This document shows, piece after piece, positions 1 through 57,402 of a stretch of 57,402 nt of DNA. The first letter of the stretch is position 1. The number at the start of each line of letters is the position of its first letter. The notes below the pieces were generated by a model. It ran no database searches and was not told the DNA's origin. It saw nothing but the letters and a program-made list of their open reading frames with translations. The translations under genes and the position numbers were made by a program. The stretch comes from Kiritimatiellia bacterium (lineage in GTDB: Bacteria; Verrucomicrobiota; Kiritimatiellia; RFP12; UBA1067): assembly GCA_045535455.1 (NCBI GenBank), contig JAZSLQ010000114.1:1-57402 (forward strand), in the 5' to 3' direction.

Positions 1-255
1 TTGTCTTCCTAAGACCGCTTGGCCTCCGACTTCGGCACCGGCCGTACGCTTCATCCCGACAACATGGCGGCGGGCCCGTCCAGCTACGGCATGACCGACA
101 CCATGGGCCGCATGCACTCCGACGCGCAGTTCGCGGGCTCGAGCTCGGTTCCTGCGCACGTCGAGATGATGGGCCTCATCGGCATGGGCAACAACCCGAT
201 GGTCGGCGCGACGGTTGCCGTCGCAGTCGCCGTTGAGGAAAGCTTCAAGAAGTAA
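1..255 (+). CDS. GGGtGRT family protein, C-terminal fragment (5' end outside window)
   Basis: C-terminus HPDNMAAGPSSYGMTDTMGRMHSDAQFAGSSSVPAHVEMMGLIGMGNNPMVGATVAVAV matches my recollection of the conserved GGGtGRT family end. Confidence 0.8.
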
Positions 256-271
256 TCTTCCCAAAAGCAGG

Positions 272-313
272 AAAAGGGGGCGCGGAACGATTGTCCGCGC
301 TCCCTTTTTGTTT
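272..313. terminator. Intrinsic terminator, probably bidirectional
   Basis: AAAAGGGGGCGCGGA-loop-TCCGCGCTCCCTTTTTGTTT just after the stop at 255. Confidence 0.8.
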
Positions 314-367
314 GCAAAAGCCCTTGTTATGTTTATCGCGGGAAAGTCGCGGCAGCTGCCCGTTTTA

Positions 368-376
368 TGGTATAAT
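368..376 (+). promoter_or_regulatory. Extended -10 promoter of the APE-like operon
   Basis: TGGTATAAT, 8 nt before ATG 385, no Shine-Dalgarno (SD). Confidence 0.7.
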
Positions 377-384
377 ACGCGAAA

Positions 385-663
385 ATGAAACGAGAAACTC
401 TTGAAGCGGAAATAAGGAATGTCGTTCTGTCGTCCGTCGAAGTGGACGGTCTTACCGCAGAAGACCTTCCTTCTGATGTCGCGCTTTTCGGCGACGGAGT
501 CGGTCTAGACAGCATTGACGCTCTTGAAATCGGCGCCGCGCTCCGAAAGAAATACCAGGTTAAATTCAAGGCGAATTCCGATGAGAACCGTGAGCATTTC
601 AAGACGATAGCGTCGCTCGCGTCCTTCATCGCCGCAAACGCCGGCATAGAGCTTGAGGACTGA
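385..663 (+). CDS. Acyl carrier protein (APE ACP1, ApeE-like)
   Basis: LFGDGVGLDSIDALE phosphopantetheine attachment motif; typical APE ACP features. Confidence 0.9.
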   Translation: MKRETLEAEIRNVVLSSVEVDGLTAEDLPSDVALFGDGVGLDSIDALEIGAALRKKYQVKFKANSDENREHFKTIASLASFIAANAGIELED

Positions 664-667
664 ACTC

Positions 668-940
668 ATGAAGAACACGAAAGACGAGATACTTGAAAAG
701 ATATCGGCGGTGCTTGCCGACGAGTTCGAGATCGATGCGGCTAAGCTAACGCCAGACGCCCGGCTTTTCGAAGACCTCGATCTCGACAGCATCGATGCCG
801 TAGACCTGGTAGTCAGGCTTCAGCAGGCAACGGGTGTAAAGGTCAAGGCAGAAGACTTCAAGTCAATACGCACGCTGGGCGACGTCGCCGAAGTGACGGC
901 GCGTCTTGTTGAAGAGCAGGCCGTTCAGGGCGGCGTATGA
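668..940 (+). CDS. Acyl carrier protein (APE ACP2, ApeF-like)
   Basis: LFEDLDLDSIDAVDL motif; start set at ATG 668. Confidence 0.9.
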   Translation: MKNTKDEILEKISAVLADEFEIDAAKLTPDARLFEDLDLDSIDAVDLVVRLQQATGVKVKAEDFKSIRTLGDVAEVTARLVEEQAVQGGV

Positions 941-1338
941 CTTCGAGCCGCATCAGCCTTGTGGCCCGCATTGCCTTGGCGCCGCTTGTAGTGCTGGCGC
1001 TTTATCTTCTCAAGGCAAACGTATGGTTCAGGCTGTATCCAGTGCTGATGGTTGCCGTGGCTCTCGTCGTGTTCGCGATTTCCCTGTGGCGTACGCCGCT
1101 TGTCGAGGTCTTTGCCCGCCGCATGGGCGAGACGCTGGACGCCCGTGGCGTCGTGTACTGCCGTCGCGTGACGGTGGTATGGACTGTGTTCTTGTCGATA
1201 CACCTTGTGGTGACGTTCTTGACGGTGTTTGCCTCGCATGAGACATGGGCTTTGTACAACGGCGTCCTTGCGTATCTGATGATGGGGGCGCTTTTCGTCG
1301 GAGAATGGCTGTTCAGGCGGAGGTATAGGCGTGGCTGA
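937..1338 (+). CDS. APE-cluster membrane protein (ApeG/COG4648-like)
   Basis: LYPVL, YCRRVT..W, WALYNG, GEWLFR motifs; about 4 TM segments; position after the ACP pair. Confidence 0.75.
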   Translation: MTSSRISLVARIALAPLVVLALYLLKANVWFRLYPVLMVAVALVVFAISLWRTPLVEVFARRMGETLDARGVVYCRRVTVVWTVFLSIHLVVTFLTVFASHETWALYNGVLAYLMMGALFVGEWLFRRRYRRG

Positions 1339-2647
1339 CGTGGCTTTCTCCACTTCCGGATCGACCGGCGACTCCAAGCGGATATTGCGCTCGGAGGCGT
1401 CGCTTTCGGCTGATGCTCTCGCGCTGGTGTCGGCGTTTCCCGACTTGTGGAGCTCCTGTGACGCCGTAGTGGCGACGATCAGGCCGGAGCACATGTACGG
1501 TGCGCTTTGGCGCGTGCGCGCGCCAGCTGTAGCCAAGGTGGAGGTCGAGCCCGCCGTCGTCATTTCCGTCGAGGAAGTCGTCGCCGCCTGTGCGCGGCAC
1601 GGGCGCATACTCTTCGTCACGACGCCTTCCTTTCTCGAAAAGGCGCTGCATCATCCAGACTTCCCCGCGCTGAAAGGTGGAGTAATCGGTGTTGTCACGT
1701 CCGGCAGCTTGTTGCGGCGAGAGACGGCGTTGGCGGTCGCAAATGCGCTTGGCGTCTGTCCTCTGGAGATATTCGGCAGCACTGAAACCGGCACCGTCGC
1801 CTGGCGTCGCCAGGTCGAAGGCGAGGAGTGGCATGTCATGCAGGGCGTACGCGCCTTTGCTGCGGAAGACGGAAGATTGGTCGTGGACTCTCCGTTTGCG
1901 ATGTCACGCCCGTTCAAGATGTCCGACGCCGTCAAGTTCGTGTCAGAAAGCGCGTTTCTGCTGCTTGGGCGTACGGACCGCATGGTGAAGGTCCTCGAGA
2001 AGTACGTCTCGCTTGTGGAGATCGAGCGTGCTTTCGAGTCCCATCCGCTCGTCGCCAGTGCCCGCGCTGCAGTCTGTCCAGGAGACGTGTCGCGCATAGG
2101 CGTCCTTGTCGTGCCCAATGGCGAAGGCCGTGCGGCGCTCGCCTCCGGGTCGTATTCTGCGGTCGCGTCGCTCCTTCGCCGCGACTTGCTGCCGTCTGTC
2201 GGTGGCGCGGCCTTCCCTCGGCGCCTTAGGTTCGTTCGGGAGCTTCCTGTCAACGAGCAGGGCAAGGCAACGGCATTCGCGGTGCAGTCGGAGCTTGCGG
2301 AGTGGTGCCAGGAGCCCGTCGTGCTTGACTGGCGCGAGACTGGCGCCGAAATATCCGCGAAGCTGGTGTTCCCTCCCGACTCGGAGTTTTTCAAGGGGCA
2401 CTTCCCCGGCTTCCCTGTGCTGCCCGGCGTGGCGCAGCTCTATGTCCTCTGCCGTTTTGCCGGACGTGCGTTTGGCGACTTTCCGCCTGTCGCGGTCTAT
2501 CGGCGTCTCAAGTTTCAGCGGATAATATTGCCCGGACGCGAGGTGGAGTTTGCGGTGTCGCGACGCGGGGAGGGCAGTTTCGAGTTCTCATTCTCCTGCG
2601 CAAACGGGCCGTGTTCGTCCGGAATCGTGGAAAGGTCGGCGTCATGA
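1331..2647 (+). CDS. Acyl-ACP/AMP ligase fused to hot-dog dehydratase (ApeH-ApeI-like)
   Basis: STSGSTG, HMYG, EIFGSTETG, GRTDR adenylation motifs; C-terminal FFKGHFPGFPVLPGVAQL FabA/FabZ motif. Confidence 0.85.
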   Translation: MADVAFSTSGSTGDSKRILRSEASLSADALALVSAFPDLWSSCDAVVATIRPEHMYGALWRVRAPAVAKVEVEPAVVISVEEVVAACARHGRILFVTTPSFLEKALHHPDFPALKGGVIGVVTSGSLLRRETALAVANALGVCPLEIFGSTETGTVAWRRQVEGEEWHVMQGVRAFAAEDGRLVVDSPFAMSRPFKMSDAVKFVSESAFLLLGRTDRMVKVLEKYVSLVEIERAFESHPLVASARAAVCPGDVSRIGVLVVPNGEGRAALASGSYSAVASLLRRDLLPSVGGAAFPRRLRFVRELPVNEQGKATAFAVQSELAEWCQEPVVLDWRETGAEISAKLVFPPDSEFFKGHFPGFPVLPGVAQLYVLCRFAGRAFGDFPPVAVYRRLKFQRIILPGREVEFAVSRRGEGSFEFSFSCANGPCSSGIVERSAS

Positions 2648-3219
2648 GCCTGAGGCATGCAGTGGCCTTGGTAGCGTTCGTGTCGGCGATCGCTTCGCAG
2701 GCGGCGTTGGACGTCGATTCGCAAGGCGTAGTCGCGCTACAGAAGGCCTTGGGCTCCAGCGCGACATGGACGATGGAGAGGAAGTTCCCTGAATCTGTCC
2801 GGACGCTTGTCTCCACTGGCACCGTCGACTGCGTGGTCGGCACTGGCATACAGTGGCGCGTTCTTCATCCGTTTCCGTCGTCCGTGGAGATGACGGTGGA
2901 TTCCATGGTCTTCGAGGACGAAGACGGTCGGCGCATCAAGAAGCTTGCAGACATGCCCTATTATTCGGCCATACGTGAAAAGGCGGATGCCTTTGCGCGT
3001 GGAGACACGTCTGCGTTCGACGAGTTGTTCGAGATGTCCTCGTCTGCCCTGGACTGCGGAGGCTGGGTGCTGACGATGAAGCCAAAGCAGTCGGCGCTGC
3101 GTCGGCTTTTCACGTCTGTCGAGCTGTCCGGCGACCGGGCTTTTACAAACGCCGTGCTTCGTGCAGGCGACGGCGGAGTTTCGGTCATCCGCTTTGTGGA
3201 GCGGTCGCGTGGCAAATAG
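2644..3219 (+). CDS. LolA-like periplasmic carrier protein (ApeL-like)
   Basis: Signal peptide; LVSTG..GIQW...PF and GWVLTMKPK LolA-like segments; ATGA overlap with upstream stop. Confidence 0.7.
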   Translation: MSLRHAVALVAFVSAIASQAALDVDSQGVVALQKALGSSATWTMERKFPESVRTLVSTGTVDCVVGTGIQWRVLHPFPSSVEMTVDSMVFEDEDGRRIKKLADMPYYSAIREKADAFARGDTSAFDELFEMSSSALDCGGWVLTMKPKQSALRRLFTSVELSGDRAFTNAVLRAGDGGVSVIRFVERSRGK

Positions 3220-6166
3220 GGGAGCCATCGCCTGTGTGGTGGTGCCGCTAGCGCTTGCGTCGGCCTGCGCCATGCTGCTTGCAACGCGCCACGTCGAGTT
3301 AAAGACCTCGATCTACGATCTTGTCGGCGACGTCGCCACGGCCATTCCCGCCGCCGTGCGGGAGCGTTCTTCCAACGTTGTGCCGGTCATCGTGTCTTCG
3401 CAAGACTTTGCCGCCGCGCGTTCAGCAGCCGAGTCGCTGGCCGATCGTCTTTCTGCGGATGACTGCGTGTCGGTGCGCTGCCGTCTTGCCGGCGACGAGA
3501 TGGCGGCGATCCTTGACGTGTTCAGCAGCCGCTGCGCCGGGCTTGCCTCCGAGCGCGACGCGTCGATGCTCACGACCACCGAGGGGCGTAGCCGCCTTGC
3601 TCGCGCAGCGGCGAGGAAGTATTATTCGTCGCCCATTCCGCCTCTGTTCGCCCCAGCGAAAGACCCGTTTTGCCTTGCCGACGGGTTTGTGGCTTCGCTT
3701 CCGCGGTCCGTTTCTGGGTGGGGGCTGAAGGAAGGTGTTCTCGCCGCAGAGCAAAACGGTGTTTCGCATGTGCTCGTCTCGATGACATTGAAGCGCAGCG
3801 TCGCGGACGACGCAGATGCGCTTGTGGCGTTTCGGGCACGGCTCCGCTCGGCTATCGACGGAGAGCGGCTCCGTCATGCAGAAGTAGAATACAGCGTGTG
3901 CGGGGTGCCCATGCACACTGCGGCGGCGGCTGGCAGGTGCAAGTGGGAGATCGGCTGGCTTACGTGTGTATCTCTGCTCTTCATCGCCATGCTCTCGGCG
4001 CTGGTGTTCAGGTCCGTGAAGTGGATTCCGCTCCTCGTGTCCACCTTTCTTGTGGCGGCGTCGGCCGGGGCTTTCGTCTTGGTGCTGTGTTTTTCCTCCA
4101 TTCATGTCATGTCGCTTGTATTGGGAACGACTGTCCTCGGCTTGGTCGTTGACTATTCGTTTCATTGGCTGTTGCAGCAAGGCCGCCGCCGGGAAGTCGT
4201 CTGGGGCCTTCTCGTGTCCTTTGCGACAACTGAAATTAGTTTTCTGCCGCTCGTCCTCTCGACTTTGCCGATCCTTCGCCAGTCGTTCGTGTTTCTTGGC
4301 GTCGGGTTGGCGTCGGCGCTTGCCTTCGTCCTTCTTGCATATCCGAGCCAGGAACCAAGCGGTGTTGAGAGGAGTGGTGTTGCGCCCCATTGCGGTCTCG
4401 GCAGATGCGTCGTCTTGCTTCGGGCGTTGTTGCTTATCGTCTTGGCAGCGGCTGTTTTCGGGCTGTCCCGCGTTCGCTTCGCCACCGATCCGCAGGATCT
4501 CTACAGGCCCGATGCGGAAATTGCCGCGGCCGAGCGGCTTTTCGCGGAGCTTGGTGGCACTGCGGATGGAAAAGGCGGTTTTGTCGTCACTTCTGGCTCT
4601 GACGACCTTGAGACGCTGCTTGAGCGCGAGGCCGCGGTCGGTCTGCCGGAGTCTGTGCCATGCGCTTCCCGCGTCCTGTTGCCGCTTTCGAGGCGCCTCG
4701 CGAACGTTTCGCTCGAGGATCGGCTGCGTGAGGAGCAGGGTGAACGGCAGTGCGAACTACTGGGACTCGCCGCGCTGCCGGGGATTGAGCGACCGTTGCC
4801 ATGGCAGTGGGAAGACGTCCCGCAGCCATTCGTCGGCTCTCTTGTCGTCGGCAATTCGCTTGTCGCAAGGGTGACGGCCGAACCGAAGGGGCCATTGCCG
4901 GAGGGCGTCGTCTTCTGTCGCCCGAAGGAGACTATCGGCAGGATTCTTTCGGACTGGACCAGTGAGGCGCGAAATCGGCTTTGCGTATCCTTCCTGCTAA
5001 TGTTTGTCGTGCTTGCCGTGTTCTTCGGGCGCTCTGCGCTGGCCGTGTCGTTCCCGTCGGTCTTTGCGGTCTGCGTCGTCTGGGGTGCCATTTCCTTGAG
5101 CGGCGCGAGCGTGAACTTGTTTCACGTCCTTGCGTGCTTCTTGCTTGTCGGCATGAGCGTGGACTATACGGTGTTCCTGCGTTCTGGCGGGCGTGATGCG
5201 CTGAAGCCGGTGCTGTGCTCGCTTCTCACGAGCATGGTCGGCTTCGGGGCGCTTGCATTCGTGTCGTTCCCCGTGGTCAGTGCATTCGGCAAGGTTCTTG
5301 GAATCGGCCTTCCCACGGCTTTCCTCTGCGCCATCGCGGTGGCGCCAAGTCGATGTGCCGTGCCCTCGACGCCGCAGACCGAGCATGGTGCTTCGCCTTT
5401 GGGTCTTGAAGTCCTTTTCCTCGCGTATCGGGTGTTCGGACTGAGGGTGCTGCATTTCTGCTCCGGCTGCGTCGGTCTTTGCGTATGGGCTTTTTCGGGC
5501 GCAGTCCGCAGGGCTTCGCCGTCGCCAAGGAAGGTAGCGGCGTTTACCTGTTCGCTCGCAGACAAGCTTGTCGTCATGGCCGAAGGCCCTCGCCTGCCAA
5601 CGGTTGAGCTCGACGACTCGCGCGACGCTGCGGCCTTTGCATCAGATGTCGCCGCGAAGAAAGGCGTCTTTGTCCTTTCTTCGCACTGCGGGACAATCGA
5701 GGTGCTTGCCGCGCTCGGAGAGTGCGACGTGACGTTCCATGCGTGGATGGAGTTTTCGCGCACGTCGGTCTTCAACAGCTTTTACATGCGCCATGCGCGG
5801 CGCGGCAAGGTCGTGATCCATCCGATATCGGAATTCGGCATGGAGACCGTGTTCGAGGCGGGCGACGCGCTTGACTCCGGCGACTGCCTCGTTATGGCGG
5901 GCGACCGCGGGTTTGGGAGGATGATGGGCGTTCCGTTCCGAGGCGGCGAGCTGAAACTTCCCGAAGGCGCGTTTCGCTTTGCCAACTCGCTTGGACATCC
6001 GGTTTACTTCGTCGCCTGCGTCGCGACTGGCCCGTGCCGCTACAGGGCGGTAGTCCGCAGGCTGCCGTCCGGTGCGCATGACATGGCGCGCGTCTATGCG
6101 TCTGCGCTCGATGAAGTTTCGGCTGAGTTTCCCGAACAGTGGTTTAGATGGGAAGGAGAGGTGTGA
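3209..6166 (+). CDS. MMPL/RND exporter (ApeM-like) fused to a C-terminal LpxL-family acyltransferase
   Basis: Two TM bundles with GLVVDY and GMSVDY; C-terminal SSHCGTIE, AGDR, PEQWF motifs; start set at GTG 3209 (GGAG upstream). Confidence 0.8.
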   Translation: MANRGAIACVVVPLALASACAMLLATRHVELKTSIYDLVGDVATAIPAAVRERSSNVVPVIVSSQDFAAARSAAESLADRLSADDCVSVRCRLAGDEMAAILDVFSSRCAGLASERDASMLTTTEGRSRLARAAARKYYSSPIPPLFAPAKDPFCLADGFVASLPRSVSGWGLKEGVLAAEQNGVSHVLVSMTLKRSVADDADALVAFRARLRSAIDGERLRHAEVEYSVCGVPMHTAAAAGRCKWEIGWLTCVSLLFIAMLSALVFRSVKWIPLLVSTFLVAASAGAFVLVLCFSSIHVMSLVLGTTVLGLVVDYSFHWLLQQGRRREVVWGLLVSFATTEISFLPLVLSTLPILRQSFVFLGVGLASALAFVLLAYPSQEPSGVERSGVAPHCGLGRCVVLLRALLLIVLAAAVFGLSRVRFATDPQDLYRPDAEIAAAERLFAELGGTADGKGGFVVTSGSDDLETLLEREAAVGLPESVPCASRVLLPLSRRLANVSLEDRLREEQGERQCELLGLAALPGIERPLPWQWEDVPQPFVGSLVVGNSLVARVTAEPKGPLPEGVVFCRPKETIGRILSDWTSEARNRLCVSFLLMFVVLAVFFGRSALAVSFPSVFAVCVVWGAISLSGASVNLFHVLACFLLVGMSVDYTVFLRSGGRDALKPVLCSLLTSMVGFGALAFVSFPVVSAFGKVLGIGLPTAFLCAIAVAPSRCAVPSTPQTEHGASPLGLEVLFLAYRVFGLRVLHFCSGCVGLCVWAFSGAVRRASPSPRKVAAFTCSLADKLVVMAEGPRLPTVELDDSRDAAAFASDVAAKKGVFVLSSHCGTIEVLAALGECDVTFHAWMEFSRTSVFNSFYMRHARRGKVVIHPISEFGMETVFEAGDALDSGDCLVMAGDRGFGRMMGVPFRGGELKLPEGAFRFANSLGHPVYFVACVATGPCRYRAVVRRLPSGAHDMARVYASALDEVSAEFPEQWFRWEGEV

Positions 6167-7296
6167 TGGGTTATGTACTGACGGACATTGGCATAGTCTC
6201 CGCGCTTGGCTCTGGCGTGGCCGAGACGACGGAGAGGATGTTTGCAGGCGACGTTTCCGGCATGGTTGCCTTAGGCGGTCTTGTTGGCGGCGATTCGACG
6301 GTCTTCGGCTTCGCGCCGGAATCGGCTGTGTCGCCGGCGGCGATAGCCGCGGCCGGCACGCGAATAGGCGCAGTCCTCGACGCGGCGATGGCACAGCTCG
6401 CCCCTGCGCTCGACGCTCTTCGCCGCGAGATTCCTGCGAGCCGGATCGGCGCGGTCATCGGCACCAGCAATTCCACGATGGAGGAATTCACCGACAATCC
6501 AGATCGCATCGACATGGCGTATCCCGCGGAGCGGCTGAAGTCGAAGTGGGGCGTCGGCGGCCCGGCGTGGTCCGTCTCTACGGCGTGTTCGTCGTCGGCC
6601 AAGGTGTTCGCGTCCGCGAGGCGCCTTCTGGACAGCGACATCTGCGACGCCGTGGTTGTCGGCGGCGCGGATGCGTACACGCGCACGGTCGTCGAGGGCT
6701 TCCATGCTCTTGAGGCGCTGTCGCCCTCGTTGACAAGGCCCCTTGCGGCGGATCGCCGCGGCATAAATCTTGGCGAGGGTGCGGCGGTGTTCCTGCTAAG
6801 GCGAGGCGACGTCGCCGGAATAGAGTTGCTTGGCGTTGGAGAGAGTTCGGACGCCTACCATCTCACGGCGCCTGACCCGGACGGCCTTGGCGCCGAGGCG
6901 TCGATGCGAGCAGCGCTGGCCGACGCCGGCCTTTCGCCGCGTGACGTCGACTACGTGAACTTGCATGGCACGGGGACGACGTACAACGACGCCATGGAGT
7001 GCGCGGCGGTACGTCGCGTCTTTGGCGATTCCGTGCCGTGCTCATCCACGAAGCCGATGACAGGCCATTGTCTCGGCGCTGCGGGCGCAATAGAGGTCGC
7101 GCTTTGCTGGCTGGCCATCCGCCGCGGCTGCGGAATGCCGCCGCATTGCGTCTCGCCGGTCGATCTCGGTCTTGCGCCGTTCCCCGTTCCGCAGATTGGC
7201 GACAACGGCAAGATTGGCGTCGCACTGACGAACTCGTTCGCCTTCGGCGGCAGCAACGCCACGGTTGTAATCGGATCGCGCGGGAATATGGTATAA
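6166..7296 (+). CDS. Beta-ketoacyl-ACP synthase (ApeO-like)
   Basis: STACSSSAK, NLHGTGT, GHCLGAAG, NSFAFGGSN motifs. Confidence 0.9.
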   Translation: MGYVLTDIGIVSALGSGVAETTERMFAGDVSGMVALGGLVGGDSTVFGFAPESAVSPAAIAAAGTRIGAVLDAAMAQLAPALDALRREIPASRIGAVIGTSNSTMEEFTDNPDRIDMAYPAERLKSKWGVGGPAWSVSTACSSSAKVFASARRLLDSDICDAVVVGGADAYTRTVVEGFHALEALSPSLTRPLAADRRGINLGEGAAVFLLRRGDVAGIELLGVGESSDAYHLTAPDPDGLGAEASMRAALADAGLSPRDVDYVNLHGTGTTYNDAMECAAVRRVFGDSVPCSSTKPMTGHCLGAAGAIEVALCWLAIRRGCGMPPHCVSPVDLGLAPFPVPQIGDNGKIGVALTNSFAFGGSNATVVIGSRGNMV

Positions 7297-7297
7297 T
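7289..7297 (+). promoter_or_regulatory. Internal extended -10 promoter overlapping the KS stop codon
   Basis: TGGTATAAT, 8 nt before ATG 7306. Confidence 0.6.
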
Positions 7298-7305
7298 AAC
7301 CGCGA

Positions 7306-7779
7306 ATGACAAGCGAAGTAGATGTAAACGTGGCCGAACTGCTTCCGCAGAGCGAGCCGATGGTCTTGTTGTCGGGGTGCAGCCCGCAGCGGACCCCGGA
7401 AGCCATCGATGCGTGGGTTGACATCTCTCCATCGTCGCAGTTTTACATGTCGTCGATGAATGGCGTTCCCGGCTGCGTCGCCTTGGAGTACATGGCGCAG
7501 GCGATGGCCCTCTGCGTTGGGTTCTGCCGTCGGCGGAAGGGCCTTGCGCCGAAGCTGGGGTTTGTGCTTGGGTCTCGTCGGCTTTCGATCTTCGTTCCGT
7601 GTTTCCGCAATGGCGAGCGCTATTCGGTGCAGGCGACCTGCGTTTACGAGGACGAGTCGTTTGCATCGTTCAAGTGCTCGATTTCCGATGCGCGCGGTTC
7701 CGTCGCGGCCGAGGCGCAGCTTAGCGCCTTTCAGCCGGAAGACGGGCTTTCGCGCGACAAACTGGAGGAATTTGCATGA
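7306..7779 (+). CDS. Hot-dog fold 3-hydroxyacyl-ACP dehydratase (ApeP-like)
   Basis: LLPQSEPMVLL, EYMAQ, GFVLGSR motifs. Confidence 0.85.
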   Translation: MTSEVDVNVAELLPQSEPMVLLSGCSPQRTPEAIDAWVDISPSSQFYMSSMNGVPGCVALEYMAQAMALCVGFCRRRKGLAPKLGFVLGSRRLSIFVPCFRNGERYSVQATCVYEDESFASFKCSISDARGSVAAEAQLSAFQPEDGLSRDKLEEFA

Positions 7780-8498
7780 AGAAGGTTCTGGTAACAGGCT
7801 CAAGCCGCGGTATCGGACGGGCGATCGCTCTGGGACTTGCCCGCGCCGGATACGATCCTGTCCTGCATTGCGTCAGCAGGATTGACGCCGCGGAAGAAGT
7901 CGCGAAGGCCGTGAAGGCGCTCGGTTGCACAGGCGAGATATTGCGGTTCGACATATCGAACAGAGACGAGTCCAAGGCGGCGCTTGACGCATGGGTCGCG
8001 GCAAACGGCGCTCCGTACGGCGTCGTCCTCAACGCCGGCATCGTTGACGACAACGCGTTCCCCGCGCTTGAGGACGAGCAATGGGATCGAGTGCTGCGAA
8101 CGGACCTTGACGGCTTCTACAATGTCTTGAAGCCTCTTGTCCTTCCAATGGTCCAGGCAAGGGCCGGAGGGCGCATCGTCGTGCTGTCGTCCATGTCAGG
8201 CGTCGCCGGGAACCGCGGGCAGACGAACTACGCCGCGGCCAAGGCCGGCGTGATCGGCGCGGCCAAGTCGCTCGCAGTGGAACTTGCGCGGCGCAAAATC
8301 ACGGTCAACTGCGTGGCTCCCGGCATAGTGGAGACCGACATGACAGACGGCATATTTGCGGACGAGGCATTGAAAGCCGTGCCGATGCGGCGTTTCGGCA
8401 CGCCAGACGAAGTCGCCGCCGCGGTTCTTTTCCTGATGTCTGACGGCGCCTCTTACATAACGCGGCAGGTGATACAGGTCAACGGGGGTATGTGCTGA
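7776..8498 (+). CDS. fabG: 3-oxoacyl-ACP reductase (ApeQ/FabG-like)
   Basis: TGSSRGIG, LNAGI..DNAFPAL, YAAAK SDR motifs. Confidence 0.9.
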   Translation: MKKVLVTGSSRGIGRAIALGLARAGYDPVLHCVSRIDAAEEVAKAVKALGCTGEILRFDISNRDESKAALDAWVAANGAPYGVVLNAGIVDDNAFPALEDEQWDRVLRTDLDGFYNVLKPLVLPMVQARAGGRIVVLSSMSGVAGNRGQTNYAAAKAGVIGAAKSLAVELARRKITVNCVAPGIVETDMTDGIFADEALKAVPMRRFGTPDEVAAAVLFLMSDGASYITRQVIQVNGGMC

Positions 8499-9721
8499 TG
8501 CGGAGAGTTGTCGTAACGGGGTATGGAATAGTCAGTTCGCTTGGGAATTCGATCCCGGCGGCGTTCGAGCGTTTGAAGACGCCTCGGAACTGCGTCGAGC
8601 GCTCCGAAGACCTCGCCGGCTACAAGGGGCTGCAGAGTTTCCTATGGGCTCCGTCGCATTTTGAGCGTCCGCCGGAGTACACGCGAAAGGTTGTCCGCAC
8701 GATGAGCCCGGTGTCGATAATGGCGCTCAACGCGACGGAACAGGCCCTTGCCCAGTCGGGGCTCCTGGGCGATCCGCTGGTGAAGGGCGGGCGTCTTGGC
8801 ATCGCCTATGGTTCCTGCTCGGGAAGCGTAACGGCGAATGGGGACTTTTTCAGCATGTTGGCCGGCCGCGAGGTCCGCAACGTGACGAGCTCAACGTACA
8901 TAAAGATGATGGCGCACACATGCGCTGTGAACCTTTCGGTCCACTTCGGCACGACAGGACGCCTGCTGCCTACTGGCACCGCCTGTACGTCGGGTTCCCT
9001 TGCCGTCGGAGAGTCCTACGAGTTGATTGCCTGGGGCAAGCAGGATGCCATGATCGCCGGCGGCGCCGAGGAATTCAGCGCGACGCAGGTCGCGGTGTTC
9101 GACACGCTTTTCGCCACCTCCCGCCGCAACGACTCGCCGCAGATTACCCCGCGGGCGTTTGACCGCGACCGTGACGGGCTTGTAATCGGAGACGGCGCCG
9201 CCACGTTGATACTCGAGGAGCGCGAGCATGCCCTTGCGCGCGGGGCAACAATCCTCGCAGAGATTGTCGGATACGGCACAAATACGGATGGCCGCCATGT
9301 CACGCAGCCGAACGCCGAGACCCAGGCGGAGGCGATTCGGCTTTCTCTGGAGAGCGCGGGAGTCTCGCCGCGGGACATTGGCTATGTTAACGCCCATGGA
9401 ACCGCCACGGAGCTCGGCGACATCGCCGAGGGCGTCTCGCTTGGAAAGGTGTTTGGCGACTGCCGTCCGCCCGTCAGCACGATAAAGGGCTATACCGGGC
9501 ATACGCTCGGCGCCTGCGGCGCCATTGAGGCCGCGATGACGATAGAGATGATGCGCCATGGATGGTTCGCGCCGAATCTCAACTTGGACAATCCCGACGA
9601 GCGTTGCGGCGACCATGATTTCATAACGGGTTCAGGGCGTTCGCTCGACGTGGAGTTCGCGATGTCCAACAACTTCGCTTTCGGCGGCGTTAACACGTCG
9701 CTCATCTTCCGCAGGGCATGA
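8498..9721 (+). CDS. Beta-ketoacyl-ACP synthase (ApeR/FabF-like)
   Basis: RRVVVTG, TACTSGS, NAHGTAT, GHTLGACG, NNFAFGGVN motifs. Confidence 0.9.
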   Translation: MRRVVVTGYGIVSSLGNSIPAAFERLKTPRNCVERSEDLAGYKGLQSFLWAPSHFERPPEYTRKVVRTMSPVSIMALNATEQALAQSGLLGDPLVKGGRLGIAYGSCSGSVTANGDFFSMLAGREVRNVTSSTYIKMMAHTCAVNLSVHFGTTGRLLPTGTACTSGSLAVGESYELIAWGKQDAMIAGGAEEFSATQVAVFDTLFATSRRNDSPQITPRAFDRDRDGLVIGDGAATLILEEREHALARGATILAEIVGYGTNTDGRHVTQPNAETQAEAIRLSLESAGVSPRDIGYVNAHGTATELGDIAEGVSLGKVFGDCRPPVSTIKGYTGHTLGACGAIEAAMTIEMMRHGWFAPNLNLDNPDERCGDHDFITGSGRSLDVEFAMSNNFAFGGVNTSLIFRRA

Positions 9722-10311
9722 AGGGCACGCATAGCATAGCCGCATGGTCGGTGATTGACCCTGGCGAATTGCCGGACGTCTCGTTTTCACCTCCGATCAT
9801 GCGTCGCCGCCTCTCGCCATTGCAGAAGCTCTTCTTCGCTCTCGCCCATTCCGTCGAAAGTGCCGCTCCGGCGACGACGGTTTTCGCCTCCCGCGACGGA
9901 GAGGACTTGCTGACTCGCCGCATTGTGGACGAATTCCATGCCGACGGGTCGGTTTCCCCCCAGAGGTTCAGTTCGTCGGTGTACAATGCGGCGCCGGGGC
10001 TCTGGAGTGTACTGACTCGGAACCGTGCGCCGTACACGGCGATTGCCGCGGGAGAGGACACGATAGAGTGCGGGCTGTTGGAGCTTTTCATGCATGGCGC
10101 ACAGAGTCCCGCGACGCTTGTCTATGCCGAAGAGACAGGCGGTGGATATGGGTTTGCACTGGCGCTTGGCGCCGCGACCGGGGCGCGGCTTTTCGACGTG
10201 TCCGTCGGCGACGCGTCTCGGTCGGCCATTACGTTCTCTGACGCGAAGGCGTTTTTGTCCGGGGAGTCGCGCGAATTGGCCGGGCGTTGGCTGACGTTGC
10301 GGAGCGCGTGA
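9718..10311 (+). CDS. Ketosynthase chain-length factor (ApeC-like)
   Basis: MRRRLS, VFASRDGE, SPQRFSSSVYNA motifs; no catalytic Cys motif. Confidence 0.8.
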   Translation: MKGTHSIAAWSVIDPGELPDVSFSPPIMRRRLSPLQKLFFALAHSVESAAPATTVFASRDGEDLLTRRIVDEFHADGSVSPQRFSSSVYNAAPGLWSVLTRNRAPYTAIAAGEDTIECGLLELFMHGAQSPATLVYAEETGGGYGFALALGAATGARLFDVSVGDASRSAITFSDAKAFLSGESRELAGRWLTLRSA

Positions 10312-11054
10312 TGGCTGGCGTGTGTGGAAAGCTTTATGCCTTGTGGCGCGGTTTCGCGTCGACGGCGCTCTTCGTGGTTTTCGGAATCGGGAGCCTGCTG
10401 TTTACGCTGATTGTACTGATACTGAGAAAGCCGTCTCTTTGCCAGCCGGTCATGCTCGCCTTGTGGAAGCTGACTGTTTTCCTTTTCAAGTTCACTGGTC
10501 TTATTAGCGTCGACTGCCCGCGCAGTGTCGCAGATACCCGCGGATGCGTCATTGTCGCAAACCATCCTTCCCTCATAGACGTTGTCTTGCTCACCGTGCT
10601 GGTGCCACGCACGCTCTCCGTTGCAAAACATGCCTTGCTGCGCAATCCGTTTGTGTCCGCCATCGTTCGCCATACGACCCTGCCGGACGACGAACGGCTG
10701 CCTGCCGCGGCAGCTCCGTATCTCGCATCAGGGTGGAACGTGCTGATATTCCCCGAGGGAACTCGTTCCGCGAGCCCAGACTCGCTTCGCAGGTTCCATC
10801 GCGGGGCTGCTCAACTTGCGCTACGCGCCAAGGCGCCTGTCCTTTGCGCGGGCATCGTCCTTTCCCGGGCGATATTGGGCAAAGGGCAGAAGCCGTGGGA
10901 CATGGGGTATGAGCGGGTGCGATATTCGTTTAGGTTCGAAAGGCTGTCCGCCCCGATGCACGATGACGAAAGGGGGTTTCACCCTCGCGCAGTGGAGTTG
11001 ACGGACGAGATGCGTCGCAAGATTCTCTCTCTTATGGATGGGGAGCCCGGTTGA
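10311..11054 (+). CDS. PlsC-family lysophospholipid acyltransferase (ApeD-like)
   Basis: ANHPSLID and IFPEGTRS motifs. Confidence 0.88.
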   Translation: MAGVCGKLYALWRGFASTALFVVFGIGSLLFTLIVLILRKPSLCQPVMLALWKLTVFLFKFTGLISVDCPRSVADTRGCVIVANHPSLIDVVLLTVLVPRTLSVAKHALLRNPFVSAIVRHTTLPDDERLPAAAAPYLASGWNVLIFPEGTRSASPDSLRRFHRGAAQLALRAKAPVLCAGIVLSRAILGKGQKPWDMGYERVRYSFRFERLSAPMHDDERGFHPRAVELTDEMRRKILSLMDGEPG

Positions 11055-11090
11055 CAAGTGCGGGCACATTGCCCCATTTGCGACAAATTA

Positions 11091-11099
11091 TGGTATAAT
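11091..11099 (+). promoter_or_regulatory. Extended -10 promoter of fadD
   Basis: TGGTATAAT; GGAG SD at 11119 before ATG 11129. Confidence 0.65.
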
Positions 11100-11128
11100 G
11101 TCTCACAGACAACATCTTGGAGCAAGTC

Positions 11129-12790
11129 ATGACAATTCGCGGATTGCTTGAAAAGAACGTCGCCGAAAGGCCTGGTCGCAATGCGCTCGTCTGGAGCGAG
11201 AACAAGACGTGGATGCGTCGCACGTGGCGGGAGTACCTCGCCCGCGTGCGTGACGTCGCCGAGGGCTACGGAACGCGCTTCGACCTGAAGCCGCGCGAAG
11301 AGAACGTGGCGATTATCCTTGGGAATTCCCCAACTTGGCTCGAGGCATATCTCGCCCAGTCAGGCGCAGGGGTCTCGGTCGTGCCGCTCGACCCCAAGCT
11401 CCATGACGCCGAAGTCGAGTACATCCTCGCCGACTCCGAGGTCGTGGTCGTTACTACCGACGTCCACCATCTCAAGATGATGATGGGCCTTGCGCCGCGG
11501 CTTCCGAAGCTCAGGGGCATCGTCTGCGTTGACGGCATCATCAACGAGGGGCAGAACATCGGCAAGGTCAAGGTCGTCGGGTTCGAGAAGCTCCGCATCT
11601 CGGGCGGTGGCGCGTGGTACGACGCGCATGTGGCCCGAGAGGACGACGTCGCTTCCATCATCTACACCTCGGGAACGACGGGCAAGCCCAAGGGCGCGAT
11701 GCTCACGCACAGGAATTTCATAAGCGACATCGACGGTGCGTTCAAGACCTTCCACGCGGATGTCGGCGAGAACGACAGCTTCTTCACCGTCCTCCCGCTC
11801 TTCCACGCGTTCAGTTTCACGGCGAACTTCCTCGGGCCGCTCTTCGTCGGGTGCGAGATGCAGTTCGTCGAATCGCTCAGGACGGTCGCGCGCGACATGA
11901 AGCTCCTCAAGCCATCCGTCCTCTGCGCCGTTCCGCTCCTTTGCGAGAAGCTCTACGACAAGATACAGGAGGGGCTTGATTCCTCCAAGATCGCGCGCAC
12001 GCTTCTCGCGATAGGCATCAGGGGCCCCGTGATGCACATGGTCCTCCAGAAGCTCGGTGGCCGCCTCCGCTACATGATAACCGGCGGCGCGCCGTGCCCC
12101 AAGCACGTTCTCGAGTGCTTCAGGAAACTCCATGTCAACTTCGTCGAGGGCTATGGTCTTACGGAGTGTTCGCCAGTCGTCTCCGTCACGAGCGCCGACT
12201 GCTGCAAGGTCGGCACTATCGGCAAGCCGTGTGCAGGGGTCGAGGTTCGGCTCGCCGACATGAACGAGTCCGGCGTCGGAGAGTTGCAGGTAAAGGGCCC
12301 GATCGTCATGAAGGGCTACTTCCACAACGAGAAGGCGACGAAGGAGGCGTTCGACGGCGAGTGGTTCGCGACGGGAGACCTCGCGTCCATAGACGAGGAC
12401 GGGCTCATCACGATCCGCGGCAGGAAGAAGGCGCTTATCGTCAACCGTGAAGGCAAGAACATCTACCCAGAAGAGGTCGAGAACGTCATCGGCAAGGATC
12501 CCGTGATCCAGGACGTCGTCGTCGTCGGTTACACGATGGGCGGCGATCCGGGCGAGAAGGTTGGCGCAATCGTCTATCCAAACGAGGAATGGTTCAAGGA
12601 ACAGAACGGCGGCAAGCTTCCCGACTGGGTTGAGGTCGAGAAGGCAGCGATCAAGCATGCGCAGGAGCGCAGCGCCGAGCTCGCCGACTACAAGCGCGTC
12701 CGCAAGGTCGTCGTCTGGAAGGAGCCCCTTGAGCGCACTTCGATCGGGAAGGTCCGCCGCGTCGCCTACAAGGGCAAACTGGACGAGTGA
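11129..12790 (+). CDS. fadD: Long-chain fatty acid-CoA ligase
   Basis: YTSGTTGKPKG, EGYGLTECSP, TGDL, GKNIYPEEVE motifs. Confidence 0.88.
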   Translation: MTIRGLLEKNVAERPGRNALVWSENKTWMRRTWREYLARVRDVAEGYGTRFDLKPREENVAIILGNSPTWLEAYLAQSGAGVSVVPLDPKLHDAEVEYILADSEVVVVTTDVHHLKMMMGLAPRLPKLRGIVCVDGIINEGQNIGKVKVVGFEKLRISGGGAWYDAHVAREDDVASIIYTSGTTGKPKGAMLTHRNFISDIDGAFKTFHADVGENDSFFTVLPLFHAFSFTANFLGPLFVGCEMQFVESLRTVARDMKLLKPSVLCAVPLLCEKLYDKIQEGLDSSKIARTLLAIGIRGPVMHMVLQKLGGRLRYMITGGAPCPKHVLECFRKLHVNFVEGYGLTECSPVVSVTSADCCKVGTIGKPCAGVEVRLADMNESGVGELQVKGPIVMKGYFHNEKATKEAFDGEWFATGDLASIDEDGLITIRGRKKALIVNREGKNIYPEEVENVIGKDPVIQDVVVVGYTMGGDPGEKVGAIVYPNEEWFKEQNGGKLPDWVEVEKAAIKHAQERSAELADYKRVRKVVVWKEPLERTSIGKVRRVAYKGKLDE

Positions 12791-13851
12791 ACACGTACCT
12801 GATTTGGCTTGAGTGGCCCGAGAGGTGCTTTCGGGCGAATGACGGGGACCTGAAGTTCTTCAGGTCCCTCGTGCCCAAGGGAAGCCGCGTCGTGCGCGTG
12901 CGCAGCGAGTCAGCATTCCTCAAGGCCCTCCCGTCTGCGACCCACGCCGTCGTCTGGCATTTCAGGAAGGAGTGGTACCCGAGCGCGCCGAAACTCAAGG
13001 TCCTTGCGACGCCGGCTGCCGGCCGCGAACTCGTCGCGTGGCGTGACGCGCCGAAGGGCGTTAAGGTCCATTTCGGCTCATTCCACGGCCCTATCATCGC
13101 CGAGACCGTCCTCGGCTTTCTTCTTGCGTGGACCCGCGGGTTCTTCTGGAAGGGCCCTATGTGGCCGCGCGAGGAGCTTGCAGAGCATTGTGGCGACCTC
13201 GAGGGCACGACGGCCGTGATTGCCGGCTTCGGGCGCATTGGCCGCGCAATCGCCGCGCGTCTCGAGCCGTTCGGCGTCGAGTGCTTTGGAATTACGCGCC
13301 ACGGGATTTTCACTTTGAAAAACTTTCATGATGGACGTTTGACAACCGACATTCGCCAGAGGCCCTCTGCCACTCTGCGTCTCTCGGCACTCGCTTCGCT
13401 CGGCTTGGACGCTTTCCCATCGGTCGCGTCCACCCTCAGGGGGCGGTTACGCGCCTCTGCGTTAAAAATACCCACTTCATTGCTCCGACGTGCCGACTGG
13501 TTTATCCTCGCGCTACCGTCCGACACCGGAACCGACGACTTCCTCGACGCGCGGCTTGTTCGCCGCCTTCCGAAGAAGTGCGTCGTTGTCAACGTCGGAC
13601 GCGGCAACGCCGTTGACGAGGATGCTCTCCTTGCGGCAATAAAAGAAGGTCGGCTCGCGGGTGCCTATCTCGATGTCTTCAAGCATGAGCCGACGGCGCT
13701 CAATCCAATGGTCGGCCCACAGGGCAAGGGTCTTGCCGCGGCGAAGAGAGTTCCATGGAACCTCGTTCGCATGCCGCACGCCTGCGCTTTCTCGTCGCGC
13801 TACATGAAGGAGTGCTTCCAGGAACTCGCGAGGGAGGGTGTTCTCAAGTGA
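12787..13851 (+). CDS. D-isomer 2-hydroxyacid dehydrogenase family protein with an in-frame repeat-derived insert
   Basis: GFGRIG, NVGRG, LDVF..EP, MPH motifs. Confidence 0.8.
   Translation: MNTYLIWLEWPERCFRANDGDLKFFRSLVPKGSRVVRVRSESAFLKALPSATHAVVWHFRKEWYPSAPKLKVLATPAAGRELVAWRDAPKGVKVHFGSFHGPIIAETVLGFLLAWTRGFFWKGPMWPREELAEHCGDLEGTTAVIAGFGRIGRAIAARLEPFGVECFGITRHGIFTLKNFHDGRLTTDIRQRPSATLRLSALASLGLDAFPSVASTLRGRLRASALKIPTSLLRRADWFILALPSDTGTDDFLDARLVRRLPKKCVVVNVGRGNAVDEDALLAAIKEGRLAGAYLDVFKHEPTALNPMVGPQGKGLAAAKRVPWNLVRMPHACAFSSRYMKECFQELAREGVLK
13383..13408 (-). repeat. 26-bp dispersed repeat inside a CDS, exact reverse complement of 27963-27988
   Basis: CTCGGCACTCGCTTCGCTCGGCTTGG vs CCAAGCCGAGCGAAGCGAGTGCCGAG. 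Confidence 0.85.
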
Positions 13852-14285
13852 AGGGCGTTTTCGAGGTTTCGAGCGTCGAGGAGACGTGGTCGCTTGCGAA
13901 AGAGCTCGCCAAGGAACTTAAGCCAGGCGACGTCGTCTGTCTCGAAGGTGACCTCGGTGCTGGAAAGACGACTTTTACGCAGGGGCTCGCCGCAGCGCTT
14001 GGCGTGCCAGGACGCGTGACATCGCCAACATTTTGCATAGTCCAGGAGCACCAGTCGCCCGACGTTTTGTTCGTCCATATGGATCTCTATCGTCTCCACG
14101 GAGAGGAGGACGTAGAGGCAATTGGCTGGGAGGACTATCTTTCGCGCGGGGCCATTATTGCCGTGGAATGGCCAGAGAGGGCGGGTGCGCTTTTGCCGTC
14201 TTCGGCGTACCATGTGACCTTTCAACATTTTGGGGAAGAAAAACGCAGAATCACCATTGACAAGGGGAGCAATTTTGAGGTATAA
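13848..14285 (+). CDS. tsaE: tRNA threonylcarbamoyladenosine biosynthesis ATPase TsaE
   Basis: LEGDLGAGKTTF, VTSPTF, HMDLYRL, VEWPE; GTGA overlap start. Confidence 0.93.
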   Translation: MKGVFEVSSVEETWSLAKELAKELKPGDVVCLEGDLGAGKTTFTQGLAAALGVPGRVTSPTFCIVQEHQSPDVLFVHMDLYRLHGEEDVEAIGWEDYLSRGAIIAVEWPERAGALLPSSAYHVTFQHFGEEKRRITIDKGSNFEV

Positions 14286-14286
14286 T
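14257..14286 (+). promoter_or_regulatory. Consensus sigma70 promoter for the polysaccharide export locus, embedded in the tsaE 3' end
   Basis: TTGACA-N18-TATAAT; ATG 14296 lies 9 nt downstream. Confidence 0.8.
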
Positions 14287-14295
14287 ACGCGCCAA

Positions 14296-14964
14296 ATGGT
14301 TGGATTGTATAAACAAATCGCTGCCTTGGCGCTTCTCGGCTGCGTACTTATGTGCACAGGGGGATGTGAGACGATTGCCAAGATCTTTTCGCCCGACGAT
14401 AAGGAGTCGTTGGACGTTGCCCCTGTTTATTTCGAGCCTCGCGTACGTCCGGGGATCGCGCTCATAGTCGTCGTTGGTTCTGGCGTCACGCAACCTGTCA
14501 ACATGCAGGTCCTTGTCGACCAGAACGGCGACATCACGCTTCCCCATCTTCTTCAGTCTCCAGTTGCGTGCGACGGGCTGACTCTCGACGCCTTGAAGCA
14601 AAAGCTCGTGAAGCTGTATTCCGAGTTTTACAAGCAGCCGCAGATTACAGTGACTTTTGCCCCCTACGAAGGCAAGGGTGTTAGCCCGTGGGGAACTGTC
14701 ACAGTTCTTGGGCAGGTTGTCTCGCCTGGCCCTGTCAATATGCCTTCCACCATGGATCTTACTGTGACGAAGGTTCTACAGTCTGCCGGTGGCTTGAGGC
14801 CGTATGCAAACAAGTCCAAGATTCAGGTTAGCCGCCGCGACAAGGATGGCAAGAAGACAACTTATACCATCGACCTCGTTGAGATAGGCGAGAAGGGCAT
14901 GATCGAGAAAGACATTGTCCTTCGCGCCGGCGATGTGGTCTGGGTGCCGGAGTCCTGGTATTGA
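14296..14964 (+). CDS. wza: Short OPX/Wza-type polysaccharide export lipoprotein
   Basis: Signal peptide with Cys; VDQNGDITLP (PES-like) and VTVLGQVVSPG...L.AGDVVWVPES (SLBB) segments; no C-terminal helix. Confidence 0.8.
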   Translation: MVGLYKQIAALALLGCVLMCTGGCETIAKIFSPDDKESLDVAPVYFEPRVRPGIALIVVVGSGVTQPVNMQVLVDQNGDITLPHLLQSPVACDGLTLDALKQKLVKLYSEFYKQPQITVTFAPYEGKGVSPWGTVTVLGQVVSPGPVNMPSTMDLTVTKVLQSAGGLRPYANKSKIQVSRRDKDGKKTTYTIDLVEIGEKGMIEKDIVLRAGDVVWVPESWY

Positions 14965-14992
14965 TTTCTACACAAATGGGGAGTAAACAAAG

Positions 14993-15976
14993 ATGAAGAA
15001 ATTACTGATGGTGATCACGATGGCGATGGCGTCTGCGCTGGTCGCCCAAGATAAGCCAATGTCGTCAGCCGACGCTCGTGGTAAGATCGGTGACATAATA
15101 GCCAACCCCTCGACCATGACTGCTGTGATGAAGCAGCTGGCCGCTGAGGATCAGGCGGCTTTCCTCGCCGATGTCAATGCGGCGATTTCAAAGATGCCTG
15201 GTTCTCCCGAAGAGAAGACTTCGAAGTTCCTTGAAGTGAACTCCGCTGCGCTCAAGGGCGCCCAGAAGGGCAATCTTACTGCGCTCGTGGCGGAAGTGTT
15301 CGCGACGGTCCCGCCAGAGTCTTTGACGGCAATCAACGAGAGCTTCGCGTCCGTCATGTTCAATCGTGCGGCCGACCCCTCCAAGACCTACACCGATGAC
15401 GAGTACAAGAAGACCTCTCTTGCGCTCCTTGAAAAGGTTCAGGAGCGCAATGCGACCGCCGACAACGCCGGTGTCCGCAACACGTTCGCGATTCTCATGC
15501 TCATCCGCGCTTCCAACGGGACGCCCGCTGATCTCCGCGACACACTTGTCGGCGCCCTCAAGGACGAGGACACAAGGAACCTCGCCCAGAACGAGTGGAT
15601 TTCGCCGGCCCTTGGACAGGGCCAGGAGAAGTCCTACGATCCGATGCTCGGTGCGGCCGACGCTGGCAGCCAGCCAGATCTTGACATGATGCTTGTGGTG
15701 TCGTTGAAGGCCTCTGGCGCTGCGCTTGTTGCCGACCTTGCAAGCGAGTGCAGTCTTACGGATCCCTCATCTTCGATCACGGCCCTTCTTACTCCTGCAT
15801 TTGCCGATCCAAACACCATGGACGTTGTTGACGGTGTCAATCCCCTTTCGGGCGAGTCTGTTTCAAGGTTGCCTCGTACAACTGAAGATACGAAGTACAA
15901 CCCTGGCAACAAAGGAAACCGTGGGTCGGGGTACTCTAACCAGACCATTCAACCGGGACAGGCCAGCCAACCGTAA
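14993..15976 (+). CDS. Secreted hypothetical protein
   Basis: GGGGAG SD, Sec signal peptide, host-like codon usage. Confidence 0.7.
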   Translation: MKKLLMVITMAMASALVAQDKPMSSADARGKIGDIIANPSTMTAVMKQLAAEDQAAFLADVNAAISKMPGSPEEKTSKFLEVNSAALKGAQKGNLTALVAEVFATVPPESLTAINESFASVMFNRAADPSKTYTDDEYKKTSLALLEKVQERNATADNAGVRNTFAILMLIRASNGTPADLRDTLVGALKDEDTRNLAQNEWISPALGQGQEKSYDPMLGAADAGSQPDLDMMLVVSLKASGAALVADLASECSLTDPSSSITALLTPAFADPNTMDVVDGVNPLSGESVSRLPRTTEDTKYNPGNKGNRGSGYSNQTIQPGQASQP

Positions 15977-15999
15977 TTTAATAACTGGAGGTAAGGTTA

Positions 16000-17241
16000 A
16001 TGAATGCTAAGTTTTCAACGCTTGCCACGACGCTGGTTGTATCTGCGTCGGTTATGACGGCGTCTGCGGATATGATTGACAGGCCCAGTGGCTTTAAGGT
16101 TGGCGAGCGCATGACGCTTCGTCCGTATGTGGCGCTTTCGTACACTTACGACTCCAACGTCGACTCTCGTAAGCACGCCAAGGCCGGCTCTACATGGGTG
16201 GTCAATCCTGGTCTCGGCGCCGAGTACAAAGGCGACAACTGGGAATTGGCCGGTCGTGCGTGGTACAGATATCATGCCTACAACCGCTACACACGTCAGC
16301 TCAACGAGTCGAGCTATGGCGAGAATCTCACGTTCAAGTGGGCAGACTCGCTTCCTAACGAGAAGGGCTGGAGTGTCATGCTGTCTGAGAGCTTCACCCA
16401 GATAGCGCAGGATGACGACATGTCCAACTACAGTGGTCGTGGTATTGGTCGTGACCGCAAGACGTTCCAGGCCGCAGGCGTAGTCGAGCGTCGCATCAAC
16501 GAGCATCTGCATGCCGCAGTTGACTCTTCCTACTATATGCTCGACTACGACAACAACGTAAGGAAGTACGCGCCTCTCTTCGGCTGGAAGCGTTTGCTCG
16601 TAGGCGGCGAGGCCGGCTATGTCCTTTCCAAGTGGACCGACATCATCGTTGCCGCCAACTACGGCTGGTACTGGCAGGATAATATCCCGAACAACGTTCG
16701 CTATGCCGACGAGTCTCGCGGTTGGTCTCTCATGGCCGGCTTTGGCACTCGTGCGACCGAAAAGATCGAGTATCGCATCTTGACTGGATGGAGTCGCTTT
16801 GAGTACTCCAATGGCGATGCCGATGAAGTTGACGGCTGGACCTATCAGGTTTCCGGAAAGTGGAAGATCACGGATACGTGGAACACGATGCTCCTTGCGT
16901 CGAGCTACTATCAGCCCTCCGAGCGTGAAGTTTGCAGCGCCATCCGCGTCGACTCCATCAGCTGGGGCCTTGCGCACTCGATGGTTCGCGGCAAGTTAAA
17001 CGCAACGCTTGACCTCAACTACCGCCGTGAGACGCATGAGTACACTCGTGATGCTGCCTTCGACTACGATGACGACATCATTACCGCCCGCTTGGGCCTA
17101 AACTACACGCTCAACCGGTTCCTCCAGGTCTTTGGCAGGGTCGAGTATCAGACTCTTATGTGCGATGGCGGAAACGTCCGCGGGCATAATTATGACTACG
17201 ACCGCATCCGCGGCACGGTCGGCATGCGTCTGACGTACTGA
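16000..17241 (+). CDS. Outer-membrane beta-barrel associated with polysaccharide export (BBP2-like)
   Basis: Signal peptide, YDSNV motif, amphipathic strands, C-terminal aromatic (RLTY); lies between wza and wzc. Confidence 0.75.
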   Translation: MNAKFSTLATTLVVSASVMTASADMIDRPSGFKVGERMTLRPYVALSYTYDSNVDSRKHAKAGSTWVVNPGLGAEYKGDNWELAGRAWYRYHAYNRYTRQLNESSYGENLTFKWADSLPNEKGWSVMLSESFTQIAQDDDMSNYSGRGIGRDRKTFQAAGVVERRINEHLHAAVDSSYYMLDYDNNVRKYAPLFGWKRLLVGGEAGYVLSKWTDIIVAANYGWYWQDNIPNNVRYADESRGWSLMAGFGTRATEKIEYRILTGWSRFEYSNGDADEVDGWTYQVSGKWKITDTWNTMLLASSYYQPSEREVCSAIRVDSISWGLAHSMVRGKLNATLDLNYRRETHEYTRDAAFDYDDDIITARLGLNYTLNRFLQVFGRVEYQTLMCDGGNVRGHNYDYDRIRGTVGMRLTY

Positions 17242-17242
17242 A

Positions 17243-18688
17243 GTGCATAAGGCCATATCCAAGTACGGTCTGGCGGCGCACCTTGCCTTGCTGGCGGTTG
17301 CGCCGCTGTTCCTTTTTCCGTTCTGCGGAGAAATGTGGATGGCGCGTACCGTCATTTGGCTTTCGCTTGTTGCGGCTGGCTGGACGGTTCTTGAGCCGTC
17401 TCGCCGCGTAGACGAGACGTTGCATGATGCTCGTTTCCGCGTAGCATCGTCTATTGTCCTTGATCCTCTTTTCTGGTTTTCGCTTGGGCTCATATTGATT
17501 GCGGCGATTAGGTGGCTAAACGGCGGCATCGGGATGGTGTATGATGCGGAGAAGTCGGTCTGGAGTCTCTCTGAAGCGCCGGTTCCATTTTTGCCGGGAG
17601 CGACTGAAGACAGTGGCTATCTCCCATTCGCCGCGGTCATTGGCGTCACGGTGCTGATGCAGGCGGGGCGGCACGCTCTTGGTAAGTCTGCGCGCGTGTG
17701 TTTTCTTTTCGCAGCCGCTTTCCTTGCGGGTATTGCGGCTGTGGTGGCTGGGCTTGCGTGTGTGTTTGAAAACCCAGTGGCCTTGCACGACGCGACAGGC
17801 TCGACCGTTGACGCAACATATCCAGGCGTCGCGTTTGGGCTCTGCTTCATGGGCTCAATGGTTGCCATTGCCGGGGCGTTTGAGCGCAAGTGGAATAGGG
17901 CGATGCCTTTCCTTGCGATTGCCGTCGGTGGAACTGCCATCGGTCTCTATCTCTTTTCGTCAGGTCTGGTGATTGCGGTGCATGCGGCCTGCGCCGTACT
18001 TATGATGGTATATGCACTTGTCTACGTCCAACGCCGCATTGGCGGACTTGGCGTGCCGAAGTGCCTAGCGTTTTTGCTCGTTGCGGCTATCCCTCCCATT
18101 CTTTTCGTCATGGGTGTCGTTCCAGAGAGCATCAAGGCAGAGAAGTTTCCGCTGTTCTTTGGTGAAGAAGGTGTGCGCCTCGTCCCCGATGGATTTTTCG
18201 AGCTCAGGTCGGCGCTCTCGGGAATTGCCGAGAAGGTCTGGAAGGAAAACCCCTGGCTTGGCACGGGTCTTGGTACGTTCGGGCTTGATATCCGCTTTAA
18301 CGCTACCGAGGCCGACTGGGCGGTGTTTGCCTCAAACCAGACAGGCGCGCTCAACGGATGGATGCAGATGCTGGCGGAGCGGGGGATATTGGGCGTAGTA
18401 TTTTTCGTCGCCCCCCTCCTGTTTCTTTTGTGGACGTATGTGCTGCGCGCTTTCCACGCGGTCGGTGATATCCTTTCCAAGTCGCGCCGTAGCTTCGGCG
18501 CCCTTGTTTTTCATCCTGTATGTGCGCTTGGTCCTTTCGCGGTTGTGGCAGTGGCGGTGTGTGGCTTCTACGACCATTCTTTTTGGCGAGCAGAGACGGT
18601 GATGCTTGTTGCGGCCATTTTTGCTATGGCTGGTAGCGCTTTCCCGGCACATAAGAAGAGAGATGACGGCACTTTGACGGAGAAATAA
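17243..18688 (+). CDS. O-antigen ligase/Wzy_C-like membrane protein
   Basis: Multi-TM; WKENPWLGTGLGTF and N...QMLAERGILG motifs. Confidence 0.7.
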   Translation: MHKAISKYGLAAHLALLAVAPLFLFPFCGEMWMARTVIWLSLVAAGWTVLEPSRRVDETLHDARFRVASSIVLDPLFWFSLGLILIAAIRWLNGGIGMVYDAEKSVWSLSEAPVPFLPGATEDSGYLPFAAVIGVTVLMQAGRHALGKSARVCFLFAAAFLAGIAAVVAGLACVFENPVALHDATGSTVDATYPGVAFGLCFMGSMVAIAGAFERKWNRAMPFLAIAVGGTAIGLYLFSSGLVIAVHAACAVLMMVYALVYVQRRIGGLGVPKCLAFLLVAAIPPILFVMGVVPESIKAEKFPLFFGEEGVRLVPDGFFELRSALSGIAEKVWKENPWLGTGLGTFGLDIRFNATEADWAVFASNQTGALNGWMQMLAERGILGVVFFVAPLLFLLWTYVLRAFHAVGDILSKSRRSFGALVFHPVCALGPFAVVAVAVCGFYDHSFWRAETVMLVAAIFAMAGSAFPAHKKRDDGTLTEK

Positions 18689-18691
18689 GAT

Positions 18692-21139
18692 ATGGCGGAC
18701 AAACCCCTCTATTATGGAAGCAGCAAGGCCTCTGGGCCTATGTACTATAGCGGCAAGGGCCCTATGTACTACGGCGGCAGGCAGAACCCTATGTATTATG
18801 GCGGAGGACCTAAGTACGGCGGGGCATATGGCGCATATGGTTCCTATGGTTCGTACGGCGGATATGGTGGAGAGGTCGACGACGGTTCGATAGTCGGCAC
18901 TATCACTATGAGCCGTATGCTCAGGGTCGTCTCGCAGCGGTGGCTCTCGGTGTTCGTGTTTCTTCTTGTCGGACTTATAGTTTCGTTTGCGGTCTACCGC
19001 ATATCACCGACAATCTACGAGGCGAAGAGTGAATTCACCATCGACATGAGGCGTGTTACCAGGAGTTCCTCGAACGCCCTTGACGAGACGTTGCCGGACT
19101 TTGGCGCAAACTACGCGGAAATCTTCAATACGCGAATATCCGACTGGCGGTCCGAGAAGATCGTGCTGATGATTCAGCAGCAGTACAGGACGAGCAATCC
19201 CGCTTCTACGGTCTCGGACGACGATATAGTGGCGACGCTCGGCGACTCGAAGCTAGAGCTCCAGCGCAATTCGCGCATAATTACCATATCCGTCCGATCC
19301 AAGTCGGCGCAGCTCGCTGCGGCGCTCGCGAACGCCTACGCCGAGTCTATCGAGGCTTACACCGACGAGGAGAATAAGGTTCGCTGCGATAAGGCCGTGA
19401 GTCAGACGCACGAAAACGTCGAGAAGAAGCGCCGTGACGTAGACAAGATAACAAAGCAGCTTCTTGATTTCCGCACGACGCACAAGGTTGACAACCTCCG
19501 CTCTTCGCGCGACACGATCCAGCAGGGGCTGTCCAAGACGACAGCCGACGTTCTGGCGCTCGAGACGCAGGAGACGCAGCTTATCGAATGGGAGAAGCTT
19601 CTTACCGAGGTACAGAAGGACCCGGAGACGTTTGGCTCGCTTGCTTCCGGCGTCCCGCGCGCCGAGGAAATCGCGAAGGAGTACCGCGCCTTTCAGGACG
19701 CATCGGGTGCCTACCAGAGCCTTCTTGTGTCCTATACCGAGAACCATCCCGAGGTGGTTGCGAAGAAAAAGGAGCTCGACTACGCGCGCCAGAGGTTCCT
19801 TGACGCCAGCTCGCGTGCGCTTCTGACCGGTCGCTCTACGCTTCAGGTCGTCCGCAACCAGCTCTCGATGCTTCGCCAGAAGCAGTCCGACTTGAGGAAT
19901 GACCTCGCTTCGGTCGAGCAGCAGATCGTCTTCGCCGAGTCCGGGCTTGGCAAGCTTGAGGCAGAGTACGGTGTTGCGCATCGTCTTCTTGAGAGTCTCA
20001 TTCTCGAGGAAAACAAGATGCGAATTCAGTCCGAGGCCAACAACGAAATCGTTCGCGTTGCGCGCCAGGCGTCCGTTCCGTCGAAGCCTGTCCTCCCGAA
20101 TCCTATAATAATATTCGGCATCGGCGTGGTGCTTTCGGTCGGTCTTGGGTTCCTGTTTGTTCTCGTAATCGACAATCTCGAGGATACGGTCGTGAACCTT
20201 GCCGACATTGAGGGCCGTCTCGCCCTTAAGGTGTTGGCCGTTTTCCCGCATGTCCGCCGCAAGCGCCGCGAGCAGGTCGCAAGGTTTCTTATCGACGACA
20301 AGTACTCGCAGTTCTCCGAGTCGGTCGCGGGCCTTAGAAACCTTCTCGATTCGCCCCGCTACGAGGCCTTCACGCACTGTCTCCTCGTCATTTCGACGCA
20401 GCCTGGCGAAGGTAAGACGATCACTTCGACTTCGCTTGCAATCTCTCACGCCCAGACAGGCAAGAAGGTCCTCCATGTCGACTTCGACTTGAGACGTCCG
20501 CGCCTTGCGAAGATCTGGAACCTGGAGCTCACCAAGGAAAACAGCTTCTCGCACGTTTTGCAAGCCGCGAACGGCGGCGACAAGCCGGATTTCTCGAAGC
20601 TTGTCAACAAGTCCGAGGTCAATGGACTTGACGTGATATGCTCACTTCCGCCAGATGGCGTGTCCCCTGCCACCATATTTGGCTCCGCGGCCGTAACCGA
20701 TTTCTTCGAGTGGGCGCGTGCCAACTACGACCGCATCGTCATAGACGCTCCGCCGTATGGCGTTGTAGGCGACGTCGTTTCGCTTGCCGTCCAGGCCGAC
20801 TCGGTTCTCATCATGTGCTGCCCCGACCGCACCCACTTTAGGCCGATACAGTACTGTTCGCGGAGTCTTACCGAGGCCGGTGCCAACATTCTCGGCGTCG
20901 TCGTCAATGACGTTGAGGTCTCGAATGTTTCCGTGTTCGACCCAACGTCCCATCGTCACTACAGCTATGGCTATGGCTACGGCTATGGTTACGGCTATGG
21001 TTACGGCTACAGGCCGAAGAAGGACAAGGGCGAAGCGGACGGCAAGAACGCAGACGCCCAGCCGGCGCAGGGCACGGAAGGCGAATCAAAGGACGTGAAG
21101 CGCAGGATCGTCCACGAGGAGCTCACCGATGAGGAATAG
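18692..21139 (+). CDS. wzc: Polysaccharide co-polymerase / tyrosine autokinase
   Basis: Two TMs, coiled coil with [27 protein letters not shown]-terminal (YG)n cluster. Confidence 0.92.
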
Positions 21140-22202
21140 TCGGCGCTGCATAGTCACGGGAGGGTGTGGCTTCATCGGTTCTGCTCTCGTTCGCCATCTT
21201 TGCCGCGAGGGCCGTGACGTTCTCGTCATAGACAAGCTCACCTATGCCGGCAACGTCGAGTCGCTCAAGGAAGTCGAGGGGAAATACAAGCTTCTCGTCG
21301 AGGACATCTGCGATCAGGCGGCGATGGACCGCGCGTTCGAGGAGTTCAAGCCCGACACGATTTTCCACCTCGCCGCAGAGTCTCATGTTGACCGCTCTAT
21401 CGACGGACCAGGAGAGTTTGTACGAACGAACGTCGTCGGCACGGCGACGCTTCTCCAGTCGGCGCTCAAGTGGTGGCGCACAAATCCGAATTTCGTCTTC
21501 CAGCACATCTCGACCGACGAAGTCTACGGCACTCTCGGCGACAATGGCTTCTTCACCGAGAAGACCCCGTATTCGCCTCATTCGCCCTATTCCGCTTCGA
21601 AGGCGTCGAGCGACCACCTCGTCCGCGCGTGGCATGACACGTACGGCATGCCGGTCCTGATTACCAACTGCTCGAATAACTACGGCCCGTATCACTTTCC
21701 AGAGAAGCTCATTCCGCTCATCATCTTGAACTGCCTTGATGGAAAGCCGCTACCCGTTTATGGCAAGGGCGCGAACGTGCGCGACTGGCTCTACGTCGAC
21801 GACCACGTCAAGGCGCTTTGCCTCGTGAACGCGAAGGGCGTCCCTGGCGAAACCTATAACGTCGGCGGCCACAACGAGCGCACGAACCTCGAGGTCGTCA
21901 AGACGGTCTGCGCCATATTGGACGAGCTTCGCCCATTGTCCCGGACGTCCCGTTCGTCCCGTCTGTCCCGTTACTCAGACCTTATCACCTACGTTGCCGA
22001 CCGCCCGGGGCACGACCTTCGCTATGCGATTGATCCTGCGAAGCTGATGAACGAACTCGGCTGGAAGCCCGAGGAGAACTTCGAGACCGGCATTCGCAAG
22101 ACGGTGCAGTGGTACCTCGACAACGAGTGGTGGTGGAAGCCCATCCACGAAAAGAAGTACGCCGGGCAACGGTTGGGAAAAAGCCTAAAGTTTAACGCAT
22201 AA
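21129..22202 (+). CDS. rfbB: dTDP-glucose 4,6-dehydratase
   Basis: [44 protein letters not shown]. Confidence 0.95.
21938..21973 (+). repeat. In-frame 9-bp tandem repeat (GTCCCGNNN x4)
   Basis: gtcccggac gtcccgttc gtcccgtct gtcccgtta, encoding [12 protein letters not shown]. Confidence 0.75.
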
Positions 22203-22212
22203 AGGAGAAAAC

Positions 22213-23220
22213 ATGAACCAGGCAGAGAAAGAGCGCCTTGCCCGCGTCGGCAAGACCTTCAACGCAAAGAAGTACATCAAGGAAGAGATCGAGGCGATCA
22301 AGAAGCAGGTCGGCGACAAGAAGGTCCTGCTCGCGCTTTCCGGCGGCGTTGACTCGTCCGTCTGCGCGGCTCTTCTCTACAAGGCCATCGGCAAGCAGCT
22401 CGTCTGCGTCTTCGTCGACCATGGCTGCATGCGCCTGAACGAAGGCAAGATGATCAAGAAGGTCTTTAAGGGCCAGTTCGGCGTGAACCTCATCGCGCTC
22501 GACTGCGAGAAGCGCTTCCTCGAGAAGGCCAAGGGCGAGACCGATCCTGAGAAGAAGCGCAAGATCATCGGCGGCGAGTTCATCAAGGTCTTCGCCGACA
22601 CGGCTCGCGACCTCCAGAAGAAGTACGGCAACATCGAGTTCCTCGGACAGGGCACGATCTATCCCGACATCATCGAGTCGGGTGTCGGCGGGCACAAGGC
22701 GGTGAAGGCTCATCACAATGTCGGCGGCCTCCCCAAGGACATTCTCTTCAAAGGGCTCGTCGAGCCCGTCAAGTACCTCTACAAGGACGAGGTCCGCAAG
22801 GTCGGCAAACTCCTCGGGCTTCCCGACGAGATGGTCATGCGCCAGCCGTTCCCAGGTCCCGGTCTTGCGGTCCGCTGCATTGGCGAGCTCACCAAGGAGA
22901 AGCTCGACATCCTCCGTCAGGCGGACTTCATCTTCCGCGACGAGATGCACAAGGCGGGTTTCGACAAGAAGGCCCAGCAGTTCTTCGCGATCAACACGAA
23001 CGTCAAGTCCGTCGGCGTCAAGAACGGCGCTCGCACGTTTGGCTATGTGATCGCCATCCGCGCGATCTCGACTCAGCAGTTCGTCAAGGCGGGCATCGTC
23101 GAGCTTCCGTTCGAGTTCGTGACTAAGGTCGCCGAGAAGATCGCCACCAAGGTCAAGGGCGCGAACCGCGTCGTCTGGGACATCACCCCGAAGCCTCCGG
23201 CCACGATCGAGTGGGAATAA
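22213..23220 (+). CDS. guaA: GMP synthase ATP-pyrophosphatase and C-terminal domains only (no glutaminase domain)
   Basis: LSGGVDSSV, GQGTIYPD, HHNVGGLP, RQPFPGPGL, KPPATIEWE; 335 aa with its own AGGAG SD. Confidence 0.85.
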   Translation: MNQAEKERLARVGKTFNAKKYIKEEIEAIKKQVGDKKVLLALSGGVDSSVCAALLYKAIGKQLVCVFVDHGCMRLNEGKMIKKVFKGQFGVNLIALDCEKRFLEKAKGETDPEKKRKIIGGEFIKVFADTARDLQKKYGNIEFLGQGTIYPDIIESGVGGHKAVKAHHNVGGLPKDILFKGLVEPVKYLYKDEVRKVGKLLGLPDEMVMRQPFPGPGLAVRCIGELTKEKLDILRQADFIFRDEMHKAGFDKKAQQFFAINTNVKSVGVKNGARTFGYVIAIRAISTQQFVKAGIVELPFEFVTKVAEKIATKVKGANRVVWDITPKPPATIEWE

Positions 23221-23288
23221 GGGGTCAGTAGTCAGGAGTTGGAGTTCAGAGTTGGAGTTAGGGGTCAGGAGTTAGGAGTCAGGGGTCA
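23221..23288 (+). repeat. Degenerate 6-7-nt tandem repeat, about 10 units (GGRGTYA)
   Basis: Fills the whole guaA-argC intergenic region. Confidence 0.85.
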
Positions 23289-24242
23289 GTGAAGAGAGTT
23301 TTCATTGATGGCAGTGCCGGGACGACCGGTCTCAGGATCCGCGAGCGGCTTTCGTCGCGAGCGGATCTTGAACTAATCGTGCTTCCCGACGAGGTTCGCA
23401 AGGACGTCTCTGCAAGGCGCGATGCGCTGAATTCCTGCGACGTCGCCTTTCTCTGCCTCCCCGATGCGGCGGCAATAGAGGCGGTCTCGCTCGTAGAGAG
23501 CCCGAACACCGTCATCATCGACACCTCTACCGCGCACCGCACGTCTGACGGCTGGGAATACGGCTTCCCCGAACTCGCCGGCCGCCGCGCTGCAATCGCG
23601 AAGTCGAAGCGCATCGCGAACCCCGGCTGCCATGCTTCTGGCTTCATCGCTCTCGTCGAGCCGCTTGTCCGCGCGGGAATAGTCGCAAAGGACGAAAAGC
23701 TTTCGGCCTTCTCGCTCCCCGGCTATCCCGGCGGTGGCAAGAAAATGATAGCCCAATATGAAGACGAGCTGCGTGCGCCATCGGGGGGTGCGGGGGATCC
23801 CCCCCGTCCATTCCAACTGCTCCTCGGCGGCCGCCAGTATGCGCTTGGCCAGTCTCACAAGCATCTCCCCGAGATGGTGAAGGTCTGCGGCCTTGCTGCC
23901 GCGCCTTGCTTCTCGCCGATCGTCGTGCCGCACTACAGCGGCATGGAAGTGACGGTGCCGCTTTTTGACCGCGATCTCGCGGCGATAAAGGCGTGCTACC
24001 GTGACTACTACCAGTCTGGGCTTGTCAGCTTTGTCGACGATCCTGCGGCGGCGGAAGGGGGCTTTCTCTCGTCCGCCGGGCTTTCCGGTCGCGACTCTCT
24101 CGAAGTCTCTTGCTATGGCAACGGTGAGCGCGTCGTTCTCGTCGCACGCTTCGACAACCTCGGCAAGGGCGCGTCGGGCGCGGCGATCCAGAACATGAAC
24201 CTCGTCCTCGGCTGCGCCGAAGACGAAGGTCTTGTCAGGTGA
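23289..24242 (+). CDS. argC: N-acetyl-gamma-glutamyl-phosphate reductase (short type)
   Basis: VFIDGSAGTTGL, DTSTAHR, IANPGC, DNLGKGASGAAIQNMN. Confidence 0.93.
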   Translation: MKRVFIDGSAGTTGLRIRERLSSRADLELIVLPDEVRKDVSARRDALNSCDVAFLCLPDAAAIEAVSLVESPNTVIIDTSTAHRTSDGWEYGFPELAGRRAAIAKSKRIANPGCHASGFIALVEPLVRAGIVAKDEKLSAFSLPGYPGGGKKMIAQYEDELRAPSGGAGDPPRPFQLLLGGRQYALGQSHKHLPEMVKVCGLAAAPCFSPIVVPHYSGMEVTVPLFDRDLAAIKACYRDYYQSGLVSFVDDPAAAEGGFLSSAGLSGRDSLEVSCYGNGERVVLVARFDNLGKGASGAAIQNMNLVLGCAEDEGLVR

Positions 24243-24979
24243 AGACAAACTTCCACACTCACACGACGTTTTGCGACGGCGCGGGAACGCCAGAGCAGAT
24301 GGTCGTCTCCGCGATTGAAAAGGGCTTTGGCGTCCTTGGCTTTTCATCGCACTCCGACATGGTGAAGGACCTTGACGACTACAAGGCGGAGATTCGCCGC
24401 CTTGCCGCGAAGTACGAAGGAAAGATTCGCATCCTCTGCGGCATCGAGGCGGAGTACGACACCGGTTTCAAGCGTGGCGACCTCGATTATGTCATCGGTT
24501 CGACGCACTACATTACTGCACCCGACGGTGGGCGTTTTGCGTTCGATGCCACGCACGACGGACTTTTGAACGGCGTTCGCGACCATTTCGGCGGCGATTT
24601 TGTCGCGTTTCTCCACGCATACTTCGCGCAGGAGCGGGAGATGGTGGCGAAGTACGACTGCGACGTCATCGGGCATCTCGACCTTGTGCGCAAGTTCAAC
24701 ACGAAGTTCCCTTACTTCGACGAGAGCGCCGACTGGTATCGCGCCGAACTTGTCAAAACGGCCGATGTTGTCGCCGCGTCGGGTCGGCTTGTCGAAGTGA
24801 ACACTGGCGCGATTTCGCGTGGTTGGATGGACGACGCCTATCCGTCGGCCGAGTTCCGTGCGCTACTGCGGGAGAGAGGAGTAAAGTTCATCCTCTCGTC
24901 TGATTCACATGCGCCCGATACGCTCGACTGCGCCTTTGACCGGTTTTCCGCCGCTGAATCCTACGTCACGCTCGCCTAA
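24239..24979 (+). CDS. PHP-family histidinol-phosphatase
   Basis: [25 protein letters not shown] metal-binding motifs. Confidence 0.85.
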
Positions 24980-25980
24980 GCGCGGTTCGTGGCGGGCTCG
25001 AGCCCAAGCGTGCGCCACGCGAGCGGAGTTGCGACGCGGCCCTTGGGCGTTCTCTCGAGATATCCCTCCATGATGAGGAACGGCTCATACGCCTCCTCGA
25101 TCGTGTCTGGCTCCTCGCCGACCGAGACGGCCACCGTCGAAAGCCCGACTGGGCCGCCGCCGAACTTGACGCAGACAGTCTCGAGGATGCGTCTATCCAT
25201 TTCGTCGAGGCCGTGGGGATCGATCTCGAGAAGCGAAAGCGATTCCTTCGCGACGTCCCCCGTAATGAAGTTGCCTGCCCTTACCTGGGCATAGTCGCGC
25301 ACACGCCTAAGGAGGTTGTTCGCGATGCGCGGAGTGCCGCGTGCGCGACGTGCGATTTCGAGAGCGCCGTCTGCATCGATATCTACGCCGATTTTTGCTG
25401 CGCTTCTTGTAACGATTTCCGCGAGGTGGCTTGGGTCGTAGTAGTCGAGACGGTTGACGAATCCAAAGCGTGCGCGAAGGGGAGCTGCGATGAGTCCGAT
25501 TCTTGTGGTTGCGCCGACGAGCGTAAAGCGCGGGAGTTCAAGCCGCACCGACCGGGCGTTCGGCCCCTGGTCGATCATGATGTCTATTGCGTAGTCCTCC
25601 ATCGCGGAATACAGGTACTCTTCGACTGTCTTTGCCATGCGATGGATTTCGTCGATGAAAACGATGTCGCCTGGCTCAAGAGAGGTGAGGAGCCCCGCGA
25701 GGTCGCCTGGCTTCGTGATGACGGGGCCCGATGTCGTCTTTACGTTGACGCCCATCGCTTCGCCGAGAATGTAGGAAAGCGTCGTCTTTCCGAGGCCGGG
25801 CGGCCCCGAGAAGAGGACATGGTCGAGCGGCTCGCCGCGCTCCTTCGCGGCCTTGACCGCGAGAAGCATGCGGTCGCGCACCTTGTCCTGCCCGACGAAT
25901 CCCTCGAAGTCAGTCGGGCGCAACTTGTTGTCGAACGCCGTCGACCGATTCAGCTCTTCGCTCTTTCGCTCTGCTTGCAT
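24976..25980 (-). CDS. ruvB: Holliday junction branch migration ATPase RuvB
   Basis: [37 protein letters not shown]; start reset to ATG 25980. Confidence 0.95.
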
Positions 25981-25988
25981 TAGCCAAT

Positions 25989-25997
25989 ATTGTACCA
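25989..25997 (-). promoter_or_regulatory. Extended -10 promoter of ruvB
   Basis: TGGTACAAT on the minus strand, 8 nt before ATG 25980. Confidence 0.6.
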
Positions 25998-26045
25998 AAT
26001 ATCGTGCCCAGCGGGTAGTCCGTATCGTCGGGTGAGCCGAGAATT

Positions 26046-26054
26046 TGGTATAAT
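26046..26054 (+). promoter_or_regulatory. Extended -10 promoter of pgi
   Basis: TGGTATAAT; AGGA SD before ATG 26085. Confidence 0.7.
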
Positions 26055-26084
26055 ATACAACCAAAAGCAAAAGGACGAAGAATC

Positions 26085-27725
26085 ATGACAAACACCGACA
26101 AATGGGCGCAGTTGGACGTGGCTATGACCGCGTCTGCGAAGAAGACGATCAAGGAACTGTTCGCTGAGGACAAGGCGAGAGCCGCGAAATTCACCGTCGA
26201 GGCGGCGGGCTGGACGCTCGACTACTCGAAGAACCGCATCGACGAAAAGGTCATGAAGGCCCTCGTCAAGCTTGCGAAGGAGTCGAATCTCAAGGAAGAG
26301 ATCGAGAAGATGTTCACCGGCAAGAAGATCAACGCGACCGAGGGCCGCGCCGTTCTTCACACCGCGCTTCGCAATCTCAACAAGGCCGATACTGTCAAGG
26401 TCGACGGCAAGGACGTCCTCAAGGACGTTCGCAAGGTCCTCGTCCAGATGGGCGACTTCTCCGACAAGGTGCGCCAGGGCAAGTGGAAGGGCTTTGCCGG
26501 TCGTCGCATCAAGAACGTCGTAAACATCGGCATCGGCGGCTCGGACCTAGGCCCCGTAATGGCGAACATCGCGCTTACGCCCTACACGAAGCGCAACATG
26601 AAGTTCTTCTTTGTCTCCAACGTCGACTCGACGCACCTCGCGGAGACTCTTCGCCAGGTCAGGGCTGCGGAGACGCTCTTCATCATCGCGTCCAAGACCT
26701 TCACCACGCAGGAGACGATGTCCAACGCGCTCGCCGCGAAGGAGTGGTTCCTCGCCGAGGCGAAGAAGGCCGGTCTTTCGAAGAAGGACGCCGAGGCAGC
26801 CGTTGCGAAGCACTTCGTCGCCGTCTCCACGGCCGCGAAGGAAGTCGCCGCGTTCGGCATCGACACGAAGAACATGTTCGGCTTCTGGGACTGGGTCGGC
26901 GGCCGCTATTCGCTCCCGAGCGCAATCGGCCTCTCGCTTATGATCGCGATTGGCCGCAACAACTACAAGAAGCTCCTCAAGGGCTACTACAAGATGGACC
27001 GCCACTTCAGGACGGCTCGCTTCGAGCGCAACATGCCCGTCATCCTCGCGCTTCTCGGCATCCTCTACCACAACGGCTACGGCGCAGAGAGCTACTGCGT
27101 CCTTCCCTACGACCAGTATCTTTCGCGCTTCCCGGCGTATCTCCAGCAGATGGACATGGAGTCGAACGGAAAGAGCGTCGACAAGCAGGGCAACGGAGTC
27201 TCCTACTCTACGGGCCCGATCGAGTGGGGCGAACCTGGCACCAACGGCCAGCACTCGTTCTACCAGCTCATCCACCAGGGAACGCACCTGATCCCCTGCG
27301 ACTTCATCGGCTGCTGCAAGACGCACAATCCGATTGGCGACCTCCACGACAAGCTGATGGCGAACCTCTTCGCGCAGACCGAGGCGCTGGCGTTCGGCAA
27401 GACCGAGGACGAGTGCCGCAAGGAAGGCGTTCCCGAGAAGCTTGTTCCGTTCAAGACTTTCGAGGGCAACAAGCCGACGAACACGCTTCTCTGCGACCAG
27501 CTCACCCCCGAGACGCTTGGCGCGCTCGTCGCGCTCTACGAGCACAAGGTGTTCACGCAGGGCGTGATCTGGAACGTGTACAGCTTCGACCAGTGGGGAG
27601 TGCAGCTCGGCAAGGTGCTCGCGAAGGGCGTTCTCGCCGATCTCACCGCCAAGAAGTTCAAGGGCGGGCACGACTCGTCCACGAACCAGCTCATCGCCCG
27701 CTACCGCGCCGTCCTCGGCCGATAG
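26085..27725 (+). CDS. pgi: Glucose-6-phosphate isomerase
   Basis: [39 protein letters not shown]. Confidence 0.97.
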
Positions 27726-28360
27726 TGGTGGCGCGTCCGCGGCGGGGCGAGTTTTGGCTTAGGGCTGGAATCGCCGCGCCGCCCGATGGTTCGCCCTCGC
27801 TTTCGCTTCGGGTTGGGTCGTGCACCGCACGAGCCACCGACAAGCGGCGGTTACCGCGGGGCTCTCGTTCGGCTCCAGGCTCGCGACGGCTTTCGCACAT
27901 CAGACAATAAGCTGAGTTTAGCCATAACCGCCGCGCAAGCGGGGCTCGCGTTTTGTAGCGAGCCAAGCCGAGCGAAGCGAGTGCCGAGCCATGCCTCGGC
28001 GTCTATCACTGGTTGCGTACACAAGTCACTCTTACGCCTGCGGCCTTCCGCCTACCTCACCCGCGACCATCGGCTCGGCTTGGCTTGGCTATAGCCGTGC
28101 GGCGGAAAACAGCATGCCGCCGAAACACCCCCACCGCTCGGCTCTCGGGCTTCGCCCTCGGCTATCCCCTCGCTACGCTCGGCACCCCTGATTGACATCG
28201 CCTTCGGCGACTCCTCCCTTCGGTCGTCGGGGGATATCTCACTTCGTTCGGCGGTTACTCCGCGCATGGCTCCTTCACACGCGTCGCCTTGACCCGACCT
28301 TCCGCTGCGGCGCGTTTTTCTTCGTGGCTTTTGCGCCCGCCGACGTTCCATCGGCGAGCT
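27726..28360. repeat. Non-coding mosaic of short GC-rich hairpins (REP/MITE-like)
   Basis: GGGCTTCGCCC, TCGCCTTCGGCGA, GGCTCGC..GCGAGCC; shares blocks with 13383-13408 and 57345-57358. Confidence 0.6.
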
Positions 28361-28380
28361 TAACTTCGAGCGTGATAATA

Positions 28381-28389
28381 TGCTATAAT
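28381..28389 (+). promoter_or_regulatory. Putative pre-crRNA promoter
   Basis: TGCTATAAT, 25 nt upstream of the degenerate first repeat, on the strand implied by tracrRNA pairing. Confidence 0.65.
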
Positions 28390-28414
28390 ACTCATGTTCT
28401 TTGAAAATTCAATG

Positions 28415-29565
28415 TGTCGAGTTTGATGCTCTATTGAAATGAGAAACAGTGAAGCCTTTTCATGAAGAGCTGGAACGGCGTTGTGATTTGATGCTCTATT
28501 GAAATGAGAAACAGTATCGTCGTCAGACCCAAACTTAAGAGTATAGTTGTGATTTGATGCTCTATTGAAATGAGAAACAGTAAGCGCGTTCGCCGTGACT
28601 ACGGGAGTCGCGTTGTGATTTGATGCTCTATTGAAATGAGAAACAGTGGTCTTGATGTCGGCAAGAATTGGATTGGCGTTGTGATTTGATGCTCTATTGA
28701 AATGAGAAACAGTCGCGAAGGGATCGAAGTAGTTGCACACAGGTTGTGATTTGATGCTCTATTGAAATGAGAAACAGTGCTATCGCGAGTTGGTTATCCC
28801 TTGCGGCGTTGTGATTTGATGCTCTATTGAAATGAGAAACAGTCTTCGCTCGCATTTTAACGTGGTCAGCCCGTTGTGATTTGATGCTCTATTGAAATGA
28901 GAAACAGTGAGAGGCCTTCAGCTTTTGCGTCTCGAGCTGTTGTGATTTGATGCTCTATTGAAATGAGAAACAGTCATACCCCGTGACCGCTGCGCCGTTC
29001 TCGTGTTGTGATTTGATGCTCTATTGAAATGAGAAACAGTTGGCAACAGGATTTTATATAATTCCTCTGGTTGTGATTTGATGCTCTATTGAAATGAGAA
29101 ACAGTGAAAGGCCGTAAGCACCTAAAAGGGCGGGGTTGTGATTTGATGCTCTATTGAAATGAGAAACAGTTTTCTTGCCTTTCTTTTTGGTGGCGTTGAA
29201 GTTGTGATTTGATGCTCTATTGAAATGAGAAACAGTGTTGCTACGGTAGCACATGTGTTCGACAAAGTTGTGATTTGATGCTCTATTGAAATGAGAAACA
29301 GTTAACGCATGATAACATATGCACTCCTTAAAGTTGTGATTTGATGCTCTATTGAAATGAGAAACAGTACGTGCTTTTCTTGACTGTCGGGAAGGATGTT
29401 GTGATTTGATGCTCTATTGAAATGAGAAACAGTTTACATCAACTTAACTCGCGGGATTTCCTAGTTGTGATTTGATGCTCTATTGAAATGAGAAACAGTT
29501 CATTGGTGGTAAAAGTATCCTGCCATGCCGTTGTGATTTGATGCTCTATTGAAATGAGAAACAGT
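28415..29565 (+). CRISPR. Type II-C CRISPR array: 18 repeats (first degenerate), 17 spacers of 29-30 nt
   Basis: 36-nt repeat GTTGTGATTTGATGCTCTATTGAAATGAGAAACAGT; 17 identical copies from 28480 to 29565; orientation from tracr anti-repeat. Confidence 0.98.
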
Positions 29566-29618
29566 ATTGGGCGTATTTCGTCCTTTATTGTCAGTCATTT
29601 CATGTGATTTTGTGCTGC

Positions 29619-29667
29619 AAAAAAATGGCGAGCGGGGCTGTCTTAGCGGTCCCGCTCGTTGGTTTTT
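29619..29667. terminator. Bidirectional terminator between the array/leader and cas2
   Basis: A7-T-GGCGAGCGGGGCTG-loop-CGGTCCCGCTCGTT-GG-T5. Confidence 0.75.
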
Positions 29668-30011
29668 CAGAAAAATTCCAGTTGAAGGGGTGTGGTGGGT
29701 GGTGGTTTTGCCTTCTTGCCAACAATGTGGATAGTGTTTTCAAACTGCTTGTCTGTCACCTTGAGTATCGAAACCGACCCCTCTTCTGGAACCATATGTT
29801 TCACGCGCTCGATATGGACATCGGCAGAGCTATAACTTGCACAGTGCCGGATGTAAACGGAAAATTGGTGCATGCCGAAGCCATCTTTCAAGAGATTCTT
29901 CCGAAACAGAGTGGCGCGCTTTCTTTGTTTTTTTGTCTCGACCGGTAAATCGAACATCACGTAAAGCCACATGATTTTGTAACCGGTTATCGCTTCTTGG
30001 GAGCAGAGCAT
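29667..30011 (-). CDS. cas2: CRISPR-associated endonuclease Cas2
   Basis: MWLYVMFDLPV, FRKNLLKDGF.M.QFSVY.R, VTDKQF. Confidence 0.95.
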   Translation of the reverse strand: MLCSQEAITGYKIMWLYVMFDLPVETKKQRKRATLFRKNLLKDGFGMHQFSVYIRHCASYSSADVHIERVKHMVPEEGSVSILKVTDKQFENTIHIVGKKAKPPPTTPLQLEFF

Positions 30012-30904
30012 CAGTTGAACCTCGGAAGTGCCAGTTCGGCCGCCTCTTTTCTATAATAACGCGCGAGTGACGCAGTGGTGCAGGAAAGCGCAACCATCAG
30101 AGGACGGCGAACATCACCGAGGTTAACATCGCACGTTAGCATTTGCAGAAGCCGCGCACGCATTTCCTTTGTGAGCTCATTCATCGGCACATCGAAGGGC
30201 TTTACTTTGCCGAGGACGTATTGATCGACGAACGGACGATATGGTTCCATCATGTCGTCTGCAAGGGCGAACGCATTGTAGCGGTTATGGTGGTGGATGC
30301 CGCGAAAGCATGCAAGTCCAGATCCGACAAGCGCTCGTGCTGTTGCGGCCCGCAGTATTGCGTAACCGTAGTTGAGCGGGGCATTGGGCCAATCGCCGTC
30401 TCGGTCGCGCACGAAACCTTCTGGGCTCAATTCCTGGAAATAAATTCTGGCTGCCTGGGCTTCGCAGTTTGATGGATCTCCGTTTTTTATCTCGTCCGCT
30501 AATGTAAGAAGTCGTTTGGAATTCTTCGCCCCGAGCCGTTCCATCAGGTTCGCTTGGTTACGTATCTTTTGCCGGACAACCATGCGCCATAAACGTCCGT
30601 TTACGGCGTCCGTCGCCGACAACTGTGCCTCAATTGATTCTGCGGCCGTGGTGTTGGCTGCATATGGCAGAAGCTGCGCCGATGGTGTGTGAGATTGATC
30701 GCAAACGACGACAGCAACATTGTTTGCAGAAAGAAACTGAAGGGCGGCTGTTGTTATTGCAATCTTTTCTGACTCGAGAATTACAAACCCTATATCTTCT
30801 ATTGGCACTGAGCGGCACTCTCCAGCCTCTGCGTTCCAGACGAGCTGCCCATACTTAAGAGACAACTTGCCGATGTTTGAAAAGCATAGCGTTCTCGCAA
30901 TCAT
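30011..30904 (-). CDS. cas1: CRISPR-associated endonuclease Cas1 (type II)
   Basis: PIEDIG, EAQAARIYF, LNYGYAILR, GIHHHNRYNAFALADDMMEPYRP. Confidence 0.96.
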   Translation of the reverse strand: MIARTLCFSNIGKLSLKYGQLVWNAEAGECRSVPIEDIGFVILESEKIAITTAALQFLSANNVAVVVCDQSHTPSAQLLPYAANTTAAESIEAQLSATDAVNGRLWRMVVRQKIRNQANLMERLGAKNSKRLLTLADEIKNGDPSNCEAQAARIYFQELSPEGFVRDRDGDWPNAPLNYGYAILRAATARALVGSGLACFRGIHHHNRYNAFALADDMMEPYRPFVDQYVLGKVKPFDVPMNELTKEMRARLLQMLTCDVNLGDVRRPLMVALSCTTASLARYYRKEAAELALPRFN

Positions 30905-33900
30905 TTTAAAAAGACGATTGTTCCATCGAGCATCATCTTGAAGTGGATTCCCTCGAAAAGCATGCTTTTAAGAAGCACGCTTTGGCTTAGATATAGTAGT
31001 TCGTGCGGCTTTTCGAAGTCTATTGATGATTCTCCGTTTTTGTGCTTCCCAGCATCTGTTAGGTCTTTTGCAAGCACTACACTTGCTCGAGCCTCGAGAT
31101 GGCGGCGGAAAGTAATGCGCCCAGTGCTTTCAAACTTTACGACTTTGTAAAGGCGCTTTGAGAGCTCGGTCGAGTCGAGGTGCTTAACCTTGTCGATGTC
31201 GGCGTTCTCGGCGGCAATCGCCATCGCACCTGGGAAGATGTATCCGATAAACCCTTTTTGTTTATCCAGGGGCACATAGTCTGGCAGCTTGTGGTTTTGC
31301 GCCCAATCAAGCACGTTGTCGGGCTTGACGGACAGCTTGCCGTCAATCTCGAAAACACCGAGGCGGAAGTTTGATCCCTCCGACGCTGTCACGTAGTATG
31401 GTGTCTTGTACTCTTTGTTCGACGGCGAGGCATGGTTCTTGAGCTGCATTGGGCTTGTCGTGTGGGCAAAAATCCTGACCTTGTTGATAGGAACGCCCGA
31501 CGGCATTTTGATCATGCCGGGCTCAAGCGTCTTGACCCCTTTGGCTTTTAGGTCTTTAAGCGCAGATTCGACAATTGATTTAATGGCAGGGTCGACAATC
31601 TTGTCTGAAAGCGCCTCGATTGCCGCGATCGGGCCTACAAGTGGCTTGCGGACTACAAACGCCTTTTCCCCACTCTCCGGTTTTGCTATGCAGCCGTAGA
31701 AGGTGTCTTTGTGAAGAGCGCCACGTACGGTGTCTCCCTGGCTCTTCACGAACTTCACCGTCTTGGATGGATTGGACTTCAGTGGATGTGCCTTTGCAAG
31801 CGCGTTTTGCTTTGAGCTCTGCCGCATGGTCGTCTGCCGCAGGACGTGCTTGACCAATATCTCTTCCGTCGCTTTCCTGACTTTCTCGGCAAAGCCGTCG
31901 TAAGGCGGCTTGCAAACATCGCAAGGACGCATGCCCGCTGATCTGCCGTCGTCTTTGAGTGCGGTGCATATGGCATTGAAGCGCGACGGCGTGAGCGCGG
32001 CGATCACCATCGCGTCTTTAGCGTGGTGCGTGTGCTCCGATCGGTCTTTGGCTTCGTCGCCCTGGATGCCCCATGCTTTTCTTGCAAAGGCCGTTGCCGC
32101 ACCATTTACCGAATAGACGCTTGGATAGACGCTGCGAAGGAGTTCCACTGCGTGAGAGCTCATGATGCCGGTGTCTACAAGCTGGCGACGTTTGAAGCCA
32201 GAAAGACCGTTTGTCGGATCGGCGAGCTTTTCTGATGTTGTCTCAAACCTCTTTAGCTTGTCCTTCCAGTATGTAAGCTCAAGTCGTGTCCGTATTACCT
32301 TGATGCGGGCGTTTGCGCGCTGCTGCGGATCCGTGGCTGATCTTGCCGCGTTGTTTCTCGAACGGTAGGTCTTTTCGAGTTCTTCGACCTTTTCACGCCA
32401 AGGCGCAAGCCGTGTGAATATTTCGGACTCGTAGTTTGGGCAGTCCGTGGGCACCATGCCTTTCTTTACTTCGCGGTTATATTTTGCGTCGCAGAGGGTT
32501 TTGTTGGCGAGAGAGTCGTCGCCAGACATCGAGCGTGGTATCGTGTGTTCGATGTCGAATGAATTGCCTGAGAGCAGTTCGGCCAGCGAAATCGACTTTC
32601 CTGTGTAGAGGCACATGCGCCCTTGCTCCTCCCAAAGTATGTAGCGGTCGACAAGATCTTCGGTGGCTTTGGCGCCAAGTTCCGCGCGCGCCTTGTCTCG
32701 CAGTGCCGCCCGGTCTTTTTGCCACAGCTGGATCGCGTGGCGCGTTGCATAGTCGTTCACGCCGCGCGCAAGCTCGATCCTGATTGTTGTGTCGCCATCT
32801 ATCTTTCCATGGTCTCGGAGATAGTTGACGAGACGGCGCAACGCCGTCATTGAGCGCTGGACGAGCGGATTGCGTATCATGCCGAGGGCGACGGCGGGTA
32901 TGCGGTCGGGATGTTTTGGGTCCACTTCGTATTGTGAATCGCCACGTAGATAGAGCTTGCTCCATGCGCTGTCGTCTACATTCCATTCCGTTAGGAAGTA
33001 TTCGCGTAAAAGGTCCATCAGTCTTGGAGGATTTCCATCTCGGCGGATTGTCTCGTTTCGCATCGCTTCTCTTGCAGCACGGCACTTGGACTCCATCTCT
33101 CTTATGTGCAGGACGATTTCGTCTTCGTGCTCCGCAAATTGCGGTATCACATCTGGCATCTTTGCCAACAGCCGTGCCGTGAAGAGGTCGTGGCCTTTGC
33201 GAAGAAAGGGCAATATTTTGTTTATTGCCTTTAGCGAATACTGTGCATTGCCTTCCTTTGGGTGGATTTTGACAAGTCGCCCCGCTTGTTCGTCCGTCAA
33301 TGCGGGATAGTGGCGCCTGAACCATTCTGAGAGCTTTTCGTCGTCGTCGAAGAACGTCAGCGCATCGAAGACCTTTTGCTCGTCATAGGGGATGTCGCCG
33401 AACCCGCTTTTGATTTTGCACCGCGTGGAACAGGCGGCCACGGTGTCGTCGCTTGCATAGTGGTGGAACTTCAAGGGCTCGCTTTTGAACTTTTTCTTGA
33501 AAAGCTTTGATATAGCGCCGAACTTGATCGTCGAGGATTCCTTCATGAACGCAGAACATGCAAGTTCGCGGTCTTCTGTTGTTAGCGGGACGCGCTCATC
33601 TGTGACGGTGTTGCGGAATGATAGGTTGTTTACGAACGCTCGCATGCGAAATTCCTCGAACGCGGGATGCCCAATCTGCGCTCTGGGGTTTCCGTGCTCC
33701 AGCGGGCATGGCCCGACCAGATGCTTCTGGGAGCGTAACGGACGCTGAAGGAATATCGCCTTGTAGAGATCTTTGTAAAGGGGGCTGTCATGTGCGATTC
33801 CTTGCGCTTCCATGATGACGGCAAACTCCGCCATGTAGTGCTCGATGCGACCGGTGTAGCGTTTGCGTATGCGCGTCTTACAGATGTTGTCGCGTTCCGA

Positions 33901-34485
33901 CTCTATGCGCTTTGCAAAATACTGTCCGAGTGTGCGGCATCCGGCGTCGGCGATTTCATTCGTTAGTGCGATGATGTCGCCCTTGACGGCGCCGAGGTCT
34001 TTGTCTTCTGTGCCGTCGGCCTGGGCGTCTTTGCGAGAACTCTTGAATCCACGACGTTGGGCGATGTGGTAAAGCGCACGTCCGAGGACGAGCGGCGAGA
34101 CCTTTCCGGACGCGGCGGCTGCGCGGTCGGCGTAGGGATTGGAAACATCAGTTGATTTAAGCCAATTTACGAACGCCTTGTTCTCGACTGGATATACGCC
34201 GGATTTCTTCCACGACTCGAGTTCTTGTTCGGAGATGGGGCACATTCCATTTCTGCTCAATATCTCGAGCAGTTTCCATTTACGGAGTTTGCGACGAAAC
34301 TTCATGCGACGCGCCATGCGTGCTGCGCGTCGGACGGCGGCTGGTGTCTCTAGCGTGTCGTTGGCGGCGTCGATGCCTTCTGGAAATACGACGACACCTT
34401 TATTGAGGATGTCGCCCGTTATGTCATCAAGTACGGCCCAACCCAGTGAATTGGTGCCGAGGTCAAGTCCAAGAGTTGTTTTCAT
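30901..34485 (-). CDS. cas9: Type II-C Cas9, 1194 aa, catalytic motifs intact
   Basis: RuvC-I LGLDLGTNSLGW, Arg-rich bridge helix, RuvC-II IELAR, HNH DIEHTIPRS..DDSLANKT, RuvC-III HHAKDA; no csn2 or cas4. Confidence 0.97.
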   Translation of the reverse strand: MKTTLGLDLGTNSLGWAVLDDITGDILNKGVVVFPEGIDAANDTLETPAAVRRAARMARRMKFRRKLRKWKLLEILSRNGMCPISEQELESWKKSGVYPVENKAFVNWLKSTDVSNPYADRAAAASGKVSPLVLGRALYHIAQRRGFKSSRKDAQADGTEDKDLGAVKGDIIALTNEIADAGCRTLGQYFAKRIESERDNICKTRIRKRYTGRIEHYMAEFAVIMEAQGIAHDSPLYKDLYKAIFLQRPLRSQKHLVGPCPLEHGNPRAQIGHPAFEEFRMRAFVNNLSFRNTVTDERVPLTTEDRELACSAFMKESSTIKFGAISKLFKKKFKSEPLKFHHYASDDTVAACSTRCKIKSGFGDIPYDEQKVFDALTFFDDDEKLSEWFRRHYPALTDEQAGRLVKIHPKEGNAQYSLKAINKILPFLRKGHDLFTARLLAKMPDVIPQFAEHEDEIVLHIREMESKCRAAREAMRNETIRRDGNPPRLMDLLREYFLTEWNVDDSAWSKLYLRGDSQYEVDPKHPDRIPAVALGMIRNPLVQRSMTALRRLVNYLRDHGKIDGDTTIRIELARGVNDYATRHAIQLWQKDRAALRDKARAELGAKATEDLVDRYILWEEQGRMCLYTGKSISLAELLSGNSFDIEHTIPRSMSGDDSLANKTLCDAKYNREVKKGMVPTDCPNYESEIFTRLAPWREKVEELEKTYRSRNNAARSATDPQQRANARIKVIRTRLELTYWKDKLKRFETTSEKLADPTNGLSGFKRRQLVDTGIMSSHAVELLRSVYPSVYSVNGAATAFARKAWGIQGDEAKDRSEHTHHAKDAMVIAALTPSRFNAICTALKDDGRSAGMRPCDVCKPPYDGFAEKVRKATEEILVKHVLRQTTMRQSSKQNALAKAHPLKSNPSKTVKFVKSQGDTVRGALHKDTFYGCIAKPESGEKAFVVRKPLVGPIAAIEALSDKIVDPAIKSIVESALKDLKAKGVKTLEPGMIKMPSGVPINKVRIFAHTTSPMQLKNHASPSNKEYKTPYYVTASEGSNFRLGVFEIDGKLSVKPDNVLDWAQNHKLPDYVPLDKQKGFIGYIFPGAMAIAAENADIDKVKHLDSTELSKRLYKVVKFESTGRITFRRHLEARASVVLAKDLTDAGKHKNGESSIDFEKPHELLYLSQSVLLKSMLFEGIHFKMMLDGTIVFLK

Positions 34486-34498
34486 TTGTCGAACCCCA

Positions 34499-34527
34499 TT
34501 GACGAGTTTACGGAAATATTATATCAT
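34499..34527 (+). promoter_or_regulatory. tracrRNA promoter overlapping the divergent cas9 promoter
   Basis: TTGACG-N17-TATCAT on plus; TGATATAAT on minus at 34518-34526. Confidence 0.7.
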
Positions 34528-34533
34528 ACTCCT

Positions 34534-34603
34534 GCATCTTATCACAACAAGGCTATATGCCGAAGTCGTTTTGAGACTGCAGCCCGGTTCGCCGGGCATT
34601 TTT
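34534..34603 (+). ncRNA. tracrRNA (about 70 nt)
   Basis: Anti-repeat GCATCTTATCACAAC (13/15 complementary to repeat 5' end), nexus AAGGCTATATGCC, stem AGTC..GACT, terminator GCCCGG-TTCG-CCGGGC-ATTTTT. Confidence 0.88.
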
Positions 34604-34621
34604 ATTTGCGATGAAACAGTC

Positions 34622-34661
34622 GGGGACAGCCCCCCCCCTTGAATGGTCGGGGACAGACCCC
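34622..34661 (+). repeat. Two REP-like GGGGACAG(C/A)CCCC units
   Basis: Copies at 34622 and 34649; same family at 36422, 47395, 47417, 47996 and 48206. Confidence 0.8.
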
Positions 34662-34668
34662 CGCGGCA

Positions 34669-34693
34669 CCGTTGTAAAAGGCCTATTTGCGCG
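34669..34693 (+). other. Recurrent site A (CCGTTGTAAA-N7-TTTGCGCG)
   Basis: Repeated at 36441 and 52755, degenerate at 53301. Confidence 0.7.
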
Positions 34694-34757
34694 TTGGTGT
34701 CATCGCGGCGGATTTGCCGCGCTCTGCCGTCAGGGGATTTGTGGTATAATGTAGTGC

Positions 34758-36449
34758 ATGATGAAACTGCGCGAGAGATTGTTGAAGAGTGCGATCTGTC
34801 TTGTTGCCGCTGTGGTGGCGATGCCGACTATGGCTGATGACACCGCGTTTGCGTTGGATCAGGAGCGCCTTTCATTAAATCTGGTGCTTCCTGACGCGGC
34901 GGGAGCGTTTCCAACCAATGCAAACCCATATTGGGAGAAAGTCTCGCGCGCCGAGTTTACGAATGTTCTGGAGCGCATCTCAAAAATGACGCGGCTCAAG
35001 GATCTCTCGCTCGGGGTTCATGCAGAAAGCAAAGTCCCGCTCGATTTGGCCTTCCTTTCGTCTCAGACAAACATGACGGAACTCCGTCTCGGCGGCAATT
35101 TGCATATTGGCTCTTTCCGCAAGATTGCGCACCTGCCGCTGGAGCGGTTGGATGGCTGCTACTACTCTGATTCGAGCGTCTCGCTCACCGACGAGGACAG
35201 TCTCGGCTTGCTGAAATCGCTAAAATTCTTAAGGACGTGGAAAGACTTTCGGGCAATAGAAAAACTTCCGTCCGGTCTTGTTTCGCTCGATATGTCGCAT
35301 TCCCCAGAAGGTGGTTACTGTGGATGTTTTACGAATCTCGTCAATCTTGAAGAACTGGAGATGGACACCATATTTCGAAAGGATCAATACATCGACGAAG
35401 ATGACATTCGTGCCATGAAGAAGCTGAAGCGCCTTGTCCTTAACGGCGGGTACGAATTGGGTGATCTTGGCGCGCTCCGCGAGTGCAAGTCGCTCGAGAA
35501 CCTTGAAATTGCCTTTTGCGAGTCTCGTCCGCTTGACCTGTCTGTTCTCAATGGACTTCCGCTCAAGGAGCTGAAGCTCAATTCGTGCCTTGTGCATGAG
35601 GTAAAGGGGCTTGAGAAGTGCCCGTTGAAGAAGATAAGCATCGACTTTTGTCCGATTGCGTCGTTTGACGACTTCGGCGTTTTCCCGGATGCCCGCATTG
35701 TCGAGCTTCGCCGCACGGGCATAAGGTCTGCGGATCGCAATGCCGTGCTTAGGCATTTCCCGAGCATTTGGTCGTTGCTCTATGGAGATTTAATTGAGGG
35801 CTTTTGCGATGGAGACAGGTGCAATGAAGTTGTCTGCTTTGGTCCGACAGACATCGTCTTTGCTGCAGGTGGCGACAAGTCGAAGGGGTTGTCCTTCATG
35901 GGGTTTGACATGGATAGTTCGATTGTCTATGACGACGAAGTGTTTTCGATCAGCGAAGTCATCGGCATGTCGAATTGCGTATCGGACAAAAGATATGAAA
36001 GCGTCATTGGACTTGGGCGGCCGTTCCATGGATTTACGACCGTCAAGCTCGTTGGCCGTGAGGTTGAGATTGTCGGTGACGAGGCGTACGACGGGCAGGT
36101 TGACAGTCTGGAGTTCGAACAGGAGGACGAGGGGGCTGTGTTTGACTTTTCGTCAGAGAAGAAATGGGCGATGGAGCTTGCGGCTGAAATGGAAAGAGTC
36201 TATGGAGCAACATTCTGCTGGTATGACAATGATGAGCCCGCGACGTTTCTGGTTGTGAAGGGAAAATCTGACGCGTTCGATTTCGTTATTTCGAGTTGCG
36301 CGGGGAGTTCTGAAACGCATTGCGGCACCGGTGACGAGGTAAGTATAACGCGGCGAGAGTACAGAAATCGCCAGTTTTATGTGTCGCGGCGCGGTTCTGC
36401 GGAAAGTGCGCCGGAACAGCCGGGGACAGCCCCCACGGAACCGTTGTAA
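34758..36449 (+). CDS. Secreted leucine-rich-repeat protein
   Basis: Signal peptide; repeated LxxLxL units (LKSLKFL, LVNLEELEM, LKRLVL, LPLKELKL); TGGTATAAT 7 nt upstream. Confidence 0.8.
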   Translation: MMKLRERLLKSAICLVAAVVAMPTMADDTAFALDQERLSLNLVLPDAAGAFPTNANPYWEKVSRAEFTNVLERISKMTRLKDLSLGVHAESKVPLDLAFLSSQTNMTELRLGGNLHIGSFRKIAHLPLERLDGCYYSDSSVSLTDEDSLGLLKSLKFLRTWKDFRAIEKLPSGLVSLDMSHSPEGGYCGCFTNLVNLEELEMDTIFRKDQYIDEDDIRAMKKLKRLVLNGGYELGDLGALRECKSLENLEIAFCESRPLDLSVLNGLPLKELKLNSCLVHEVKGLEKCPLKKISIDFCPIASFDDFGVFPDARIVELRRTGIRSADRNAVLRHFPSIWSLLYGDLIEGFCDGDRCNEVVCFGPTDIVFAAGGDKSKGLSFMGFDMDSSIVYDDEVFSISEVIGMSNCVSDKRYESVIGLGRPFHGFTTVKLVGREVEIVGDEAYDGQVDSLEFEQEDEGAVFDFSSEKKWAMELAAEMERVYGATFCWYDNDEPATFLVVKGKSDAFDFVISSCAGSSETHCGTGDEVSITRREYRNRQFYVSRRGSAESAPEQPGTAPTEPL

Positions 36450-36465
36450 ATGCCATGTTTGCGCG
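36441..36465 (+). other. Recurrent site B, containing the LRR gene stop codon
   Basis: CCGTTGTAAA-TGCCATG-TTTGCGCG, preceded by a GGGGACAGCCCCC unit. Confidence 0.7.
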
Positions 36466-36511
36466 GTGCCGACGGCTTGCGCATTGGATTTATGATTTCG
36501 TATTTTCCCCA

Positions 36512-36540
36512 TTGACATATTACGCAGCGCGTAATATACT
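36512..36540 (+). promoter_or_regulatory. higBA promoter with palindromic operator
   Basis: TTGACA-N17-TATACT; perfect inverted repeat ATATTACGC-AGC-GCGTAATAT (36517-36537) across the spacer. Confidence 0.85.
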
Positions 36541-36546
36541 ATACGC

Positions 36547-36825
36547 ATGATTTCATCGTTCAAGTGCAAGGACACGCAGGAGCTATACGGGACTGGCGAC
36601 AACCGACGGTTTGCTCCCATCGCCAGAGTTGCATTGCGTAAGCTTGACATGCTTGCTGCAGCAACGATGGTTGATACGCTTCGTGTTCCTCCTGGGAATC
36701 GCCTGGAGCAGCTGCGTGGTAATAGAAAAGGGCAGTGGAGCATTCGTGTCAACGATCAATGGCGCATTTGCTTCCGCTGGATCGGAACGAACGCCTGCGA
36801 TGTCGAAATCGTGGACTATCATTGA
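36547..36825 (+). CDS. higB: HigB toxin (RelE/plasmid-killer family)
   Basis: MISSFK, LRVPPGNRLEQL.G.RKGQWSIRVNDQWRICFRW, EIVDYH. Confidence 0.93.
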   Translation: MISSFKCKDTQELYGTGDNRRFAPIARVALRKLDMLAAATMVDTLRVPPGNRLEQLRGNRKGQWSIRVNDQWRICFRWIGTNACDVEIVDYH

Positions 36826-36835
36826 GGAGAAAGTT

Positions 36836-37150
36836 ATGCGCACAAAAAATCTGATTCACCCAGGCGAGATACTTCAAGAGGAGTTTCTTGTGCCGCTGGG
36901 CATTAGCCAGACGCGTCTAGCGCTGGATTTGCATGTGCCGGCACCTCGCATCAACGCGATTGTGCGCGGCAAGCGGGCGATAACCGCCGACACCGCGCTT
37001 CGCCTCGGCCAGTATTTCAAGATGGAGCCGCAGTTCTGGCTCAATCTTCAGGCCAATTACGACCTCGGGGTTGCTTCCGGCGGTGTGTGGTCGAGAATCA
37101 AGAAGCTAATTCCCGAGTTCATGCCGGAAAACGCCGCCGCCGTTCTATAG
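36836..37150 (+). CDS. higA: HigA antitoxin (HTH)
   Basis: IHPGEILQEEFL, ITADTALRL, FWLNLQ..YDL; GAGGAG SD. Confidence 0.93.
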   Translation: MRTKNLIHPGEILQEEFLVPLGISQTRLALDLHVPAPRINAIVRGKRAITADTALRLGQYFKMEPQFWLNLQANYDLGVASGGVWSRIKKLIPEFMPENAAAVL

Positions 37151-37301
37151 GAATGAGGTAACTATGCGACGAAGAAAAACGCTGGAAGGCAAGCACACGC
37201 GCACAAAGCCACTAACTTCAACCAAAGAATCATCTGCCTGCACTTGGCGACACAGTCAAAACACAACACAGGCCACGGCGTTTTTTGGTAAAATATGACA
37301 C

Positions 37302-38990
37302 ATGAGCGAGAACTCTCTTGCAAACATGATATTGAAGTCCGCCGGAATCTACTCCGACGAACAACTTCAGCGCATTGCCGAAAGCCGCGCGGCGAACCCC
37401 GGAATGGGGCTCGCGGAGGCCGCCGTCAAGTTCGGCGGGGCGAAGGAAATCGAGTTCCTTTCGGCGGTCGGGAAGTCGCTCGGCCTTGAGACGGTCGACC
37501 TCGAACACCAGCAGCCGAACCCAGACGCGCTCACGAAACTCCCCGCGTCGGCAGTCTACCAGTACAACGTCCTCCCGTTCAAGACCGACGGCACTTCGCT
37601 TACAATCGTCACCTCCGACCCGTTTGACACCGCCGCGGCGGATGGCCTCCGGCTTGTCGCGGGCTGCCCGATAAAGACCTCGCTCGCCCCGAAGGAAGAA
37701 GTCGAGAAGGCCGTAAAGAAATACTACGGCGTCGGCGCGGACGCGATCGAGAAGATGATCGAGGACGGCCGCTATTCCGTCGACGAAGACATCGGCGCAA
37801 TGACGAAGATCGACGTCAACGAGATGGGCGAAGAGGCGTCGATCGTCAAGTTCGTAAACCAGATCATCGCTGAAGCCGACCGCCAGGGCGCGACCGATAT
37901 CCACATCGAGCCGCAGGAGACGGAACTCCGAATCCGCTACCGCATCGACGGCATGCTACACAAGGTCGACGTTCCGCCGCAGCTGAACCGCCTCAAGAGC
38001 GCAATCATCTCTCGTATCAAGGTCATGGCGAACCTCGATATCGCCGAGAAGCGCCTCCCGATGGACGGCCGCATCGGCATCCGCATCGCTGGCCAGGACA
38101 TCGACATCCGCGTCTCGACCATGCCTGCCGCGTATGGCGAGTCGATCTCCCTCCGACTTCTCGCGAAGAGCGGCAACTTCGTAAAGATGGACGACCTCGG
38201 CTTCAACGAGCGCGACTACGCGGTCGTCAACAAGATCATCCACCGCCCGAACGGCATCTTCCTCGTGACGGGGCCCACTGGCTCCGGCAAGTCGACGTCG
38301 CTCTACTCGTTCCTTTCCGAAGTCAACAAGATCGACGTCCGCATCATGACGGCCGAGGACCCGATAGAATACCACATGGCCGGCATCAACCAGGTGCAGA
38401 TGCAGTCTGAGATCGGCATGACGTTCGCGAGGGCGCTCCGCGCGTTTCTGCGTCAGGACCCCGACATCATCATGGTCGGCGAAATCCGCGACCGCGAGAC
38501 GGCCGAGATCGCGATCAACGCGTCGCTCACGGGCCACATGGTGTTTTCGACGCTGCACACCAACGACGCGGCAGGCGCGTTTCCGCGTCTTATCGACATG
38601 GGCGTTGAGCCGTTCCTCATCGCCTCCGCCGTCGCGGGCGTGATGGGTCAGCGCCTCTGCCGCCGCCTCTGCCCGCAGTGCAAGAAGGAAGTCCCGCTCG
38701 ACATGAAGTACTACTCGCTCGACACGCCCCCCGAGAGGAATACGGTGTTCGAGCCCGCCGGTTGCGATGTCTGCACGAGGACCGGCTACAAGGGGCGCCG
38801 CGCTCTCTTCGAGGTGCTGGAAGTCGACGAGGACATCGAGGGCGCGATCGTCCGCCGCGAGAACGCGACTCAGATTCGCAACATCTCTCTCTCGAAGGGC
38901 ATGAAGACTCTGCGCGAGGACGGCTGGGCGAAGGTGTTTGCGGGCGTCACGAGCGTCAAGGAAATCTTGCGCGTCACGGAAGATCAGTGA
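37302..38990 (+). CDS. GspE/PilB family secretion or pilus assembly ATPase
   Basis: ATDIHIEP, GPTGSGKS, EDPIEY, LRQDPD, GHMVFSTLH, CxxC pairs. Confidence 0.92.
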   Translation: MSENSLANMILKSAGIYSDEQLQRIAESRAANPGMGLAEAAVKFGGAKEIEFLSAVGKSLGLETVDLEHQQPNPDALTKLPASAVYQYNVLPFKTDGTSLTIVTSDPFDTAAADGLRLVAGCPIKTSLAPKEEVEKAVKKYYGVGADAIEKMIEDGRYSVDEDIGAMTKIDVNEMGEEASIVKFVNQIIAEADRQGATDIHIEPQETELRIRYRIDGMLHKVDVPPQLNRLKSAIISRIKVMANLDIAEKRLPMDGRIGIRIAGQDIDIRVSTMPAAYGESISLRLLAKSGNFVKMDDLGFNERDYAVVNKIIHRPNGIFLVTGPTGSGKSTSLYSFLSEVNKIDVRIMTAEDPIEYHMAGINQVQMQSEIGMTFARALRAFLRQDPDIIMVGEIRDRETAEIAINASLTGHMVFSTLHTNDAAGAFPRLIDMGVEPFLIASAVAGVMGQRLCRRLCPQCKKEVPLDMKYYSLDTPPERNTVFEPAGCDVCTRTGYKGRRALFEVLEVDEDIEGAIVRRENATQIRNISLSKGMKTLREDGWAKVFAGVTSVKEILRVTEDQ

Positions 38991-40408
38991 TGCCCGGTCT
39001 TTCAGGCGAGCTACGTCAGAAGCTTACGCAGAGCCAGACCCTTGCTCCGCAGATGCGGCAGGGGCTTGAGCTCCTTGCGATGAGTCTTCCCGAGCTCCGC
39101 CAGCGGCTTTACGAGGAGATGAGCCGCAATCCGTGCATTGAGGACATAGAGGCGACTCTCGAGAGTACGACAGTCTCCGAGAAGGTGCGCGAGATGGAGC
39201 GCGACGAGAGCGCCGACGATTCTGATTCCCAGGGCGAGGATTACGAGCCCGAGTTTGGCGCCGCCGCGGCGATTACGCGGGACGAGGAGGCGGACGAGAG
39301 GCGCCAGCGCTTTTTCGACAGGCAGACGAAGGAGGAGACGCTTGAAGAGCATCTTCTCGCCCAGCTCAAGATGTCGGACATCGACGAGAAGGATCTGCCG
39401 CTCGCGGAGATGCTGATAGGCGAGCTGAATGCCGACGGGCGTTTCATAGGTTCGATTCCCGACATCGTGATGGTTTCTGGCGAAAGCGAGGAGAAGATAG
39501 TCGCCGTCCTCAAGGAGGTAATGCAGCTTGACCCTCCTGGATGTGGCGCGAGGACGCCTCAGGAATGCCTCTTGGCGCAGATAGACAAGCTTGACGGCTC
39601 GCCGTATCAGGAAGAAGTGCGCGCGCTCATCGAGCGCCACTTCGAGGACATGGCGGAAGGGCGCATCGCTGCCATCGAGCACGACCTCGGCATTTCGCAC
39701 GAGCGCTACGCCGACATACTGAGGGAACTTCGTACGCTCGAGCCGCGCCCAGGACGCGCGTATGACCTCGCGGGGAAGTCGATAAGCTACGTCCATCCCG
39801 AGGTGCATGTCGTCAAGACCGACGAGGGTTGGGAGGCGAGGGTGGACGACAGGAGTCTTCCCGAGGTGCATATCTCGCCGAAGTACCTGAAGATGCTTGC
39901 CGACCCGAATGTCGACAAGGAGACGAAGAGCTACATTCGCCAGCGCATAGCGGCGGCAAACTCCCTCGCCGAGGCGGTGGAACGCCGCCAGCAGACTATC
40001 ACCGACATCGCGCAGGCAATCTTCGACGCCCAGCCCGGCTTCTTCGAAAAGGGGCTCAAGGGCCTGCGGCCGATGACGATGCAGGAGATCGCGGAAAAGA
40101 CTGGCGTTCACCACGCGACGGTGTCGCGCACCGTCCGCGACAAATACGCCTCGACGCCGAAGGGGACTGTCGAACTCAGGAAGTTCTTCACTTCTGGAAT
40201 CACGACCGATTCAGGCGAGCAGGTCACGAAAGACGCGCTTCGCGAACGGCTTGCCGCCATCATAGAGGGCGAAGACAAGGCGCATCCACTGTCGGACGAC
40301 CGGCTTTCTGAAATGCTCAAGAAAGAAGGGTTCCCGGTCGCTCGCAGGACGGTAGCGAAGTACAGAGGTCTTTTGGGCATACCGGGAATGTCGGAGCGCC
40401 GTCGCTGA
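38990..40408 (+). CDS. rpoN: RNA polymerase sigma-54 factor
   Basis: Q-rich region I, LDPPGCGAR, HHATVSR helix-turn-helix, RpoN box ARRTVAKYR. Confidence 0.95.
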   Translation: MPGLSGELRQKLTQSQTLAPQMRQGLELLAMSLPELRQRLYEEMSRNPCIEDIEATLESTTVSEKVREMERDESADDSDSQGEDYEPEFGAAAAITRDEEADERRQRFFDRQTKEETLEEHLLAQLKMSDIDEKDLPLAEMLIGELNADGRFIGSIPDIVMVSGESEEKIVAVLKEVMQLDPPGCGARTPQECLLAQIDKLDGSPYQEEVRALIERHFEDMAEGRIAAIEHDLGISHERYADILRELRTLEPRPGRAYDLAGKSISYVHPEVHVVKTDEGWEARVDDRSLPEVHISPKYLKMLADPNVDKETKSYIRQRIAAANSLAEAVERRQQTITDIAQAIFDAQPGFFEKGLKGLRPMTMQEIAEKTGVHHATVSRTVRDKYASTPKGTVELRKFFTSGITTDSGEQVTKDALRERLAAIIEGEDKAHPLSDDRLSEMLKKEGFPVARRTVAKYRGLLGIPGMSERRR

Positions 40409-40476
40409 TTTACGCGTTAGAAACTGCACATAATGTGAAAAACGGCTCTGATAACCAACAACAGACGCCGTATTTT

Positions 40477-40485
40477 TGGTATAAT
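40477..40485 (+). promoter_or_regulatory. Extended -10 promoter of metY
   Basis: TGGTATAAT. Confidence 0.65.
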
Positions 40486-40520
40486 TTATACTCCTACTTC
40501 ACATCGAAAGGACATGACAA

Positions 40521-41798
40521 GTGAAGATTGACACACTATGCGTTCAGGGCGGCTGGTATCCCAAGTGCGGCGAGCCGCGCCAGGTTCCCGTGTATTCATC
40601 GACGACGTTTAAGTACGACACGACACAGCACATGGCCGACTTGTTCGACCTGAAGGCGTCAGGGTATTTCTACACCCGTCTCGCAAACCCTACTAACGAT
40701 GCGGTGGCGAAGAAGATCGCCGCGCTCGAGGGTGGCGTCGCGGCGATCCTCACGAGCTCCGGACAGGCGGCCTCTACGTTCGCGATCCTCAACCTCTGCA
40801 ATGCTGGCGACCATGTCGTTGCGTCCGCGCAGATTTACGGCGGCACGTTCAACCTCTTTGCCGTCTCGCTCAAGAAGCTTGGCATCGAGTTCACTTTCGT
40901 CGATCCCGACGCTACAGAGAAGGAGATTCAGAAGGCGTTTCGCCCGAACACGAAGTGCGTTTTCGGAGAGACGGTCGCGAACCCCTCTGGCTGCGTCCTC
41001 GACATTGCCAAGTTCGCGCGCATCGCGCACAAGAACGGCGTGCCGCTGATTGTTGACAACACGTTCCCGACCCCGATTCTCTGCCGTCCGTTCGAATTCG
41101 GCTGCGACATCGTGACGCATGCTACGACGAAATACATGGACGGCCACTCCTCGCAGGTCGGCGGCTGCATCGTGGACTCCGGTAATTTCGACTGGTCGAA
41201 GCACGCCGACAAGTTCCCCGGGCTTGTTGAGCCCGACGCCTCGTACCACGGTCTCAGCTACGTCAAGGCGTTCGGCAAGATGGCGTTCATCGTGAAGTGC
41301 ACCGCGCACCTGATGCGCGACTTCGGCTCGATTCCTTCGCCGTTCAACGCGTTCCTCCTGAACCTCGGCCTCGAGTCGCTGCACCTCAGGATACGCCGCC
41401 ACGCGGAATCGGCGCTCAAAATCGCCAAGTGGCTCAAGACGCAGAAGAAGGTCGCTTGGGTCAACTTCGCTGGGCTTCCCGGCTCGAAGTACAACAAGCT
41501 CGTCAAGAAGCAATTCAACGGCAACTCGCCGTGCGGCGTGATGACGTTCGGCATAAAGGGCGGCCGCAAGGCGTCCATCAAGTTCATGGACTCGCTGAAG
41601 CTCATCGGTATCGTGACGCACGTTGCAGACGCCTGGAGCTGTGTCCTGCACCCGGCTTCGCACACCCACCGCCAGCTGACGGATGCGCAACTCAAGGCGG
41701 CCGGCATCCCGCCGGACCTGATCCGCTTCTCCGTCGGCCTCGAGGATCCAGACGACCTCATAGCCGATTTGAAACAGGCGCTCGCTAAGGTAAAGTGA
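40521..41798 (+). CDS. metY: O-acetylhomoserine aminocarboxypropyltransferase
   Basis: YTRLANPT, SSGQAA, VDNTF, HATTKYMDGH (PLP lysine), HPASHTHRQL. Confidence 0.9.
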   Translation: MKIDTLCVQGGWYPKCGEPRQVPVYSSTTFKYDTTQHMADLFDLKASGYFYTRLANPTNDAVAKKIAALEGGVAAILTSSGQAASTFAILNLCNAGDHVVASAQIYGGTFNLFAVSLKKLGIEFTFVDPDATEKEIQKAFRPNTKCVFGETVANPSGCVLDIAKFARIAHKNGVPLIVDNTFPTPILCRPFEFGCDIVTHATTKYMDGHSSQVGGCIVDSGNFDWSKHADKFPGLVEPDASYHGLSYVKAFGKMAFIVKCTAHLMRDFGSIPSPFNAFLLNLGLESLHLRIRRHAESALKIAKWLKTQKKVAWVNFAGLPGSKYNKLVKKQFNGNSPCGVMTFGIKGGRKASIKFMDSLKLIGIVTHVADAWSCVLHPASHTHRQLTDAQLKAAGIPPDLIRFSVGLEDPDDLIADLKQALAKVK

Positions 41799-41817
41799 TT
41801 TTTGGAGGGCTCTGACA

Positions 41818-44800
41818 ATGAAACAGTTCAAGGATGTTGGCAAAAGGGGCGGGGAGTGGCTCGTAGCCGGTGTGCTCGCGGCGGCGGCGGCGCTTCTCTA
41901 CTTCTGTACGATGGCGTCATGCGCTTACCCTGGCGAGGGCGCACATCTGATGACATTGTGGAAAGGGCTTGACTCGGCTGCGGTCAACGTCCATCCGCTG
42001 ATGGCGGTGTTCGCTCGCCTGCTCGGGTGCTCGAACATCCTCGGTCCTTTGTGCGGAATAGTGTCGGTTGTCGCGCTCTATCACCTGACGTCGTTCTTTA
42101 TCCGCGAGCGCATTGGCGGTGAATTGCTTTCGCAATACGCCGACAGCATGGGGCGCCTGGCCGGCATCGTCGCAGCCGTCGTCTTCATGGCGACTCCTGC
42201 CGTCCAGCAGTCGTTCACCCACCTGAGTTCATTTTCTTTTGACGCTGCCTGGGCGCTCGTCACCGCGACGCTTCTGATTCCCTACGCCCGCGCCGGAAAT
42301 AAAACTGGTTGGATGTTCCCGATTCTCATCGGCATCTTTGCTGGTCTCGGCTTTGCCGACTCCCCGCTTTTCGGGCTTCTTGCTCCGCTCTACTTCGGCG
42401 GCGTCTGGGCCGTGTCTGGCAAGCGCGGCGGCAAGCCGTACGGTGCGGCGTTCGCGTTCCTTCTCATCGCGATCGTCACGCTGTTTGTCTATGCCCCCAA
42501 CGCGTCGGGCAACTTCACCGAGCACATGCGGGCCCATTGGAACGAAACGAAGATGTGGCTGTCCGCAGATGGCTGGTTCCTTGTTGGGGCTTTTGCGGTC
42601 GTGCCGTTTGTCGTGGCGCTTTTCTCGAGTTTCGGCGCCTACAACCGCGAGAGCGGGTTTTCACAGTGGATATACCACGTCGCGATGAGTTTTGTGACGA
42701 TTCTCGCCGTCGCAACGCCGCTTTCCCCGTCGTCGCTCATGCGCCCCTATGGGCTTCTTCCCGTCGTGCCCTGTGCGCTTGCGGCATTTACCGCTGCCTA
42801 TCTTGTGGCGTACTGGTGGCTGCTCGCCGTCGCGAAGGTCCGCAAGAACGAGTCTATTGACACCGCGCCAGTGGCATTGAAGGGCCGCACGCTCGCGCTC
42901 GCGGTCCTTCCCGTGCTGTCGCTTGTTATGGTCATCACCATTCTCTTGAATCTCTTTTCGTTCGACAGTTCGCGCGGCGATTTTGCCGACCGCACGGCCG
43001 AGAAGCTTATTGCCGATCTTGGCGACCGCACGTGGTTCATCACCGACGGACTTCTCGACGACCACTTGCGCCTTGCGGCCGCGAAGACGGGCAAGGAACT
43101 CAATCTCGTGTGCCTGCAACGTGACCTCGACATGCGCTATCTTGGCGAGCTTGCAAAACTCGTCGAGGAGAAGGGAATCGGCGGAGAGAAGAATCGCGGG
43201 CTCTCGATTTCCCTTTCTCTCGGCGTGCTTGCGTTTGTGCAGGACTGGTTTGCGGCAGATCCCGACATCGCGAAGAGGGCCGCTATCTTTGGTGCGCCTG
43301 ATCTCTGGTACGCCGCAGGGATGAAAGCCGTGCCCGAGTTCCTCTTCTTTGGCGCCGACCCAACCCGCAAGCCAGACTGGAGCGTGTGGGACGAATTTGA
43401 CAAGATCCTTGCGCCGCCAAAAGACGTGAAGGAATGGGGCAGCTACCGGCTTTGGAAGGAGAACGACCCGATTGAACTTGCTCGTCTCCGGCTTCGCCGC
43501 CATATCGGCCTCGTTGCCAACGACCGCGGCGTGTGGCTTCAGGACGTCGGCGACGATGACGGCGCGTTCAACATGTACGAGCTCGTCCTTAACTCAATTG
43601 ACAGGGACAACGTCTGCGCACTTTTCAACGAGTTCGAGATGGCGCGCGCAGGCCATCCGAAGGCGGCGCGCAGGAAGAACGACATCGAGAAGGCGTTTAA
43701 GGCCATCGTAGACGACAGGGAGCGTCGCTATGTCCTCTGGAAACTCGCCAACGTCTATGGTTACATCAGGAATCCCGAGATATTCGTCCGTCTTGGCTTT
43801 GCGTGGGCGAAGTCTGGTCGCCCGGGCGAGGCGTTGAACCAGATCCGCCGCGCGATCGACTTTGTCCCGACCGAGCGTCGCTCGAGCTTGCTCAACATGA
43901 TGGCCGCGCTTTATGCGAGCGACAGCGACGTCAAGAAGTCGAGGGCGACGTACGAGGAAGTGCTCTCCAGGGATGCCGAAAACCACGATGCGCTCGTCGG
44001 GCTTATGCGCCTCGAGCTCCTCGAGGGCAACAGCGCGAGGGCAATCGAGTATCTGGAACGCGCGACAAAGGCCGCCAAGGACGATCCACGCGTCGCAATC
44101 GAAGTTGCGATGCTCCATCTCATTAAAAACGAGCTTTCCGAGGCGAAGACGATGCTTACGAGGTCGACGGATCTCGATCCGACGAATCTTCAGGCGTGGT
44201 CGCTTCTTGCCGCCGTCTCTTTCCAGCAGTTTGACGTTTCGAAGGACCCGGCCGAGAGGGCGGCTCTCCTCAAGAACGTCGAGAACGTCATACTTCCGGA
44301 AATGGAGAAGAATGCCAAGGACGCGAACGACTACAACATCCAGTCCACCCGCGCGTTCCTTTTGCTGCGCCAGGGCGACGAGAAGCGCAAAGCTGCACGC
44401 GATATGTTTGCCGCGGCAATCAAGACGCGCCCCGACGTGCAGGCGACGCAGGACATAGTGCTCGGACTCGACATTTCCCTCAACGACACGGCCGACGCAG
44501 AATATCATGCGAGGGAAGTGCTGAGGCGCAACCGCAAGGCGCCGCTCGCCAACTACGTCATGGGCTCTCTTGCGCTCCAGAAGGGCAAGTACGAGGAGGC
44601 CGAAATGTTCCTAAGGAGGGCATGCGAGACGACGCGTCCCGTCGTCCTTGCGCAGAACGACCTTGCCGAGGTCTTGAGGCGTACGAAGCGACTCGAGGAG
44701 GCCGAGCGCTATGCGCGACTCGCCGTCCGCACTTCACCAGATCTCTATGTCGCATGGGAGACGCTCGGCTCAATTCTCCTCGACGCCAACGGCGACCTCA

Positions 44801-45021
44801 ACGAGGCCGAACAGTGCATCTCCAAGGCGTGCGATCTTTCAAAGTCCAAGTCCGGCAAGGAGGAGGACGTCCGCATGCTGATCGCCCTCGCGAGAGTGCA
44901 GATTGCGAAGGGAGATCGCCAGCGCGCCAACATGACGATTCGCAAGGTCAAAGGGCGTGTGAAGGAACTTTCAGAGTTCGAGCGCGGCGAGTTCGAGGAG
45001 CTCAGCAAGAGTGTTCGCTGA
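41818..45021 (+). CDS. Polytopic membrane protein (DUF2723/GT-C-like) with C-terminal TPR array
   Basis: About 11 TM segments in the first 390 aa; TPR-like helices in the C-terminal half. Confidence 0.6.
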   Translation: MKQFKDVGKRGGEWLVAGVLAAAAALLYFCTMASCAYPGEGAHLMTLWKGLDSAAVNVHPLMAVFARLLGCSNILGPLCGIVSVVALYHLTSFFIRERIGGELLSQYADSMGRLAGIVAAVVFMATPAVQQSFTHLSSFSFDAAWALVTATLLIPYARAGNKTGWMFPILIGIFAGLGFADSPLFGLLAPLYFGGVWAVSGKRGGKPYGAAFAFLLIAIVTLFVYAPNASGNFTEHMRAHWNETKMWLSADGWFLVGAFAVVPFVVALFSSFGAYNRESGFSQWIYHVAMSFVTILAVATPLSPSSLMRPYGLLPVVPCALAAFTAAYLVAYWWLLAVAKVRKNESIDTAPVALKGRTLALAVLPVLSLVMVITILLNLFSFDSSRGDFADRTAEKLIADLGDRTWFITDGLLDDHLRLAAAKTGKELNLVCLQRDLDMRYLGELAKLVEEKGIGGEKNRGLSISLSLGVLAFVQDWFAADPDIAKRAAIFGAPDLWYAAGMKAVPEFLFFGADPTRKPDWSVWDEFDKILAPPKDVKEWGSYRLWKENDPIELARLRLRRHIGLVANDRGVWLQDVGDDDGAFNMYELVLNSIDRDNVCALFNEFEMARAGHPKAARRKNDIEKAFKAIVDDRERRYVLWKLANVYGYIRNPEIFVRLGFAWAKSGRPGEALNQIRRAIDFVPTERRSSLLNMMAALYASDSDVKKSRATYEEVLSRDAENHDALVGLMRLELLEGNSARAIEYLERATKAAKDDPRVAIEVAMLHLIKNELSEAKTMLTRSTDLDPTNLQAWSLLAAVSFQQFDVSKDPAERAALLKNVENVILPEMEKNAKDANDYNIQSTRAFLLLRQGDEKRKAARDMFAAAIKTRPDVQATQDIVLGLDISLNDTADAEYHAREVLRRNRKAPLANYVMGSLALQKGKYEEAEMFLRRACETTRPVVLAQNDLAEVLRRTKRLEEAERYARLAVRTSPDLYVAWETLGSILLDANGDLNEAEQCISKACDLSKSKSGKEEDVRMLIALARVQIAKGDRQRANMTIRKVKGRVKELSEFERGEFEELSKSVR

Positions 45022-46147
45022 ACTTCTTCTTGCCGCGACATTCCAAGTTGGGCCGTTCTACGAGCAGCGACCCGCTGACGACTATCTCGCAGTTCGTCCT
45101 TTCTATGCGCATGAGGGCGATGTGGACGACGTCTTCTGGCCTGTCTTCACCTCGCATCGCGACTGGTGGCGGTTCTGCTTTTTTCTCAACTACCAGAGCC
45201 AGGACGACGGTGGTTGGCAGTTTGACCTGATTCCGTTCTGGTTCAACGGGCACAAACCGCAGCGCGGCGAGTGTGCCGCGGAGGACTACTGGGGGCTTTT
45301 CCCGATCTACGGCCACCATCCGCATATCCTCCTGATGTACGACATCGACTTTGCGCTGTGGCCCGTCTGGACGCGCTATCGCATGCCGCGTCCTTCTCAA
45401 GGGAAATGGCTCACGACGAACACTGTCCTTTTCCCGTTCTTCAGCTGGCGCGACGACGGCGCTTGGAGCTTTTGGCCTTTCTACGGGGTAAACTATCAGC
45501 GAGAGAGCGACCACCAATACTTACTGTGGCCAATTGTCACTTGGGCTAACTACCGCGAGGACCGCGACACTGCGGGCGAGGGTAGCTCGTGGATGGTCTG
45601 GCCGCTTTATGGTCAGATTCGCCGTGCGCGCGAGCGCCAGGATCTTTTCATCCCGCCGTTTTTCTCGTGGACAGAAACTTATTCAAAATCCTGGGCAGCG
45701 CATCTCAACTCCGCTCCAGAAATGCGCCTGCGCTGCCCTTGGCCTATCTTCGAGTGGGAGTCTAACGCACGCAGAAGCCGTCTGTTGATATGGCCGCTTT
45801 ACGAGCGCGTAGACTGGCGTTCTTATGACAAGGGTGACGAAGCCGGGTCTGTCACGCGCTTTGGCTGGAAACTTGTAGAGCTCTATGACGACGAGACGCG
45901 CGTCTTTCCGTTCTGGACGAGTCGCAAGGATGATTCGTATTTTCGCCTTTGGCCTTTCTGGGAGTCGGAGTCGAAGGAGGATGGGTCGTCGAAGTCTCGG
46001 CTGCTTTCTCTTTTCCCGATACGCTGGGTTCCTGCCGTGGACCGCAACTGGTCCAAGTTCTGGACATTCTATGAAAGGGAGTCCAATCCCGTCTGCACTT
46101 ACCATTCGCTGCTGTGGGGAATCATAAGGTGGAGGACGGTCAAGTGA
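45011..46147 (+). CDS. Hypothetical aromatic-rich repeat protein (W/F-P-F/Y units), possibly outer membrane
   Basis: Repeated GPFY/WPFY/FPF strand-turn units; overlaps both neighbours. Confidence 0.6.
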   Translation: MFAELLLAATFQVGPFYEQRPADDYLAVRPFYAHEGDVDDVFWPVFTSHRDWWRFCFFLNYQSQDDGGWQFDLIPFWFNGHKPQRGECAAEDYWGLFPIYGHHPHILLMYDIDFALWPVWTRYRMPRPSQGKWLTTNTVLFPFFSWRDDGAWSFWPFYGVNYQRESDHQYLLWPIVTWANYREDRDTAGEGSSWMVWPLYGQIRRARERQDLFIPPFFSWTETYSKSWAAHLNSAPEMRLRCPWPIFEWESNARRSRLLIWPLYERVDWRSYDKGDEAGSVTRFGWKLVELYDDETRVFPFWTSRKDDSYFRLWPFWESESKEDGSSKSRLLSLFPIRWVPAVDRNWSKFWTFYERESNPVCTYHSLLWGIIRWRTVK

Positions 46148-47076
46148 CGCAGCGAATCAATGCCTGGCTTCGTGCCTTGAGAGTGAACCAGTGGACGAAG
46201 AACGGAATCGTCTTCCTCGCGTGGTTTTTTGCCGTCGCGGACCCTTCGCAGGCGGCGATGGCACGTGGCATACGGCCTTTCATTCTTGTCGCGGCGATGG
46301 CTGTTGCATTCTGCTTCATCTCAAGCGCGTTCTATCTTCTCAATGACGTAGCAGACTTCGAGGCCGACCGTCTCCATCCGATAAAGCGGCTGCGTCCCGT
46401 CGCGGCTGGGCTTGTGTCGCGCATCGACGCGGTCAGGGTTGCGCTTTCGCTTTTTGCCATTGCGCTGATGTTCCCGTGCTATCTCGTCTTCCGTCATCCC
46501 GACCGCACATGGGGCTTTGCGGTAATTCTCATCTACTCCGTGATGCAGTGCGCGTACTCTGGGTTTCTTAAACGCATTCCCTACATCGACGTCGTGGTTA
46601 TCGCGGCGGGCTTTGTCCTTCGCGCGATTGCTGGCGCTGCGGCGATGAACGTGCGAATCTCGCCGTGGCTCCTTGCATGCGCGTTCGCGCTTTCGCTCTT
46701 TATCGCGCTTGCCAAGCGCCGCCACGAAATGTCAGTGGCCATCGAGTCTCGCGCGGCGCTCTCTGGCTACCATCCCATCGTGCTCGACGTCCTGATGTTT
46801 ATGTCGGCTCTCGCGACGTTCATTGTCTACACGTGGTACACGCTTTCCCCCGATACGGTTGCACGCTTTGGAACGCGCTATCTCGTCGTCACCACCGTCT
46901 TTGTCGCACTCGGGCTTGCGCGCTATATTCGGCTCGTCTACTCAAAGGCCGATGTCGGACGTCCTGAGAAGATTCTCCTTTCCGACTGGCCGATGTGGAT
47001 TATACTTGCGCTCTACGGCGTTTCTGCCGTTCTTGCGGTTCTCCTTCGCTACGTCGTAACCGCTTCTGGTGTCTGA
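46144..47076 (+). CDS. UbiA-family prenyltransferase (polyprenyl-phosphate phosphoribosyltransferase-like)
   Basis: LR..QWTKN, YLLND..D.EADRLHP.KR.RP.A.G, GFVLRAIAG, KRRHE. Confidence 0.85.
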   Translation: MTQRINAWLRALRVNQWTKNGIVFLAWFFAVADPSQAAMARGIRPFILVAAMAVAFCFISSAFYLLNDVADFEADRLHPIKRLRPVAAGLVSRIDAVRVALSLFAIALMFPCYLVFRHPDRTWGFAVILIYSVMQCAYSGFLKRIPYIDVVVIAAGFVLRAIAGAAAMNVRISPWLLACAFALSLFIALAKRRHEMSVAIESRAALSGYHPIVLDVLMFMSALATFIVYTWYTLSPDTVARFGTRYLVVTTVFVALGLARYIRLVYSKADVGRPEKILLSDWPMWIILALYGVSAVLAVLLRYVVTASGV

Positions 47077-48344
47077 TGAGTGAATTTCTCGACAGTCTCG
47101 CGGCACGGAGGCGGTTTGGCATGCGGCCGTCTCTCGATGCGATTGGCGGCGTATGTGCCGCGCTCGGCGATCCTCAGAAGAATCTACGCGCAATTCATGT
47201 CGCTGGCACGAACGGGAAGGGCGCAGTTTGCGCGATGATCGACGCGTGCCTTCGTGCGGATGGTCTCAGAATAGGTCGCTACACCTCGCCCCATCTCGTC
47301 CGCATCAACGAACGCTTCGTGCTTGACGGCAATCCTGTCTCCGACGATAAGTTGGAAAAATGTTCAAAAATTGTTGAGGAGGCAATCTCTCGCTGGGGAC
47401 AGACCCTGGGAAAAAAGGGGCTGTCCCCAATAGAAGTCACTTTTTTCGAGGCGTTGACGGCTGTCGCTTTCGTCTTGTATGCAGATGAGGCGTTAGACTA
47501 TGCCGTTCTCGAGACGGGGCTTGGCGGTCGGCTTGACGCGACGAACATCTGTGTGCCGGAGATTTGCATCATAACGAAGATCGGGCTCGATCACTGCGAC
47601 TGGCTTGGCGACACCGTTGAGAAGATTGCCGCGGAAAAGGCGGGGATAATAAAGAAGGGCGTGCCTATAGTCCTTGGGAAGAACGACCCTGAGGTCATTG
47701 CGGTCGTGAAGGCTCGCGCAAGCGAGGTCGGTGCGCCGTTCTTCTATGCACCTGACATGGCGGACGAGTCGGAAATACCAGACGGTTTCTCCCTTGAGGG
47801 TGCGTTCAACCGCGAGAACGCCATCACCGCTCTCGCCGCGCTGAAAGTTCTCAAGAAGGGCTCGCGTGACGGGCTCTCGAATGTCGTCTGGCCGGGGCGG
47901 TTTCAGAGGGTCGGGCGTTTCATCATTGACGGGGCCCATAACCCCCCGGCAGCTCGTGCCCTTGCCGCCGCACTCAGTAAATACGCGCCTTTCGCGGGGT
48001 CTGTCCCCACGCTCATCGCCGGCTTTTGTGGCGACAAAGATGTCGACGAGACATTGCGGATTCTTGCCCCCCTTGTTGGGAAAGGAATCGCTGTCCGCAC
48101 GAACAATCCACGCTCGCTCGCCCCGGAGGAACTTGCGCGAAAGATGGAAGCCGCTGGGATTTCGGCGATTTCATGCGATTCTATTCATTTAGCGTTAGAA
48201 AAAATGGGGTCTGTCCCCAGCGGTTCTGGGGCTGATACGCTGATTTGTGGTTCGCTGTTCCTCGCAGGCGAGGCGCTTGCCGAGCTCGGTGCCTTTCCGT
48301 GGTTGGCAGACCGTTTCGATGCGGCAGAAATCCTGAAGGTTTGA
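47076..48344 (+). CDS. folC: Folylpolyglutamate/dihydrofolate synthase
   Basis: HVAGTNGKG, YTSPHL, ETGLGGRLDATN, EKAGIIK, WPGRF, DGAHNP, GSLFL. Confidence 0.93.
   Translation: MSEFLDSLAARRRFGMRPSLDAIGGVCAALGDPQKNLRAIHVAGTNGKGAVCAMIDACLRADGLRIGRYTSPHLVRINERFVLDGNPVSDDKLEKCSKIVEEAISRWGQTLGKKGLSPIEVTFFEALTAVAFVLYADEALDYAVLETGLGGRLDATNICVPEICIITKIGLDHCDWLGDTVEKIAAEKAGIIKKGVPIVLGKNDPEVIAVVKARASEVGAPFFYAPDMADESEIPDGFSLEGAFNRENAITALAALKVLKKGSRDGLSNVVWPGRFQRVGRFIIDGAHNPPAARALAAALSKYAPFAGSVPTLIAGFCGDKDVDETLRILAPLVGKGIAVRTNNPRSLAPEELARKMEAAGISAISCDSIHLALEKMGSVPSGSGADTLICGSLFLAGEALAELGAFPWLADRFDAAEILKV
47394..47429. repeat. In-frame inverted REP-like pair inside folC
   Basis: TGGGGACAGACCCT-N8-AGGGGCTGTCCCCA; further single units at 47996-48008 and 48206-48218. 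Confidence 0.85.
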
Positions 48345-48358
48345 TATAATCTACTGCG

Positions 48359-49588
48359 ATGAAGAAGAAGAGAGGAACGCTTGCACTTGTATCGCTCGGC
48401 TGCGCTAAGAACGCAGTCGATCTGCAGGTCATGACTGGCAATCTTTTGAAGGAGGGCTGGGCTCTCTCTCCCGATCCCGACTGCGCAGATGTCGTAATCG
48501 TCAATACTTGCTCTTTTATCGCCTCAGCGCGCGAGGAGGCGGAGGCCGAGATACTTCGCGCGATTGAGCTCAAGAAGATCGGCCGCTACGGAAAGGTCGT
48601 CGTCGCGGGGTGCTATCCGCAGCGCTACCCCGAGCTCAAGGGCGCGTTTCCCGGCGTGGACGAATGGGGCGGTGTTCCGAAGGACTGGATTGAGCCGAAG
48701 ATGCCGGCGCTTCGCCTCACCGGAAAGGCGTTCGCATACCTCAAGATCGCCGAAGGGTGCGCACATCGCTGCGCCTACTGCGCGATTCCTCTAATTCGCG
48801 GCAAGTACCGCTCACGCCCGCTCAGGTCGATACTTAAGGAGGCGCGTTCGCTCGTGGCGACGGGGTGCCGCGAAATCAACGTCATCGCGCAAGATCCGAT
48901 GCTTTGGCGCGAGGGAAAGAAGTCGCTTCCCGATCTCCTTTGGGCGCTCGACAAGATTCCTGGCGACTTCTGGGTGCGCGTCCTCTACAGTTATCCGAGC
49001 GAGATATCAGAGGATTTTCTCGTCTGGATGCTCACGTCGAAACACGCCGTCCGCTACATCGACGTGCCGCTCCAGCACACTGTTCCTGAAGTCCTCGAGA
49101 AGATGAACCGCAAGGCCGCGATAGCCGATTCGCTCGCGGCGGCCGAGTTCCTGCGCGATGTCGTCCCCGGAATTACGCTGAGGACGACGATAATGACTGG
49201 CTTCCCCGGCGAGACCGAGGCGCGTTTCAGGAAGCTCATGGCCGACTTGCGGCGCATGCAGTTCGACCACCTCGGCTGCTTCGCGTATTCGCCGGAGAAG
49301 GGCACGAAGGGCGCGCTTCTTGGCGGGCGTCCTTCGCGAGCGGTTGCGCTCGCACGAGAGAAGGCGGTGATGGGGCTTGCGAAGGAGATATGGAAGGCGC
49401 GGTCGAAGCGGCTTGTCGGCGAGACGTTCCGCGCGCTCGTCGTTGCGCCTGGCGTGGCGCGGCTTGAGTCTCAGGCGCCCGATGTCGACGGAGTGACTTA
49501 TATTGAGGGCAACGCCAATGTCGGTGAATTCGTCAGTGTTCGCATAGAGAAGGTCGAGGGCTTCGACTTCAGGGGAAAGGTCGTTTGA
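48359..49588 (+). CDS. rimO: Ribosomal protein S12 methylthiotransferase RimO
   Basis: SLGCAKNAVD, NTCSFI, YLKIAEGC...C.YC.IP, QAPDVDG; TGATATAAT 8 nt upstream. Confidence 0.9.
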   Translation: MKKKRGTLALVSLGCAKNAVDLQVMTGNLLKEGWALSPDPDCADVVIVNTCSFIASAREEAEAEILRAIELKKIGRYGKVVVAGCYPQRYPELKGAFPGVDEWGGVPKDWIEPKMPALRLTGKAFAYLKIAEGCAHRCAYCAIPLIRGKYRSRPLRSILKEARSLVATGCREINVIAQDPMLWREGKKSLPDLLWALDKIPGDFWVRVLYSYPSEISEDFLVWMLTSKHAVRYIDVPLQHTVPEVLEKMNRKAAIADSLAAAEFLRDVVPGITLRTTIMTGFPGETEARFRKLMADLRRMQFDHLGCFAYSPEKGTKGALLGGRPSRAVALAREKAVMGLAKEIWKARSKRLVGETFRALVVAPGVARLESQAPDVDGVTYIEGNANVGEFVSVRIEKVEGFDFRGKVV

Positions 49589-50526
49589 AGATGCGTCGCC
49601 CGATTCCATACATCAACGAGGAAGTCTCGAACAGAGATCTAAAGTACTACATCTTCGATTGGGACGACAATATTCTCCACATGCCGACGCGCATCAAGAT
49701 GGAGCATCGCGATACAGTCGACAGTCCGTGGAAGCCGGTGGAAGTTTCGACTGCCACCTTTGCGCTCGTCCGCGCCGACGAGGATCACTATCGCGCTCCT
49801 GGCGGGGTGTGGGCTGACGCGTTCAGGAACTTCGAGGACGCGCCTGGACGCGACAATTTCATCGAGGACACGATTGCCGCGCTTGAGAAGATCGAGCACG
49901 GCGAAAAGCCGTCGCCGAGCTTCTACACTTTCAAGAAGACTTTGATCGAGGGTCGCATTTTCGCCATCGTGACGGCTCGCGGACATGCTCCCGAGACGAT
50001 AGAGAGGGCGGTCAGGGTGTTCATCAAGTACGTCCTGACCGAAGAGGAGCGCGAGACGATGATGTCGAACCTTCGCGGCTACCGTCAGTGGATCGATGGC
50101 GTTGGCAACGGCGAGTTCGGCACGGACGCGGAGGAGCTCGACTACTACCTTGGCATGTGCCGCTACTCGGCAGTGACTTTTCAGGGCTTCAAGGAGCGCA
50201 TGGAGCGCGATCCGATATATCAGGAGAAGCTTGCCGTAGCGCCGACTGCGGCGAAGCCGGAGCTTGCGAAGGAGTTTGCGATACGCGATTTCGTGGAACA
50301 TATCTTCCACATGCTGCGTCGCAACGGCACTTCGGATCGCGCCGTTTCCATTGGCTTTTCTGACGACGACAAGGGCAACGTGAAGTGTGTTTCTGACTAC
50401 ATCCGCTCGGAGCTTTCGAAGCGCTTCGAGGGGATAAAGTTCGTAGTCTACGACACTTCCGACAGCACGCTCAGCAAAGGCCGCAAAGTATGTGTCTCCG
50501 GCCAGCTCAACCTCCCCGGATTTTAA
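49585..50526 (+). CDS. HAD-like hypothetical protein
   Basis: FDWDDN (motif I-like), IVTARGH, GFSDDD motifs. Confidence 0.6.
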   Translation: MKMRRPIPYINEEVSNRDLKYYIFDWDDNILHMPTRIKMEHRDTVDSPWKPVEVSTATFALVRADEDHYRAPGGVWADAFRNFEDAPGRDNFIEDTIAALEKIEHGEKPSPSFYTFKKTLIEGRIFAIVTARGHAPETIERAVRVFIKYVLTEEERETMMSNLRGYRQWIDGVGNGEFGTDAEELDYYLGMCRYSAVTFQGFKERMERDPIYQEKLAVAPTAAKPELAKEFAIRDFVEHIFHMLRRNGTSDRAVSIGFSDDDKGNVKCVSDYIRSELSKRFEGIKFVVYDTSDSTLSKGRKVCVSGQLNLPGF

Positions 50527-50538
50527 GTTAGGCGCCTC

Positions 50539-50619
50539 GGCGGCGGCCGAAGGCTCCTCCTCGCGGAACCTCGGCGAATACGCCGTATCCGCTCGCTCGG
50601 ACCTTCGCTCCGCTGCCTC
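50539..50619 (+). repeat. 81-bp structured repeat, copy 1
   Basis: 75/81 identical to the reverse complement of 54010-54090. Confidence 0.9.
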
Positions 50620-50684
50620 ACGCTTCGCGACGATTTCGCAAGGTTGGCGACAATGATGGGTGATTTTTGATACAATACCTGACA

Positions 50685-51830
50685 ATGAAAATCCTAATCG
50701 CGGTTTTGGATTGGATAAGGTGGATTGCCGGTATTTTGCTGGCAATGGCGATTCCGTTTGCCTGGATTTGCAGAGACGGATTGGGCCCGGATATGTACGA
50801 GTCGACTGGTTTTGAAGCAATCGTAAAGACGTTTTCCTCGCCCGAAATCTGGGGTTTGGCATTTGCGTTCATTGTTCTTTCCGCGGCAGTTCGCTTCTTG
50901 TCAACGCGTGGCGCAGGCGAGAAGAAGGTCGCGAAATGGTCTTGGCGCGAGTCCGCGTCTGTGTTTTCTGTTGCCTTTCTGCTGTGCTTGCTGGGCGTGG
51001 TCGCTTTCAGGGATTGGACGGACAGGGAAAGACTGCGCAAGGCGGAAGAGTGTTTGGCTTCGCATGCGGCGAAGTGGAATCGAACTGTCAATTTGCCGGT
51101 TGCTCCACATGGAGAGGCGCTGACGGCCGCCTCGCTGCCGGCTAAGAGTCTGTTCGCGGAAATCTTAATTAGAGACGAGAAAGGCGCGCTGCTGCCAGTT
51201 CCAAGGGCGACGATGGAAGGAGAAAGCCTCTCCGTGGAAAATGACGAGATTCGGGATGAAGCTGTTGCAGATGTCTTTAAACGTCAGACAGGGAAGGAGA
51301 GATTCGGGAGAGATGGGTTCTTTGCCTTTATAGGTGCAGACAAGGAGTGCAGTCATCGTTGTGTGGCAAGCCTCATCAATGGTCTTAACAGTTACGGGAT
51401 ATGGGATATCTTGATCGTGGCTCGTGAGAGTGGTGAGGCTGACGATGTACGGTTGGTGTCGTTCAAGATTTTGCGCCCTTATCCAGGTGTTTACCCAGAA
51501 GAAGATTTACATTTAGTTACAGAAGAGCCGTTCGATGAAGAGGACTTGTCAATTCATTATACTAAACCATTCTCGCTTGGGCAGCGGTTGACTTTCTTGG
51601 TTGGGAGGTCTGTCGACGGTTCTCTTGACGGTGCGCTGGTCTATTGCGACAAGCGGGTCTCTCTCGCCGAGCTTGACGATATCTTGGCGAATTTGGCTGG
51701 AAACCCCGAGACCAAGGGAAAGACCGTTGCCATAAAATGTACGGAGGGTTCGCCACATAAGGCGCTTGTGAATGTCCTCGACATCCTTTACAAGCACAAT
51801 TTCAAACGCGTGTATCTCTTGACGCTATGA
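50685..51830 (+). CDS. Membrane protein with two ExbD-like periplasmic domains
   Basis: Three N-terminal TMs; IGADKECSHRCVASLINGL and VAIKCTEGSPHKALVNVLDIL segments; TGATACAAT 8 nt before ATG 50685. Confidence 0.55.
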   Translation: MKILIAVLDWIRWIAGILLAMAIPFAWICRDGLGPDMYESTGFEAIVKTFSSPEIWGLAFAFIVLSAAVRFLSTRGAGEKKVAKWSWRESASVFSVAFLLCLLGVVAFRDWTDRERLRKAEECLASHAAKWNRTVNLPVAPHGEALTAASLPAKSLFAEILIRDEKGALLPVPRATMEGESLSVENDEIRDEAVADVFKRQTGKERFGRDGFFAFIGADKECSHRCVASLINGLNSYGIWDILIVARESGEADDVRLVSFKILRPYPGVYPEEDLHLVTEEPFDEEDLSIHYTKPFSLGQRLTFLVGRSVDGSLDGALVYCDKRVSLAELDDILANLAGNPETKGKTVAIKCTEGSPHKALVNVLDILYKHNFKRVYLLTL

Positions 51831-52735
51831 AGAAAGTTTTCAACATTCTGTGGCGGGTGGTGGCGAGCGTGTGGATGCCGCCGGTGGCGCTGGTTGGCAT
51901 TGTGCTGGCCATATTTGTTGAAGATGTGTTGTGGTCTAAGTATCCTGCACTGCTGGTGCGGTGTATGCTTGCCTGCGAGTGGATTGTGTCGAAGCACCTT
52001 GGGTTCATTTTAATTCTTGTTTCGGCAATTTCCGCTGTTCTCTTTTTCTGTGATCTTGCGCGGAAGAAATGGCGGCGCGCTCTGGCGCGGGTCGGACTGT
52101 TTGCAGTTGGATTTGCAACGATGTGGTGGATTGGAGACTGTTACATTCACAATTTTCGCGGCCATCAGGTCTCGGCAATTGAGATTTGCGTCGCGGGAAA
52201 AGATACTGCAAAGATTGGGGAAAAGTCCTTCTCGCCCGACGAGCTTTTCAAGATTCTTCGCTTGGTTCATCTGAAAACTCGTGCTGACAGCGTCGCCTTT
52301 GTCATTGGTGAGGATATCGGCTTTCAGGATTTCTGGAGCTGTTTCCTCAATCGGTGCAGCGTGGTCGGTATATGGCATTTGGCGTTCAGAACGGCTGATG
52401 GGGAGTGGCCGTTTCTTTATACGGACGGAATTCATGTAGATTACATGTGTGATCCAAAAATTGCCGCTGTTCGGATAGGGGAAGGGGGCGTTCTTTCGTT
52501 TGAAGACGATTTTCATTTGGATGTTGTGGAAGAAGAAGAGAACAGTGTTGCCAATCAAGGTGGGTTTAACCTTTTCAATGACAGTGAGTCCGCCGTCTTC
52601 GGTGATGGTGTATCGGCACGGTATGTCGCTGCGGCTGTTGTGGTCAATTCGAATTGCAGAATATCGCTCGTCGCTGCCTGTGTCAAACGCTTGAACGAAG
52701 CAGGGTTTCATTATGTGTTTGTGTTATATACATGA
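51827..52735 (+). CDS. Membrane protein with ExbD-like segments
   Basis: Three TMs followed by degenerate ExbD-like beta-alpha-beta segments; ATGA overlap. Confidence 0.5.
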   Translation: MKKVFNILWRVVASVWMPPVALVGIVLAIFVEDVLWSKYPALLVRCMLACEWIVSKHLGFILILVSAISAVLFFCDLARKKWRRALARVGLFAVGFATMWWIGDCYIHNFRGHQVSAIEICVAGKDTAKIGEKSFSPDELFKILRLVHLKTRADSVAFVIGEDIGFQDFWSCFLNRCSVVGIWHLAFRTADGEWPFLYTDGIHVDYMCDPKIAAVRIGEGGVLSFEDDFHLDVVEEEENSVANQGGFNLFNDSESAVFGDGVSARYVAAAVVVNSNCRISLVAACVKRLNEAGFHYVFVLYT

Positions 52736-52754
52736 GCGGCAGTAGGCGGCAGAG

Positions 52755-52779
52755 CCGTTGTAAAAGGGCTGTTTGTGCG
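52755..52779 (+). other. Recurrent site C
   Basis: CCGTTGTAAA-AGGGCTG-TTTGTGCG. Confidence 0.7.
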
Positions 52780-52851
52780 TTGCAGCGGCCCTTGCGGGGC
52801 TACACGGCCAAAGTGAATTTATGATATAATATCGGCATCAAAAGAAACAAC

Positions 52852-53271
52852 ATGAGCCGGCTTTCGTTTAAGTCTTTTTGTATAGAGTACTATGCGCGAC
52901 ATATCGGTTCTACGGGAGCCGATGTTTACAAGATGTTTTTGGATAGTGGTCTCCTTAAGACTCTTGATGATGATTATGAGGATCTCCACGGGCTTGGATG
53001 GGAAGCTCTGATGCCGATGTTCGATAAATATCTTGGGAGGTCTGGAATATCTGCGCTGATGGATGAAGACCATACGCTGATCCGGGCGACGCTGGTTCCT
53101 GCGATAGTCGACTACCTTGCGACGCATTACAATGTTTCAGAAGACAGTGCGATGGAAATGTTCTATCGCTCGAAGACTGCTCAGGCTTTTGCGGATGACG
53201 ATCTTGGGCTTTATGGTCAAAGCGCACTGAATATTGCCAGCAACGTGATACAAGAGCGCGAAGCTGTCTGA
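52852..53271 (+). CDS. DUF3791-family protein (putative antitoxin-like, two-domain)
   Basis: FCIEYYA...VY..F...G.......YEDLHG motif plus FYRSKT....D...LY.QS second half; own TGATATAAT promoter. Confidence 0.65.
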   Translation: MSRLSFKSFCIEYYARHIGSTGADVYKMFLDSGLLKTLDDDYEDLHGLGWEALMPMFDKYLGRSGISALMDEDHTLIRATLVPAIVDYLATHYNVSEDSAMEMFYRSKTAQAFADDDLGLYGQSALNIASNVIQEREAV

Positions 53272-53331
53272 ATGGCCTGGGAATGGCCATAGGACAGCTT
53301 CATTGTAAAAGGCCATGTTTGATAGTACAAT

Positions 53332-53952
53332 ATGAAGGTGTCGCGGAAGATTGTGGGTGCAGAAAGCGTGACTGTCGTTACCTGGCCGGTGCAGATTCCA
53401 GGATGCTTTCTTCTTCTCTGGCTCTTGGTCTGGTCGCCGGGGGTTGTGCTCGCGGCGCATTACTTTTTGACGGCGGAAACCATTAAAAGTTCAGGACTGC
53501 TGTCTGGCTTGCCGGGATGGTTGCAGGCCTCGATAGTCATGACGATGCTTTTGTCCGTCTGGTGTCTTGCTTTATGGGGAGTTCTTCTCTCGTTCTTCGG
53601 CAAGAAAGAGATTCGGCTTGGGGCGAAGTGGGGCGAGTGCTTCACCGGCGTAGGACGGTTTGGATGCAAGAAGCGTTTCCGCGTCGAGCCGGGATCGAAG
53701 CTCCTCATTGAGAAGCGTTTTGTCGAATACGCAGAACGTCCGAGCGGCACGGTCTATTGCTTGGTGCTGCGAAACTATGTCGAAAAGGATTTGCACCTGC
53801 TTGATACCTTTGACTATGGCGAATGCAAGGACTTGCAGGATGCGCTCGTTGGGGCGAACAGCGACCTTGAGGCCGTGTTGTTCCCGCCTGACTACACCGA
53901 GGAGACGCCGCATTTCACCTTCAAGGGCAAGATAAAGGCGACAAGGAAATAA
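53332..53952 (+). CDS. Hypothetical two-TM membrane protein
   Basis: 206-aa ORF with two hydrophobic segments, followed by a terminator. Confidence 0.6.
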   Translation: MKVSRKIVGAESVTVVTWPVQIPGCFLLLWLLVWSPGVVLAAHYFLTAETIKSSGLLSGLPGWLQASIVMTMLLSVWCLALWGVLLSFFGKKEIRLGAKWGECFTGVGRFGCKKRFRVEPGSKLLIEKRFVEYAERPSGTVYCLVLRNYVEKDLHLLDTFDYGECKDLQDALVGANSDLEAVLFPPDYTEETPHFTFKGKIKATRK

Positions 53953-53990
53953 AAAAGAGGCGCCCGGCGTGAAGCCGAGCGTCTCTTTTT
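53951..53990. terminator. Bidirectional intrinsic terminator
   Basis: AAAAAAGAGGCGCCCGGC-GTGAA-GCCGAGCGTCTCTTTTT between convergent genes. Confidence 0.85.
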
Positions 53991-54009
53991 CAGAACTTTC
54001 TTCGGTAGC

Positions 54010-54090
54010 GAGGCGGTGGAGCGAATGTCCGAGCGAGCGGATACGGCGTATTCGCCGAGGGTCGGCGAGGAGGAGCATTCGGCCGCCGCC
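54010..54090 (-). repeat. 81-bp structured repeat, copy 2
   Basis: Inverted copy of 50539-50619, located 10 nt after the gdhA stop. Confidence 0.9.
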
Positions 54091-54100
54091 TCGCAGCTGC

Positions 54101-55474
54101 TTAGCAGACGCCCTGCGCGACCATCGCGTCGGCGACCTTCGTGAAGCCGGCGATGTTGGCACCGACAACGTAGTTGCCTTTCTTGCCGTACTTGGCGGCC
54201 GACTCCCACGCGTTGTCGTGGATGGCCTTCATGATGCCCTTGAGCTTCGCATCGACTTCCTCGCGGCTCCAGGAGAGGCGCTCGGAGTTCTGCGACATCT
54301 CGAGACCCGAGGTCGCGACGCCGCCGGCGTTCGACGCCTTGCCGGGCGAGTACATGATCTTCGCCTTGACAAACGCATCGATCGCGTCAGGCGTCGAAGG
54401 CATGTTCGCGCCTTCGCCGACGAGCGTGCAGCCGTGCTTGAGGAGGTACGCGGCGTCCTTGCCGTTGAGCTCGTTCTGGCGGGCGCACGGGAAGGCTGCG
54501 TCGATCTTGTCGGTGAGCTGCCAGCTGTTGACGCCCTTGAAGAACTTGACGGCCTTCGTCTTCTTGGCGAAGTCGGCGAGCTCGCCGCGCGTCACGTTCT
54601 TGAGGTACATGATGTCCTTGAGCATCTTCTCCGTAATGCCACTCTCGCAGAGGATCGCGCCAGAGCGGTCGGAAAGGGTGAGAACCTTCGCTCCGAGCTG
54701 CATGAGCTTTTCGGCCGCGAAGCTCGCGACATTGCCCGAACCGGAAATGACGCAGCGCTTGCCCTCGAAGGTCTGGCCGCGCTTCGCAAGCATATTCTCG
54801 GCGAAGTAGACATCGCCGTAGCCGGTCGCCTCGGGACGGATCAGCGAGCCGCCGAAGGAGAGGCCCTTGCCCGTGAGAACGCCCGTCCACTCGTTGGCGA
54901 GGCGCTTGTACTGGCCGAAGAGGTAGCCGATTTCGCGGCCGCCGACATTCATGTCGCCGGTGGGAACGTCGGTGTCAGGACCGATATTGCGGAAGAGCTC
55001 AGTCATGAAGCTCTGGCAGAAGCGCATAACCTCGGCATCGCTGCGGCGCTTGCCAGGGGTGGGGGGGCTCTGCTTCGGGTTGTAGTCGGAACCACCCTTG
55101 CCGCCGCCCATCGGGAGCGTCGTGAGCGAGTTCTTGAAGACCTGCTCGAACGCGAGGAACTTGAGGACGGAGAGGTTGACCGAGGGGTCGAAGCGGAGAC
55201 CGCCTTTGTACGGACCGATCGCGCTGTTCTGCTGGATGCGGTAGCCGCGGTTGACGCGGACCTTGCCCGTGTCGTCCACCCACGGAACGCGGAATATAAC
55301 AACGCGTTCAGGCTCGACGATGCGCTCGAGAATCGCGTTCTGTTCATACTGCGGATTCGCCTTGAGGACCGGGTCGAGCGTGAGGAGCACTTCCTCGGCG
55401 GCCTGGATGAACTCGGGTTCGTTCGCGTTCTTCGCCTTGAGGTTCTTCAAGACGCTGTCAACGTATTTGCTCAT
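54101..55474 (-). CDS. gdhA: NADP-specific glutamate dehydrogenase
   Basis: EPEFIQA, GPYKGGLRF, GGGKGGSD, RPEATGYG, SGSGNVA, EGANMP, NAGGVATS. Confidence 0.96.
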   Translation of the reverse strand: MSKYVDSVLKNLKAKNANEPEFIQAAEEVLLTLDPVLKANPQYEQNAILERIVEPERVVIFRVPWVDDTGKVRVNRGYRIQQNSAIGPYKGGLRFDPSVNLSVLKFLAFEQVFKNSLTTLPMGGGKGGSDYNPKQSPPTPGKRRSDAEVMRFCQSFMTELFRNIGPDTDVPTGDMNVGGREIGYLFGQYKRLANEWTGVLTGKGLSFGGSLIRPEATGYGDVYFAENMLAKRGQTFEGKRCVISGSGNVASFAAEKLMQLGAKVLTLSDRSGAILCESGITEKMLKDIMYLKNVTRGELADFAKKTKAVKFFKGVNSWQLTDKIDAAFPCARQNELNGKDAAYLLKHGCTLVGEGANMPSTPDAIDAFVKAKIMYSPGKASNAGGVATSGLEMSQNSERLSWSREEVDAKLKGIMKAIHDNAWESAAKYGKKGNYVVGANIAGFTKVADAMVAQGVC

Positions 55475-55536
55475 GTTAACCTTCGTTGTTTGTTGTTGTT
55501 TTGGGTTAAGACCGTTAAGACCTTTTAGAATATATT

Positions 55537-55552
55537 AGCAAATATCGTGCCA
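55537..55552 (-). promoter_or_regulatory. Sigma54 -24/-12 promoter of gdhA
   Basis: TGGCAC-GATAT-TTGCT, exact TGGCAC-N5-TTGCW consensus. Confidence 0.85.
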
Positions 55553-55585
55553 ATGGGCTAGAGAAGGGCATTTTGGGGTTATTTG

Positions 55586-55631
55586 TTACAAGTTTTGTAA
55601 TTCTCCAATTTTACGATTACACGATTTGTAA
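55586..55631. promoter_or_regulatory. Pair of putative enhancer (UAS) palindromes
   Basis: TTACA-N5-TGTAA at 55586-55600 and 55617-55631. Confidence 0.75.
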
Positions 55632-55664
55632 CATTAAGTGATTTCTTTTACACAATATTTCCGA

Positions 55665-55680
55665 TGGCACGGTAATTGCT
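55665..55680 (+). promoter_or_regulatory. Sigma54 -24/-12 promoter of the activator gene
   Basis: TGGCAC-GGTAA-TTGCT, exact consensus. Confidence 0.85.
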
Positions 55681-55694
55681 CCATTTGATATAAT

Positions 55695-57260
55695 ATGCGC
55701 CAGCACACGATGAGCGAGATTGAGGAGAGATTAGCTTCCGAGATGGCAGTTTTGCGCGAAATTGCCTCTGCGGTTGCTCGGGAACGCGATGTTCGCAAGC
55801 TACTCGAGAATGTCCTTGGCATCCTTGAGCGTAGCATGGGAATGTTGCGCGGGACATTTACACTCCTTGAGGGCGACGAGCTTAGGATTGTCGCCTCAAC
55901 TCGTGCGCTCAACGCCGAAGAGCGCGCGCTTGGCCGCTATCATGTCGGTGAGGGTATCACAGGCCTTGTCGCCAAGACCGGCAAGGCCGAGGTTGTCTGC
56001 GATGTTCGCAAGGACCGCCGCTTTTTGAACCGCACGCAGTCGCGTGGCCCAGACGATGCGCTTTCGTTTGTCTGCGTTCCGCTGATTCATCGCGGGCAGA
56101 TCATCGGCACGCTTGCGGCAGACCGCGCGATGTCGGGCCAGACGGGTGCACTTGCGCACGATGTCGAGCTTCTTGAGATCATAGCGAACCTCGTTGCCGA
56201 GGCGGCGTTTGTCTGTCGCGAGGAGGATCGCGAGAAAGAGGCGCTCGTCAACGAGAACCGTCGCCTTCGCGGCATGATTTCCGAAGAGACTCCTGGCCGC
56301 ATCATCGGCAGCTGCCCTGCGATGCGCGCAGTCTACGAGCAGATACGCCAGGTCGCGCCGAGCTGGGCGACTGTGCTGATACGCGGCGAGAGCGGCACGG
56401 GCAAGGAGCTTGTCGCGCAGGCGATACAGAGTCTTTCGCCGCGCAAGGACAAGCCGTTTGTCGTGCTGAACTGCGCGGCGCTTCCCGAGGCGCTTGTCGA
56501 GTCTGAGCTTTTCGGCCACGAGAAGGGCGCGTTCACTGACGCGCGCGAGCGGCGCATTGGCCGCGCCGAAGCTGCGAACGGCGGCACGCTTTTCCTCGAC
56601 GAGATCGGCGATCTCTCGATACCGGTGCAGGTGAAGCTTCTCCGTTTTCTCCAGGAGCGCACGTTCTCGCGCGTAGGCTCGAACGAGATATTGCAGAGCG
56701 ATGTCCGTTTCATCGCGGCGACGAGCCGCGACCTCGAGGATTTGATGGCAAAGAAGCTTTTTCGCGAGGACCTCTACTATCGTCTCTCGGTATTTCCGAT
56801 TGTGTTGCCGCGTCTCGCGGATCGCGCTGACGACATCGTTCTTCTCACGCAGCATTTCCTCACGAAGATGAGCGTGAAGTACGAAAAGAGCGTCTCGCAG
56901 ATTTCCGTTCCCGCGCTCAATGCGCTGAAGGCGTATTCGTGGCCGGGCAACGTGCGCGAACTCGAGAACTGCATCGAGCGCGCGGTGCTGACTACGCGCG
57001 ATGATTGTATTCACAGCTACAATCTTCCTGCGACCGTTCAGACCGAGGAGTTTAGCGAAGATCCTTTTGGCGGCGGCAATCCGTCGCTTACGCTTGACGA
57101 GCAGATTGCCGCTTTCGAGCGGCGGATACTCGAGGATGCGCTGAAGCGGCATGGAGGCAACCACTCCGCAGCCGCACGCGAGCTTGGGCTTTCGCCGCGC
57201 ATGATGAGTTATCGTCTCGCCCGCTCCGGCTCTTCCGCATTCAAGGGCGGCAAGAAGTAG
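55695..57260 (+). CDS. NifA-like sigma54 enhancer-binding protein (GAF-AAA+-HTH); start may be 55710
   Basis: GAF domain with GEGITG, GESGTGKE, ESELFGHEKGAFTDA, FREDLYYRL, WPGNVRELEN, Fis-type HTH. Confidence 0.92.
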   Translation: MRQHTMSEIEERLASEMAVLREIASAVARERDVRKLLENVLGILERSMGMLRGTFTLLEGDELRIVASTRALNAEERALGRYHVGEGITGLVAKTGKAEVVCDVRKDRRFLNRTQSRGPDDALSFVCVPLIHRGQIIGTLAADRAMSGQTGALAHDVELLEIIANLVAEAAFVCREEDREKEALVNENRRLRGMISEETPGRIIGSCPAMRAVYEQIRQVAPSWATVLIRGESGTGKELVAQAIQSLSPRKDKPFVVLNCAALPEALVESELFGHEKGAFTDARERRIGRAEAANGGTLFLDEIGDLSIPVQVKLLRFLQERTFSRVGSNEILQSDVRFIAATSRDLEDLMAKKLFREDLYYRLSVFPIVLPRLADRADDIVLLTQHFLTKMSVKYEKSVSQISVPALNALKAYSWPGNVRELENCIERAVLTTRDDCIHSYNLPATVQTEEFSEDPFGGGNPSLTLDEQIAAFERRILEDALKRHGGNHSAAARELGLSPRMMSYRLARSGSSAFKGGKK

Positions 57261-57263
57261 TAG

Positions 57264-57395
57264 CGGCGGCTCGCTCGTTGGCGTCGGCCGAAAGCGAGGC
57301 CTGCGCCCGACCTGCTCGCACCCCGCATAGCGCCCGCTTCGCGGCTCACTTCGTTCGGGGGATACCAACCCGCAGTTTGCGGGCACCCCACCGAC
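57264..57395. repeat. Hairpin mosaic related to 27726-28360
   Basis: Shares CTCACTTCGTTCGG and GGCACCCC; hairpin CCCGCA-GTT-TGCGGG. Confidence 0.5.
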
Positions 57396-57402
57396 ATGAT
57401 TT

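Follow-up and report, generated by a model that had tools for sequence, protein, structure and literature searches.

What is the short site that recurs at accessory-gene boundaries in this uncultured Kiritimatiellia genome, and do genes change partners there? The window analysed spans 57,402 nucleotides (contig JAZSLQ010000114.1). A preliminary description had reported three co-oriented copies of CCGTTGTAAA-N7-TTTGYGCG, read them as recombination sites of an integron- or pdif-like cassette system, and offered the operator of a shared regulator as the alternative. The three copies (sites A, B and C; Table 1) are indeed present, exact and on the plus strand. With up to three mismatches allowed, the window holds four matches where 0.06 are expected by chance, and four were reached in none of 100 shuffles; the fourth match, at 10618, has three mismatches and is devoid of further family features. 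The degenerate copy reported at 53301 also exists (site D, with an 8-nt core), together with the GAATGG..GGACAG remnant described before it, and is not detected by the nhmmer profile. A weak inverted copy placed at 37200-37224 fared worse: its right arm is perfect, its left arm is mismatched at five of ten bases, and it was reported neither by the mismatch search of the window nor by the nhmmer search. The recurring site is real: among uncultured Kiritimatiellia of the ruminant gut it belongs, as one module, to a hairpin repeat family linked to an HUH transposase of the REP type. In the reading we favor, it is probably the middle module of a dispersed REP/BIME-like mosaic that is specific to a single clade of these bacteria, delimits reshuffled accessory units and would serve as a substrate for their rearrangement.

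Table 1. Repeat copies and neighboring units in the window
Feature	Position	Strand	Remarks
Solo hairpin unit: GGGGACAGCCCCC, then GAATGGTC	34622..34634	+	
Site A: hairpin (34649-34661), CGCGGCA, motif (34669-34693, core AGGCCTA)	34649..34693	+	nhmmer E 1.1e-15
Module downstream of site A: GCGGCGGATTTGCCGCGC mini-hairpin and extended -10 TGGTATAAT (34742-34750) of the LRR gene	34694..34757	+	
LRR protein gene, 563 aa, accessory unit	34758..36449	+	
Site B: GAACAGCC, hairpin (36422-36434), ACGGAA, motif (36441-36465, core TGCCATG)	36414..36465	+	nhmmer E 8.6e-17
higBA unit: element, promoter, higB (36547-36825), HTH_3 antitoxin ORF (ending 37150)	36422..37170	+	98% identity to G074:C121
Pair of ExbD-like genes (387 and 302 aa), the unit preceding site C	50667..52735	+	
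Site C: motif (core AGGGCTG) without hairpin	52755..52779	+	Exact left edge of the 52755-53950 segment missing in G074
DUF3791 gene, 139 aa, accessory unit	52852..53271	+	Not at the corresponding locus in G008 and G074
Site D, degenerate: GAATGG/GGAATGG/GGACAG remnants, CATTGTAAA-AGGCCATG-TTTG (53301-53321), TACAAT (53326-53331)	53270..53331	+	
206-aa gene, accessory unit	53332..53952	+	No Pfam family
Two generic hairpin-family members (GGGGACAGACCCC at 47996 and 48206) in a core-gene block	47996..48218	-	Without the CCGTTGTAAA module

The motif forms the middle of a repeat of ~60-110 nt. Read 5' to 3', a full copy consists of an optional stop codon, ACAGTT, a GGGGACAGNCCCC hairpin, RCGRAA, CCGTTGTAAA, a 7-nt spacer, TTTGCGCG and a TTGTTGNCGGCTTGCG-type tail; a portable promoter frequently follows, and a minority of copies have the shared promoter module after the tail. 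The upstream repeat said to be common to sites A and B is the hairpin, which both carry as GGGGACAG(A/C)CCCC, and the solo hairpin preceding site A looks like the remnant of an older repeat unit. Scanning this genome and its relatives, as had been proposed, recovered 22 family copies here (nhmmer profile, E<1e-3) and 115 motif copies in the DNA examined from 10 related genomes. Within 40 nt upstream of the motif the hairpin is full in 75 of these 115 copies, loop-deleted in 20 and absent in 20, site C belonging to the last group. The core had been called variable, and it does differ between copies, but not freely: AGGCCTG accounts for 42/115. GGGGACANNCCCC has 50 genomic copies (genome G000) against none for the reversed control, and the hairpin with RCGRAA occurs 10-22 times in each of ten genomes, with the control at zero in all 117. 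Only 9 of the 117 genomes of the genus have at least nine motif copies. A complete doublet (C197) aligns with the motif, and in such doublets the apparent right arm, TTTGCGCG, is accounted for as a mirrored form of the RCGRAA box beside the hairpin.

Copies come directly after a co-oriented gene or are joined to its 3' end, with the next self-promoted unit downstream, and therefore delimit small accessory units. They form co-oriented arrays between small genes that have their own promoters, the units including higBA, LRR proteins, DUF3791, DUF7724, AAA_14/DUF4143 and a serpin; at nine loci such arrays comprise 3-7 copies, with the genes in the same orientation as well. Site A follows a candidate tracrRNA terminator and precedes the unit of the LRR gene. 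GC content is 0.50-0.52 in accessory stretches versus 0.58-0.62 nearby, and the LRR, higBA, DUF3791 and 206-aa genes have DNA-level matches in 1-5 of 60 other genomes of the genus, compared with 60/60 for the T2SS ATPase and ~58/60 for gdh. The ExbD-like pair is rare within the genus at the DNA level. As had been noticed from the sequence, the LRR gene takes its stop from site B: the element contributes the final 11 codons and the TAA, and the G074 orthologue, without the element, ends in TAG 11 codons earlier. Across the family, the TAA of TTGTAAA terminates 32 of 103 upstream ORFs. Supplying stop codons, and at site D a -35 box, are side effects of the element.

Each of the four co-oriented copies was said to be followed by a gene with its own -10 box, and promoters or extended -10 elements are seen at all of them, including TTGACA-17-TATACT at site B (36512-36540, 11/12 matches), TGATATAAT at site C (52822-52830) and TTGTAA-17-TACAAT at site D, where the -35 is the element's own left arm. 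Might the motif be an operator, an UP element or an insulator, to which a shared regulator binds or which shields units from read-through? TAYAAT lies within 140 nt downstream of 43/114 copies versus 3% of random (mostly coding) windows, and in 31 of those 43 it stands 50-79 nt from the motif start, as an operator might have it; the -35 contributed at site D points the same way. However, 71/114 copies have no TAYAAT within that distance, the interval from motif to -10 ranges from 25 to 94 nt among the four window copies, and of this genome's 22 copies, 7 have their nearest downstream ORF on the minus strand. Moreover, the sequence belongs to a transposase-linked repeat family, and at the sites examined no terminator-like T-run follows the hairpin. 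The operator offered as an alternative in the preliminary description is weak, and we consider a regulatory or insulating role extremely improbable.

Eight synteny breakpoints were mapped in the window. Four fall within 7 nt of a copy (52754|52755, 36413|36414, 52748 and 53327), a fifth (34710|34711) lies 17 nt after one, and three (53950|53951, 37170 and 37239|37240) have no element. G074 joins window position 52754 directly to 53951, so the extra DNA here starts exactly at the CCGTTGTAAA of site C. G008, which is without the DUF3791 unit, has an unrelated 59-nt filler instead of a single hybrid site, and homology picks up again at 53327. The stretch 36414-37239, comprising site B and higBA, is missing from the corresponding locus of G074, which has the 36422-37170 unit on another contig at 98% identity; the flanks are 91-96% identical. 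Homology at the LRR locus begins at 34711 in G074, 34734 in G013 and 34754 in G012, and the 206-aa gene, downstream of the ExbD-like pair in this genome, is upstream of it in G086. The edge at site C and the higBA unit at another locus uphold one part of the preliminary interpretation, that the site marks borders of accessory units differing among relatives; the tyrosine-recombinase part is not supported, as set out below.

Beyond the window, related genomes arrange identical units in differing orders within arrays, and the same units begin at the element in different genomes and contexts. Among element-containing junctions, which the flank-family test covered, 12/20 upstream and 14/19 downstream flank families have at least two partners. 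Shared ancestry begins or ends in three zones, before the hairpin (-28..-21), from the hairpin to the left arm (-11..0) and 3' of the right arm (+21..+34), with the dominant switch in or beside an invariant GGAACCGTTGTAAA. Breakpoints had been expected within the 7-nt core; instead, the boundaries lie at or inside the element in these zones, not at a single core point. In pairs of copies with only the upstream flank in common, hairpin columns mismatch at 0-0.26, except for loop column 55 (0.37), against a baseline of ~0.3-0.6; in pairs with only the downstream flank in common, they are at baseline. Variants of the hairpin go with the upstream gene and those of the spacer with the downstream gene, which places exchanges inside the element. 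Judging from these alignments, units and element modules have evidently been re-partnered between species, the hairpin side tending to stay with the upstream gene and the spacer, right arm and tail with the downstream gene. The rearrangements were read from assembled contigs of different genomes, not observed directly, and since all genomes are draft MAGs some repeat joins could be assembly errors. Copies are concentrated near contig ends (13/22 within 1.5 kb versus 24% expected, P 4e-4), and Logan contigs from four ruminant-gut runs branch at element edges.

Could the repeat nonetheless be a passive marker, a selfish REP-like sequence piling up in dispensable intergenic DNA of recently acquired, fast-turnover regions, while units move in ways unconnected with it, exchange being neither triggered nor steered by the repeat? 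The three window breakpoints and the G008 empty site without a copy would suit such a view, as would the insertable behavior of a CAG..AGCCATG..CTCGTGGAT module, which occurs with two distinct flanks on its upstream side and two on its downstream side. The earlier statement that no copies lie among core genes is true of the motif subfamily in the window but not of generic hairpin members, two of which sit between core genes. A passive marker accounts poorly, however, for five of eight breakpoints lying within 20 nt of copies that jointly cover well under 1% of the window, for the same units starting at the element in different genomes, and for hairpin and spacer variants that follow opposite neighbors. 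We think it unlikely. Shuffling of cassettes at the element is supported, and a subfamily with an ACGGCCR core has stable contexts, one flank pair being identical in four genomes, so the repeat alone does not force shuffling.

Co-oriented rows of short units, cargo of toxin-antitoxin or unknown function, and an attC right behind the upstream stop codon characterize integron cassette arrays and CALINs. The arrays described here resemble them in all these respects, with the repeat just past the upstream stop, and in the differing order of the same units across related genomes. If a tyrosine recombinase whose gene lies elsewhere used the two arms and their 7-nt spacer as its core site, it could excise and insert circular cassettes. 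The imperfect dyad G(T/C)AAA-N7-TTT(G)C and the ancestry switch at GGAACCGTTGTAAA are compatible with this, and the genome has XerD, an XerC-like gene and three 422-434-aa integrases; XerD and XerC-like genes are near-universal. An IntI-type integrase was not found: the best TIGR02249 scores were 131.8 and 121.2 bits, both from Xer-like proteins and below the cut-off of 265; the genome is 84.7% complete, so one could have been missed. No recombinase gene adjoins any of the nine arrays examined. An attC site is a 55-140-nt imperfect palindrome with paired R''/R' boxes and crossover in R'; the element has no such fold, sites A, B and C showing no significant structure on either strand (z-scores -0.71 to +0.43). 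Unlike integron cassettes, the units have their own promoters, conserved sequence lies on both sides of the main exchange zone, and there are several such zones. Xer/dif-type modules (pdif, IMEX) have two 11-nt dif-like arms around a 6-8-nt spacer and are bounded by oppositely oriented sites. The motif has dyad symmetry limited to ~5 nt per arm, all copies in an array are co-oriented, and the right arm is already accounted for by the mirrored box. Overall, we consider the integron- or pdif-like interpretation very unlikely.

The search for a RAYT, also suggested in the preliminary description, was productive. Four genes match Pfam Y1_Tnp at 30.5-41 bits (cut-off 23); for NCBIfam REP_Tyr_transpos they score 44-67 bits, under the cut-off of 80, and are therefore distant members. 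Their closest solved relative is E. coli TnpAREP (4ER8, E 0.007), with the HUH (HFH) and Y..NP (YVYLNP) motifs aligned. At 8/8 loci in six genomes, inverted hairpins flank the RAYT/TIRYT-like Y1 (HUH) transposase gene, a plus-strand hairpin lying upstream and a minus-strand hairpin 40-60 nt past the stop. All nine motif-rich genomes (at least nine copies) have transposase matches at 85-95% identity, several of them fragments and two with an in-frame stop, a co-occurrence confounded by shared descent. GGGGACAG agrees at all 8 positions with GGGGWSAS (GGGG[AT][CG]A[CG]), given as the terminal-inverted-repeat consensus of TIRYT, subclass 2.1, in the available parts of PMC3733652 and PMC6006769. 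The hairpin thus fits the terminal-inverted-repeat signature of the genome's putative RAYT/TIRYT-type transposase genes.

TIRtrons, or TIRYT (Di Nocera et al. 2013, PMC3733652), correspond in the sections available to TnpA(Y1) subclass 2.1 (Quentin et al. 2018, PMC6006769) and RAYT Group 1 (Bertels et al. 2017, PMC5581495). As in those accounts, inverted repeats enclose a Y1 HUH transposase-like gene that exceeds classical RAYTs in length, the consensus matches, and further copies of the flanking repeat are scattered singly, as dimers and in clusters. Four features expected of a REPtron or TIRtron were found: a Y1 HUH gene, inverted flanking repeats, a dispersed repeat and the motif physically within that repeat. 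Unlike in TIRtrons as there described, a short hairpin of self-complementary sequence (GGGG-loop-CCCC) forms the flanking unit and is joined to a conserved CCGTTGTAAA-N7-TTTGCGCG module and sometimes a promoter, and the subfamily stands in co-oriented arrays between accessory units. The same sections of PMC3733652 and PMC6006769 report few or no dispersed repeats for most subclass 2.1 members and no link to gene shuffling, and those of PMC6006769 no REP-like repeats beside subclass 2.1 genes. A TIRYT with flanking repeats is known; what is new here is a REP/BIME-like element at accessory-unit junctions.

The family also resembles the REP, BIME and REPIN sequences of Proteobacteria with their RAYTs, insofar as the accessible text of Corneloup et al. 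2021 (PMC8266576) describes them: short extragenic palindromes mainly at gene 3' ends, occurring as singles, inverted doublets and module mosaics, with a cognate transposase gene flanked by repeats. It differs from that description in having neither a GTAG nor a CGTC tag, tens rather than hundreds of copies, several near-identical transposase copies or fragments per genome, and a subfamily tied to accessory-unit junctions and often translated as the C-terminus of the upstream gene. In classical GTAG-REPs (RAYT groups 2 and 3) a conserved GTAG lies 5' of the palindrome; here that tetranucleotide is absent 5' of the hairpin, where the bases are mostly CAGTT, CAGTC or CCGT.

As for how units might move, we infer both enzyme and mechanism. 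With the repeat as substrate of the rearrangements, it could lend portable homology to RecA-type exchange or to gene conversion following DNA uptake, or act as a site at which an HUH transposase cleaves single-stranded DNA and transfers strands. A dedicated enzyme explains the three boundary zones no better, and perhaps less well, than general recombination or gene conversion operating between the repeats. E. coli TnpAREP cuts REP, in single-stranded form, on the 5' or the 3' side of the hairpin, according to the text available of PMC8266576; by analogy, the enzyme here may bind and cleave the single-stranded repeat, and cuts at those positions would match the two inner boundary zones. An integrase-free, integron-like system, in which a TIRYT/RAYT-type HUH transposase would cut and rejoin single-stranded DNA to either side of the GGGGACAGNCCCC hairpin, moving or swapping promoter-bearing units, strikes us as doubtful. 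If true, it would make a REP-like repeat the 'attC' of Kiritimatiellia and give the largest and least understood RAYT group a host-level function. A related proposal concerns the prochlorosin (procA) clusters of marine picocyanobacteria, for which TnpAREP was put forward as a driver of diversifying recombination among co-oriented small gene units, a causal role from which the authors' later note withdraws support (Laurenceau et al., bioRxiv 10.1101/2020.03.09.984088, in the portions available). In those clusters, according to the same portions, RAYT-family transposase genes lie scattered among the cargo and a dispersed inverted repeat was not found; in the arrays described here, it is the repeat and not the transposase gene that lies at the joints.

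Scanning the window for the 25-nt motif, a left arm, a 7-nt spacer and a right arm, with up to three mismatches returned four matches against 0.06 expected. The three exact copies (sites A, B and C) have the coordinates and shared orientation that the preliminary description had assigned to them, and site D is, as had been proposed, degenerate: its spacer is 8 nt long, and GAATGG and GGACAG remnants persist. Sites A and B do have an upstream hairpin in common, GGGGACAG(A/C)CCCC, and the stop codon of the LRR open reading frame is indeed a TAA inside site B. The supposed weak inverted copy at 37200-37224 fared less well: it has five mismatches in the 10-nt left arm, was missed by both the motif scan and a profile search, and is not counted here. 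We refer to the motif together with its hairpin, RCGRAA box, tail and occasional promoter as the element. The earlier gene calls stand (Cas1 and Cas9, LRR, HigB with an HTH_3 antitoxin, T2SS ATPase, sigma-54, the ExbD-like pair and DUF3791). The right neighbor of the 206-aa gene encodes glutamate dehydrogenase (ELFV_dehydrog, E 2e-85), and the two genes converge on a bidirectional terminator; a long plus-strand reading frame at 53969-55528 was rejected as spurious, and the minus-strand frame that it overlaps encodes the dehydrogenase.

Features of the window (window coordinates unless a contig or locus is named; C-numbers are contigs of G000, the genome of the window, and L-numbers are retrieved loci; boundary zones carry signed positions)
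Feature	Location	Strand	Remark
CRISPR array	28476-29567		17 exact copies of a 36-nt repeat; GC 0.46
cas1	30011-30904		adjoins CRISPR array
cas9	30901-34485		1194 aa; adjoins CRISPR array
Candidate tracrRNA promoter	34499-34527		promoter-like TTGACG-17-TATCAT
Candidate tracrRNA	34534-34607	+	divergent from cas9
Candidate tracrRNA, anti-repeat part	34534-34548		13/15 bases complementary to 5' end of CRISPR repeat
Candidate tracrRNA terminator	34582-34597		intrinsic; followed by T-run
Site A	34669-34693	+	exact motif
Site B	36441-36465	+	exact motif
Site C	52755-52779	+	exact motif
Site D	53301-53321	+	degenerate
Bidirectional terminator	53961-53983		206-aa gene/glutamate dehydrogenase
Glutamate dehydrogenase	54101-55474	-	
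Boundary zone 1	-28..-21		5' of hairpin
Boundary zone 2	-11..0		between hairpin and left arm; commonest
Boundary zone 3	+21..+34		after right arm
In-gene hairpin copies	C72:18509; C27:6101; same place in six other loci (L082-L087)	-	
Further Y1_Tnp genes	C49:3665-4735; C39:4540-5664		
TTAAGCGAGCCGAC palindromic module	L016:5500-5560; L108:9260-9300; several downstream flanks		
GAGGCGG..CCGCCTC repeat	54004-54090	+	
GAGGCGG..CCGCCTC repeat	50539-50619	-	
GAGGCGG..CCGCCTC repeat	C162:6837-6923; C73:1265-1347; C163:3530-3625		

Genome-wide, as the preliminary description had suggested looking, the strict motif occurs six times in the 3.43-Mb draft G000, and a profile made from 15 copies detects 22 family members there at E<1e-3, falling into two subfamilies (..GCGGAACCGTTGTAAAAGGCCTGTTTGCGCG.. 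and ..ACGAAACCGTTGTAAAACGGCCGTTTGAGCGTTAAG..). A first draw recovered the motif in 4 of 25 genomes of the genus and in 0 of 16 from other genera of the order. Across 117 genus genomes, nine have at least nine copies (G000, G003, G074, G079, G086, G097, G109, G112 and G115), while the reversed pattern gave at most three in the same set; the publicly named relatives are uncultured ruminant-gut Kiritimatiellia MAGs. G000 and the retrieved DNA of relatives together provide 115 copies, 52 of which fit the strict motif. The spacer had been described as a variable core, but a single spacer, AGGCCTG, accounts for 42 of the 115 and it is therefore not freely variable.

That the sites bound accessory units was borne out. 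The units are low in GC, and at the DNA level 1-5 of 60 further genomes of the genus carry them, compared with 58-60 of 60 that carry the adjoining core genes. Relative G074 joins 52754 straight to 53951 and lacks 1.2 kb comprising site C, DUF3791, site D and the 206-aa gene, and the extra DNA in G000 therefore starts exactly at CCGTTGTAAA. Another relative, G008, keeps the 206-aa gene and has 59 unrelated bases in place of 52749-53326 (C, DUF3791 and D). Around the LRR gene, G074 joins 36413 to 37240 through a 27-nt filler; its LRR gene, to which homology starts 17 nt past site A, ends 11 codons earlier than that of G000. The higBA unit (36422-37170) lies on a different G074 contig, within a co-oriented array, at 98% identity with flanks at 91-96%. 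Mapping against G074 and G008 thus placed five of eight window breakpoints less than 20 nt from an element copy, the other three (53950/53951, 37170 and 37239/37240) being free of it.

Similar arrangements recur at nine loci in six genomes, where three to seven co-oriented copies are separated by 0.4-3 kb that holds co-oriented genes. Their cargo includes HigBA, DUF4160 and DUF7724, AAA_14/DUF4143 ATPases, LRR proteins, a serpin, a RhuM-like protein, a PolyVal-type kinase, an HTH and ExbD-like trio, and many ORFs without a Pfam family. Unit order differs between genomes: G086 has element, 206-aa gene, element, HTH-ExbD pair, element, and G000 has ExbD pair, element, DUF3791, element, 206-aa gene. 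When the 260-nt flanks of the 107 copies having both flanks were clustered, 12 of 20 upstream families had at least two different downstream partners, as did 14 of 19 downstream families with upstream partners.

Where within the element these exchanges fall was mapped from pairs of copies sharing one flank, which are non-independent events and to which the invariant left arm lends no resolution. Among 19 pairs with only the upstream flank shared, mismatch in hairpin columns was 0-0.26, with loop column 55 at 0.37 (baseline ~0.3-0.6), and the spacer was at baseline; among 47 pairs with only the downstream flank shared, the hairpin was at baseline, and spacer, arm and tail were below it. Pair-by-pair maps yielded three boundary zones of shared ancestry, and entire element modules were found with different flanks on either side (e.g., CAG..AGCCATG..CTCGTGGAT). 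Whether breakpoints fall inside the 7-nt core had been put forward as a test; with boundaries in three zones a single crossover point in the spacer is ruled out. The boundary data are compatible alike with HUH-type cleavage 5' or 3' of the hairpin, with homologous recombination between repeats and with gene conversion between them, and do not separate these routes.

The three zones also bear on the integron- or pdif-like cassette system originally proposed, in which a tyrosine recombinase would act on the sites. Tyrosine recombinases are present in G000 (XerD, a XerC-like gene and three integrases of 422-434 aa), but no integron integrase was found in this 85% complete genome, the best IntI score being half of the cut-off, and no tyrosine recombinase gene adjoins the element arrays at the nine annotated loci. 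Neither strand of sites A, B and C folded better than shuffled sequence, no Rfam family scored above its gathering score anywhere in the window, and the dyad symmetry of the motif, as it bears on a Xer/dif reading, is weak. Taken with the three zones, the missing IntI, fold and array-linked recombinase tell against the integron reading. Contig C197 has an integrase gene at a distance of 6 kb from a weak doublet copy.

The hairpin leads instead to a different class of enzyme. The sequence GGGGACANNCCCC has 50 copies in G000 (reversed control, 0), usually as hairpin, (A/G)CG(A/G)AA and A/T-rich linker, often followed by an inverted second hairpin to form a doublet. One doublet, on C197, is homologous to the motif (profile search, E 1.3e-4), and in it the motif's right arm, TTTGCGCG, is the mirror of the hairpin-adjacent RCGRAA box. 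Four Y1_Tnp (HUH) proteins are encoded in G000; they match the NCBIfam REP-associated tyrosine transposase below cut-off, and their best match of known structure is E. coli TnpAREP, to which their HUH and Y..NP motifs align. Inverted hairpins flank one type of transposase gene, named for contigs C72 and C27, at all eight loci in six genomes. The search for RAYT genes proposed at the outset thus succeeded, G000 having distant RAYT/TIRYT-like genes flanked by the motif's own hairpin. Every C72/C27-type gene also repeats its own hairpin inside the coding sequence, GGGGACAGACCCC GCGGAAGTGCCGTC, ~200 nt before the stop. Two more Y1_Tnp proteins, of 356 and 374 aa, have a C-terminal winged-helix domain (Fic-like_C); the GGGGACAG hairpin is not visible in the displayed flanks of their genes, and the C39 gene is bracketed by a different small palindrome, AGAAGGGTCTGACCCTTCT.

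Hairpin plus RCGRAA occurs in 36 of the 117 genus genomes, ten of which have at least ten copies. Transposase matches of 85-95% identity are present in all nine motif-rich genomes, several as fragments and two with an in-frame stop, and one further fragment is found in G122; this co-occurrence of transposase and repeat is not independent of phylogeny.

Elements are positioned with respect to genes. Of 103 copies whose flanks were long enough, 93 have a co-oriented ORF of at least 80 codons that ends at -120..+30 of the motif start, a noisy count in GC-rich DNA given that the opposite-strand control reached 59 of 103. The TAA of TTGTAAA is the stop of the upstream ORF in 32 of the 103, and in 14 that ORF ends at -30..-27, directly before ACAGTTGGGG. 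Downstream, 43 of 114 copies have TAYAAT no more than 140 nt away (random windows, 3%), and in 29 of the 43 it is an extended -10. One promoter module, TTGATTTCAGCG..GCTATAAT, is common to ~13 copies at variable offsets which, with the position data, makes the repeat a mosaic of modules. Comparison of the motif by eye with sigma-54, ECF and Bacteroidetes-type promoters at their consensus spacings gave no fit. A palindromic module, TTAAGCGAGCCGAC..GTCGGC(GA)GCG, recurs after many copies, its inverted form preceding others, and in this clade the DNA between genes looks put together from a set of modules.

Part of 34300-37500 is present in 20 sequencing runs. Four ruminant-gut runs, examined as Logan contigs of a few hundred bases, branch at element edges and at 37170, consistent with many natural contexts of the element; in one low-depth contig (X3, depth 3.4), 34722 is linked to 36507 through 26 other letters. 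Thirteen of 22 copies lie less than 1.5 kb from a contig end, where 24% would be expected to (P 4e-4), an excess that fits strain heterogeneity or repeat-induced assembly breaks. It also calls for caution over joins in MAGs. IMG/VR holds two exact motif matches. One, without the hairpin, was dismissed as a chance hit; the other lies in contig L108 (region 8277-9982), which carries a full copy of the element. Because L108 shares chromosomal segments with G000, among them the DNA upstream of the T2SS ATPase gene (window 37241-37483, 94% identity), the IMG/VR matches give no sign of a phage vehicle. L108, though filed as viral, is probably a chromosomal fragment or prophage edge.

REP-type repeats and domesticated HUH transposases are widespread, and their function is still debated. 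Tested against known systems, our element works like a REP/BIME repeat: it tests positive as a TIRtron-type family, and negative as an integron and as a classical GTAG-REP. As in TIRtrons, the G000 transposase is flanked by inverted repeats, GGGGACAG matching GGGGWSAS, the TIR consensus given for TIRYT genes in the accessible parts of two studies (PMC3733652, PMC6006769). The TIRYT class, subclass 2.1, equals RAYT Group 1 (PMC6006769, in part), the largest group, for which the same portions report hardly any dispersed repeats (PMC3733652, PMC6006769), unlike the clear repeat family here. The novelty lies in three things coming together: a Group-1/TIRYT-type transposase that has a clear, dispersed hairpin repeat; a subfamily of this repeat that carries in addition a conserved 25-nt module and, in some copies, a promoter; and a systematic position at joints of re-partnered accessory units. 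We found no description of this element or of REP-bounded cassette arrays in the main text of the literature searched, though supplements may hold TIR lists relevant to the GGGGWSAS class; the nearest idea, going by the available part of the source, is the prochlorosin-TnpAREP proposal, since weakened by its own authors (bioRxiv 10.1101/2020.03.09.984088).

One repeat subfamily thus stands exactly at the joints of accessory units that change partners from species to species in an uncultured gut lineage. Should the repeat or its enzyme drive the exchanges, this would be a second, mechanistically different route to integron-like gene arrays, and would give concrete access to the trade in toxin-antitoxin, surface and defence-type genes among PVC-group gut bacteria. 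Should the repeat be no more than portable homology, it would still offer a clean natural case of modular evolution through REPs, and a practical reminder that assemblies of MAGs break at such sites.

Two neighboring features were set apart from the element. The CRISPR array has a candidate tracrRNA beside cas9, and a link of the motif to it was rejected, the array repeat having only GTTGT in common. A second, unrelated palindromic repeat of ~85-90 nt (GAGGCGG..CCGCCTC type) adjoins terminators, on C162 directly follows a subfamily-2 copy, and matches many genus genomes at 84-97% identity.
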